In this document: one piece after another, positions 1 through 64,000 of the stretch
Numbering within the stretch: the first letter of the stretch is position 1
Layout of the letters: each line of letters opens with the position of its first letter
DNA from: Lytechinus pictus
Lineage: Eukaryota
Reading direction: 5' to 3'
Assembly (NCBI RefSeq): GCF_037042905.1
Contig: NC_087252.1
Location: 17,608,001 to 17,672,000 of the forward strand
Length of the DNA stretch: 64,000 nt
Notes under the pieces: generated by a model
The model's database searches: none
Told to the model about the DNA's origin: nothing
Seen by the model: only the letters and a program-made list of their open reading frames with translations
Translations under genes and position numbers: made by a program

Positions 1-184
1 ATCGAGTGAATATGACATACCAATTTCCCTACTTACGCTCAATATTTACAGCCTGAGCCTTTAGTACGGCTATTTGTATGTATTATTTTGCTTTTTAACC
101 TAGGCGTTGTGTTGGAACTGAATGCATACCACTCAAAGATGTAGTTTTTGTCTTTGTTTTCTCTCCACCTGAATCCAACAAGCC

Positions 185-295
185 TAATATACAATCGGTA
201 TATATGTATATATATTGTATGTGTATATATATATGTATACATATATAGATATATATATATATACAAATATACATATATATATATTTTATATATAC
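185..295. repeat. (TA)n/(TATG) microsatellite
   Basis: Visible dinucleotide tract; the paralogous site is the N-run at 24244-24407. Confidence 0.9.
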
Positions 296-639
296 ATTTT
301 GAACATTACCAATAAAGGATATGAATTCTTTTGTCAGTGTATAAAATATTATTACATAATTTTGCTGTTAGAGTGAAATGTGTCTAAATTCGAAGGAATA
401 GAATGATTATTTATGAGCTGTAAAAAAAATCATTATGTTGGAATTTGAGGTAACTCAAGGCGGCAAACGTTGCATTGGAGGAATTCATTATTTACTCGAA
501 ATATATTGCTAAGGACGATGGGTAATTATTGATTGTTAAAGTGATACATAAAGGATTCAACTAACAAATGTGTGCATTTTAAAAATGTTATAAAAGATTG
601 ATCCGTGTCGTTTTTTAAATGAATCATAATACATATCGC

Positions 640-1200
640 CTCTGTTTTAAGAAGAGCAGCTATCTGATATGCCGCGCTCTTTTCCAACGCTAGAATAAGG
701 TTAATTCAAACAGGCTAGAAATAATACAGAGTATATCTCATTATTTGAGTGACGATATTATTATTTGAGTGTATATAGATAGGAAATGTACCTTAAATGT
801 ATTACCAAAATCAGATATCAATGACGCCTTGTTTATATATAAACTTGTAAAAAGTAATAATCTAGCTACCTGGTGTAACTCTGTGTAACCTATCCAAATT
901 CGACGAGGTATTAGGTAACTGAAAAAGAAAGGTGATGTGTGAAAGAAGATTACTTTCATCTTCATGCATTTTAAATGATGATAAATTCGATTATCTATGC
1001 AAGTCGCTGATATACAGAATACAAAACAGAGGGGAAAGAATGGAGCCCTGCAGGGTTCCACAGTTTGTATTTCCCAGTACTTGCACGTGATTTGTTTACT
1101 TGCACACTTAGGTTTCTATTCCACTTTTTTCTTAGATAATAAATCGTTTGTTCCTTCTGAGAAACTTAGCATTCGCATTCATTTACAAAGTGTAGCTGGA
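640..1200 (-). pseudogene. Degenerate CR1/L2-group LINE reverse transcriptase fragment
   Basis: Minus strand reads CGTLQGSILSPLFCILYISDL (paralog near 25290-25350 reads CGIPQGSILFPL), followed by an EDESNL remnant of ADD and a KRAxxI-like motif. Many stops. Confidence 0.65.
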
Positions 1201-1611
1201 ACAAAAGATGAGGATTGATTATCTAGTTTGTCGTAGTGATGTTAGGTCAAGATGCTGAACGTGCGTGATGTTCAGAGCTATGTGGATGGTGGACATGAAA
1301 ATGGTTCTGATAATTGTGATATTAGAGACGGTGTTTATAATGGGGACCATGCTGAGGGACTCGATGGCAAGAGTTGAACACTGCTAAAACGCTGGTGTTA
1401 TTGTAACACCTTCCTGGTATCTATGTCGGTCCACACCAGAGAGGTGTTGAAACAACACCGTTTTGGCGTTAGGCTAACACCAATTTAGCATTTAAGCAAC
1501 ACCAATTAGTGTTTGATTCTGAACTGGTGTACGTTGCTTCAACGCTTCTCTGCTGTGGTCCGATATAGATACCGGGCTGGTGTTTAATCAACATAGGTGT
1601 TTTTGCAGTGT

Positions 1612-1995
1612 AGTAATGGTGGTAATGATAATAAGTATAAAGATAATAGTGGTAGTGTCGATAGTCGTGGTGATGACGAAAGCAATGGTGGTGATTGGGG
1701 TGATAGTGAGGATGATGGTAATGGTGATAATGTAGATGATAATGAAATGGTTCTGATGTTGATGATGGTAATGATGGTGATGGAGGTGATTGAAAAGATG
1801 GTGGTGATGCTGCTGATGGTAATGATGGTGATGGAGATGACAGAAAAGATGGTGACAATGTTGATGATGGTAATGATGATGATGAAGATGACAGTGACGA
1901 TGGTGGTGATGATGGAGATGATAATTAAAATCATGGTGATATTGATGATGGTATCATTGCGATGGAGCTGATCGAGGATATGGTGATAATGTTAC
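1612..1995. repeat. (ATG/GAT/GGT)n degenerate trinucleotide tract
   Basis: Visible tract; an expanded paralog lies at 40280-40830. Confidence 0.9.
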
Positions 1996-4789
1996 TTATA
2001 GTATGGTTGCGATGGTGTTGGCAGTGGCAGATGAAGAAGATGATAGGTGATGGTTTTCACGTTTATGGCAGTAACTGTGATATTGAAAATATTACTTGTA
2101 ATTTTACTTGTTCTGTGGGGGGGGGGGGGGCTGATATAGTGCGAGCCGATGTTGGGTAGTGTATAGGCCTGGCATAATGTTTCCGCAAGGAATGAGGAAC
2201 GGGATGAGGGGGGGGGTAGGGGACAGAGATGGGATGTCAATTTTATTCAGCTATACAAGGAGCTGGAACTTCTTTTTTTCACGTTTGGCAGGAGGCCAGG
2301 TCAGGTGGCCTACTGTTATGTTAAAAGTGTTGTGAACATTAAACATAACTTCCGTTCTGGTAAGCGAAAGCAGGAAGGAAGTCAACCATAATAGTTTCCT
2401 CTCAATGACAGTTACAAATCATGGATTTTTTAAAACGTTCTGAGTAGTTAAATTTTTGCATAAGACAATGTTGAACGGTTATCCAGGCCGAGTGTAATAT
2501 AATTTAAATAGGCAGATTAATGTAAACAAAAAACAACAACTCTAACAAGTATGAGAATTAGACGACGAATGACGAAGATAATTATGACATTAGCAATATT
2601 ACATTGTTCTGGTGAAAGAGTTCTGCTCATGTCTTAATGAATATGCAATTAGCTACCAAATGATGTTCTGTCCCGACTTGTTCGTTTAGAATTTATTAAG
2701 TGAAATTACGATTATTCACATGGTCTCGTTCAATAATATAAAAATGAGATTGACCCATTAATGTTAACGTCATCATTTGCCAGACTCTCTTCCAAAAGAT
2801 AATTATTTCAGAGAATTGTATGTAAAATTAAATAATTTGCGATTAAAAATGATTATTTAAATGGTAAGTAACTGTTGCATATCTAGGAAATCACGCATAA
2901 ATTTGTTTTTACGGAAATTTCAGAAGTGTTCAATAAAGTTATGTAGGATTGTTTACTTTTACCGGATTTTAATGAAATTTTAAGTGTTTTACTTGTCTAA
3001 TCCTTCTCCGTTAATATTAAGGGCATTTGTCATTTTCAGCCTTTCATACCCCTTCAAATTTGGCACCGATCCGATTACGAATGGGCGGGAGGAGATAGTT
3101 CACATTCTTAATGATTTTTTTCTTGAGATTGATACGAAAGTATATACAAACACCCTACCCCTTCCTCACCTACCGCCAATTTCGAAGGAAGGTAAAGAAT
3201 ACGAAGTTTAAAATGACGATTTATTTTTGAGTTATTTGAATTATCATTTCAAGTGATACTTCAATATCATCTGATTATCATTTGTGACAATTTATATTTC
3301 ACTCTCGCTCCGAACAAATTATCATATCAGCTTTCATGAAATACAGTGAAAACGCTAATATAATATTCGTATATCCTCAGCATGACACTGCACATGTATC
3401 GTTATTTTCTGAAATACCGGACAGATATTAATACATTACAAAACTTGTTGGGGGCAGGACAACAAAATGCTTTGAAATCAATATCGGCATTGCACATGCA
3501 TCATTCAACAGCGAGGCAGATTTCTGAATGATTTAAAATCAAAGAAACACGTTGTGCTGGCGTGTCTATGCCATGCGTTTCACATTTTATAATGTCAAAT
3601 CCTCCAATCTCACTGTCGAAAATTTAAAGAAAGTTCTCTGCTAATCACCATCACTCTTTCTAGTTTCTTCGCCGAAAACTAACCACTAAAAAAAGGTTTT
3701 GTTATGGATCAAATCAAGGAACTTTGCAAAACAAATTCCAACGAAAATGTACCTTTTAGAACTATAAGCAAGGAGTTACCAGTAACTCCTTGGTCTAAGC
3801 AGTGAAAAGCATTGCAGGTATATTTTTGACACCGAGTCGAGATATTCACCTCATTATTTGCATGTTTGTAATTACTGATGATGTCGAGAACAAGGACCAA
3901 AGCTGACAGGATAGACTTGTCATCGTACATACAAGAACACTTAGAATCTTTCGCAACTGGAATGGGGACGGATTTAAGAACACTGTGAAGTCTATGAAAA
4001 TTTCCATCAAATGGTTGGAAGGTCTTTGTACAGCTGACTGTTGTTGATCTCCACCAGCCATCAGAGGAAGAAGAAGAAGAAGCAAAAGAAGAAGAAACGA
4101 AAGAAGGAGAAGAAGAAGATATTGAAATTTGAAAAAAAAAAAATAGTTATGTCGTTTGTCCAGAATCCAGGACGAAACTTTTTTGTTTCATTCAACAATT
4201 TCGACAGAGACTTCATTGTCATGAATGGTGTTTCACAATACATTTATGTTCTTGAATTCGTCGTGCGTCGTAAAATCGAAACTCCCTACTTTAGCCCTTC
4301 AACTACCGGTAGGCCTACTTCCAAATCATCTATCAGGCCATATAATTTTGAATTTAATTCAATTTTTTTCCGATTAACATTACATATAAACTTGAAATTG
4401 ATAAATGAAAAAAGGATGATAGCCCTTCTCAGCAGCACCAATCATGTTGTTGCTGGTCTCCAGAGGGGGACTCTGCAATACACCCAAGACTCTTCTTTGT
4501 CTTCCTTCACGGTTACCGAAAAAGAACTTACAAAAAAGACTACATGACTTGCGTTGCGCTGCTAGTTAACGAATCCGAATAAAAAGAAAGTGCGTGAGGA
4601 ATTAGGCTGTGATTGCGGCTACACAGTGCTGATTAAGGAAGCATTAAATCTATAAAGTCAGCACTGCTCCCACTGATAGCAGAAAATGTAGCCCACTTAT
4701 TTATAGGAAACATTTCGTAGGGAGAGGTTGAATCTAGTCAGTTGGACGCAGACGAACCCGAGATGAGATCCCAACGTCGTAAGTTTAAA

Positions 4790-5240
4790 TAGAGACTATT
4801 GATGACGCTGGTCAATACTCAAGCCAAACCTACTATTTCTTCGGCGGCTGTGAGATCCCGAACGAAAAACTAACGACAAAAGAGTAATAGATTCGAATTG
4901 GCGCTGTTTCTAACATCTATTACATTAAGCGTAGGCTAACCTCTAATTGGTGCAGTGGTGAGACGACTGGACAATGTCCTCCGGCTCGCGCAGGAGGACA
5001 CAAAGAAAATAATTGGTAAGTTCGCAAACTATCACACTAGAAATGAAGTCTACCAAGCCTGGGGATATCATAACATTATTTTTAATTGGTAAAAAAAGAG
5101 AGTACTAGTTCCAAAATAAAAATTTATGAAAATCTGGCGATGAAAGAATTAAACCTGTTAGTACAGCCAAGGAAGTAAAACGTGATTTCATTTAAAGAAT
5201 TTAAATGAGAAAAGGATGTCATTAATGATGTTGATACCAC
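4790..5240 (+). pseudogene. Degenerate LINE ORF1 remnant (L1/Tnp22-type RRM-CTD)
   Basis: Plus strand reads IDDAGQYSSQTYYFFGGCEIPNE (compare DDLEQYSRRxxLxxxG), then KIIGKFANY and KIKIYENL. The paralog at 43410-43870 gives KIKIHEYLTKKDLNLL and TEDGKII. Confidence 0.55.
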
Positions 5241-6719
5241 AGCACTAAGGTTCAGACACTAACTTTGTTATCAGAGGGTCGCATATACATCACTGCGAAC
5301 TTGAGCTTTAGGGCGACACAACACCTCCACCGGGCTTCCCAGCAAATATATACAAAACAATTTCTCATCCGAATTCTTTCCGATCGGATTCTAAAAAAAA
5401 ATTCATATTGTTTTATGTTTTACTTGTTTTATTTTCTTTTATATTATATATTAAATATTATTATTCTTTTCTGGGGGAGGGGGTGAAGGTTATTCCTAAC
5501 TAAAATCTTAGGTAAATCTTGGTTTTATTCTTACAAACAACATAAGGTATTCAATAAGGCCCACATGAATAATGCAAGCGCAAGCTTATTTTTGTATTCT
5601 TATATTTCCTTAATTTTTAGCTGAAAATCGGACGTTTTGAGCAGTTGTTGGAATCACTTTTGACACCCTGTAATGACCATAATTACATTCATGAAAACTA
5701 TAATGCAAAGATTCTATCGCCAATATTTTGACCAACAGAGTGCGCGATCAGAAACTTCCCTGTATACATTTTAACGGTTGTATAAATACACTTGATGGTA
5801 GACTGAACTACTTAACTTAAAAAAATAATATTCATTCGAACTTCATAGAATAGGCTTAATAGTCTGATGCATCATAGTATTTCAATGATGCTGAAAGTTT
5901 TGAATACATTACCAAACTATTCATAAATCATGTAAAGAAGTGGGTGGAGCTTGGATGTGTTAAAAATCCAGTTAAGTAGACATAATAACGAAAGATATTA
6001 TAGTTTTTATGACTTAAATTTTTCTTTAGACCCTTTAGAAATGTTTTTCGAAATTGTGTACATATACTTTTTATATAATTTATAGGCAGTCAAAGAGACA
6101 TATTCGGTACGAAGTCTAAATGAAATTTTACACTGTTTTTTTCATGAACTTAATTCTTGTTTTTCTACTTTTGGACTATAATCTGGACCTGTAGTCTGAA
6201 ATGAATTCATGAATTTACCATCTCGATTTTTAGTTGCCTTTCTTAGCTTTTCTCTCCACCCAATTGTTTGTATTGTTCGTGTGTTTGTTTGTTTTTAGAT
6301 CATGTATCCGTCAATCAGTATACACAAACTGAACAGTCGTTTGCACAATATAAGCACTTTCCACACGACACAAATGATGTTAAAATTTACTCGTTTACCG
6401 TATACAGGTAGCTGGTAGGACAAAAGAAAAGTACAAGAATTTCATTACACAATTCATTGCGTTGTATGATAAATATATTACAACTTCAAATGATGTTCAA
6501 TAAGAATTGACTCATTATGACATGAAAACACTAAAAAAGAATAAATCGACCCATCCCTAATTATAATGATAACCAACGGAACCTCTTGCTACAAAATGTT
6601 GCAACATCCGTTATAAGGTGGGGATTCCCAAACATTAATCATTCATCGTGAATATACATGTATCAAGATACTAAATATTTCAAATTAAATTGTACTACTC
6701 TTTAGGACTATTTTGGAAT

Positions 6720-6720
<1 letters not shown>

Positions 6721-6763
<43 letters not shown>

Positions 6764-6950
6764 ATGATAATAATAATAATGATATTAATGCTACAACTGC
6801 TACTACTTCTACTATTAATAGTATTAATACTACTTCAGGAAAAAAACTAACATTAACATCAAATGATATTACCATTGCTTCTAATACTACTATTACTTCT
6901 ACTAATACTACTACTGCTACTACTACTACTACTACTTCTACTACTACTAG

Positions 6951-6992
<42 letters not shown>
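6721..6992. repeat. (TAC)n/(TAA)n microsatellite
   Basis: Visible tract; paralogs at 14593-14845 and at gap 52494-52624. Confidence 0.95.
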
Positions 6993-7429
6993 CGCTTCGT
7001 CCAAAGACCCTCCAGGTTTTGACGAAATGGTGCGTTAGGAGCGTCTGTTTGTCTCTTAATTGTTGACTGGAACCCCATCCTTAGTTGGTCTAATTCCGAT
7101 TCTTACTAATCATCAAATGGTCTAAAATAAAATCAAATTTGTCTAATACAAATACGATGCACAAATCATTAACTTTTTTTTTTTTTTTTTACCACAGTTG
7201 GTAGTCTTGTTCGTCATTTTGTCATTTGAGATATTAAACCAAACGATGTTAGACCATTTTGCCAACTGACTGTAGGTCAAGTGGTTATAAGCCGATTTAG
7301 ACTAATGACTCTTTGATTCTGCTGTTGAAAAGGTTAAACATACATTCAAAACTCGGTGAAAAAGGGTTCCAACGCTTCCGTTTGGGCAAAGCCCGGGGGG
7401 TAGACAAATGGTTGGATTAGGATAGAGAT

Positions 7430-8410
7430 AGGGGCAAAATTGCGCTAAATTGGTTTAAAAGTTATCATTCAAATAGAAGACAGCAAACATCCCTTAACTT
7501 TTCTAAATGTGGTATACTATTTTTTTATGGGAAGTACCACAGGGTTATATTTTTGGTCCATTTTTATTTCTGATTAATATCAACGGCATGTACATGGTGC
7601 TAAACACATTAAATTACATATTTTTTGCGGATGACACAAGTATTTGTCTATCCCATCGTGATATTGATATCCTAGGAAGCACTCCTACACTTTCAAAACT
7701 ATCTAGTGGGTTTCGAGGTAATATGCTATCACTGAATGGAAACATATGATAAACATTTCAAAGGGAGGAAGGATAATGGTAACTGTGATTTAAGAATAAA
7801 ACTTGACAATACTTTTTTTAAACAAAGGTGTCTACTAGGATCATAGGGATGTTCGTTAAAAGTCAACTTTGATGGAATGATCACTTGAAACACATCAGTA
7901 AATCATTTTCTCGAAATACAAACTACACCATATTGAATACATTGAACCTGACAAAATAATATGCATTTCTCACAATAGTCTTATTCTACCTGCTGTGTCA
8001 TGTTGCAGTTCTCTTTGGACAATATGAAGGAAAGTCACATATGAAGTTCTTCTGTTGTAGACGAAGCAATTTTCTATTCTATGCTAGTTGGTTTGGTTAC
8101 CCTTACCACATTGTCAATGTCTGGCTGTTGGTGATATCCATTTCCTTCAAACTTCCCTTTTAATCTATTGATTTAGTGCCGGAATGTTACCTGCCCACAT
8201 ATTCACTATGTTTCCACAACATAATGCTATCCATATCCAACACATAAGTCAAGCATTTAATATGGACTTTTACAACCCTCGCACGCTGTTGGCTCACTAA
8301 GCCATATGGTCCAGATGTTAAGAATTCCCTATTCACGTGTAGTAGGAATCTATTATTAGTTTATTCCTTCAAAAGTGCAATTAAACGAATACTCATCTTG
8401 CAGGTTTAAT
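7430..8410 (+). pseudogene. CR1/L2-group LINE RT 3' remnant
   Basis: VPQGYIFGPFLFLININ and FFADDTSI motifs. Shorter copies at 15420-16120 and 53200-53925. Confidence 0.8.
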
Positions 8411-8635
8411 TCTCTCACAAAAGCAATATTTGTTGTACTATATGTTTTTAATCAAAGATTTTTTTAATTTCGGGTAATTACACCCTGGCATAGGCCCTAT
8501 TTTCTAAATAATTGTATTTTCAACTGTGGAAAAAAAATTATTTGTCTATTTGTAGTCATAATCAACCTAATTTGAAAATTCCTTAGTATGTATTTTATAA
8601 TTTCAAAGGCGGGACAATGTATCAAGGTTATTCAG

Positions 8636-8815
8636 ATATTGACTGATGGGGTGTGTAATATAAACATTCTTTGGACCGCCGGATTCATATTTTCCCGAGG
8701 GGTTATTTTTTCCCTGAAGCGCGCAGCGCTGAGAGAAAATATGAACACGAGGGAAAATATAAATCCTTTAGGCGGTCCAAAGAATGTCTATTTTACATAC
8801 CCAACCATTCAATAT
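8636..8815. repeat. About 180-bp imperfect palindrome (hairpin) adjacent to the Crypton remnant
   Basis: Arms acattctttggaccgcc / ggcggtccaaagaatgt and atattttccc / gggaaaatat; centre gcgc-GCA-gcgc. Confidence 0.9.
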
Positions 8816-9133
8816 ATTTTATATTAGATAGCCTGAAGTGATGGAGATTCTTTATCTAGACTCTAATTTGTAGAGAAACTAGACCTAGGCCTAGATGAAA
8901 CTAGATCTAGATCCACTAGATCTAGATCAACTAACAAAATATAGAATGTACTTACCAGATCCATTCCCTGCAAAAATTCCAATTCCAACAGAGATAAAGC
9001 CAAAAGCATCGATAAGGAAAACAGTCATAGCGGTAGTCTACATCCCAATGAAATTCCAACCATTCCGACTGTACAACGTAATAACAACAAACACGAACGC
9101 AACATAATTACATAGGGTACGATGCAGTATTGT

Positions 9134-10487
9134 CTACTTGTTTATTATGTTTACAGTACACTGATGAAAGTGTTACTGTACTACCCTTTTCTGGTCCACA
9201 TCCTTATTGTTTGATACAAAGTTCATTTGAGGTGAGGACTGTGAGTCCGGTCCAGGTCCAGGACACAGGGCTAAATGAGATCCATGTTGATTCTGAGCTG
9301 TAACATCAGATGCACAAATTTGGGAATGAGATATAACAGGACCAGATGGCAGCCTACTGATTGATCAAGGTTTTCCTGAGGCTGATCTCTCTGTTGTCGA
9401 ACCAGGACTTGGTCCAGGACCCAATGTGGATCTATGTAGATCCTGAGGCTGACTAATAACGTCAGGTGCAGAATCTGGTGGTGGATGAGATGAAACAGGA
9501 CTAGGTGGTGGCCTGGTGACTGTACTTGGTGGTCCTGATCTTTCTTTTGCTTAACCAGATCCAGGACCAGGACCAAATCTGGCACTAGCTTTAGACCTTG
9601 TACTACTAGGACTTGAAAGCCTAACATTCAACTGACAATTCTATGACGAGCATAAGCTCATTGGTGGTTTATGTCCTTCGTCAACTCGAGATTAATGTTT
9701 AAGACTTGACGTTTTAGCTTTACTGCTAATGCTTTTCCTTGTGTTCCCCAATACATTCTTACCAACAACCTGATGATCACACCATTGCACATTTTGTTGG
9801 TATTGTTCTACTGTCCCTGGGACTGGACCGCTTTCATGTTTGACATTTTCTTGAGACGCACTTGATTTGGGGCGTTGCCAAAAAAACGGAAAGTCACGAT
9901 TCAGATGCAAAACATATTCACAGAACGACTTGACGGGACAATGGTCATCCTTCGTCTCATACATCCGACCACATTGGCTCCTTGAGTCATCATATTTGTC
10001 TCCTCTGTGATTTTTAGTCAGTTTATCCTTCGCAAGATAAACATATCTCCTATGGCTAAAATCTGTAGCAATAGCAAAGTCGTCTGTCCTTAGATCCTTG
10101 AGATTCCCCCTGCCTCTGTTACACAGGTGTAACATGATTCACAAACACAGCATTATTGAGACCTCTCGGAGTAGAACGGTCCAAGGCTCACGAGGTCATT
10201 ATTTTTTTAAGGTCTTCCTTACTAATAGGATCCTTGTGTGTAATTGAACCCTTTTCTTCAGCTTTCAGTTTATGGAGGACGGCAGCAAACATGTCGTTTG
10301 CACGCCTAAATTCAACACTGTTCACAATGTCCATTGCCTTTTTTTTTTTAAGAAAGTGCCTCTGGAGACCATGGCGTATTGTGACCATGGAACTCTTTGC
10401 GTACCATTGACCATTTCCCCGCCACTCCTCTGCGTAGAATGATCGAATGCACTCGCATAACTCTTGCTCCGAGTATTCCGTATCCAC
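9134..10487 (-). pseudogene. CryptonA-like (DUF3504/KCTD1-KIAA1958 type) tyrosine recombinase pseudogene
   Basis: ORF pieces: YAKSSMVTIRHGLQRHF, RGRGNLKDL, LTKNHRG, GRMYET..CPVKSF..FWQRPK, VGKNVLG..ISSKA, and C-terminal FHQCTVNI. Stops, a frameshift and a deletion of the HxxR region. Confidence 0.8.
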
Positions 10488-10685
10488 AACACAGATCTAG
10501 GCTCCCTTTTTGAAGTATTGTTGAATTAAACTGGGACTGGACCTGGACCTGGACCGGACTCACTGCACTACAACAATTTTAAATTACTCTGTACTATACT
10601 CGCCCCGAAAATTTATTGCAACATTGATATCGAGTGTTGATCGATTGGAAACGATCGCTACTTTAGTCCCACATATGGAGGTGGA

Positions 10686-10860
10686 GGTGCCGTGGCCGAG
10701 TGGTATAAGGCGCCTGGCTATACACGGAAAGTCCGGGGTTCGATCCCCGGCCGCGGCACCTATGGCCGTGAGCAAGGCATTTAATCTACAATGCTCTTTG
10801 ATCCTGCTTTCAAATAAATGGAAATGCTATATGCATTATTGGTAACTAGGTGTGCACCAT
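10686..10860 (+). mobile_element. tRNA-derived SINE
   Basis: GGTGCCG..CGGCACC acceptor stem (10686-10760), A box TGGCCGAGTGG and B box GGTTCGATCCC, followed by SINE-core-like gagcaaggcatttaatc. The anticodon arm is poor. Confidence 0.75.
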
Positions 10861-12105
10861 GTGAAAACGTGATGTACACTTAAGCCATCACTCTGATTTC
10901 CACTCAGATTTTGCAACAAAAAAACGCGCAAAAATCCGTTGTTTTCGCACTTCAACTCGTTGTCGTTTTTTTAATATTGAGTCAATATCAAAAAGTGAAG
11001 CAGATCTAGAAAATTTAGATTTTCAGCTTTATTATCATATTAATCATATCAAATATGTAGAATTTAAGATACCGTCATTTTAGACTTACATTTTTCAAGT
11101 TTCCCCCAATTTTGTGTGAGAGAGGGCTACAAATCAAGGACTTCACACATCTTTTGCTCTGATAACTTCGCGCCAAATCAAGCCAATTAAGAAAGTGAAA
11201 CATCATCTGAAAGTTCAGATCACTATGATTACAATGATATAACATCCATTTTGATTAGTTAAAAAAAAGTACCGTCATTTTTTAATCCAATCTCTTTGTT
11301 CGTTTCAAAATGTTGACATTTTGCCGGGTCAGAGTAAACCCGTACCCGTGGTTGCCAAGGACAACCCATGCATAATATGCGTGTTGCAGCTCGGTGATCG
11401 AACCTTATGCTGCAGCCCGAGCTTTGGGGAGCTTTGTCGAATTTTATTGGTGAGTTGCATTTTTTTTTTTTCAGAGGAACTAAATTAAATATTTTACCAT
11501 CTTAACAGTTGTATACCTTACGAATCACACAGGGAATCATTTTGAATAATTCCAAAAAGAAATTAAGTTTTATTGAAAATTTTGAAGGCATGCCTAATCG
11601 CTCCCTGTGTCAAATTCTACACGAAGACGTTGTGTTAGTACTAGGAACGTTCCATTTTGTCTACGGTAGATAGTAAGTTGTCTTATAAACCGGCGTAGGC
11701 CCTATATGACTGGGTGTGTATGCACGTTCACGTCCAGCCGGGCTGGGGCCCCGGGCCGGGTACCGAAACAGAGCGGTGGGTATGGATATGCACTCCAACA
11801 CATGTTTACATAAACACACTTCTCCAGTCATAATAAATAAACGAGATGGCGGTTCAGAGCATTGTTACTATCTATATACATACACTGTACATTATTTACA
11901 ATGTAAAATAACATGCATTTCCGTGCAGCGAACGTAATTGAGGCGCGCAGTAATTTTCTCTCCGGACTGCGTACTTTTATACCCCTCATATCCGAATGGA
12001 TCAGTCCGAGCCTTTTTTTTTCTGTGACGTGTCAGACCGCGCGTCGTGTCCCGAGTCGCGTCAGTAGCATTCGAAGAGGCTCTGCAGACAGGTGTGTCTA
12101 CAATA

Positions 12106-12552
12106 CCGTGTTTACACTTAATCGGCATTTGAATCGGCTCGCGGTTCTGAACCGCGAGCCGATTCAGCATCGGCTTTTTCATAGCGTGTAAACGCGAGCA
12201 ACTTGAATCGGCTCGCGGTTCAGAACCGGCAATTTGCACCACCAAAGTAGTAGGTTCTGAACCGTGAGCCGATGCAGAATCGGCTTTTTTACTACGTGTA
12301 AACAGAAAGCTGATTCTGCACCGGCAATTTGTGCGCATTTCAATTACTTTACCATTGTGACGTAATTGTAAGCGCACTGATCCAGCGTTGTCTTTATTAT
12401 GACGTATATTGTAGGTATGCGTATCATTTCAGGTTTTTGCATCGGCTCGCGGTTCTGAACCGCGAGCTGTAACAACGTGTAAACGCAATCCAAATGCCGA
12501 TTCTGCATCGGCATTTGGTTCAGAACCAATTGCCGATTAAGTGTAAACACGG
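12106..12552. mobile_element. MITE with TA TSD (Tc1/mariner-type ends)
   Basis: 22-bp TIR ccgtgtttacacttaatcggca / tgccgattaagtgtaaacacgg flanked by TA. Internal palindromes ggctcgcggttctgaaccgcgagcc. Confidence 0.9.
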
Positions 12553-12609
12553 TACAAATTGTGTAGAGACGTTTTCATATGAAAAAAAAAAAAAACATAT
12601 GTTATCTCC

Positions 12610-12797
12610 GTGTGTATGTGTGTGTGTGTATTTGAGTTTTGTCAGACGTGTATCAATCAGATATGATTATTTACGTCTGTGACCGACCTTTAACGTCACC
12701 ATCCGAAAGACGTGACCAGGGCTCGAACCTCGAACCTCTGCATCAATTTGTAACTTCCCCACAGCTTGGATTCCAGGCGCAGGCCACAACGCCCAGT
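12610..12797 (-). mobile_element. SINE with 7SL/Alu-like head, B box and (CA)n tail
   Basis: Minus strand: ACTGGGCGTTGTGGCCTGCGCCTGGAATCCAAGCT...GGTTCGAGCCC...TCTTTCGGATGGTGACGTTAAA...(CA)n. Confidence 0.65.
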
Positions 12798-13051
12798 TTA
12801 ATTGGTAACATCTAATCCAAGAGAGGGCGCAAGACACGTATAAAAATATATTCATCAGTTATCTTGCTAGCTGATATGAGTCTGATGCTGCGAGTGGCTC
12901 TGGTCTTCACTCACCATGAACGATCATAAACGATCTGTGAGTCTTCTCTACAGCCACCGTTAGTAGCTTTTCGCAGTAGACAGATCAGACAATCACACAC
13001 GTTTATTAGTATTACAGATTTTCTGTTGCCTATACATGACTAGATTATAAG

Positions 13052-13252
13052 CTAAGAAAACCTTCCATTTTTGTTACGACCAACAGCAGAACATCTCTCA
13101 GCAATGTAAACTGCATTCTTGGCATTTCCTTTCCAGTGATGATGCATAGACAAATTAAGACCTGGCTTATCCACATCCTCCAGGAGCGACCAAAAACATT
13201 CCAACGTGTCACTACCGGTATGACTACTTTTAATCAAATCCAGTATTTGCAA
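13052..13252 (-). pseudogene. Possible Gypsy integrase H2C2 zinc-binding remnant (copies at 16143-16343 and about 53970-54170)
   Basis: ILDLIKSSHTG...KPGL, then RKCQECSLH in a shifted frame, resembling LxxIHxSHxG...WPG...CxxC. Confidence 0.4.
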
Positions 13253-13440
13253 AATGCTTCATTCTATTGCTATCGTTGAAATTTTGACTACTATTTGTAA
13301 GTTCAGGTTGTTTTGTGAGAATTATATTGTTTATGTTTCAGGTAGTCTATTAATTGAAAGTGAATGTAAAATCTGGTTGCTTTAATAACTTAGGTTCTCC
13401 ATGATTAATATTTTATTGGTTCACATTTGGATAATACTAC

Positions 13441-16400
13441 AAACTTGAGCTTTAGGGCGACACATTACCTCCTCCGGGCTTCTCAGCGAATATATACAGA
13501 AAGATCTTCTCATACAAAAAAAAATCGGGCGTTCTGAGCAGATGTTGGGATCATTTTTTACACCTGTAATTACCATGATGACAACTATAATGTAAAGATT
13601 CTATCGCCAATATTTTGACCAACAAACAGAGTGCGCGATCAGAAACCTCCCTGTATACATTTTAACGGTTGTATAAATACACTTGACGGTAGACTGAACT
13701 ATTCAACTTAAAAAATAATATTCATTCCAACTTCATAGAATAGGCTTAATAGTCTGATGCATCATTGTATTTGAATGATGCTGAAAGTTTTGAATACATT
13801 ACCAAACTATTCATAAATCATGTCAAGAAGTGGGTGGAGCTTGGATGTGTTTAAAATCTAGTTAAGTAGACATATAACGAAATATATTATAGTATTTATG
13901 ACTTATATTTTTCTATCGACCCTTTAGAAACGTTTTTCGAAGTCTTGTACATATACTTTGTTTGTGATTTATAGGCAGTCAAAGAGACATATTCTGTACG
14001 AAGTCTTAATGAAATTTTACATGTGTTTTTTTCGTGAACTTAATTATTGTTTTTCTACCTTTGGACTATAATTTGGACCTGTAGTCTGAAATTAAATCGT
14101 GCATTTACCATCTCGATTTTAAGTTGCCTTTCTTAGTTTTTCTCTCCACCCAATTGTTTGTGTTTGTTCGGGTGGTTGTTTGTTTTTAGATCATGTATCC
14201 GTCAATCATACACAAACTGAACAGTCGTTTGCACAATATAAGCACTTTCTACACGACACAAATATTGTTAAAATTTACTCGTTTACCGTACACAGGTAGC
14301 TGGTAGGACAAAAGAAAAGTACAATAACTTCATTGCATAATTCATTGCGTTACATGATAAATATATTACAACTTAAAATGATGTTCAATGAAAATTGACT
14401 CATTATAAGTTGAAAACACTAAAAAATAAATCAACCCAATGATGATAACCAACGGAACTTCACGCGAGAAAATGTTGCAACATCGTAATAAGGTGGGGAT
14501 TCCCAAATATGTATCATTCATCGTGAATATACATGTATCAAGATACTAAATATTTCAAACTAAATTGTACTGCTTCTAGGACTATTTTGACATTACTACT
14601 ACTACTACTTCTACTGCTGCTTCTACTGCTACTAATGCTACTACTATTACTACTACTACTACTACTACTACTACAAATAATAATAATAATAATAATAATG
14701 ACATTAATGCTACTATTACTAAAACACCCGCTACTTCTTATACTATTAATAGTATTAATACTACTTCAGCAACAAAAATACATTAACATCAAATAACATT
14801 ACCACTGCTTCTACTACTAATATTACTACTACTACTACTACTACAACCCCTTCATCCAAAGGCCCTCCAGGTTTTTTCCGAAAGGGTGCATTGGGAGCGC
14901 CTGTTTGCCTCTTGTTGACTGTAACTCTATCTTTAGTTGGTCTAATTCCTATTTTGTCTAATCATCAAATAGTCTAAAATAAAACAAACTTTGTCTTATA
15001 CAAATACGAGGCACAAATCATTAATTTTGGTCCATTGTCGTCTTTTATTAATTTCTTTTTACCACAGTTTGTAGTCTAGTTGGTCATATATTAAACCTAA
15101 CGATGTTAGACCATTTTGCCAACTGGCTGTAGGCCAAGTGGAATTATAAGCCGATTCAGACTAATGACTCTTTGATTCGGCTGAAAACTCGGGGGAAAAG
15201 GGTTCCAAAGCTTCCGTCTAGGTAAAGCCCGGGGGTACCCAGGTAAAAAAACCAGTTGAAACCAGTTGAAATTTTAACTGGTTTCAACTGGAGTCAACTG
15301 GTACCAGTTGAAAAGGGTTCCAACGCTTCCGTTTACATGGTTTAGGGGCAAAGCCCGGGGGTAGACAGAGGGTTGGATTAGGATAGAGTAAGGGGCATAA
15401 TTCCCCTAAATTTGTTCACAAGTTATCATTCAAATAGAAGACAACACACATCCCTTAACTTTTCGAAATGTGGTATACCATTTTGTTTAATGGAGTACCA
15501 CAAGGTTCTTTTTTCGGTCCATTTTTTCTGATTTATATCAACGGCATGTACTTTGTGCTAAACACATTAAATTACATATTGTTTGCGGATGACACAAGTG
15601 TTTGTCTATCCCATCGTGATATTGATATCCTAGCAAAGACTCCTAGACTTTCAAAACTATCTAGTGGGTTTCGAGGTAATATGCTATCACTGAATGGAAA
15701 CATATTATGATATACATTTTAATTATAGGACGGCTAATGGTAAGTGTGATTTAAGATTAAAACCTGACTCGTTGGAATGTCTGTTAAAATCAACTTTAAT
15801 GGAACGATCACTTGAAACACATCAGTAAATCATTTTCTCGAAATATAAACTACACTATATTGAATACATTGAACCTGACAAAATTATATGCATTTTGCAC
15901 AATAGTCTTATTCTACCTGTTGTGTCATGTTGCAATTTTTTTTGGACAATATCAAGGAAAGTCACATATGAAGTTCTTCTGTTGTAAACAAAGCAATTCA
16001 TATTTTTTGCTAGTTGGTTTGGTTACCCTGACCATATTGAACTGCAAAGTCTTGCTGTTGATGATATCCATTTCCTTCAAACTTCCCTTTTAATCTATCG
16101 ATTTAGTGCCGGAATGTTACCTTTATATGCCTAGATTATAAGCTAAGAAAACCTTCCATTTTTGTTACTACCAACTGCAGAACATCTCTCAGCAATGTAA
16201 ACTGCATTATTGGCATTTCCTTTCCAGTGATGAAGCATAGACAAATTAAGACCTGGCTTATCCACATCCTCCAGGAGCGACCAAAGACATTCCAACGTGT
16301 CACTACCGGTATGATTACTTTTAATCAAATCAAGTATTTGCAAAGTGCTTCATTTTATTGCTATCGTTTAAATTTTGCCTACTATTTGAAAGTTAAGGTT

Positions 16401-16550
16401 GTTTTGTGAGAATTATTTTGTTTATGTTCCAGGTGGTCTATCAACGGAAAGTGAATGTTATATCTGTTTGCTTTAATAACTTAGGTTTTCCATGATTAGT
16501 ATTTTACATTAGCAATATCTAAATCACATTTTGTTGGTTCACATTTGAAT
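13441..16550 (+). repeat. Internal duplicate block (B'-D') paralogous to 5298-8195 plus 13020-13432, and to 43929-54380
   Basis: Starts aacttgagctttagggcgacac. ORFs 15468-15710 and 53242-53484 are identical, and a deletion relative to 5370-5625 is shared. Confidence 0.9.
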
Positions 16551-17090
16551 AGAATGTGAATCTTATACATATATTTCCAGATATTTGGGCGATCCCAAAT
16601 GGAGGGATGTCAAAAGTAGCAGATAATATGTGAACAGTTGCATCACAAAAATGTATTTAATCGCTTAAATTGTAGTCAAAGTAACTATGGCAGATGATAT
16701 GTTTAATCAATAATGAACAAACAATCAACGTTTTAATAATATCATTTTATCAGCGATAGAACTTACGAATTAACCTTGTCCACATCCTATAGATCTCATC
16801 ATCCACATCGCACGGTTCTTGATAGAGTGATCACTGACATTCTACCTGTATCTTTTCACTACCGGTATGATAACTTCTTAAAAAAATATTGTATATTTCA
16901 AGTTCTATATTCTATTGATATTGATTTAACACTGTGTGTCATTTCAAATATCATCTCTCTCTCTCTTTTTTACTTGATTTATTTGATGGTATGTTGTTTA
17001 ACCCTTATCATTCATTTATTTTTATTGTCAAAGTTTGTCACAACGCTATCGACCAAAAAAATCTACTTTAATTTTCATTACATCTATCAA

Positions 17091-17165
17091 GACTGCCATG
17101 AACATGTCGCGACAAACTTCACAAGGTCATCAGATCATAATGACGTCATCCAGTCGCCATTTGTA
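17091..17165 (+). promoter_or_regulatory. Candidate TRIM upstream regulatory module (copy 1)
   Basis: TGTCGCGACA palindrome, AGGTCA, CRE TGACGTCA (17141-17148) and YY1-like CGCCATTT; nearly identical at 57836-57910. Confidence 0.35.
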
Positions 17166-17741
17166 TTTTTATTAATGAGATTTTAAAAATGACAATAAAA
17201 GAATCAACAATTTTGGGTAAGACAAAAGAAAAACGTTCTAAAATTTCTTTCATTTTCTCAAAAGTGTTATACGCACATTTGAGGTGAGATGAAGATGAGA
17301 GAGTTAATGATGTTTACATGTCATGTGATATTAATTATTGAAAATTTTAGATTTTGGAAACCTTGCAATAAAGAAACTCTACATTGAATAAATTCATGTT
17401 ACAAAAATGCATGTTATCAAGAAGTGATCAAACATTGTTTTTCATGTAATAAAATACAAAGTAAATAGGTGGTGGATGCCGTCAAGTTTGGACAATCCAT
17501 TTTGCTTGTCGGTAATGATGCATGCCAATGTGAAGATAAGCAAAAAGTGAAAATGAGAAAAACTTCCGATTTTACTTTCAGTTTTGATGAAATTTCAGCG
17601 TCATTTTTGTTAATCTATATTTATAGACCTTTATGCTCGATTTGCTATACTTACCTTTTGAAAGACAAATGTTGCCCAATTTTTAGTGGATGGGTTGTCA
17701 ATACTGTCTTAAAGCGCAACACAGAAAAATGCCATCTGCTA

Positions 17742-18713
17742 CACACACAGAATTTTTTTATACAAGTAGTATAAACAATTATACAACCACTGGTTATCCC
17801 GCGCCTCAGCTAATAATTGGTTAAAACTTAACCAACTGCAAGTTGTCTAAAGTTTATGCAGCAATTGCTTAAATATTTTAAGCAATTATAAGATAAAGGT
17901 GTTATACGGTTGTGTTGCTTGAACTTTTAACTTTAGGAGTTGGTTAAAGGAGTTGCATAAATATTAGACCATTATTGGTTAATTTCATTATTTTAACCCA
18001 CACTAATTGCCAAAATTTTTAATATTGTTGTTTAAAGAGGTTGTTACTATTCTCCGAACTTGGGGACTTGATGAAGTTCCTGGTTGGGAAGTTTAAAGGT
18101 GAGTAGTTTACCGTATATTTGAGCGTAGTGTTCACCGAGCTTGAGCTCCCCTGGGTACCCCGAAGGCTACTCGGTACGGCAGTTTAACGTCACGTTGGCC
18201 TCACTCGTGGACGCCAGCCCATGCCAGAGCCATGACGCAAATATTATCGTCAAATTTCAGAAAATAAAATCACCAAAATTACAGTATTTTGTTCTTGATA
18301 CTACGGTGAACACTACGCTCAAATATAACCGCCCAATCAGGACATCAAGTCCCCAGGTGCGGAAAAGTTCCTCCACCGGGCACGCCATTTTCTTCTGATC
18401 GCCAATTTCCAATCGACGATCGATGGAAAAATTGACGTCAGAAGCATTTGCGCGCGGCACAAAACAGCTCAAAACCACAATCATGACTAATTTTTATGCA
18501 ATGTTGAATACGTTCATAATTCTTTGGCGCGAAAATATTGGTCATGTGACTCGTTTAATTCAATGTTGAATAATTTTTAGCTTTTATCAATATATCGTTC
18601 GATTTTTTTATTCAACGCAAAGTTATAAAGCAACTATATGCTTTTTATACAACTTCCGCAATGTTTATACAATTCTATTTTAACTTATGCAATTTTATAC
18701 CGCGTTTTGTGTG
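17742..18713. mobile_element. TA-flanked non-autonomous DNA element with internal inverted repeats
   Basis: Absent from the paralog (about 58470). Ends cacacacagaa / ttttgtgtg with TA TSD; internal IR atatttgagcgtagtgttcaccg (18116) / cggtgaacactacgctcaaatat (18304). Confidence 0.75.
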
Positions 18714-19050
18714 TAGTAAATTCTAAAACATTATGTTTGCATTTACCTGATATCCCAATACCTTTTTAATATTCAAGTCGAATCAAACATTTTTCTTCTT
18801 CTTCCTTTTATCTCAGGGTGCGTCAGGTGGCGTCAAGGGAGAGATCTAGATAAATCACGTTGGGCATGTAAGGGTCTTTGCTGTGATTCAGAGCTGCCAT
18901 TGTGGATAAAAGACATTTGTGGTTTATACACATTTTGCAGTATTATTTATTACACGGTTGACCTGCAAACTAGATTTTAAAATATCAAAATCTTACAGAT
19001 TTTAACAATAATTGTAGGTTTCTCTTACGTACATTATAGTAGCACTAAAT

Positions 19051-20925
19051 ATGGCGACACTTGAGCATTCTGTTTTGCAAAGTTTAAAGTGTCCGGTTTG
19101 TTTTGGTTTGCTGAACGATCCAAAACAACTGTCATGCACACACACATTTTGTCCAAAATGTATTCAAGGTATTCTAGCATGCTCTGTACAGAGGAATATA
19201 TTATCATGTCCAATATGTAAAAACACAACAAATGTCGCAGATGGCGATGTTGCGAATCTTAAAACTAACATACCTGTTAAGTCAATTGTTGATGACGTCA
19301 GGAATAGTAAACAGCTATGTGACGTGTGTGACAAGCGAGCAAGTGCCGCACACTTCTGTTGCGAGTGTGCTAAGAACATGTGTAATGAATGTCTGCAAGC
19401 TCATAACACATGGAAACCTAATCTTAAACATAAAGTAGTGATGGTTGAAGACATCAGAAAGGGTAGGGTAGTCTTAAAGAGGAAGGTTTACTGTCAAGAA
19501 GAAGTACATAAATCTGAAGAGTACGAGTGCTCTGACATATGCACGACATGTAAGAAACTCATTTGTATGAGATGTCGCATGCTCTGCCACGAGAAAAAAG
19601 GCCATGATGTGGAAGATATAAGACAGTACAATTCGTCTTTCAAGAAAAGCTCTGAGTTACTACAGGGTACAGGAAAGAAAAAAGCTACAAGAGTCAAGAA
19701 TCATATGACCTGTATTGATAATCAAATCAAACGTGTCCACAATCACATTCATGCGGAAAATGCAAAGCTTGACATGCTTTGTGAAGAAGCTATCAAGAAA
19801 ATACAAGAGAGGAATGCTACTTTGAAAAAACAACTAGACGATCAGAGAGAAGAATTATGCAAGAGTTTAAATGATATGAAAATTGCTGATGAGAGGTTGG
19901 TTAAGAGTATTGAGAGTGCCAGTGATTTGGTGAGTACTAGTTTGGAGGCCCCACTAGAAGGGGATGTTGTAGCAATACGTGATTCATTGTATGGAGAATT
20001 GAAAAAATTATTACTTAGGGAAAATCCAAAGAAGAAGGTTGCTACTGATGTAGGTGATCATGCAGAGGAACTGACGTTTACACCGAGCTGCGATCCTCAT
20101 ACATTGTCAATGTGGGAACTACGGTTTGTGAAATGTAAGCCGAAATGCAATGTACTACTCTCAGAGAGAGGACATATGAATGGCATAGCTGCTACCAATA
20201 ATGGTATGATGGCAGTTGGTTATAGTACAAGAGGGATTGATATATTCTCTCCTCATTGTCAGCTTCAGGAGGCAGTGATCAAAGACGTATGGATCGTGGA
20301 GGTAGGATTCCTCTCTGATGGCCGTTATTGTGTACGTGATGCACATAATAAGATATCACTGTACACATCAGATGAAGAGAAGCAGGATGTGACATTCGAT
20401 ACTATAGGCTACAGTAAAGGTGGGTCTGGTGGTCTCACTGTAGACAGCAATGATCTGATCTATGTTAGCTACAGGAAAGCTAAGAAGATCCAGGTATTCT
20501 CACCATCAGGTGGGAAGGCTATGAGGGTGATACCCTGCGATGGGTATGAACCAAAGCAAATCACAAGTTATGGTGATTCATTGATCGTTAAGCAGGATGA
20601 CACTCAGATAGCACGTATTAATAAAAAGCGGGGTGTTATAATGTATCAATTATTACGTAAACCTCTGGAAATACGCCTCTTTGCCGCTGTGAGTAAGGAC
20701 AATACAATCCTGATTTCCTCTGTAAGATTCGAGGAAGGTCTGCTCAATATCGATGAGTATACCGGTGAGCTCAAACACATTAGGAGTCTTATATCTGATT
20801 ACAAGATTGAAAAACCTGATAGGCATTGGTATTACCTTCAACAGTTTCAATCAGGAGAGATAGCTTTCTGTACACATAATAGGCTCTATGTATTCAACCT
20901 AGTTACTAGTAAAGTTACCTCGTAA
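19051..20925 (+). CDS. TRIM E3 ligase: RING, B-box1, B-box2, coiled coil, NHL-like beta-propeller (copy 1)
   Basis: 624-aa ORF. C3HC4 RING CPVC..CTHTFCPKC..CPIC; B-boxes CDVC..CCEC..C..C..H and C..H..CTTC..C..C..H; repeats such as GLTVDSNDLIYVS..KKIQVFSPSG. Confidence 0.93.
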   Translation: MATLEHSVLQSLKCPVCFGLLNDPKQLSCTHTFCPKCIQGILACSVQRNILSCPICKNTTNVADGDVANLKTNIPVKSIVDDVRNSKQLCDVCDKRASAAHFCCECAKNMCNECLQAHNTWKPNLKHKVVMVEDIRKGRVVLKRKVYCQEEVHKSEEYECSDICTTCKKLICMRCRMLCHEKKGHDVEDIRQYNSSFKKSSELLQGTGKKKATRVKNHMTCIDNQIKRVHNHIHAENAKLDMLCEEAIKKIQERNATLKKQLDDQREELCKSLNDMKIADERLVKSIESASDLVSTSLEAPLEGDVVAIRDSLYGELKKLLLRENPKKKVATDVGDHAEELTFTPSCDPHTLSMWELRFVKCKPKCNVLLSERGHMNGIAATNNGMMAVGYSTRGIDIFSPHCQLQEAVIKDVWIVEVGFLSDGRYCVRDAHNKISLYTSDEEKQDVTFDTIGYSKGGSGGLTVDSNDLIYVSYRKAKKIQVFSPSGGKAMRVIPCDGYEPKQITSYGDSLIVKQDDTQIARINKKRGVIMYQLLRKPLEIRLFAAVSKDNTILISSVRFEEGLLNIDEYTGELKHIRSLISDYKIEKPDRHWYYLQQFQSGEIAFCTHNRLYVFNLVTSKVTS

Positions 20926-21153
20926 GAATATTATTTTTTGACCTTCCAGAGCCAATCAATTTCCTACTTTACAAATTCTTAAATTCACCAGTTTCAATGC
21001 TAATCTTGGTATTTATGTTTCATTAATGTCAAAACAATAGAATAGTAAAAGGCAAAAGTACATAATATACAATTGTTATTACATACAGAGGAGAGTAATT
21101 GAAATATGAGACTCTACAAAGGATGAAAAAGAATTAAACTTCAGTTGAAGAAG

Positions 21154-21571
21154 AATCAAGGTACTGTTAGATTATTCGTGTTTCTGATTTCGAAAAGGAA
21201 AAGGGAAACAAGGAGGCGCGCTCAATTTTCTGTTTCGTGAAGGTGAAGCAGAAAAAGGGAAAAATTGATTTCAATTCAATGTTATGTTTCGTGAACGCGA
21301 AACAAAAAGAGGAAACGAAACTTTCAATTCAATTTTGTGTTTTCAAAAGGAAAAAATAAAAATTATAATATGTAAAGAAAAAGTCAAACGGAAGAATGAA
21401 CCGTTTTTCTGTTTTCTTGTTTTTACATCTTTCATTCTTGAATCAAAATATTAAAAAATTACCGTTTTCTGTTTTAAATATCGAAAATAGAATCAATTTT
21501 AAAGAACTATTTCGTTTTTGCTTTTTCCGTTTCGAAATCAGAAAAACAAATTATCTAACGGTACCTTGATT
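21154..21571. mobile_element. MITE downstream of TRIM copy 1
   Basis: TIR aatcaaggtactgttagat..tttctgatttcgaaa / tttcgaaatcagaaa..atctaacggtaccttgatt; absent from the paralog at about 60990. Confidence 0.85.
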
Positions 21572-24243
21572 AAAAGCTCTGTCCAAAGCTGCACCCCAAC
21601 TCTATCTTGTTTAACATAGTTTCATGCGGCATGTCAGGTTAGGTGTTACGTAATTTCCACTTCTATCATTACCATTCTTAAAGTAACACAGTTTGAGGGC
21701 TTTCCTTGAAACTCCATTTTTAGTAGAAATTAATGTAACAAAATGATGTTGCCTTTTTTCTTTCCATCAAAATATCATTTTACATACCCTTATTTAGAAA
21801 AAAAATATGTTAAAGCATAAATACAATTTCATGTGAATGACACCACGCAAAATTGAAAAGTGGAACAAAGCAGATTACATTGATTATTCAGAAATGATTA
21901 AAACCTCTATTTCCATAGTTTACTTTCTTGATGAAGAATATTATATGACATAAACGACTGATGTTGACAACGTGACCAGTAATGGTTCTGGTCCCATATA
22001 GTGGGCCTACGGAAAAAACCTTTGTTGAGAATGGTAATTAATAAATACAAGTCCTAATAGTTATATGTAATTGTAGGTGTATGTGTGAGGAAAAATTTAA
22101 GACTTACAAACAAATCAAAAGCAATGATTAATCGCAATAACAGTTTAATCTAATGATAAACAATCGATCGACCAATATCAGATCAATACGGCCAAAAATT
22201 CGGATGTTGGAAAATCCTGGCGAAAGTTTGCCTCTTACCTGGCTTAACATAGACCCAATATTGACAGAAGTAAGTCGATAGACATGATGCATGTGACGTG
22301 ATAACGGTGGATTCCAAGCTGGAGAGTAACATATATATTTTTATTCATTCTTTATCATTATGATTTGGTTCGTATGACAATACTGATGAGATTATTATAA
22401 ATTTTAATATAAGAAATGCATGCATATGATGCAGATTTACATCAACCGAATAGAAAGATGGTGTATATTACTTTTGTTGGTGTTATATACTCTACTTGGA
22501 TGCTATGGTATGTTCACGATTTCGATGCATTTATCAGTTTGTTCATGATAATTTCCATTACATATCCCTTTTTTGTTTTCGATATTATTAGTAACATAAA
22601 TATAAATTAATGAGCGATGACAACAAACATACATGTCGAATTCGATGTCAATACAAATGGAAATCATAAGAACCACAATTCAATTTATAGCATCGCAAAT
22701 TGGGAATAACCTTCATCAAAATGTAAAACCGAAATGTACAGTCATTTTGTTCACAGCTAACAAAAGAAAGGAGAAATATAGGCCTATAAATGTATATACA
22801 TATTTCGTTTATTTTGTCATAACGTTTATTACACTTATGAATTGTATTTAGTTGTAAATTCGTTTTATTTCAGATTGCTCAATCGAAGGGGAAAATGTTC
22901 ATCGTAATAAAATTATACTGAGTTTTTTTTTCTTAAAGTGCATTGTTTTATATTTGATCACATGTAACGCATTAAGTGTGTTCATATTGTAAAAAAGCTG
23001 AACAAAAGTTATACATACCACTAAACCCTTTCTATTTCCGCAGTCATTTCACCAAACAAATAAAAAACAAAACATTTTTTTGTTTGCATTGTATATTATT
23101 TGGTCTCATTCTTTCATTCAATCATAAAACTAGTTATTCGAGTTCATTAAGACCAATCAAACGTTTCAAACAGACTTTTAGATGGAAAATTGAAATTGAA
23201 GTGCCCTTCCATCTTTGTGTTCAAACACATGCGAAAGTCCCATTTTATACATTATTTATTTATATATACATGTATATTACAAGTGGTGTCCATTTCGTGC
23301 AGTTTTGTATAAAATTTTAACCAACTGCTGTATTTGTTTTGTCATTTTATATAGCATTTATAAAAAGTAAGTATTATTATTAACAGGAGACCGACGAAAG
23401 AAAAGCTTGTTAAAATGCTACCATTGAAATTAGACAATTTTAAAAGCAGTTGATTTCAATACAAACTATTAAAAAAGGGAAATAATTGTGAGAGCTAACG
23501 TAGAACAAACATGGAAATGGTAAAAATAAATGGATTGAAAGGAGATGCCTGGTCATAAAAAATATTATAGATAATAAAACATGTATCAGGAAGGTAATGG
23601 GGCTTCCAAAGCAATGAATAAAAGAAACGAAAATGAAAAGAAAGAACGAAGGACAAAAGTGGGATGAAATAAAGGGGGAAAGAAAATAAGTTATAAGATT
23701 GTTGCCAAAAGTGCTCAGTATGGCCTTTATAGAGATCTTTCTTGGCTGTACAAATACAGATTTTGAAGAAAAAAATTAGGAATATTTCACGAGTTATTCC
23801 TTAATAGTCATCTTATCATGCTATCACAATACTTTGTTTCTAGTTTAGTTACTATTATTCTTTCTTGTCGTGCAATCATTTAAACTCTTATCCAAACATA
23901 TTGACATTTCATTTTTAAGAGTGATTATTATTTATCCTAAATTTAAAGAGTGATATTGGAGGTCATTGTCACCTCATTTTATCCTGAATTAGTTTCATAA
24001 CAAGTCTTTATCTATTATCTTAATCTTTTCATGCATAATCATGATCGTGGTTGCGTCAGTATCAAGTTGATTTGACATACCAATTTCCTTACTTACGCTC
24101 AATATTTACAGCCTGAGCCTTTAGTACGGCTATTTTTATGTATTATTTTGCTTTTTAACCTAGGCGTTGCGTTATAACTGAATGCATACCACTTAAAGAT
24201 GTACTTTTTGTCTTTGTTCTCTTTTCCCCTGAATCCAACAAGC

Positions 24244-24407
24244 NNNNNNNNNNNNNNNNNNNNNNNNNNNNNNNNNNNNNNNNNNNNNNNNNNNNNNNNN
24301 NNNNNNNNNNNNNNNNNNNNNNNNNNNNNNNNNNNNNNNNNNNNNNNNNNNNNNNNNNNNNNNNNNNNNNNNNNNNNNNNNNNNNNNNNNNNNNNNNNNN
24401 NNNNNNN
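24244..24407. other. N-run (gap or mask)
   Basis: Run of n; the paralog is a TA microsatellite. Confidence 1.
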
Positions 24408-24623
24408 AAGGATATGAATTCTTTGTCAGTGTATAAAAAAACTATTACATGATGTTGGTGTTAAAGTGAAATGTGTCTAAATTCAAAGGAATAGAATGAT
24501 TTTTTATGAGGTGTAAAAAAAATCATTTTGTTTGAATTTGAGGTAACTCGAGGCGGCAAACGCTGTAATGGAGGAATTCATTATTTACTCGAAATATAAT
24601 ACTATAGGACGATGGGTAATTAT

Positions 24624-24711
24624 AATAATAATAATAATAATACCTGGATTTATAAAGCGCCTTTTGCCTGATACAAAGCGCTGCTATTATTACCCCGGCT
24701 TTAGCTCGAGC
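24624..24711 (-). mobile_element. 5'-truncated SINE 3' end with (TAT)n tail
   Basis: Minus strand agctaaagccggggtaataatagcagcgctttg..(TAT)n; TAATTAT TSD at 24617 and 24712; empty site near 522. Similar tail in the SINE at 47950. Confidence 0.8.
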
Positions 24712-25039
24712 TAATTATTCGTTGTTAAAGTGATACGTAAATGATTGAACTTATAAATGTTATGTAATTTTATTATTAAAAAAGAGAATAAAGAATGCAG
24801 TTTTGATGTTTTGATTATAATTCGCATAGACTCCGTTTCTATCTGATATGACGGGCTTTTTTCAATGCTAGAATAACGGCAATTCAAGCAGGCTTGAGAT
24901 AATGTAGAGTATATAGTAATGATTTAAGAGTTTCATTATATTTTACGTTCACTATATCATCAAAGTTATCTTTAAGCTTGTCAAAAAAAAAAAAAATTAT
25001 AGCTACCTGGTGTAACTCAATGTAATCAACCAAAATCCG

Positions 25040-25167
25040 NNNNNNNNNNNNNNNNNNNNNNNNNNNNNNNNNNNNNNNNNNNNNNNNNNNNNNNNNNNNN
25101 NNNNNNNNNNNNNNNNNNNNNNNNNNNNNNNNNNNNNNNNNNNNNNNNNNNNNNNNNNNNNNNNNNN
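25040..25167. other. N-run (gap or mask)
   Basis: Run of n. Confidence 1.
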
Positions 25168-25717
25168 TCTCTTAGCAATTGAACCAGAATCAGAATTAAC
25201 CAACTGACAAAGAAAGGTGATGTATGATAGAAGATTACTTTCATCTTCGTGCATATTCAATGAAGATTAATTCGACGATCTATGCAAGTCGCTGATATAC
25301 AAAATACAACACAGAGGGAAAAGAATGGAGCCCTGCGGGATTCCACAGTTTGTATTTCCCAGTACTTGCACGTGATTTGCATAATTGCATACTTAGGTTG
25401 CTAATCCATTTTTCCTTAGATAATAAATCATTTGTTCCTTCTGACAAACTCTGCATTCGTATTCATTTAGAAAGTGTAGCTGCAACGAAAGATTAGGATT
25501 GATTTTTTATTTTGTCGTAGTGATGTTAGGTCAAGATGCTGAACGTGCGTGATGTTCAGAGTTATGCATACATTTTATGTCATTTATGTGGCTTGTGGAC
25601 ATGAAAATGGTTCTGATAATTGTGATATTGGTGACGGTGTTTATGATGGCGACCATGCTGAAGGACTAATGAGAAGAGCTAAACACTGCTAAAACGCTAA
25701 TGTTAATGTAACACCTC

Positions 25718-27213
25718 TGTCAGAAGCTTATTCAAACTCCCCTTTACTAGCCAGTGGAACGGCCTACTTGGTTGAGTAACTCCTTAATTTGTTTATGAAT
25801 AGACCAAACCTGACTGCTAGAGTAGGCAACCCCTCACTGTGTTTGATAGCTATTGTGTGTGTGCACTGCATAGGGCAATGCAAGCAAATGCTCAGCAGAC
25901 TGCAGATAAGCAAGCATAGGGTGCAGCAGCACCTTTCAGCAGCTCATTGGCTGGGAAAGCCAGCACTTTGGTGCCACGCCTTTGATATTTGGAGTGGCAT
26001 GTAAGCCAGCAGTGGTTGGTTCACTGGTTGGAATTCAAGGTCCAGACTGTAAGTTGACGTTTTATTTTACCATATAATTATGGAAGGCTTTGATAACATT
26101 TAGAAACTGTTATGTTAATTTGTATTACAATTGAACATGACGAAGGATAATTATGCTTTTTAAAGACTAAGATATAAGACATCGGATATTATATTTATGT
26201 CATACACTTTATGATACATTTTATGCCTTACACACGTCATGAAATGATTGTTTTAGGAAGTGACTTAACTGTCCAATATTTTTAACTTGAAAGCTATTTT
26301 GTCATTTATCAAGACAATTAGTCTATTTACTACAAATGTTAAACACTTGTCAACTAAGGAGAGTGGAAATTTTTATATGACGCTTTGTTGGGATTAATGT
26401 TTCACTTGTTCAGAGTTAGGACACTGCTATTAGGTACTCGGAAGCAAGTATAGAAAGTTCAGTGACCTGCTTGAATGTACTCTGCCTTTACTTTATTATA
26501 AGCCATTTGAATAACAGAAATGATATGGACTGTAGGCTGTTAATCCTTGCGTATTCTCTTCCAGACGGCCGTTTTTCTCCATGGTTTATCCACGTCTTTT
26601 GACGTTCCGTGTCTCCATGTATCGCCAAAGTTCTCCTCGTTTAGCTACGTCCTACGTCTTGTGACGTTCACGGCCTATTCGACGTCTTACGACGTTCTAC
26701 GATTGCTACGTTATCCACGGGAAAGTCCCGAGATCTAGGTTATCCGGTTTCTTCTAGTTTGGCAAGTTCATCGCATTCGCGAGTTCATCCTCATATCGTC
26801 TTCCGTTCGGCACTGCTCATCCATTTGCGTCTGACACCGGGTGATGAGTGAAGACTTGAGAAACTGAACTTTCCCCATAATATAAAGTCGGTATATGTAT
26901 AGTATATACATTGTTTTCATAAACACACACAGAGTTTATGCTCTTTCCTTTGAATAGGAATAGCAGGTCACAATACTTAGTTTATTTACATTATACTAAT
27001 TTGAATTGAGACAGATTGTTCCAAAACTTATTGATACTGGTTTATTGAACTTTATGTTTTGACAGCTTGTGAGCCTCGATAATGGCAATATTGATATATA
27101 TAATAAATTCATTTTGATTGAAAGGTACAATTTTATCTTATAGTTTAATTCTTGGGTGGTCAAACAACCTGTTTAGACTAATAAGTCAAGTTCACATCAA
27201 ACACAATGTGACA
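25718..27213 (+). repeat. LTR1
   Basis: TGTCA...TGACA termini; AATAAA near 27102. Confidence 0.95.
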
Positions 27214-27216
27214 ATT

Positions 27217-27232
27217 TGGGGGCTTGTCCGAG
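27217..27232 (+). promoter_or_regulatory. Primer-binding site, tRNA-Pro type (also 33641-33656)
   Basis: TGGGGGCTTGTCCGAG vs canonical Pro PBS TGGGGGCTCGTCCGGG, 3 nt after the LTR. Confidence 0.85.
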
Positions 27233-27701
27233 TTGTTTAGGCCATAACATACCCTGTTGGTTGAATTAATTGGTATAGGATTTGATTGTTAGATTTGTAT
27301 AATGTACTGATGAAGATAATCTAGGATTTTCTGTTTGTTTTATTGGTCAACAGACATAAGATTTAATTGGTCGATGACATGACCTCTCGCAAAATTTGTG
27401 ATATGTACTTATGAAAAATTTTCTGTTCAATTTTCAGAATTTAGCCGAAATCCTTCAAGTTCTTTGTGTCAGTGGGCCAAGGACCATCCAGTGCACCAAC
27501 ACTCCTGCTAGCGACGAGCATGCGCAGCAAGGTCAAGTGCGAGTAAAGGTTTATTTTGGATTGTCGGTGAGTTGCAAAATTGAATATGTATGAAAATTGT
27601 GCCACACAAGTTATCAAACACCCCTATAAGAAATAGTTGATATAGTATATAGTTACTCAATAGTTTTTTGACTTAGGTAGTGGTAGTTTAAACCTTTAAA
27701 C

Positions 27702-30700
27702 ATGAGTACTAAGTGGTTTGAGATTGGCAAGGAATTAGGTCTGTCAGGGCCTGAGCTTCTTTCATTTGTAGGAGAAAGGGAACAATTAGAGCGAGAGGAA
27801 CGTAGGGCTAATAGAGAAGTTAGGAAAGAGGAAGAAAAAATTATGGAGATGAAACTTGAATTGGCTCGTGTTCAAAGCCAGAGTAGGTCTGATAGTATGA
27901 TTGATAATGGTTATGGAAACGGTCGTAGTTTGGTACCAACCCCGAAACTCCCTCATTTTGTTGAAGGAAAAGATAATATGGACGCATATCTCAAAAGGTT
28001 TGAGAAGTATGCGGAAGTTCAGTCATGGCCAAGAAGTAGTTGGGCCATTAGTTTAAGTGCACTCTTGCAGGGTAAGGCACTCGATGTGTATTCAAGACTT
28101 CCAGCAGATAAAGCTGAAGATTATGATGCCCTCAAGGAAGCATTGTTGTTAAGGTTTGAACTTACTTGTGACGATTTTCGTCAAAAGTTCAGGTATTCCA
28201 ATCCACAGTCTGGGGAGACCCCCACTCAATTTGTTGTTAGGTTAGAACATTATTTGAGTCGTTGGATTGATCTGTCAGGTACGCAACGTACATTCGATGG
28301 TGTAGTAGAAATGTTGCTCAAGCAACAACTGGTTGAGAGAGGTGGAACCTCTCTAGGTCTTTTTCTGAAGGAAAGGAAACCTAAGAATATTTCAGAGATG
28401 ACTAGTCTAGCAGACACGTATGTAGAGGCCCATAGTGGTCACTTTGGAATTACCAGGAAAAATAAGAACGATAACAAGGGAAAGCCACAAGGTAGTAGGT
28501 ACCCTCAGTCAGACAGTGAAGCTAAAACAAGTCCGGGGAACTTAAGAAATTCACTTCCTGAACGGAAAAGAATTGGTCCGTGTTTCATCTGTAACAAGAT
28601 GGGGCATTTAGCAGCTAAATGTAACACTAAATTACAAGGTGCAAGTCTAATTTGTAGTACTAATCATTCAAAAAGTAGTAGCCAAAATCAGAAAAGAGAA
28701 TCAACTCAGTATGAAACAAATAGTAAAGTGTCAGTTGATAGTAGGTCAGATTCTTGTGCAACTTGTTCGCTTCTTAGTCCAGATATGGAAGGAGGTGAGA
28801 CACTTGGACTTTTGTTAATGTCTTTAGTTAGTGAGAAAGATAAGTCAGAGATAGTTAATAGAGATACCTTACAAAAATCACCGATGATGTGTGCTGCATG
28901 TCAGCGTCGTTGGCGTGGTAAGTTGACTGTTGTTGAAGGTAGGATTGGATCACACAAGGTTGATGTTCTTTATGATTCAGGATGTTCCGGTGTTGCGGTT
29001 AAGAAAAGTCTTGTGAGGTCAGATCAATTTACTGGTAAATATAGACAATGTGTTTTGATAGATCAGACTCTGCGTAGGTTTCCTACTGCTAATGTTCATA
29101 TTAGCTCACCTTTGTTTGTAGGTACAATAGAAGCACTGTGTATAGAGACACCAGTTTTTGATGTTATAATAGGAGACATTGAAGGTGTCCGTTCCGTGAG
29201 TAATCCCCATCCAGATTGGAAAATGGTAGTTCAGGGTGACGATATTACTCAAGGTCATGTAAGGAATGTAGATTCCAATGGTAACTCTAATTCTGAGGAT
29301 GAGATAGTTGAAGTTCATGATGATGATATTACTCAAGGTCATGTTAGGAATGTAGATTCCAATGGTAACTCTAATTCTGAGGATGAGATAGTTGAAGTTA
29401 ATTGTGATGATGGTACTAATGTAGGCCTAGCTGTGCAGACAAGGTCTCAGAGTCGAGAAGCTCGACGCCCCCAGCGGCCCTTGAAAGTTCCATCTCAAAT
29501 CCCAGATGTTTCTCCTGAAGAAATTAGAAGAGAAACTGCAAAGGATCCTAGTTTGAAGAGAGTGAGAGAACTCGCTCAAGTTAGTTTGTCAGATGATGAT
29601 AGGAAGAACACTTATTTCGTAGTAGATGATGGACTGTTGTACAGAATGTTTCATCCTAAGAATGAGAGAGGTAATTCTGTGAAACAATTGGTAGTCCCTC
29701 AGGTCTTTAGGAAAGTTGTGTTGTCACTTGCTCATGAAGGAATAATGAGTGGGCATCAAGGCATAGGCAAAACCACTGAGAAGATTTTAACTTGTTTCTT
29801 CTGGCCCGGCATTCATGCCGATGTTACTCGTTTCTGTCGCTCTTGTGACATTTGTCAGCGGACAGTACCAAAGGGAAGAGTTCCCAAAGTGCCACTTGGC
29901 AAAATGCCCGTAATAGATATTCCATTTCTCAGAGTGGCTATTGATATAGTAGGCCCTATCCATCCAATGACTACAAAGAAGAACAGGTATATCCTGACCA
30001 TTGTTGATTATGCGTCTCGCTATCCAGAGGCAGTCGCATTGCCAAATATCGAAACAACCACTGTAGCTGAGGCTATGGTTGAAGTGTTTTGTAGGGTAGG
30101 AGTTCCTCAGGAAATCCTTACCGATCGTGGTAGTCAGTTCACGTCTGACATGATGAAGGAGGTGAGTAGGTTGTTGTCAATAAAACAATTGACCACAACA
30201 CCCTACCACCCCTCTTGTAATGGTTTGGTTGAGCGTTTCAACCAGACCCTAAAGCAAATCTTGAAAAGAGTTTGTGCGGATCGACCCAATGATTGGGACA
30301 GGTACATAGGACCAGTGTTGTTTGCATATAGATCAGCCCCTCAGGCATCCCTTAGGTATTCCCCTTTCGAATTGATCTATGGTAGGCAGGTTAGAGGTCC
30401 CCTAGAAATACTAGAAGGACTTATGGAGTGATGAAACTCATGATCCCGAGTTGAAGACTACTTATCAATATGTAGTCGATCTTAAAGAGAGATTGAAGAG
30501 TACTCTAGAAGCTGCTCATGATGAGCTTCGTAAGGCAACGTCTAGAAGTGAAAGGCACTACAATGTTAGGAGTAGGCAGCGTAAATTTGACCCTGGAGAT
30601 AAGGTACTTAGCCTCCTCCCCACTGATCATAATAAGTTGCTCCTCCAGTGGAAAGGTCCATTTAAGGTTGTACACAAACTTGGCGATAATGATTATCGTC

Positions 30701-31374
30701 TTGATGTTAATGGAAACCACAAGACATTCCATGCAAACCTTTTGAGGAGATATATTGATAGGTTTGACAAAACAAAGGCAAATTCAGATAGTAGTAGTAG
30801 TAATAATTCAGATCCCAATGTTACTGTTGCTGGGTTGTTGGATGTGATTGCCCAGGCCACGATCGTCGACCATGAAGAGAAAGACGACGAGGACAATCCA
30901 TCTCCAACATCAAACCCAATTACTATACAAGTTCCAAGATTGGAAGCGAAAGAGACTGTTGAAGATGTAAAGTTAGGACCTAACTTAGAAACTAGTCAGC
31001 AGCGTCAGTTGAAGAGGATACTTGGTAGTTATAGAGATGTACTGACTGATTTACCTGGTAAGACTCGATTAGGTGAACATTCGATTCGGCTAACGTCTGA
31101 CGACCCCGTCCGACAGAAGCCATATCCAGTTCCTCATGCCCTCCGTGGCGTAATTGATAATGAAGTTGAGAAGATGATTGAGATGGAGGTAGTAGAAAAG
31201 TCTAATTCTCCATATTCATCCCCAATTGTTATTGTCAAGAAGTCAGATGGGAGTAATCGCTTTTGCATAGACTTTAGGCGGTTAAACCGCGTGACTGTTT
31301 TGATGCTGAGCCCCTTCCGAATACAGAAGAAATATTTTCTAGTTTGTCAGGGTCCCGCTTCTTTTCGAAGCTAG
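27702..31374 (+). pseudogene. Gag(SCAN-like, CCHC)-protease-integrase polyprotein, copy 1, frameshifted near 30405-30415
   Basis: ORFs 27702-30431 and 30451-31374 together match the 1223-aa ORF of copy 2. There is 1 extra nt (ctagaaatactagaaggac vs ctagatatactcaaggac). Confidence 0.9.
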
Positions 31375-31520
31375 ACGACATCTTGATCCACACCCCTACA
31401 TGGGAAGAGCATCTTGTTATTCTACAAGAATTGCTGAGAAGACTGCGAGCAGCAGGACTGACTGCTCGGCCCAGTAAATGTCAACTGGGTTGTCAACAAG
31501 TAGAGTTTAATGTAATTTAA
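31298..31520 (+). pseudogene. Out-of-frame, internally deleted RT remnant (copy 1; copy 2 at 37722-37943)
   Basis: Shifted frame reads FDAEPLPNTEEIFSSLSGSRFFSKLD|DILIHTPTWEEHL..KCQLGCQQVEF, then NVI and a stop. No RNase H follows. Confidence 0.9.
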
Positions 31521-32127
31521 TATTTTACTAGCTAAAGTGAGCTAGTGTTTTTTTTTTTTATCTTGATCTAAAGTTTTGTGTTTAAAAAAAAAAAAGATTG
31601 TCTAATACCATGAAAAGATATTAAGTAGGTAAAGAGAGATTTTATTTGTCTTGTTAGGAATAGAAATATCCGCATAATAAATCAAGCGTAATTAACTTAC
31701 TCGATAATTTCTCTTTATAAAAAAAAAATGAAAACAAATTTGTTACCAATACCATTAACATAAATTTAGTAGGTATTGAAGTGTAATGTTCAGTTATAGT
31801 AAGCAAGTATGCATAATATACATAATATATACACATACATGTCTAATAAATACAAGTTTCTTTAACACTGTGACAAGTATTAACTATAATTACTAAGACA
31901 TCTGTATACATGTTTTAAATAGGAATAGATATATATATATACACACATATGCATTGTTGATGATTTTCTTTGAAGAAGAAGAAAAAATATAAAAAAACCT
32001 CGATCCCAGAAAAGGAGTCGTGTTTAATTTGATTACTGACGATATTGAAACAAAGACAGGCAGTTAATGTTATAGTTGAAATAAGCTCTTATATTTTGGT
32101 TTTTGCAAAATGTGATACATTTTTTTC

Positions 32128-32141
32128 AAATAGGGGGTAAT
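32128..32141 (+). promoter_or_regulatory. Polypurine tract (also 38550-38563)
   Basis: aaatagggggtaat immediately before the LTR TGT. Confidence 0.75.
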
Positions 32142-33637
32142 TGTCAGAAGCTTATTCAAACTCCCCTTTACTAGCCAGTGAAAAGGCCTACTTGGTTGAG
32201 TAACTCCTTAATTTGTTTATGAATAGACCAAACCTGACTGCTAGAGTAGGCAACCCCTCACTGTGTTTGATAGCTATTGTGTGTGTGCACTGCATAGGGC
32301 AATGCAAGCAAATGCTCAGCAGACTGCAGATAAGCAAGCATAGGGTGCAGCAGCACCTTTCAGCAGCTCATTGGCTGGGAAAGCCAGCACTTTGGTGCCA
32401 CGCCTTTGATATTTGGAGTGGCATGTAAGCCAGCAGTGGTTGGTTCACTGGTTGGAATTCAAGGTCCAGACTGTAAGTTGATGTTTTATTTTACCATATA
32501 ATTATGGAAGGCTTTGATAACATTTAGAAACTGTTATGTTAATTTGTATTACAATTGAACATGACGAAGGATAATTATGCTATTTAAAGACTAAGATATA
32601 AGACATCGGATATTATATTTATGTCATACACTTTATGATACATTTTATGCCTTACACACGTCATGAAATGATTGTTTTAGGAAGTGACTTAACTGTCCAA
32701 TATTTTTAACTTGAAAGCTATTTTGTCATTTATCAAGACAATTAGTCTATTTACTACAAATGTTAAACACTTGTCAACTAAGGAGAGTGGAAATTTTTAT
32801 ATGACGCTTTGTTGGGATTAATGTTTCACTTGTTCAGAGTTAGGACACTGCTATTAGGTACTCGGAAGCAAGTATAGAAAGTTCAGTGACCTGCTTGAAT
32901 GTACACTGCCTTTACTTTATTATAAGCCATTTGAATAACAGAAATGATATGGACTGTAGGCTGTTAATCCTTGCGTATTCTCTTCCAGACGGCCGTTTTT
33001 CTCCATGGTTTATCCACGTCTTTTGACGTTCCGTGTCTCCATGTATCGCCAAAGTTCTCCTCGTTTAGCTACGTCCTACGTCTTGTGACGTTCACGGCCT
33101 ATTCGACGTCTTACGACGTTCTACGATTGCTACGTTATCCACGGGAAAGTCCCGAGATCTAGGTTATCCGGTTTCTTCTAGTTTGGCAAGTTCATCGCAT
33201 TCGCGAGTTCATCCTCATATCGTCTTCCGTTCGGCACTGCTCATCCATTTGCGTCTGACACCGGGTGATGAGTGAAGACTTGAGAAACTGAACTTTCCCC
33301 ATAATATAAAGTCGGTATATGTATAGTATATACATTGTTTTCATAAACACACACAGAGTTTATGCTCTTTCCTTTGAATAGGAATAGCAGGTCACAATAC
33401 TTAGTTTATTTACATTATACTAATTTGAATTGAGACAGATTGTTCCAAAACTTATTGATACTGGTTTATTGAACTTTATGTTTTGACAGCTTGTGAGCCT
33501 CGATAATGGCAATATTGATATATATAATAAATTCATTTTGATTGAAAGGTACAATTTTATCTTATAGTTTAATTCTTGGGTGGTCAAACAACCTGTTTAG
33601 ACTAATAAGTCAAGTTCACATCAAACACAATGTGACA
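32142..33637 (+). repeat. LTR2 (shared middle LTR)
   Basis: 1496 bp, preceded by the PPT and followed by the PBS. Confidence 0.95.
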
Positions 33638-34125
33638 ATTTGGGGGCTTGTCCGAGTTGTTTAGGCCATAACATACCCTGTTGGTTGAATTAATTGGTAT
33701 AGGATTTGATTGTTAGATTTGTATAATGTACTGATGAAGATAATCTAGGATTTTCTGTTTGTTTTATTGGTCAACAGACATAAGATTTAATTGGTCGATG
33801 ACATGACCTCTCGCAAAATTTGTGATATGTACTTATGAAAAATTTTCTGTTCAATTTTCAGAATTTAGCCGAAATCCTTCAAGTTCTTTGTGTCAGTGGG
33901 CCAAGGACCATCCAGTGCACCAACACTCCTGCTAGCGACGAGCATGCGCAGCAAGGTCAAGTGCGAGTAAAGGTTTATTTTGGATTGTCGGTGAGTTGCA
34001 AAATTGAATATGTATGAAAATTGTGCCACACAAGTTATCAAACACCCCTATAAGAAATAGTTGATATAGTATATAGTTACTCAATAGTTTTTTGACTTAG
34101 GTAGTGGTAGTTTAAACCTTTAAAC

Positions 34126-37100
34126 ATGAGTACTAAGTGGTTTGAGATTGGCAAGGAATTAGGTCTGTCAGGGCCTGAGCTTCTTTCATTTGTAGGAGAA
34201 AGGGAACAATTAGAGCGAGAGGAACGTAGGGCTAATAGAGAAGTTAGGAAAGAGGAAGAAAAAATTATGGAGATGAAACTTGAATTGGCTCGTGTTCAAA
34301 GCCAGAGTAGGTCTGATAGTATGATTGATAATGGTTATGGAAACGGTCGTAGTTTGGTACCAACCCCGAAACTCCCTCATTTTGTTGAAGGAAAAGATAA
34401 TATGGACGCATATCTCAAAAGGTTTGAGAAGTATGCGGAAGTTCAGTCATGGCCAAGAAGTAGTTGGGCCATTAGTTTAAGTGCACTCTTGCAGGGTAAG
34501 GCACTCGATGTGTATTCAAGACTTCCAGCAGATAAAGCTGAAGATTATGATGCCCTCAAGGAAGCATTGTTGTTAAGGTTTGAACTTACTTGTGACGATT
34601 TTCGTCAAAAGTTCAGGTATTCCAATCCACAGTCTGGGGAGACCCCCACTCAATTTGTTGTTAGGTTAGAACATTATTTGAGTCGTTGGATTGATCTGTC
34701 AGGTACGCAACGTACATTCGATGGTGTAGTAGAAATGTTGCTCAAGCAACAACTGGTTGAGAGAGGTGGAACCTCTCTAGGTCTTTTTCTGAAGGAAAGG
34801 AAACCTAAGAATATTTCAGAGATGACTAGTCTAGCAGACACGTATGTAGAGGCCCATAGTGGTCACTTTGGAATTACCAGGAAAAATAAGAACGATAACA
34901 AGGGAAAGCCACAAGGTAGTAGGTACCCTCAGTCAGACAGTGAAGCTAAAACAAGTCCGGGGAACTTAAGAAATTCACTTCCTGAACGGAAAAGAATTGG
35001 TCCGTGTTTCATCTGTAACAAGATGGGGCATTTAGCAGCTAAATGTAACACTAAATTACAAGGTGCAAGTCTAATTTGTAGTACTGATCATTCAAAAAGT
35101 AGTAGCCAAAATCAGAAAAGAGAATCAACTCAGTATGAAACAAATAGTAAAGTGTCAGTTGATAGTAGGTCAGATTCTTGTGCAACTTGTTCGCTTGTTA
35201 GTCCAGATATGGAAGGAGGTGAGACACTTGGACTTTTGTTAATGTCTTTAGTTAGTGAGAAAGATAAGTCAGAGATAGTTAATAGAGATACCTTACAAAA
35301 ATCACCGATGATGTGTGCTGCATGTCAGCGTCGTTGGCGTGGTAAGTTGACTGTTGTTGAAGGTAGGATTGGATCACACAAGGTTGATGTTCTTTATGAT
35401 TCAGGATGTTCCGGTGTTGCGGTTAAGAAAAGTCTTGTGAGGTCAGATCAATTTACTGGTAAATATAGACAATGTGTTTTGATAGATCAGACTCTGCGTA
35501 GGTTTCCTACTGCTAATGTTCATATTAGCTCACCTTTGTTTGTAGGTACAATAGAAGCACTGTGTATAGAGACACCAGTTTTTGATGTTATAATAGGGGA
35601 CATTGAAGGTGTCCGTTCCGTGAGTAATCCCCATCCAGATTGGAAAATGGTAGTTCAGGGTGACGATATTACTCAAGGTCATGTAAGGAATGTAGATTCC
35701 AATGGTAACTCTAATTCTGAGGATGAGATAGTTGAAGTTCATGATGATGATATTACTCAAGGTCATGTTAGGAATGTAGATTCCAATGGTAACTCTAATT
35801 CTGAGGATGAGATAGTTGAAGTTAATTGTGATGATGGTACTAATGTAGGCCTAGCTGTGCAGACAAGGTCTCAGAGTCGAGAAGCTCGACGCCCCCAGCG
35901 GCCCTTGAAAGTTCCATCTCAAATCCCAGATGTTTCTCCTGAAGAAATTAGAAGAGAAACTGCAAAGGATCCTAGTTTGAAGAGAGTGAGAGAACTCGCT
36001 CAAGTTAGTTTGTCAGATGATGATAGGAAGAACACTTATTTCGTAGTAGATGATGGACTGTTGTACAGAATGTTTCATCCTAAGAATGAGAGAGGTAATT
36101 CTGTGAAACAATTGGTAGTCCCTCAGGTCTTTAGGAAAGTTGTGTTGTCACTTGCTCATGAAGGAATAATGAGTGGGCATCAAGGCATAGGCAAAACCAC
36201 TGAGAAGATTTTAACTTGTTTCTTCTGGCCCGGCATTCATGCCGATGTTACTCGTTTCTGTCGCTCTTGTGACATTTGTCAGCGGACAGTACCAAAGGGA
36301 AGAGTTCCCAAAGTGCCACTTGGCAAAATGCCCGTAATAGATATTCCATTTCTCAGAGTGGCTATTGATATAGTAGGCCCTATCCATCCAATGACTACAA
36401 AGAAGAACAGGTATATCCTGACCATTGTTGATTATGCGTCTCGCTATCCAGAGGCAGTCGCATTGCCAAATATCGAAACAACCACTGTAGCTGAGGCTAT
36501 GGTTGAAGTGTTTTGTAGGGTAGGAGTTCCTCAGGAAATCCTTACCGATCGTGGTAGTCAGTTCACGTCTGACATGATGAAGGAGGTGAGTAGGTTGTTG
36601 TCAATAAAACAATTGACCACAACACCCTACCACCCCTCTTGTAATGGTTTGGTTGAGCGTTTCAACCAGACCCTAAAGCAAATCTTGAAAAGAGTTTGTG
36701 CGGATCGACCCAATGATTGGGACAGGTACATAGGACCAGTGTTGTTTGCATATAGATCAGCCCCTCAGGCATCCCTTAGGTATTCCCCTTTCGAATTGAT
36801 CTATGGTAGGCAGGTTAGAGGTCCCCTAGATATACTCAAGGACTTATGGAGTGATGAAACTCATGATCCCGAGTTGAAGACTACTTATCAATATGTAGTC
36901 GATCTTAAAGAGAGATTGAAGAGTACTCTAGAAGCTGCTCATGATGAGCTTCGTAAGGCAACGTCTAGAAGTGAAAGGCACTACAATGTTAGGAGTAGGC
37001 AGCGTAAATTTGACCCTGGAGATAAGGTACTTATCCTCCTCCCCACTGATCATAATAAGTTGCTCCTCCAGTGGAAAGGTCCATTTAAGGTTGTACACAA

Positions 37101-37797
37101 ACTTGGCGATAATGATTATCGTCTTGATGTTAATGGAAACCACAAGACATTCCATGCAAACCTTTTGAGGAGATATATTGATAGGTTTGACAAAACAAAG
37201 GCAAATTCAGATAGTAGTAGTAGTAATAATCCAGATCCCAATGTTACTGTTGCTGGGTTGTTGGATGTGATTGCCCAGGCCACGATCGTCGACCATGAAG
37301 AGAAAGACGACGAGGACAATCCATCTCCAACATCAAACCCAATTACTATACAAGTTCCAAGATTGGAAGCGAAAGAGACTGTTGAAGATGTAAAGTTAGG
37401 ACCTAACTTAGAAACTAGTCAGCAGCGTCAGTTGAAGAGGATACTTGGTAGTTATAGAGATGTACTGACTGATTTACCTGGTAAGACTCGATTAGGTGAA
37501 CATTCGATTCGGCTAACGTCTGACGACCCCGTCCGACAGAAGCCATATCCAGTTCCTCATGCCCTCCGTGGCGTAATTGATAATGAAGTTGAGAAGATGA
37601 TTGAGATGGAGGTAGTAGAAAAGTCTAATTCTCCATATTCATCCCCAATTGTTATTGTCAAGAAGTCAGATGGGAGTAATCGCTTTTGCATAGACTTTAG
37701 GCGGTTAAACCGCGTGACTGTTTTGATGCTGAGCCCCTTCCGAATACAGAAGAAATATTTTCTAGTTTGTCAGGGTCCCGCTTCTTTTCGAAGCTAG
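34126..37797 (+). CDS. Gmr1-type Gag-protease-integrase-(RT N-terminal stub) polyprotein, copy 2
   Basis: 1223 aa: SCAN-like capsid (RQKFR..GETPTQFVVRL), CFICNKMGHLAAKC, VLYDSGCS, HHCC, D-D-E (IDIVGP, TDRGSQF, GLVERFN), WKGPF, then RT start PYSSPIVIVKK..RFCIDFRRLN. Confidence 0.92.
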   Translation: MSTKWFEIGKELGLSGPELLSFVGEREQLEREERRANREVRKEEEKIMEMKLELARVQSQSRSDSMIDNGYGNGRSLVPTPKLPHFVEGKDNMDAYLKRFEKYAEVQSWPRSSWAISLSALLQGKALDVYSRLPADKAEDYDALKEALLLRFELTCDDFRQKFRYSNPQSGETPTQFVVRLEHYLSRWIDLSGTQRTFDGVVEMLLKQQLVERGGTSLGLFLKERKPKNISEMTSLADTYVEAHSGHFGITRKNKNDNKGKPQGSRYPQSDSEAKTSPGNLRNSLPERKRIGPCFICNKMGHLAAKCNTKLQGASLICSTDHSKSSSQNQKRESTQYETNSKVSVDSRSDSCATCSLVSPDMEGGETLGLLLMSLVSEKDKSEIVNRDTLQKSPMMCAACQRRWRGKLTVVEGRIGSHKVDVLYDSGCSGVAVKKSLVRSDQFTGKYRQCVLIDQTLRRFPTANVHISSPLFVGTIEALCIETPVFDVIIGDIEGVRSVSNPHPDWKMVVQGDDITQGHVRNVDSNGNSNSEDEIVEVHDDDITQGHVRNVDSNGNSNSEDEIVEVNCDDGTNVGLAVQTRSQSREARRPQRPLKVPSQIPDVSPEEIRRETAKDPSLKRVRELAQVSLSDDDRKNTYFVVDDGLLYRMFHPKNERGNSVKQLVVPQVFRKVVLSLAHEGIMSGHQGIGKTTEKILTCFFWPGIHADVTRFCRSCDICQRTVPKGRVPKVPLGKMPVIDIPFLRVAIDIVGPIHPMTTKKNRYILTIVDYASRYPEAVALPNIETTTVAEAMVEVFCRVGVPQEILTDRGSQFTSDMMKEVSRLLSIKQLTTTPYHPSCNGLVERFNQTLKQILKRVCADRPNDWDRYIGPVLFAYRSAPQASLRYSPFELIYGRQVRGPLDILKDLWSDETHDPELKTTYQYVVDLKERLKSTLEAAHDELRKATSRSERHYNVRSRQRKFDPGDKVLILLPTDHNKLLLQWKGPFKVVHKLGDNDYRLDVNGNHKTFHANLLRRYIDRFDKTKANSDSSSSNNPDPNVTVAGLLDVIAQATIVDHEEKDDEDNPSPTSNPITIQVPRLEAKETVEDVKLGPNLETSQQRQLKRILGSYRDVLTDLPGKTRLGEHSIRLTSDDPVRQKPYPVPHALRGVIDNEVEKMIEMEVVEKSNSPYSSPIVIVKKSDGSNRFCIDFRRLNRVTVLMLSPFRIQKKYFLVCQGPASFRS

Positions 37798-38563
37798 ACG
37801 ACATCTTGATCCACACCCCTACATGGGAAGAGCATCTTGTTATTCTACAAGAATTGCTGAGAAGACTGCGAGCAGCAGGACTGACTGCTCGGCCCAGTAA
37901 ATGTCAACTGGGTTGTCAACAAGTAGAGTTTAATGTAATTTAATATTTTACTAGCTAAAGTGAGCTAGTGTTTTTTTTTTTATCTTGATCTAAAGTTTTG
38001 TGTTTAAAAAAAAAAAAGATTGTCTAATACCATGAAAAGATATTAAGTAGGTAAAGAGAGATTTTATGTGTCTTGTTAGGAATAGAAATATCCGCATAAT
38101 AAATCAAGCGTAATTAACTTACTCGATAATTTCTCTTTATAAAAAAAAAATGAAAACAAATTTGTTACCAATACCATTAACATAAATTTAGTAGGTATTG
38201 AAGTGTAATGTTCAGTTATAGTAAGCAAGTATGCATAATATACATAATATATACACATACATGTCTAATAAATACAAGTTTCTTTAACACTGTGACAAGT
38301 ATTAACTATAATTACTAAGACATCTGTATACATGTTTTAAATAGGAATAGATATATATATATACACACATATGCATTGTTGATGATTTTCTTTGAAGAAG
38401 AAGAAAAAATAAAAAAAAACCTCGATCCCAGAAAAGGAGTCGTGTTTAATTTGATTACTGACGATATTGAAACAAAGACAGGCAGTTAATGTTATAGTTG
38501 AAATAAACTCTTATATTTTGGTTTTTGCAAAATGTGATACATTTTTTTCAAATAGGGGGTAAT

Positions 38564-40059
38564 TGTCAGAAGCTTATTCAAACTCCCCTTTACTAGCCAG
38601 TGGAAAGGCCTACTTGGTTGAGTAACTCCTTAATTTGTTTATGAATAGACCAAACCTGACTGCTAGAGTAGGCAACCCCTCACTGTGTTTGATAGCTATT
38701 GTGTGTGTGCACTGCATAGGGCAATGCAAGCAACTGCTCAGCAGACTGCAGATAAGCAAGCATAGGGTGCAGCAGCACCTTTCAGCAGCTCATTGGCTGG
38801 GAAAGCCAGCACTTTGGTGCCACGCCTTTGATATTTGGAGTGGCATGTAAGCCAGCAGTGGTTGGTTCACTGGTTGGAATTCAAGGTCCAGACTGTAAGT
38901 TGATGTTTTATTTTACCATATAATTATGGAAGGCTTTGATAACATTTAGAAACTGTTATGTTAATTTGTATTACAATTGAACATGACGAAGGATAATTAT
39001 GCTATTTAAAGACTAAGATATAAGACATCGGATATTATATTTATGTCATACACTTTATGATACATTTTATGCCTTACACACGTCATGAAATGATTGTTTT
39101 AGGAAGTGACTTAACTGTCCAATATTTTTAACTTGAAAGCTATTTTGTCATTTATCAAGACAATTAGTCTATTTACTACAAATGTTAAACACTTGTCAAC
39201 TAAGGAGAGTGGAAATTTTTATATGACGCTTTGTTGGGATTAATGTTTCACTTGTTCAGAGTTAGGACACTGCTATTAGGTACTCGGAAGCAAGTATAGA
39301 AAGTTCAGTGACCTGCTTGAATGTACTCTGCCTTTACTTTATTATAAGCCATTTGAATAACAGAAATGATATGGACTGTAGGCTGTTAATCCTTGCGTAT
39401 TCTCTTCCAGACGGCCGTTTTTCTCCATGGTTTATCCACGTCTTTTGACGTTCCGTGTCTCCATGTATCGCCAAAGTTCTCCTCGTTTAGCTACGTCCTA
39501 CGTCTTGTGACGTTCACGGCCTATTCGACGTCTTACGACGTTCTACGATTGCTACGTTATCCACGGGAAAGTCCCGAGATCTACGTTATCCGGTTTCTTC
39601 TAGTTTGGCAAGTTCATCGCATTCGCGAGTTCATCCTCATATCGTCTTCCGTTCGGCACTGCTCATCCATTTGCGTCTGACACCGGGTGATGAGTGAAGA
39701 CTTGAGAAACTGAACTTTCCCCATAATATAAAGTCGGTATATGTATAGTATATACATTGTTTTCATAAACACACACAGAGTTTATGCTCTTTCCTTTGAA
39801 TAGGAATAGCAGGTCACAATACTTAGTTTATTTACATTATACTAATTTGAATTGAGACAGATTGTTCCAAAACTTATTGATACTGGTTTATTGAACTTTA
39901 TGTTTTGACAGCTTGTGAGCCTCGATAATGGCAATATTGATATATATAATAAATTCATTTTGATTGAAAGGTACAATTTTATCTTATAGTTTAATTCTTG
40001 GGTGGTCAAACAACCTGTTTAGACTAATAAGTCAAGTTCACATCAAACACAATGTGACA
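38564..40059 (+). repeat. LTR3
   Basis: 1496 bp, followed by TSD ACCTC. Confidence 0.95.
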
Positions 40060-40279
40060 ACCTCCCTGGCATCTATTTTGGTCCACACCAGAGAGGTGTT
40101 GAAACAAATCCGGATTGGCGTTTGGTTAACACCAATTTGGCATTTAAGCAACAGCAATTAGTGTTAAACCAATATAGGTTTGATTCTTAACTGGTCACAT
40201 TGTTTCAACGCTTCTCTGCTTTGGACCAATATAGGTACCGGGCCGGTGTTAAATCAATACCGGTGTTTTTGCAGTGTAA

Positions 40280-40830
40280 TAATAATAAGTATATAGATAA
40301 TAGTGGTAGTATCGATGGTCGTGGTGATGACGATAGCAATGATGGTGACAGAGGTGATGATGGAGAATAAGCTGATAGTGAAAATGTTGGTGATGTTGAT
40401 GGTAATAGTGGTATAATTGTAGATGATAGTGAAATAGTTATAATGTTGATGATGGTAAAGATGGTGATGGAGATGATAGAAAAGATGCTGGCAATGTTGA
40501 TGATGGTAATGATGGCGATTAAAGTAATAGGGAAGATGTTGGTGATGGAGATGATAGAAATAATGGTGATGTAAATGATAGTGAAGATGTTGATGACGGT
40601 AATGGTGATAATGTAGATGATAATGAAATGGTTCTGATGTTGATGATGGTAATGATGGTGATGGAGATAATAGAAAAGATGGTGGCAATGTCGATGATGG
40701 TAATGATGATGATGAAGATGAAAGTGACGATGGTGGTTGTGTTGGTGATGGTAATGGTGATGATGGAGATGATAGTTAAAATCATGGTGATATTGATGAT
40801 GGTATCATTGTGATGGAGCTGATCGAGAAT
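40280..40830. repeat. (ATG/GAT)n degenerate tract
   Basis: Expanded paralog of 1612-1995. Confidence 0.9.
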
Positions 40831-43409
40831 ATGGTGATGTGATATTGAAAATATTACTGGTAATGTTTCCCGTTCTGTGGGGGGGGGGGCTGAAATAGTG
40901 CGAGCCGATGTTAGGTGGTGTATATACCTGGCATAATGTGTCCGGCAAGAAATGAGGAACGGGATGAGAGGAGGAGGAGGGATAGGGGACAGAGATGGGA
41001 CGTTCAAAATTATGCATGGGATGTAAATTTTATTCAGCTATACAAGGAGCTGGGACATTTTTTGTTCATGTTTTGGCAGGAGGCCAGGTCAGATGGCCTA
41101 CTGTTATGTTAAAAATGTTGTGAACATTAAACATAGCTTCCGTTCTGGTAAGCGAAGGCAGGAAGGAAGCCAACCAAAAAGTTTCCTCTCAATGACAGTT
41201 ACAAATCATGGATTTTCTTTCTACCGTTCTGAGTAGTTACATTTTTGTATAAGTCAATGTTAAAGGGTTATCCAGGCTGAGAGTAAGGTAATTTGAATAG
41301 CCAGATTAATTCCAAAAAAGAGCAAAAAAATCTAACAAGTATTAAATCAGGTAACGAAAGACGAAGATAATAATGGCATTACAAAAATTACATTAATCTG
41401 GTGAAATAATTACGATTTAAAATAATGACATAAAAGGGTAAGTTTGGATGTGAGATCATCAGCCCAGTTGCATATCCATGAACTCACGCGTAAAATTGTT
41501 TAACGAAAAATATGGAAGTGTATATTAAAAGTTACGTGTAAGTTTGTTTACTTTTACCGGAAAGTTAATGACAATTAAATATTTTGCTTGTGTAATCCTT
41601 GATTATCAGCCTTTCATACCCCTTCAAATTTGGCGTCAGTTCGTTTTGGGAAGAGCGGAAGAGGACAAGAACTTTATCAATGATTTGTCTTAAAATTAAT
41701 ACGTAAGTACATACAAACACCCCACCCATTTCTCTCCCACCGCTGATTTCGAAGGAAGGTTAAAAAGGGAGCTTTAAAACAACAATTTTTCTTGGAGATG
41801 TTTAAATGACAATTTCTAATCAAAAGTCAGTATTATTAGATTGTTGTTTGTGACATTTTAGAATTCACTCTCTCTCCTGATTAATAACCATATATCAATT
41901 TTCTTTAAAAATGCAGTGAAAACGCCAGTAAAATATGTGTATACCCTCAGCATGACATTGTGCATGTATCGTCAATTTCTAAAATACAGGACCGATGTTA
42001 ATACAATACAAAACTTGTTCGGGGCAGGACAACTAAATTCTCTGAAATCAATATTGGCATTGCACATGCATCATTCAACGGTGATGCAGATTTCTGAATG
42101 ATTTTATTAGGAGGCAAAGTAACATGCTAAGCTAGTGAGCCTGCTGAATATTTCTTAAGTGGGAATGTTAGAAGCCATGAGAGACGTATTTCAAATTTTA
42201 TGATTTCACTCCTCCAATCTCACTTAAAAAATCTAAAAAAGTTCCCTCCTAATAACCATCTCTCTTTCTAGTTTCTTCAACGAAAACTAACCACTAGAAA
42301 AAGGTTTTCTTATGGATCAAATCAAGGAACTTTGCACTATTTCTGCCGATGAAAATGTACCTCTTTGAACTGTTAGCAAGGAGTTACCAGGAACTCTTTT
42401 GTCTAAGCAGTGAAGTGCATTGCAGATACTTTTGGACACTGAGTCGAAATATTCAACTTGAAATAATTATTTTTGTCATTTCTGATGATGTCGAGAACAA
42501 GGACCAAAGCTAACCGGATGGACTTGTCATCGTACATACAAGAATACTAAGAAGCTTTCGCAACTGGAATGGGGACGGATTTAGAACACAGCGAAATCAA
42601 TGACAATTTCCGTCAAATTGCGAAGTATGATTGGAAGGTCATTGTACAGGTGACTGCTGTTGATCTCCGCCACATATTAGAGGAAGAAAAAGAAGAAGAA
42701 GAAGAACTTAAAGAAAAAGAAGCAGTGATTGAAATTTTAAAAAAGATGCAAACTAAGTTGTTTGTCAAGAATCCAGGACGAAACTTTTTTGTTTCATTCA
42801 ACAATTTCGACCGAGACTTGATTGTCATTAATGGTGTTTCACAATACATTATTTATGTTCTTGAATTCGTCGTGCGTCGTAGAATCGAAACTCCCTACTG
42901 TAGCCCTTCAACTACCGATAGGCTTACTTCCAAATCAACTACTATCAGGGCGTAGAATTTTGAAGTGAATTGTATACATTTTCCAATAACAATATATATA
43001 AAATAATACAATTGAAATTGATGAATGATATTAGGATGATAGCCCTACTCAGCGGCATTAATCACGGTGATGCTGGTGTACAGAGGGGGACTCTGGAATA
43101 AACCCAAAACCGTTCTTTGTCTTCCACCAAGGTGACCGAAAACAAACTTACAAAAATACTACATGACTTGCACTGCGCTGCTAGTAAACGAATCCAAATA
43201 AAAAGAAAGTGCGTGAGGAATTAGGCTCTGATTGCGGCTACACAGTGCTCGTTCAGGAAGCATTATATATATCAAGTCAGCACTAATAGTAGAACCTGTA
43301 GCCCACTTGTAGGAAACATTTCGTAGAGAGAGTTTGAATCTCGTCAGTTTGACGCAGACAAATCCAAGATAAGATCCCAACGTCGGAAGTTTAAATAGAG
43401 AATTCAGTG

Positions 43410-43870
43410 CAGATATTGACGACGCTTGTCAATACACAAGCCGAACCTGCTTTTTCTTCTGCGTCTGTGAGATCCCGAACGAAAAACTAACGACGAAAGA
43501 GTCATAGATTCGAATTGGCGCTGTTTCTAACATTTATTTCATTATACGTAGGCTAAGCTCCAAATGTTGCAGTGGTGAGACGACTGGACAATGTCCTCCG
43601 GCTCGTGCAGGAGGACACAAATAAAATAATTGGTAAGTTCGCAAACTATCACACTAAAAATGAAGCGTACCAAGCCTGGGGATAACATTACATTATGTTG
43701 TAATTTGTAAAAACGAGAGAAGTTCCAAAATCAAAATCCATGAATATCTGACGAAGAAAGATTTGAACCTGTTAGTACACTCAAGGAAGTAAAACGCGAT
43801 ATCATTTAAAGAATTTGTACCGAGGATGGTAAGATAATCGAGAAAAATGTCATTGATGAACTTGATACCA
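43410..43870 (+). pseudogene. Degenerate LINE ORF1 remnant (paralog of 4790-5240)
   Basis: DIDDACQYTSRTC, KIIGKFANYHTKNEAY, KIKIHEYLTKKDLNLL, TEDGKII. Confidence 0.55.
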
Positions 43871-44215
43871 CAGCAATAAGGTTCAGACACTCACTTTGTT
43901 ATCAGAGGGTCGCATAGGCGTCACTGCTAACTTGAGCTTTAGGGCGACACAAACCTCCTCCGGGCTTCTCAACGAATATATACAGAAAGATGTTCTCATA
44001 CAAAAAAATCGGGCGTTCTGAGCAGATGTTGGGATCATTTTTGACACCTGTAATTACCACGATGATAACTATAATGTAAAGATTCTATCGCCAATATTTT
44101 GACCAACAAACAGAGTGCGCGATCAGAAACTTCCCTGTATACATTTTAATGGTTGTATAAATACACTTGACGGTAGACTGAACTACTCAACTTAAAAAAT
44201 AATATTCATTCGAAC

Positions 44216-44471
44216 CACTAGCGTACCTACGGGGGGGGGGGGGCAGGGGGGCACTCTGCCCCCTTGACGAGCCACAACCCATACAAAAGACATTACCTGC
44301 CCCCCTGACGAGCTTAAAAAACCTTTTTTGCCCCCCCCCCCCTGACGAGCTTGAAGGCCTTTACTGCATGCCCCCCCCCCCATGAACGTTAAGACCTTTT
44401 TTTTTTTCTTTCAATTTTTTGGCGGCAGATTTTGCCCCCCCCCCCTGTGGAAAATCCTAGGTACGCCACTG
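44216..44471. mobile_element. hAT-type MITE
   Basis: 8-bp TSD ATTCGAAC (44208, 44472); ends CACTAGCGTACCTA / TAGGTACGCCACTG; absent from paralogs. Confidence 0.9.
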
Positions 44472-44489
44472 ATTCGAACTTCATAGAAT

Positions 44490-44950
44490 TTTTTTTTATT
44501 TATTTATTTATTTATTTGGTATAACCCCATCAGTAGTCAAATACTGTTGTACTTGGGGGCCCTGTATAACATGGAACAAAACAAAATACAAGCATATATA
44601 CAATACAAATGAAAAATACAAATCCTGAACATATGCAGATGGAAATTTTAAGTATAAATCTAATAACAAAAATTTATGTGTGAAATTGAGAACAATAATT
44701 TAACCCAGTGCTACAATGAAGTAGAAAGTAATAGGGGAAAGAAATATAGAAGGTAAGGATGAGTTGAGGTTAAAAAAAAAAAGAACACAGCAGAGAGCTA
44801 AAGCGGGAGAAGAAGACACATCACCATTTACACTATAATGCAATAATAGTATAGTCTGAAAATATAATTCTTGCTTATATATTAAAATGGGTGTATCTAT
44901 ACCTCCAGTATGACGATGTGAAGGAAGATTTCGACGTGGAGTTTTTAACT
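44490..44950 (-). mobile_element. 5'-truncated non-LTR retroelement 3' end with (AAAT)n tail
   Basis: (TTTA)n on plus at 44490-44517; imperfect TSD aacttcatagaat / aacttcattaagaat; absent from paralogs. Confidence 0.65.
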
Positions 44951-47947
44951 TCATTAAGAATAGGCTTAATAGTCTGATGCATCATTGTATTTGAATGATG
45001 CTGAAAGTTTTGAATACATTACCAAACTATTCATAAATCATGTAAAGAAGTGGGTGGAGCTTGGATGTGTTTAAAATCTAGTTATGTAGACATAATAACG
45101 AAAGATATTATAGTATTTATGACTTACATTTTTCTATCGACCCTTTAGAAATGTTTTTCGAAGTCTTGTACATATACTTTGTATGTGATTTATAGGCAGT
45201 CAAAGAGACATATTCTGTACGAAGTCTAAATGAAATTTTTATTTTTATTTTTTTTCATGAACTTAATTATTGTTTTTCTACCTTTGGACTATAATTTGGA
45301 CCTGTAGTCTGAAATTAAATCGTGCATTTACCATCTCGATTTTTAGTTGCCTTTCTTAGTTTTTCTCTCCACCCAATTGTTTGTGTTTGTTCGGGTGGTT
45401 GTTTGTTTTTAGATCATGTACCCGTCAATCATACACAAACTGAACAGTCGTTTGCAGAATATAAGCACTTTCTACACGACACAAATATTGTTAAAATTTA
45501 CTCGTTTACCGTACACAGGTAGCTGGTAGGACAAAAGAAAAGTACGATAACTTCATTGCATAATTCATTGCGTTATATGATAAATATATTACAACTTAAA
45601 ATGATGTTCAATGAAAATTGACTCATTATAAGTTGAAAACACTAAAAAATAAATCAACCCAATGATGATAACCAACGGAACTTCACGCGAGAAAATGTTG
45701 CAACATCCGTTATAAGGTGGGGATTCCCAAATATTAGTACACAGCTCCTCGTCATAATATTTAAGGTTACCAAAAATTTTCTGTAGAATCTGATTTTTTG
45801 TGCTATTTCCCCTATTTTGAGGGTGCTGAACATGAATCTGCTTGTTGCCAAATTTATAAATGCCGTCTTCGACCGTTGCCATGGCAACGGATTAATTTCT
45901 AAAAAAATTGCATGTATTCCCCTGTAAATGGTGGATAAACATGATATAAATTAGCCAATAGATTGAATTAAAGGTTCCAATTAAATACAAATGAAATTCA
46001 AAATATTTAAGATCATCAAAATGGTTTCAATTGGCCCGTTGCCATGGTAACGGCTCATTTTTCCTCCAGAAAAGTAAAAATTTTGATTTAAAGTTGTAGA
46101 ATCTGTGTTTTGTTTCATTTTCCCTGTGTTTAGGGTGTTAAACATAGAAGTGATTTTTGCTAAATGTATAAATACACTCTCATTCCATTGCCATGGCAAC
46201 CAAATAATACCTAATTTGGTAAAAAAAGAAATAACATGGTAAAAAAAGACAATGTCGAGAAATACAATAAAAGCGACCTAATCTACATGCGTTGGGTTTT
46301 TACCACTTATTTAGTGGTAAAAACTACAGTAAGTGTTATGCATGAGTTTATTGGAATGATAGGAATTGATGTTGCCTTGACAATGCTTGAATTTAAAGAT
46401 AAATATCAATATTGCAAATTGGCCGTTGCCATGGTAACAGCTTATTTTTTCTCAGAAAAGTATACATTTGATAAAAAATATTGTAGAATCTGAATTTTCT
46501 TTCATTTCCCCTAATTATATGATGCTAGATCTATATGTGCTTGTTGCTAAATGTATAATTACCATCTTAGGCCATTGCCATGGCAACCAAATAACATGGG
46601 AGGAGATAATGGTGGAAAATACCATGAAAATCACAATCTACATGCGTAAGGTTTGAACCATTAAATATTGAACAAAAAATACAGTAAGTGGTCTGCATGA
46701 GTTCATTAGAAAGAAAAGAATTGATGTGGCCTTGGTAACACTTGCATTTGATATAAATATGAATGTTGCAAACCTCCCATTGCCATGGTAACATCTTATT
46801 TTTCTCAGAAAATTACAAAGTTGAAAAAATCTTCAAATTTTCCTTTCATTTCCCCTAGTTTTAAGGTGCTCAACATACATATGCTTGTTAATATAAAAAT
46901 ACTCTCTCGGGCCATTTTCAATTTAGAATTAAATCCAATCCACATAACATGTACTCAAATAAATTATCCAATTACACTCATTTTAATGCTGGACAAGTTT
47001 TGAAGAAAAATGGTACTTATTCTGCATGAAATCCAGTATTGTAACTCCAAAATGACCGCAGATAGTCATTTTGAGTATAGTGATTTTGGGTGATTTGTGC
47101 TTTTTAAAAGTGTTAAATATAATAAAAGGGGGGGGGGTGCATACACTTGAATGAAAATTTTTAATCTGTCAGGAGGTGACGTGGTCTTGACCTCCTAATC
47201 TGAGATTATTGCCATAACCAAATTGGCAGGTGGTGTCCATTTTGAAAAAGTAAACTTATAAATATTTTCATAATTTTGGAAATATATGGATCTATATTAT
47301 GATATTTCAACAAAACATTGGGTAATCATTAAATATAATTAATCATATTGCACAAGTTTCAAGTCATATGATCAAGGTCAGGTATTTTACGATCACCAAA
47401 ATTTGACCATGTTGTATTATCATCATTGAATCTCATCAAGTTTCTGAAAAGGCAAACCTTTGAGAGTGCGTATATAAATCTATTTCAAGAAAGTTGGACA
47501 TAAAGGTATTCAACTATCACATCATTGTGCATGAGTTTCAGGTTAAAGTTATGGTCAATGAACTTTGACTGTACTGTGGTATCAACATCAAAAAAATTAC
47601 TTAGGTTTATTATTTTCAAGATAATTAGATATCATGTCACTAGGTGAAGGTCAAGGGTCTTCTGAGGTTAAAAAAACCCTTAGGATTCTATTATTAAATG
47701 AATGGGTTTTTCATGAAAGTCCCACATTGAGTCTACATTAAAAAAATTGAAAAATGTTACCTTTGTTTCCTCAAAAGGTCAATTATATCTAATAGGAGGT
47801 GGCCAGGATTATGTCAATTTGCCAAATAAACTTTGGAGTTGAATTATCTTGAACAGCTTTCTATTAAAATAAATACATACATTTTAACATGTATAGCACT
47901 TCATGTAAACATGCTCAAAGCACTTTCCATTATAATTGTGGGGGGGG

Positions 47948-48192
47948 GGGCGTCGTCTAGTGGTTAAGACTCTTTCTTTCAATCTGAGGGATATGGGTTA
48001 GATTCCCAGCCAGGGTGTGTTTTCCTTCAGTAAGAAATTTATCCATATTGTGCTGCACTCAAGCCAGGTGAGGTAAATGGGTACCTGCAGGAAGTAAGTC
48101 CTTAAAAAGCTGTGAGCACCGGATGCGGTAGTCTAGCTTAGCCGGGGTAATATAGGAGCACTATACAAATCCTATATTATTTTATTTATTAT
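47948..48192 (+). mobile_element. tRNA-derived SINE nested in the Academ-like element
   Basis: A-box-like gtctagtggttaag, B-box-like ggttagattccc, core gtaaatgggtacc, tail agccggggtaatataggagc..(TAT)n. Confidence 0.75.
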
Positions 48193-48479
48193 CATAAAAA
48201 TGAATAATTCTACTTTTCAAGTGCTTTCAATACATAAAATGGAGGTTACAAATAAAATTCATAGGTTTGTAAGCTTTAAAAAAAAAAAATTGTACAGAAG
48301 GACATGAACGGATTTTGAATATTGGGACCAGTGAAACTTATGCACTGTTAACCTAAGTTGGGGGATAGAAAAGGGTCTGTAAACAAAAACCCAACATGAA
48401 ATGTATTGTGGTGTCAGATTATTAATGGACAAGTAAACAAAGCAATTTTTTCTATAATTCTGTTTTTGACCAGTAGCAA

Positions 48480-48740
48480 GTGAATCTCTTTGAACAAAGG
48501 AAACACATGATCATACTTTCTGGCCGTTGAAATGGTACCGACTGCTCGATTCTGAATGTGCTGTAGTGACTATTATCTAGGCAGCTGAACATCAGTTCAA
48601 AGTGTCCCCAAGTGATTATAAATACGAAGTAAAAAGTAAAGGTCCCAGTACAAAACCCTGAGGAACGCCATATTGCAACCCATGACCCTTTTTTCTTAAT
48701 GGCTACCGACCGCGATTCGTTTTAAAGGCAAGGTCAGTTT
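48480..48740 (-). pseudogene. L2/CR1-like RT fragment
   Basis: Minus strand LQYGVPQGFVLGPLLF. Confidence 0.55.
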
Positions 48741-49639
48741 GTCAAAGGTAGTTCAGATTTTGATTTCTTGACTCTAAAACCCCCAAATAAATATTTTGAA
48801 CAACTCTCTATCAAAATGGAATCACCTACTAAAGTTGTCATTTTTCAAAATGACAGGCAGCTGTCAGTTTGAATTTTTCATGGCAGTAATCTCTGATTAG
48901 GCGGTCAAGTTTAGGTCAGTTAACTGTGTGGACTTAAGATTTTAATTTCCTAACCTCAAAAATCCCCATGTTGCTATTTTAAAAAGCTCATTTATACCAC
49001 TAATCAACCCAAATTCCTTTCTTTTTCAAACTGGCCACCAGCAGCCACTCTGGATATTTTAATTATACTAAAGTCAATCTCTGTTCAGGAGGTCAAGATC
49101 ACTTCAACTCATCAAATAGACTTAAGATTTTGATTTCCTTTACCCCTATAAAACTCATTCTTTATAATATTTTTATCAGCTTTATAACGAAATCCACCCA
49201 AAATTTCTTTTTAAAATGGTTTCCGGCAGCCATTTCAAAGTTTTTATACGAATTTTATGGTCAGTTTTTCTTCATACAATTAATTGTCCAGAAACACATT
49301 ATACATGAATGTGATTGGCAAATTTATTTTATCCCATTAACCAATAGCTTTAAGATATAGACATCTGTGACCCTTAAATTGGCAGCCACCTTGGAGTTTG
49401 AATTTGGGGGTAATTCAATTCAGCAAATAGATGTCACATGTCAATCTCTTGAAAACTTTACCCCTAAATCAATATTTCTGTCAGATTACTAGGCCAAATG
49501 GCCCTAAATATTATCAAAATGGTCTCTAGCTGAATTCTCCCTAATTTCACAAACCCTTAGAAAAATTGGCATACTGGCTATTTTTTTATAAAATTTATTA
49601 GAGCACAAATGGTCAAAAACAGATCTTTACACTCCACAT

Positions 49640-51500
49640 TCCTCACTTGAACCTAGGAAGTGATTCGCTAGGTCCACAGGAGAGCTTGTGCGTCACAGAC
49701 TGTAGATGGTTGGACCATAGGGTGACCCTTTGATTGTGAGCAGAGCCATCAAGGGAATCAGTCGAGTGAAGGAAGCTACATCTTGTTTTGAATCTCTTTT
49801 TGGCAGGTTCATAGTTAAAGAGTGGATGAAGAGGGTGATCTTCTTGCTTGTTTTTGTCCACCTTTGCTGACACCTATCTTCTGATGTGTGGATGGACAAT
49901 ACCACACAGTAGGTAGAGATCATCTGCTCTTGTTTTGTCGCAGCCAGTAATTGCTCTGCAAGCAGCATTCAGGTCTGCATCAATCTTTGCAGCATGTGAT
50001 GATCTAAAACGGATGGGGAATGCATACTCCGCAGTCTAGTAGCATAGAGCAAGAGCTGTTGCACGGATGGTTATGGCATCTGTTCCCCGTTTTTTATGTT
50101 GGCAAGCTTCTTCAGGATGCTGTTCCTTGCTCCAACTTTAGCCTTTGTCTTGGAAACATGGTCTTTGTAGGTAAGGGAACTGTCTAGGGTGGCGTCAAGG
50201 TAGATTGGCTTACTGGTGTGTTCCAACCATTTTCTATACCATCTGAACCTCAGTTACTGGTCTGCATCTCTGTTCTTTAGGTGAAAAGCACTGAGTTGGG
50301 TTTTTTCTGGATTTGCTCAGAGATGATTTGCAGCGTAGTAAGAAGTCAGGCCTACCAGAGCATTGCTGAGTGCTTTTTCATCTCTTCAAAGGACTGTTTC
50401 TGTGAAGCAATGCAAATGTCATCAGCGTACAGGTAGCTCTCATTATTTGGTGGATTGGTTGGTCATTTGTGTAGATGCTAAAGAGTGGGACGATGATGCT
50501 TTCTTGTGGGAGACCTTTGTGTGTCAGCCATCTGCTACGGGAACCACTGAGATTCACAAAAACTGCTGATTTGAGAGCATGCTCTGAATCATCTGTGTCA
50601 GCTTAAGCCTTCCTTTGTCATCTCAAAGACTTTCCTTGTGAGTATTCGATGATTGTGTCATAAGCTGCAATGAGGTCAACAAAGGCTGCTCCGGTTATCA
50701 ACCCTTTCTCGAAGCCACCATCTTCAATGTACTGTGCCAGATTCAGCAGTTGACTAGTACAGGACTTTCCTGGCCTAAATCCTGCCTGTTCTGGAATGAG
50801 GAGCTCATCCACCAAGGGAGCAATGTGGTTGAGTAGGAGCTTTTCAAAGATCTTGTATGCGTGACAAAGCAGAGATACTGTATGGGCAGGTAGCTCTTTG
50901 CGTTGGCTGTTTTTTTGCCTGGCTTGAGTAAGGCAACTACCCTTGATTTCCTCCGTAAGTTTGGCATTGTGCTTTCACTCAGACAGTAGTTTAGCATGTC
51001 AAGCAGCCGTTGGAGTGCAACAGGTCCAAGATGTTTCATCTGCTCACAGATCGAGGACATCATCCAATCCAACTGCCTTGCTGATCTTCATTGCATTGAT
51101 AGCATTGCACAAGTCGTTCATGCTGAAAGGTCTTGTGAACTCAGATGACTCTTGGCAGGCTGTCCGCACACTTTTAGGTTGGATCTTCGCTGGTGATTAT
51201 GAGGGTTACCTTGGCTGTTCACTAGAAGCTGGTTGGCCACTTGGCCGGCGGTAACTTGGGACCTAGATTGGGACTTTGTAGAGTCATTCCCAAGGATCCG
51301 AATCTGGTGTTCCTGCCGGCCCTGGGTATAGCTTGTACGGCATTCTTGTGGAATATTCTTCCTTCATGATTTCTTCAGCAGCTCTAAAAATGTGTCGTAA
51401 TGAGTAGGGAGTGCAGGGAGGTTCTGAAGATATGTATCCAGATCTATGGCAAACTGCTCACAGTTTACTTTCTTCAGGTTGAAAGTCTGCAGAAGGGAAC
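49640..51500 (-). mobile_element. Degenerate Vingi/Ingi-like non-LTR retrotransposon
   Basis: RKSRVVALLKPGK, LIPEQAGFRPGKSCTSQLLNL, TGAAFVDLIAAYDT, and C-terminal HPLHPLF..KRFKTRCSFL; frameshifted. Confidence 0.75.
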
Positions 51501-52493
51501 TTTGCGAGATTAGTTCGTTTTTACTGTACATTCCACCATTACCTTTTTCAACATGTTATTTTTTACCAAATAAGTTGGTATTTGGTTGCCATGGCAATGG
51601 TCTGAGATGGTACTTACATATTTACCAACAAGCATATTTTTTTTAGCAACCTAAACTTAGCGGAAATGAGCGAAAAAAATGTGACTCTATATGTTTTTAT
51701 CAAAATTTGTTCTTTTCTGAGAAAAATAAGATGTTACCATGGCAACGGGCCATTTGCAACATTGATATTTATCTTTAAATTCAAGCATTCTCAAGGCAAC
51801 ATCAATTCCTATCATTCCAATAAACTCATGCATAACACTTACTGTAGTTTTTACCACTAAATGAGTGGTAAAAACCCAACGCATGTAGATTAGGTCGCTT
51901 TTATTGTATTTCTCGACATTGTCTTTTTTTACCATGTTATTTCTTTTTTTACCAAACTAGGTATTATTTGATTGCCATGGCAATGGAATGAGAGTGTATT
52001 TATACATTTAGCAAAAGCCACTCCTATGTTCAACACCATAAACGCAGAGAAATTAAACAAAACATAGATTCTACAACTTTAAATCAAAATTTTTACTTTT
52101 CTGGAGGAAAAATGAGCCGTTAACATGGCAACGGGCAAATTGGAACCATTTTGATGATCTTAAATATTTTGAATTGCATTTGTATTTAATTGGAATCTTG
52201 AAATCAATCTATTGGCTAATTTATATCATGTTTATCTACCATTTACAGGGGAATACATGCTATTTTTGATAAATTAATCCGTTGCCATGGCAACGGTCGA
52301 AGACGGCATTTATAAATTTGGCAACAAGCAGATTCGTATTCAGCACCCTAAAAATAGGGGGATAAGCACAAAAAATCAGATTCTACAGAAATTTTTTGGA
52401 ATTCTTACTACTTGCCGCCTACTATATGTATCATTCATCGTGAATATACATGTATCAAGATACTAAATATTTCAAAGTAAATTGTACTGCTTC

Positions 52494-52624
52494 NNNNNNN
52501 NNNNNNNNNNNNNNNNNNNNNNNNNNNNNNNNNNNNNNNNNNNNNNNNNNNNNNNNNNNNNNNNNNNNNNNNNNNNNNNNNNNNNNNNNNNNNNNNNNNN
52601 NNNNNNNNNNNNNNNNNNNNNNNN
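52494..52624. other. N-run (gap or mask)
   Basis: Run of n; the paralog is (TAC)n. Confidence 1.
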
Positions 52625-54889
52625 TACTAAAACACCCGCTACTACTTATACTATTAATAGTATTAATACTACTTCAGCAACAAAAATACATTAACATCAA
52701 ATAACATTACCACTGCTTCTACTACTAATATTACTATTACTACAAACCCTTCATCCAAAGGCCCTCCAGGTTTTTTTCCGAAAGGGTGCATTGGGAGCGC
52801 CTGTTTGCCTCTTGTTGACTGGAACCCTATCTTTAGTTGGTCTAATTCCTATTCTGTCTAATCATCAAATAGTCTAAAATAAAACAAACTTTGTCTTATA
52901 CAAATACGAGGCACAAATCATTAATTTTGGTCCATTGTCGTCTTTTATTAATTTCTTTTTACCACAGTTTGTAGTCTAGTTGGTCATATATTAAACCGAA
53001 CGATGTTAGACCATTTTGCCAACTGGCTGTAGGCCAAGTGGAATTATAAGCCGATTCAGACTAATGACTCTTTGATTCGGCTGAAAACTCGGTGAAAAGG
53101 GGTTCCAACGCTTCCGTCTAGGCAAAGCCCGGGGGCAGACAGAGGGTTGGATTAGGATAGAGTAAGGGGCATAATTCCCCTAAATTGATTTACAAGTTAT
53201 CATTCAAATAGAAGACAACACACAACCCTTAACTTTTCGAAATGTGGTATACCATTTTGTTTAATGGAGTACCACAAGGTTCTTTTTTCGGTCCATTTTT
53301 TCTGATTTATATCAACGGCATGTACTTTGTGCTAAACACATTAAATTACATATTGTTTGCGGATGACACAAGTGTTTGTCTATCCCATCGTGATATTGAT
53401 ATCCTAGCAAAGACTCCTAGACTTTCAAAACTATCTAGTGGGTTTCGAGGTAATATGCTATCACTGAATGGAAACATATTATGAAATACATTTTAATTAT
53501 AGGACGGCTAATGGTAAGTGTGATTTAAGATTAAAACTTGACAATACTTTTTTTTATAAGGTGTCTACTAGGATCATAGGAATGTCTGTTAAAATCAACT
53601 TTAATGGAACGATCACTTGAAACACATCAGTAAATCATTTTCTCGAAATATAAACTACACTATATTGAATACATTGAACCTGACAAAATTATATGCATTT
53701 TGCACAATAGTCTTATTCTACCTGTTGTGTCATGTTTCTTTGGACAATATCAAGGAAAGTCACATATGAAGTTCTTCTGTTGTAAACAAAGCAATTCATA
53801 TTTTTTGCTAGTTGGTTTGGTTACCCTGACCATATTGAACTGCAAAGTCTTGCTGTTGATGATATCCATTTCCTTCAAACTTCCCTTTTAATCTATCGAT
53901 TTAGTGCCGGAATGTTACCTGCCCGCTTTTCCACTAGATTTTCTGTTGCCTTTACATGCCTAGATTATAAGCTAAGAAAACTTTCATTTTTGTTACTACC
54001 AATTGCAGAACATCTCTCAGCAATGTAAACTGCATTCTAGGCATTTCCTTTCCAGTGATGAAGCATAGACAAATTAAGACCTGGCTTATCCACATCCTCC
54101 AGGAGCGACCAAATACATTCCAACGTGTCACTACCGGTATGATTACTTTTAATCAAATCCAGTATTTGCTAAGTGCTTCATTTTATTGCTATCGTTGAAA
54201 TTTTGCCTACTATTTGAAAGTTCAGGTTATTTTGTGAGAATTATTTTGTTTATGTTTTAGGTGGTCTATCTACTGAATGTGAATGTTATATATGTTTGCT
54301 CTAATAACTTAGGTTTTCCATGATTAATATTTTACATGAGCAATATCTAAATCACATTTTGTTGGTTCACATTTGGATAGAATGTGAATTCTATACATAT
54401 ATTTCCAGATATTTGGGCGATCCCAAATGGAGGGATATCAAAAGTAGCAAATAATATGTGAACAGTTGCATCACAAAAATGTATTTAATCGCTTAAATTG
54501 TAGTCAAAGTAACTATGGCTGATGATTTGTTTAATCAGTATTGAACAAAGAAATTGACGTTTTAATGTTATCATTTTATCAGCGAAAGAACTCAAGAATT
54601 AACTGTGTCCACATCCTATAGATCTCCTCCTCATCCACATCGCATGGTTCTTGGCGGAGTGATCACTGACATTCTACCTGTATCTTTTCACTACCGATAT
54701 GATAACTTCTTTAAAAATATTGTATATTTCAAGTTCTATATTCTTTTGCTATTCATTTAACACTGTCTCTCATTTCATACATCATCTCTCTCTTTTTTTT
54801 TACTTGATTTAATTGGTGAACTGTTGTTTAATCTTATCATTCATTTATTTTTTATTCTCAAAATCTGTCACAACGCTATCGACCATAAA

Positions 54890-57799
54890 GTCTTTTGTCA
54901 ATGCATGTTTTGAATAATAAAAAGGTTTTTATAATAGGAGATTTTAATTTGAACTTGTTAGATCGTAATACCCCCTGTAATCAAGAATATAAATATGATG
55001 TTATCCAACTTTTTCATTCCATTAGAAACAAAACCCACACGGATTACAGATACGTCGTCAACCTTAATTGATAATATTTTTGTTAACGATTTTTCCCATA
55101 TTTTATCTGGCAACTTGGTATCGGATATATCCGACCATATCCCAATATTTGTTGAAATTGTATTTGATAGAGTCTCTAAAGATAACAATATTAAACATAC
55201 ATTTCGTGACTTATCGGATGACAATATTATTAGACTTCGAGAGAGACTGGTATTGGTTGACTGGACTGAAATATACAATATTAACGACGTTAATGTTTGT
55301 TTTGACAAGTTAATGGACATATTTAATATGTCGATTTATCAAGAAACTATACCGCTAAGAAAATTTTCCCGATCTAATTATAAAAAAATACCCAGACTTC
55401 CGTGGGTTTCTAAATCGCTCCTGAAGTCAATAAATCGTAAAAACAATTTACATTGTAAATACAAAAAGAATCCTGAAACGAAAATATGTTCGTTATCGGA
55501 ACGTTCTTACATCCCTGTTACGTTTAGCTAAAAAAGCAGTATTTTGCTAATCAATTTAATAAGTATAAAAATGATGCATCGAGTACATGAAAGGTGATAA
55601 ATAATGTTTTACAAACAAAGAAATCGAAGGAGTTCACTAAAGAAATCATAAATAATAATGTAACGGTTGTTAATCCTGCAGATATGGCTGACGTGTTTAA
55701 CAACTATTTTGTCGATATTGGTGCGACTCTTTGCCATAATATTCCTGAACCTGACAAAAGATTCCAATACTTTCTAAAAAAATCCCAACCCTAAAACCAT
55801 TTTCCTTACTCCGATCACTGAATTTGAAATTAAAAATATTGTAAATAATTTAAAACCTAAAAAAAGTCCTGGATGTGAGGAACTTACGAATTGTGTCATA
55901 AAACGAATCATTAATGAAATTGTAACTCCCTTGACTTTTATATTCAACCAATATTTGGTAAGTGGTCTGGTTCCTCAAAATATGAAAGTAGCCAAGGTTG
56001 TTCCAGTGTTTACAAAAGGCGATAGACGGATTGTCAGCAACTTTCGTCCAATTTCACTCCTTACTTCCCTGTCTAAAATTCTTGAAAGATTAATCTATTC
56101 TCGTTTGATAAATTTTCTTATCTGATAATCATATTTTATGCGACTCTCAATTCGGTTTTAGAAAAAAAAAACATTCCACTGTACACGCCTTACTTTCTTT
56201 TATTCAAAAAGTGGCAAATGCTATTGATAATTCTCTGCACACAGTTAGTGTATTCCTGGACCTTTCCAAGGCCTTTGGCACGATTAATCATGATATTTTG
56301 CTTTACAAGTTATCACATTATGGTGTGCGTGGAAAGGCCTTGGAATGGTTAACGAGTTACCTAACTAACAGAAAACAATTTGTTTCAATAGAAGACCATA
56401 AATCTCAAATGAAAACTATTTCTTGCGGTGTACCGCAAGGATCACTCCTAGGCCCACTGCTTGTCTTGTTGTATATTAATGATTTTAATAATTCATCAAA
56501 TGACCTATCATTTATTCTTTTCGCGGATGACTCGAACCTTTTTTGTCACACCGTAACCCTAATTTACTACTTACCATTTTGTATAGGGAATTGCGGTATG
56601 TTCAGACATGGATTCACGCAAATAAGTTGTCACTCAATGTAAACAAATTTTATGCTTTTCAGTAATTCTTTGAATTCTTTGCCGGACCATGTAATTATAA
56701 ACAATGTTAATTTGCAACAAGTTAATTCCACCAAATATCTAAGTCTTTACATTGATCATGAATTATCATGGAAATGTCAAATTGATTATATATGTAAGTT
56801 ATCTTCTCGTAACACTGGCATTTTGAATAAACTGAAATATTTTTTTCCTGATCACATTTTAAAAACATTATATTCTACACTTGTTTTATCCCATATGAAT
56901 TATGGAATATTGGCCTGGGGTAATTGCAATACAACCTTAATTGATAAAATATTCACGATACAAAAACGAGCAATTAGGATGGTTAATCGAGTTGGGTTTT
57001 TATTCCCATAGAAACCCATTATTTTTCCAAAATAAAGTACTCAAAATTTCTGATATATATGCATTTCAAGTTGGTATATTTATGTTTCAGCTTTCAAGAG
57101 GTTAATTGCCTGATACATTTGTTTCTATGTTTCAAAGGACCAATCGAATACACACATATCCCACCCGGCTAAGTGACTCCTATCACCTTCCGCGCACTTG
57201 CACTCTCCTTGCTCAACGAACAATTGCATTTGAAGGGCCCAGGTTTTGGAACGATCTTCCCGATGATATGGTACATAGTGCCTCACTTAATATATTCAAA
57301 CGTAAATTGAAAGCGATGGTTTTCAATTCTTATAATTTCCCTTTGTAAACTGTTATATTCATGTACTTTGTTAATACGCTCTGGCCGAGCATGGACCGTA
57401 ATAGGTCCATGGGCCGAGTAATGAGCAATAAATAATAGTCATAGAGTGGCGGACTCTTTTTATTCATTTTTTATTATTTTTTTTTTGTATTCCTTAATCA
57501 ATCGTCACATTTTGGCATTACTTTGTTATAATCAATTTACTTACCTGTCCTCTCCTTCTCATTAAGACCGATTTTTTTTTTTCTGGATCCTGCAGACTTA
57601 ACAAGCCTTGCTTTTTTATGCAGATTCCCTCATATTTCACTCTTTTAAATTGTCTTTAATTCCAAATCGCTATTTTCTTTAATTTGAATTAATTGTTATG
57701 CCTTGTCTGATTTGTATTCTCATAAGTTTTCTGATATTGTTTCAAAATTTTTGTTTGTACTTGTGAAATATGTAAAATAAAGTCAAATCAAATCAAAAA
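54890..57799 (+). mobile_element. 5'-truncated CR1/L2-group LINE (APE-RT, frameshifted)
   Basis: IIGDFNLNLL, PTRIT..LIDNIF, SDHIPIF, FLDLSKAF, GVPQGSLLGP, FADDSNL; 3' AATAAA plus (TCAAA)n; possible ATAAA TSD; empty site near 17055. Confidence 0.9.
57390..57411. mobile_element. 22-bp palindromic insert with 7-bp TSD (P-element-like footprint)
   Basis: GGCCGAG-CATGGACC-GTAATA-GGTCCATG-GGCCGAG. Confidence 0.6.
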
Positions 57800-57835
57800 A
57801 TAAAAATCTACTTTGATTTCCATTACATCTATAAA

Positions 57836-57910
57836 GACTGCCATGAACATGTCGCGACAAACTTTCCAAGGTCATCAGATCATAATGACGTCATCCAGTC
57901 GCCATTTGTA
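57836..57910 (+). promoter_or_regulatory. Candidate TRIM upstream regulatory module (copy 2)
   Basis: Same motifs as 17091-17165. Confidence 0.35.
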
Positions 57911-58828
57911 TTTTTATTCATGAGATTGATAATTAAAAAAATCATCAAATGTGGGTTCGATTTTTTTTTTCATTTTCTAAAAAGAGTTAAACGCAGATTT
58001 TAGGTTATATGAAGGTAAGACAGCTGATGATGTAACACATTTGTTATTGGTCTTTCGTTATATGGACTATACAATATTCCAGATTTTGGAAACCTTGCAA
58101 TAACGAAACTCTACATTGAATCAAAATTTGTTAGAAAAATTGCATGTAATCGAGGAGGGATGAAACATTGTTTTTCATGTAATAAAATACAAAGTAAATA
58201 GATGATGGGTGACGTCAAGTTAGGACCATCAATTTTGCTTGTCAGTAAAGATACGTGTCAATTACCTATGTATGTGAAGTTAAGCAAAAAGTAAAAATGA
58301 TGAGATATTCGTATTTCCCTTTCAGTTTTGATGAAATTTCAGCGTTATGGTTATTACATATATCCTTATAGACCTTTTTGCTCGAGAATAGCTTTTGTAA
58401 GACTAATGTTGCCGAATGTTTGGTGGATGGGTTGTCTATACTGTCTCAAAGCGCCACACAGAAATAAGTTTGCTAGTCAATATTATAATATTCTGTTTGC
58501 AATTATCTCATATCCCAATACCTTTTCAATATTCAAGTCAAATCATTTTTTTTTCTTCTTCTTCCTTTTATCTCAGAGTAAATTGTGACAGATGGCGTCA
58601 AGGGAGAGAGCAGGATAAATCTCTTAGGGCATCTGGGATCCTTTTTGCTATGATTCGGAGCTATTATCGTTGGTGTAGGACATTTGTGGCGTATTCATAG
58701 TGTGTGTTTTTTTTTAAGTATTATTCATTACACTGTTGACCTGCAAACTGGAGTTGAAAATATCAAAATCCTACAGATTTTGTAAATAATTGTAGGTTTC
58801 TCTTACGTACATTATAGTAGCACTAAAT

Positions 58829-60700
58829 ATGGCGACACTTGAGCATACTCTTTTGCAAAGTTTAAAGTGTCCGGTTTGTTTTGGTTTGCTGAATGAACCA
58901 AAACAACTGTCATGTACACACACATTTTGTCAAAAATGTATTCAAGGTATTCTAGCATGCTCTGTACAGAGGAATACTTTATCATGTCCAATATGTAGAA
59001 ACAGAACAAATGTTGCAGATGGCGATGTTGCGAATCTTAAAATTAATACACATGTTAAGTCACTTGTTGATGACTTCAGGAATAGTAAGCAGCTCTGTGA
59101 CGTGTGTGACAACCGAGCAAGTGCCGCACACTTCTGTTGCGAGTGTGCTAAGAACATGTGTAATGAATGTCTGCAAGCTCATAACACATGGAAACCTAAT
59201 CTTAAACATAAAGTAGTGATGGTTGAAGACATCAGAAAGGGTAGGGTAGTCTTAAAGAGGAAGGTTTACTGTCAAGAAGAAGTACATAAATCTGAAGAGT
59301 ACGAGTGCTCTGACGTATGCACGACATGTAAGAAACTCATTTGTATGAGATGTCGCATGCTCTGCCACGAGAAAAAAGGCCATGATGTGGAAGATATAAG
59401 ACAGTACAATTCGTCTTTCAAGAAAAGCTCTGAGTTACTACAGGGTACAGGAAAGAAAAAAGCTACAAGAGTCAAGAATCATATGACCTGTATTGATAAT
59501 CAAATCAAACGTGTCCACAATCACATTCATGCGGAAAATGCAAAGCTTGACATGCTTTGTGAAGAAGCTATCAAGAAAATACAAGAGAGGAATGCTACTT
59601 TGAAAAAACAACTAGACGATCAGAGAGAAGAATTATGCAAGAGTTTAAATGATATGAAAATTGCTGATGAGAGGTTGGTTAAGAGTATTGAGAGTGCCAG
59701 TGATTTGGTGAGTACTAGTGTGGAGGCCCCACTAGAAGGGGATGTTGTAGCAATACGTGATTCATTGTATGGAGAATTGAAAAAAATATTACTTAGGGAA
59801 AATCCAAAGAAGAAGGTTGCTACTGATGTAGGTGATCATGCAGAGGAACTGACGTTTACACCGAGCTGCGATCCTGATACATTATCAATGGGGGAATTGA
59901 GGTTTGTGAATTGCAAGCCTGCGAAATGCAATGTATTACTCTCAAAGAAAGATAGTATGAATGGCATGACGGCTTCAAAGAATGGTATGATGGCTGTTGG
60001 TTATAGCACTGGAGGGATAGATATATTCTCTGCTGATGGTCAGCTGCAGAAAACAGTCATCAAATATGTCGAAACAAGTGAGGTAGGATTCCTCTCTGAT
60101 GGTCGTTATGTTGTACTTGATACATGCAATAAGATATCACTGTACACATCAGATGAAGAGAAGCAGGATGTAACATTCGATACTCTAGATGTTAGTGAAG
60201 GTTGGTCTGGTGGTCTCACTGTAGACAGCAATGATCTGATCTATGTTAGCTACAGGAAAGCTAAGAAGATCCAGGTATTCTCACCATCAGGTGGGAACGC
60301 TATCAGGGAGATTCCGTGCGATGGGTATAAACCTGCACAAATCACAAGCTATGGTGATTCATTGATCGTTAAGCAGTATGACAACCAGATAGCACGTATT
60401 GATAAGGAAGGTAATATAATGCATAAATTATGGAAACCTGTGGGAAATTGCATTATTGCTGATGTGAGTAAAGACAACACAATCCTAATCGCCTCTGTAA
60501 AATACGAGGACGGCCTGCTCAATATTGATGAGTACACAAGTGGGCTGAAACACATCAAGACTCTTATATCTGATTATAAGATTGAGAAACCGGAGAGGCA
60601 ATGGTATTACCTTAGACAGTTTCAATCAGGAGAGATAGCTTTCTGTACACCTAATAGGCTCTATGTATTCAACCGAGAAACTAGTGAAGTTACCTCGTAA
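58829..60700 (+). CDS. TRIM E3 ligase: RING, B-box1, B-box2, coiled coil, NHL-like beta-propeller (copy 2)
   Basis: 623-aa ORF, paralog of 19051-20925 with intact zinc ligands. Confidence 0.93.
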   Translation: MATLEHTLLQSLKCPVCFGLLNEPKQLSCTHTFCQKCIQGILACSVQRNTLSCPICRNRTNVADGDVANLKINTHVKSLVDDFRNSKQLCDVCDNRASAAHFCCECAKNMCNECLQAHNTWKPNLKHKVVMVEDIRKGRVVLKRKVYCQEEVHKSEEYECSDVCTTCKKLICMRCRMLCHEKKGHDVEDIRQYNSSFKKSSELLQGTGKKKATRVKNHMTCIDNQIKRVHNHIHAENAKLDMLCEEAIKKIQERNATLKKQLDDQREELCKSLNDMKIADERLVKSIESASDLVSTSVEAPLEGDVVAIRDSLYGELKKILLRENPKKKVATDVGDHAEELTFTPSCDPDTLSMGELRFVNCKPAKCNVLLSKKDSMNGMTASKNGMMAVGYSTGGIDIFSADGQLQKTVIKYVETSEVGFLSDGRYVVLDTCNKISLYTSDEEKQDVTFDTLDVSEGWSGGLTVDSNDLIYVSYRKAKKIQVFSPSGGNAIREIPCDGYKPAQITSYGDSLIVKQYDNQIARIDKEGNIMHKLWKPVGNCIIADVSKDNTILIASVKYEDGLLNIDEYTSGLKHIKTLISDYKIEKPERQWYYLRQFQSGEIAFCTPNRLYVFNRETSEVTS

Positions 60701-61309
60701 GAATATTATGTTTTGACCATCAAGAGCCAATTATTTTCCTACTTTACAAATTCATCAATTCACCAGTATCAATATTAATCTTGGTAGTTATGTTCCATTG
60801 ATGTCAAGAATCAAGAATCTTAATTCATTCCATTCGATAAAATAATCACGTGTACAAAAGAATAGTAAAACGCAAAAGTACATGATATACAACCATAAAC
60901 AATTCATAATGATTACACATAGAGGAGCGTAATCGAATGAAATATGACACTCTCCAAAAGTTAGAAAAGAATTGAACTTCATTTGAGGAAGCTCTGCCCA
61001 AAGTTGTATCCCAACTGTATCATTTTTAACAGTTTCAGGCATGTCTGGTTAGGGGTTACGTAGATTTCACTACTCCTACATGAATATTTACCATTTTTAA
61101 CAAAATAGAGTTTGAGCGTTTAATACTGAAATTTCCATTTTTAGTAGAAAATATTTGAACAAAGTAATTTTTTTCTTTGAAATTATAATTAATTTTACAC
61201 ATTACACATATTTCTTATTTAGAAAGAAATATGTTCCAACATAAATACATGTGTATGACATCAAATCAATATTGAAAAGTGAAATACAACTGATTACGTT
61301 GATTATTCC

Positions 61310-61426
61310 CAGGGGCGGATCCAGGATTTTCCAAAGGAGGGGGGGCAAATTTTTCGGAGGAAAATTTTAACGAGCAAATTAAAAAAGAAAAAAAGGTCTT
61401 CAATTTTAAAAGAGGGGGCACACCTC
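61310..61426. mobile_element. Left part of a hAT-like MITE
   Basis: CAGGGGCGGATCCAGGATTTT terminus at the point where homology to unit 1 stops; the right end is not in the window. Confidence 0.55.
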
Positions 61427-64000
61427 TGTTGCGAGAATAAATACAGATCGAACATGAAATTGCCGTTTCTCAACTTTATTGCCTCTGGGGGATTTTACCA
61501 GAATCATTAAAACGACATTTACAATATTTTAACAAGTACACAGTTTCTAAACAATATTCATCAAGCCACAACCAACCAGATTTTAAGGGGGAAACCGGGT
61601 CACGTGACCTCCCAGAAGGAAGAGATCCAACGGGATCCCAGGACAGGTATTTCCTGGGGTGCGGATTCCCCTCTTTACATTTATCATCTATTCAATACAA
61701 GATTATCTCATGTGTGAAATAAAATTGGGGGAGAGGCTTCAAGACCAGAACGTGAATTCTTGGAAGGGGAACCTGCCGGAAGACATCCAGCCGGACTTCC
61801 AAACCAGGAGACTTTGGAAAGTTGGGTTCCCCTGTCCCGATTTTCTTGACATAATTAGTATACAGTGCCTCCCCCTGGTGTTGAAATTTGACCGATATAA
61901 GAAAAAATACTCAGTAATCAGGCCAAACACCAAAACAAGCCCATCCTACCAGCCAAAACAAGCCCATCCAACCAACCATATCAAGCCCGACCAACCAACC
62001 ATAACAAGCCCGACCAACCAACCATAACAAGCCCATCCATCCATCCAACCATGTAAAGCCAATCTAACTAGCCAAACGAGTTTAAGTTCACCTTGTACAT
62101 CATTACCACATACAAACATAAATCAATTGTAAATGATATGATGCATAAACAATGACAATACATATCAATTGTAATTACAAGTCAACTACGGACACAATTT
62201 CAATATTTGTACAATAGTATTATCAGCTTGGTTGAAACTGAGGGGATCTTTCTAAAGGATCTGCTGATAGAGCGTGGATCGCTATGATCATAACCAATCA
62301 ACTAATCATAACAAGCCCAAACATCCAACCAATGTTAGCCCATCCAACCAAACAAAACAAGTTCCTTTTGAACTTCCGTCATGTACATCACAAAAAAAAT
62401 ACGGTACCAATCAATATGCATCAAATGCATTAACACAAATACACATCAATTATAATTCCAAATCAACTGCAAATTATGAAAATTTGTGCAATTGTAGTCA
62501 ACCAGAACAAGCCCAGCCAACCAACCATATAAAGCCACCAAAGAAATTTCAGTTCATCTTGTACATCATTACCAAATACAAACACAAATTAAATATGCAT
62601 CATAGTGAACATAAACAATTTGCAAATACATATAAAGTGTAATTGCCGGTCCACTACAGACAAAATTTTAAAATTTGTACAAAAGTATTAATAGCTTGGT
62701 TGGAAATGAGGGGATCCACTAAAATAACTACTTGGAGAGCGTGAATCCCTATGATCATAATAACCAACCAACCAATCATAGCAAGCCCATCCACCCAACC
62801 AGCGCAAGCACATCCAACCGAATAAAAACGAGTTCATTTTGAACTTCCGTCATGTACATCATAAAAAATCACGGTACAAATCAGATATGCACTTAATGCA
62901 TAAACACAAATACACAACAATTGTAATTACAAATCAACTATAGACAAATTATGAAAATTTGGGCAATTGTATTAACAAGAACTTGTTTGGAAATGAGGGG
63001 ATCCACTAAAAGCCTTGCTTGTAGAGCGTGGATCCTTATGATAATAAACAACCAAACATATCGCCCAACCAACCAATGCAAGTCTATCCGAGAAACAAGC
63101 CAATCAAGCCCATCCAGTCAACTGATACAAGCCTATGCAACCAATGCAATTCTATCCAAACACATGCCCAGCCAACCAACCAAAATAAATCCATGTTATC
63201 AACAGTATAACCAACCAAAATATACGGTTATTTCAATCAACTGTAACCGGCACAACTTGCACTTAAACAGGCTCATTGAGCAATCTCGAGCCCCGTCTTT
63301 AAAATTCGCTATTACCACATTTAGATTAATTAGCACAATCGCCTTGACAGATTTGAGTATAAACAAAAATCACGACAGAATTATTAACAACCATGTATTA
63401 TATCACCCAATCTTTTTCATAACATGTGTATCACATTTTTTGGAGGCAGAAACAATATCCTCCGACCCTGACAATATTATAACCAACTACTCGCAACCAT
63501 TATTAAATGGGCGGGAGGGAGGGCAAATTAACGTCTTGCATCCCCCAGAGCTTAGTTGAGAATGAACATGTGCTTCCAAATCTGTCGCGTATTGCGCACG
63601 TCCCTGAATTCTTTCCATGCATTTCATTGGTTCTTTTTAGCGTAGAGGCTGTGCCCCCGTTGCCGTTGCCTGGCTGTCACCAAGGGCGCTGTGTAACGGC
63701 GCCATCCATGATATGCCCAGCCAATCACAGACATGTTGCTGGGGGCGTGTCCTTGGAGAATTCCCGCGGAATCGCAGGGGCGCACTTTGTTTTCGCGGGC
63801 CGTGTATGGCTTGCCAATAATTGGTTTTTTGAGAAGACCTGTCTTCTCTCGCAAACTATCTTCTTCGCTTATTCGAATAATCTTATTGCGAGAATAAATA
63901 CAGATCGAACATGAAATTGCCGTTTCTCAACTTTATTGCCTCTGGGGGATTTTACCAGAATCATTAAAACGACATTTACAATATTTTAACAAGTACACAG
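61427..64000. repeat. 2457-bp-period direct repeat (LTR-like or satellite), truncated by the window end
   Basis: 61429-61543 is identical to 63886-64000. Starts TGT; internal subrepeats at 61930-63200 (tgaggggatc..gagcgtg..caacc). Confidence 0.7.

Follow-up and report, generated by a model that had tools for sequence, protein, structure and literature searches.

Probable repeated recombination between copies in a sea-urchin array of TRIM-propeller genes

Introduction

The known TRIM-NHL proteins (Brat, Mei-P26, Thin/Abba, TRIM2, TRIM3, TRIM32, TRIM71/LIN-41 and NHL-2) are single-copy, conserved and mostly RNA-binding developmental regulators. Other TRIM families, among them TRIM5/TRIM22, finTRIM and btr, form clustered, lineage-specific expansions in which a conserved RBCC is combined with selected loops in the recognition domain and with exchange between neighbours. 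The teleost finTRIM and btr (bloodthirsty-related TRIM) families have been treated previously (PMC3137616), and segmental duplications and unstable, repeat-rich clusters are described for the Sp185/333 (SpTransformer) family (PMC5103432, PMC8634487). In a targeted search of one literature collection, we found no paper describing the sea-urchin TRIM-propeller family analysed here.

Two intact genes from a head-to-tail array

The window, a stretch of 64,000 nt, covers positions 17,608,001–17,672,000 of Lytechinus pictus chromosome CM073233.1 and holds two TRIM genes, T1 and T2. Both belong to an array of intronless TRIM genes, at least 12 in number and arranged head to tail over ~480 kb of this chromosome. 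Each gene codes for a RING, a pair of B-boxes, a coiled coil and a six-bladed propeller of NHL type.

19051–20925, + strand: T1, intact intronless TRIM gene of 624 aa (ORF, single exon)
T1 domains, in residues: RING 13–57, B-box1 90–127, B-box2 148–185, coiled coil 190–339, propeller 356–621 (Pfam, Cys/His pattern, AF2, Foldseek)
58829–60700, + strand: T2, intact intronless paralog of 623 aa with the architecture of T1 (ORF, single exon)

T1 and T2 share 86.6% amino-acid identity. From residue 39 onwards, the T2 ORF is also used in P0012, a public 706-aa gene model whose N-terminus is different. Both proteins carry a C3HC4 RING, with Pfam zf-RING_UBOX and zf-C3HC4 exceeding their cut-offs and with C14, C17, C29, H31, C34, C37 and C53 invariant, and C56 nearly so, across 52 relatives. 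The Pfam zf-B_box match at residues 86–131 lies under the gathering score in T1 and T2 (20.1–20.6 versus 24.1), and two complete Cys/His sets, at 90–127 and 148–185 and invariant in the same relatives, mark the two B-boxes. The coiled coil is modelled by AF2 as a helix of 109 residues (190–298) with further helices at 306–321 and 328–339 (pLDDT ~80–90). Coiled coils are the dimer interface of TRIM proteins.

The C-terminal domain is an NHL-type propeller, as the earlier note on this DNA had proposed, and it is the fold that identifies it. Its AF2 model (pLDDT 92.8) has 23 strands in six blades, and Foldseek ranks the NHL domains of Brat, Mei-P26, Thin and TRIM2/3/71 highest (TM 0.64–0.77, probability 1.0), with TM 0.71–0.77 against Brat, Mei-P26, Thin and TRIM2/71. 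The Pfam signature of the NHL repeat, PF01436, gave no match in T1 and 16.5 bits in T2, below the cut-off of 20; canonical TRIM-NHL proteins reach only E values of 1e-5 to 1e-9 in sequence search. Neither Pfam nor Foldseek gave a SPRY match in this domain, which is thus not classed as B30.2/SPRY. The array proteins are predicted to act as E3 ligases, to dimerise by way of the coiled coil and to bind variable targets with the top face of the propeller, most plausibly in defence.

A near-identical middle tract in T1 and T2

Codon alignment of T1 and T2 gave 124 differing codon columns, distributed unevenly around a tract of 762 nt (residues 96–349) that contains most of B-box1, B-box2, the entire coiled coil and the start of the linker:

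19336–20097, + strand: T1 copy of the near-identical tract (codon alignment, mismatch edges)
59114–59875, + strand: T2 copy of the near-identical tract (codon alignment, mismatch edges)

The nearest mismatches lie before it at 19335 (59113 in T2) and after it at 20098 (59876), and the coordinates given in the earlier note are exact. Residues 1–95 differ by 13 amino-acid and 6 synonymous changes, the tract by exactly 3 nt, none of them synonymous, and the remainder by 65 substitutions and 3 one-codon indels (68 in all) together with ~34 synonymous codons. These counts reproduce what the earlier note had estimated: about 13 of 95 residues in the RING region, about 3 amino-acid-changing nucleotides in the middle block and about 68 differences in the propeller. 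The three tract differences, at 19537, 19942 and 20008 (59315, 59720 and 59786 in T2), cause I163V, L298V and L320I and are private to the pair, being absent from other paralogs. That all three are nonsynonymous was rejected as a signal (P = 0.53).

Synonymous divergence changes stepwise along the pair. T1–T2 dS is 0.124 in the RING, 0 in the tract (146 synonymous sites) and 0.375 in the propeller, against a family-wide dS of 0.286 for the tract region and a dS of 0.21 when T2 is compared there with its next relative. Over the tract, 150 consecutive family-polymorphic sites agree between the two genes, a run reached in 0 of 2,000 permutations, and the tree of this segment joins T1 and T2 with support 100/100, with the paralog L006 as sister. 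We accordingly read the block suspected earlier of being gene-converted as the product of recent recombination or conversion. The flanking sequence, also as claimed, has diverged further than the block, though unevenly so: T1–T2 identity is 79% in 340 bp and in 670 bp of upstream flank, 88% in 107 bp downstream, 92% at 16115–17059 and 95–98% at 13436–16122. Purifying selection by itself, which the scaffold ω of 0.31–0.39 might have suggested as the cause of the identical middle, is refuted by 0 synonymous differences at 146 sites in a region whose family-wide dS is far from zero.

Could the identity be an artefact of the assembly, with paralogs collapsed or mis-polished, or with haplotype copies misplaced in tandem across gaps? 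Three runs of N (24244–24407, 25040–25167 and 52494–52624) lie between the genes, outside both ORFs and every compared block. Because of these runs the two genes sit on separate contigs, so that their order and their 39.8-kb spacing depend on scaffolding. Sea-urchin genomes are, moreover, highly heterozygous, and even the best public DNA run contains only 22% of the T2-region words; the public runs yield only assembled fragments of 30–230 nt, none of which bridges a tract junction by a 31-nt rule; one raw RNA run, possibly from another species, has 0 reads on T2. Against an artefact stand the 3 private differences within the tract, the occurrence of mosaics of like kind between many other pairs, and P0002, an L. 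pictus protein listed only in nr, which has the same middle type and whose best match among the loci compared is T2 at 89.2%, an exact match being absent. The donor-like flanks of T1 described below are 93–98% identical to their donors rather than 100%, which marks separate loci, and the repeat units (78–86% identity in part A) and the propellers are too diverged for alleles. We therefore regard an artefact as very improbable, and reading the two units as haplotype copies as unlikely.

T1 is a chimera of three donors

The best partner of T1 changes by segment in sliding-window identity, and the outer segments of the gene switch partner together with their flanks:

15347–19346, + strand: T1 5′ flank and RING segment, L001 type (flank 98.3–99.2% identical; coding nt 1–296 with 1 mismatch)
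20443–24243, + strand: T1 propeller blades 3–6 and 3′ flank, L002/L004c type (flank 85–97% identical; tree; dS 0)
60701–61430, + strand: T2 3′ flank, 95.9% identical to the L006 3′ flank (flank comparison)
13016–17727, + strand: upstream portion of the T1 unit, colinear with the T2 unit (80–98% identity)

L001 is a paralog 270 kb downstream on the chromosome. A stretch of 986 bp (17728–18713) is common only to the T1 flank and L001, the RING-segment tree joins the two genes with support 99/96, and their dS rises from 0.016 in the RING to 0.363 in the middle. At the other end, the last 430 nt of T1 are 99–100% identical to L002 and L004c, paralogs 175 kb and 120 kb upstream, with 1 mismatch to L002 over coding nt 1393–1760 and 0 mismatches to L004c over nt 1517–1825. 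The tree of the propeller-end segment groups T1, L002 and L004c (support 96/98), and T1–L002 dS is 0 in residues 465–586 compared with 0.467 in residues 1–349. T1 is thus a three-donor chimera, with an L001-type 5′ end, a T2-type middle and an L002/L004c-type propeller end and 3′ flank. The T2 3′ flank finds its counterpart in L006, 265 kb downstream. The upstream flank of the T1 unit is itself a patchwork common to other units; in the T2 unit, the counterparts of 13016–17727 lie at 43923–45734, 52625–54889 and 57802–58464.

These flanks also bear on whether the middle is the remnant of a recent segmental duplication that produced T1 and T2, with the ends of T1, and partly those of T2, overwritten later by distant paralogs. 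In such a history it is the ends, and not the middle, that underwent conversion. The high identity between the T1 and T2 units in their distal upstream flanks would fit it, as would the outer segments of T1, which switch donor with several kb of flank like crossover products. The middle (0.4% divergence, dS 0) is, however, younger than any flank segment (2–20% divergence): at 3% neutral divergence ~4.4 synonymous changes would be expected in it, and 0 are observed. The distal flank is, besides, equally similar to L001 and hence no mark of a duplication specific to T1 and T2. A duplication remnant is accordingly improbable, if less so than an assembly artefact.

Exchange along the whole array

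The reading that we favour, and consider likely, is that the array evolves by repeated non-allelic recombination, that the T1/T2 middle is one tract among many, and that a few top-loop codons are under selection. First, a run-length permutation test singled out 14 paralog pairs at p < 0.0005. Second, trees of four segments conflict, with support of 96–100%. Third, near-identical tracts among 11 array members are spread along the whole gene, as often in RING and propeller as in the scaffold, and most ignore domain borders. Over-long identical tracts, discordant segment trees and stepwise dS together identify an interparalog mosaic made by gene conversion or non-allelic homologous recombination (NAHR). 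Fourth, for 116 of the 145 T1–T2 substitutions outside the tract (80%), both states are found in other paralogs; because T1 is a three-donor chimera, most differences between the two genes are old variants from other paralogs rather than fresh mutations.

Non-allelic copies would, under recurrent recombination, exchange material repeatedly by gene conversion or unequal crossing-over, pasting stretches of 0.2 to >4 kb from unit to unit, both within genes and in their flanks. The T1/T2 middle would be near-identical because array genes keep swapping pieces; it is the longest and youngest tract in the sample (0.4% divergence), far younger than the split between L. pictus and L. variegatus. Such shuffling would act alongside positive selection at a few codons on the propeller top face.

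Two properties that the earlier note had ascribed to the array do not hold across it. A homogenised scaffold is not general: averaged over 13 full-length L. pictus paralogs, identity comes to 81.5% in B-boxes and coiled coil, 80.6% in the RING and 77.0% in the propeller. Nor is the propeller strongly diversified in place, given the paralog-shared variants, the T1 end that all but matches L002 and L004c, and a propeller-wide T1–T2 dN/dS of 0.34. The ortholog yardstick between L. pictus and L. variegatus (L001–Lv009, dS = 0.077) is only a fifth of the propeller dS of this pair, so the propellers were imported rather than newly diversified.

The tract-type middle is confined, among the 13 paralogs, to T1, T2 and P0002, whose middles are 97.6–98.8% identical, although each has a propeller of its own and two types of RING occur among them. 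This combination, the tract edges near domain borders (where B-box1 begins, and in the linker that precedes the propeller) and the dimerising function of the coiled coil could suggest that selection, acting via conversion, has kept the scaffold identical so that heterodimers bring two different propellers into one ligase. We think this unlikely. Average scaffold identity across the family is close to that of the RING, family-wide scaffold dS is substantial, the tracts are equally common in RING and propeller, and random shuffling would also yield one tract in three genes. An identical coiled coil would permit T1/T2 heterodimers, with any selection for them hypothetical; we take the shared scaffold to be a by-product of shuffling, not a purpose-built common design.

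Selection on the propeller top face

Amino-acid changes between T1 and T2 concentrate in top-face loops (26 of 65 residues differ, versus 39 of the 199 outside them; Fisher P = 0.0015), with loop classes taken from DSSP assignments on the AF2 model and faces assigned by strand order. By convention, D–A and B–C loops form the top face of a propeller. The variable patches fall in the loops that join strand D of one blade to strand A of the following one, and in the first turn of strand A, which bears out the earlier suggestion that changes cluster before blade starts and on one face.

An M1a/M2a site model, in our own implementation with relative branch lengths fixed, gave likelihood-ratio statistics for the propeller of 18.4 (p = 1e-4) and 8.6 (p = 0.013), tests that within-partition recombination can inflate, and assigned 3–6% of propeller codons to a class with ω ~4.6. 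For the RING partition and both scaffold partitions (B-boxes, coiled coil), the same model gave a statistic of 0 and no class with ω > 1.

20290–20676, + strand: span of the six T1 codons with posterior >0.8 for ω > 1 (M1a/M2a site model)

Five of these codons (W414, H432, Y454, S459, L539 and R542) lie in top-face loops defined beforehand, and the sixth at the first turn of blade-5 strand A. By pairwise Nei–Gojobori counting, dN/dS is <1 in every structural class (0.49 in top loops), and the best two single loops reach ~1.1, so that counting by itself shows no positive selection. The site-model check proposed in the earlier note thus upholds positive selection for a small class on the recognition-domain surface loops, whereas class-wide pairwise dN/dS stays below 1. 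Positive selection acts on a few top-face loop codons, against purifying selection over the remainder of the protein (ω 0.3–0.5).

Comparison with known systems

One could go further and view the array as a germline repertoire of intracellular E3-ligase receptors assembled from shuffled RING, scaffold and propeller-loop cassettes, with T1, T2 and P0002 forming mixed dimers. We hold this to be unlikely. If it were true, recognition would fall to an NHL propeller, as opposed to the SPRY of vertebrate TRIMs, and mixed dimers with two different propellers would multiply specificities beyond the gene count.

The T1 propeller has its best structural matches among the known TRIM-NHL proteins. The urchin family differs from them in having dozens of copies, found only in sea urchins, intronless and variable on the top face; its sequence identity to known members is only 14–17%, and its proteins have no filamin domain and a sub-threshold Pfam NHL repeat. 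Like TRIM5/TRIM22, finTRIM and btr, the array is clustered and lineage-specific, encodes an RBCC with selected C-terminal loops and exchanges material between copies. The recognition domain is B30.2/SPRY in those families but a propeller here, and an antiviral role is demonstrated there, whereas a role in defence is hypothetical for the urchin array. MHC, KIR and Sp185/333 genes likewise consist of patchwork segments with different closest relatives, but their products are secreted or displayed on the cell surface; the urchin TRIMs belong to another protein family and are presumably cytosolic E3 ligases.

The T1 locus offers a clean worked example of a three-donor chimera with dated tracts. 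Were the array expressed and related to defence, it would represent a new class of diversified intracellular sensors beside the expanded TLR, NLR and SRCR sets. The TRIM-NHL architecture is here multiplied, clustered and variable on its ligand face, with cassette shuffling as in vertebrate immune families.

Two TRIM genes with a near-identical middle

The TRIM paralogs T1 and T2 share a long tract covering residues 96–349, with the B-boxes and the coiled coil (the scaffold), between more divergent RING and propeller regions:

19051-20925, + strand: T1 ORF, intact, single exon, 624 aa
58829-60700, + strand: T2 ORF, intact, single exon, 623 aa
19336-20097 = 59114-59875: T1–T2 tract, 762 nt
24244-24407, 25040-25167 and 52494-52624: N runs, outside both ORFs and every compared block

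Given their positions, the N runs leave the reading frames unaffected; they put T1 and T2 on separate contigs of one scaffold assembly sequence. Pfam detects the RING in both proteins, a B-box in both below threshold and a sub-threshold NHL-repeat trace in T2 only. Across an alignment of 52 relatives, the Cys/His residues expected of a C3HC4 RING and of two B-boxes are invariant. In a full-length AF2 model, a 109-residue helix (190–298) and two shorter helices make up what is, as predicted, a typical TRIM coiled coil. In a separate AF2 model, the C-terminal 285 residues form six four-stranded blades (pLDDT 92.8).

Codon alignment bears out the differences that an earlier note had counted by eye: 3 nucleotide differences, all non-synonymous, in residues 96–349, 13 amino-acid differences in residues 1–95, and 65 substitutions plus 3 indels beyond residue 349 (about 68 in the note). 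That all three tract differences are non-synonymous carries no significance (P = 0.53). By the Nei–Gojobori method the middle has a dS of 0, against 0.124 for the RING and 0.375 for the propeller. The flanks, which the note described as more diverged than the middle, are so next to the gene (79–88% identity) but unevenly, reaching 92–98% farther upstream. The tract could be the remnant of a recent duplication, although this is the less likely reading, the middle being younger than every flank segment.

The three differences within the tract are private to T1 or T2 when set against the other paralogs. One of them (20008 / 59786, codon 320) is a site with three states: T (Leu) in T1, A (Ile) in T2 and G in all 10 other sequences. 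This implies two independent hits since the exchange, at a single position of coiled-coil helix 2.

T1 and T2 as mosaics of array segments

Units of the tandem array exchange segments. The window corresponds to 17,608,001-17,672,000 of CM073233.1 (GCA_037042905.1). For comparison we took nine further copies from the same chromosome (17.454–17.934 Mb), all in identical orientation, plus one L. variegatus gene; the L. pictus paralogs are designated L001 to L006 and the L. variegatus counterpart of L001 is L009.

First, 150 consecutive family-polymorphic sites agree between T1 and T2, a run reached in 0 of 2000 permutations, and agreement runs at p<0.0005 occur in 14 paralog pairs.

Second, T1 is a chimera. 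By sliding-window identity, its coding nucleotides 1–296 differ once from L001, 270 kb away, nucleotides 286–1047 match T2, and nucleotides 1393–1825 show 0–1 differences from L002 and L004c (175 and 120 kb away, respectively). The relationships of its flanks switch along with the adjoining coding segments: the 5′ flank is 98.3–99.2% identical to that of L001 over about 3.7 kb, and the 3′ flank is nearest to those of L004c, L002 and L004a (85–97%). Only T1 and L001 carry a 986-bp stretch (17728-18713, 337 bp ahead of the start codon of T1). T2, L004, L005, L006 and the L. variegatus locus lack this stretch, whose probable origin is an insertion that moved together with the L001-type 5′ segment. 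T2 has its nearest RING in L006 (95–99%), as it does its 3′ flank (95.9%), and parts of its propeller are nearest to L004b and L005 (94–98%).

Third, the trees built from four segments contradict one another at strongly supported nodes. The RING tree joins T1 with L001 (99/96) and T2 with L006 (99/98), the middle tree joins T1 with T2 (100/100), and the propeller trees place T1 with L002 and L004c in both the first half (98/99) and the second half (96/98). For T2, the RING and the middle alike group with L006, a weak argument that T2 was the donor of the middle. The permutation result, the middle dS and the conflicting trees all support the block as a recent tract of recombination or conversion, in line with the earlier suggestion of gene conversion. 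An assembly artefact is unlikely as a source of the tract or the mosaics: the donor-like flanks are similar yet not identical, the tract contains private differences, and the same pattern recurs in many other pairs.

The exchanges give mosaic genes and, occasionally, long identical tracts such as the T1–T2 middle. The note's further idea of a homogenised scaffold does not hold for the array: mean pairwise identity among 13 full-length L. pictus proteins is 80.6% for the RING, 81.5% for the B-boxes plus coiled coil and 77.0% for the propeller, and near-identical tracts are spread about equally over the three, that of T1–T2 being the longest. The scaffold is thus not special. Of those 13 proteins only T1, T2 and P0002 have this middle type. 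P0002, an nr entry without an exact match among the loci examined, combines a T2-like RING and the shared middle with a third propeller (93.8% to P0005, another family protein), a composition that shuffling would fit as well as design.

Age of the segments

The dS between L001 and its L. variegatus counterpart is 0.077. Set against this ortholog value, the T1–T2 propeller dS of 0.375 shows that the propellers diverged long before the two species did. The RINGs are somewhat older than the split, and the middle tract and the two other donor tracts of T1 (dS 0–0.016) are much younger. At 116 of the 145 T1–T2 substitutions outside the tract, both states occur in other paralogs; given this sharing and the old propeller dS, the propeller contrast, which the earlier note had read as strong diversification, is mostly imported old variation. 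One example is the loop ahead of blade 5, in which T1 and L002 do not differ.

Selection on the propeller

Strands and loops were taken from the DSSP string of the AF2 model, with the D–A and B–C loops forming what we take, by the usual propeller convention, to be the top face. Changes had been noted to cluster before blade starts, and T1–T2 amino-acid differences are indeed enriched in top loops (26/65 versus 39/199 elsewhere, P = 0.0015). Pairwise dN/dS is 0.49 for top loops, 0.32 for bottom loops, 0.39 for strands, 0.39 for the RING and 0.34 for the scaffold; no structural class reaches 1, only two single loops stand at about 1.1, and top-loop dS is likewise elevated (0.43). Our own M1a/M2a site model used a single IQ-TREE topology for each partition and held relative branch lengths constant. 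It finds a class with ω above 1 in residues 350–472 (LRT 18.4, p = 1e-4, ω 4.7 for 5.8% of codons) and 473–624 (LRT 8.6, p = 0.013, ω 4.5 for 2.8% of codons). Six sites have posteriors >0.8 (W414, H432, Y454, S459, L539 and R542); five of them fall within top loops defined in advance, and the sixth belongs to the first turn of the blade 5 A strand. The same model gives an LRT of 0 for the RING and two scaffold partitions, which are equally recombinant. We interpret the result as positive selection that is modest and localised, acting on the predicted binding face, in a test that within-partition recombination can inflate.

Insertions, repeats and altered ends

An LTR-type element (25718-40060) accounts for 14 kb of the spacing between T1 and T2. 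It is ordered LTR / internal / LTR / internal / LTR with a period of 6424 bp, LTRs of about 1.5 kb, copies 99.7% identical and CCTC flanking both outer ends. Its second internal ORF (34126-37797, 1223 aa) matches Gag-like SCAN, zinc-knuckle, integrase and SH3 but has no RT match; the first-copy ORF is interrupted by a stop at 30431. Compared with the unit of T1, that of T2 has a ~6.6-kb insertion (45770-52399) edged by ~830-bp inverted repeats (45770-46596 / 51576-52399, 91% identical), containing no ORF of at least 120 aa and adjoining the assembly gap 52494-52624 at its right end; it resembles non-autonomous elements that carry long terminal inverted repeats. A 2.9-kb stretch of the T2 upstream flank (54890-57801) is missing from the T1 unit, and its short ORFs (54995-55531 and 56211-56642) have no Pfam matches. 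In part A of the repeat unit, both units contain tandem repeats whose period is about 50 bp (1711-1925 and 40353-40838, 74–85% identical). Downstream of T2 are a 115-bp exact direct repeat (61429-61543 / 63886-64000, 2.46 kb apart), a ~480-bp tandem duplication (62019-62982, 80% identical) and several 120–200-aa ORFs without family matches.

L001 (10001-11779) and L009 (10001-11797) both leave the family frame around residue 590, within the final propeller blade, and their proteins stop short after 592 and 598 aa, respectively. The altered C-terminus may thus be common to the two and older than the species split.

Family and relation to known TRIM-NHL proteins

Database searches place T1 and T2 in a large family found in sea urchins only, with identities of 73–88% in Lytechinus, 50–63% in Strongylocentrotus and 35–38% in Diadema; a targeted literature search found no description of it. 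We infer that the proteins are coiled-coil-dimerising E3 ligases whose propeller top face binds variable targets. The almost identical coiled coils of T1 and T2 would make self and other indistinguishable, so the two should form mixed dimers if co-expressed, as the earlier note envisaged; there is no indication of selection for such dimers. Canonical TRIM-NHL proteins reach the family only at E 1e-5 to 1e-9, and among solved structures the propeller comes closest to the NHL domains of Brat, Mei-P26, Thin and TRIM2/3/71 (TM 0.64–0.77), at 14–17% sequence identity.
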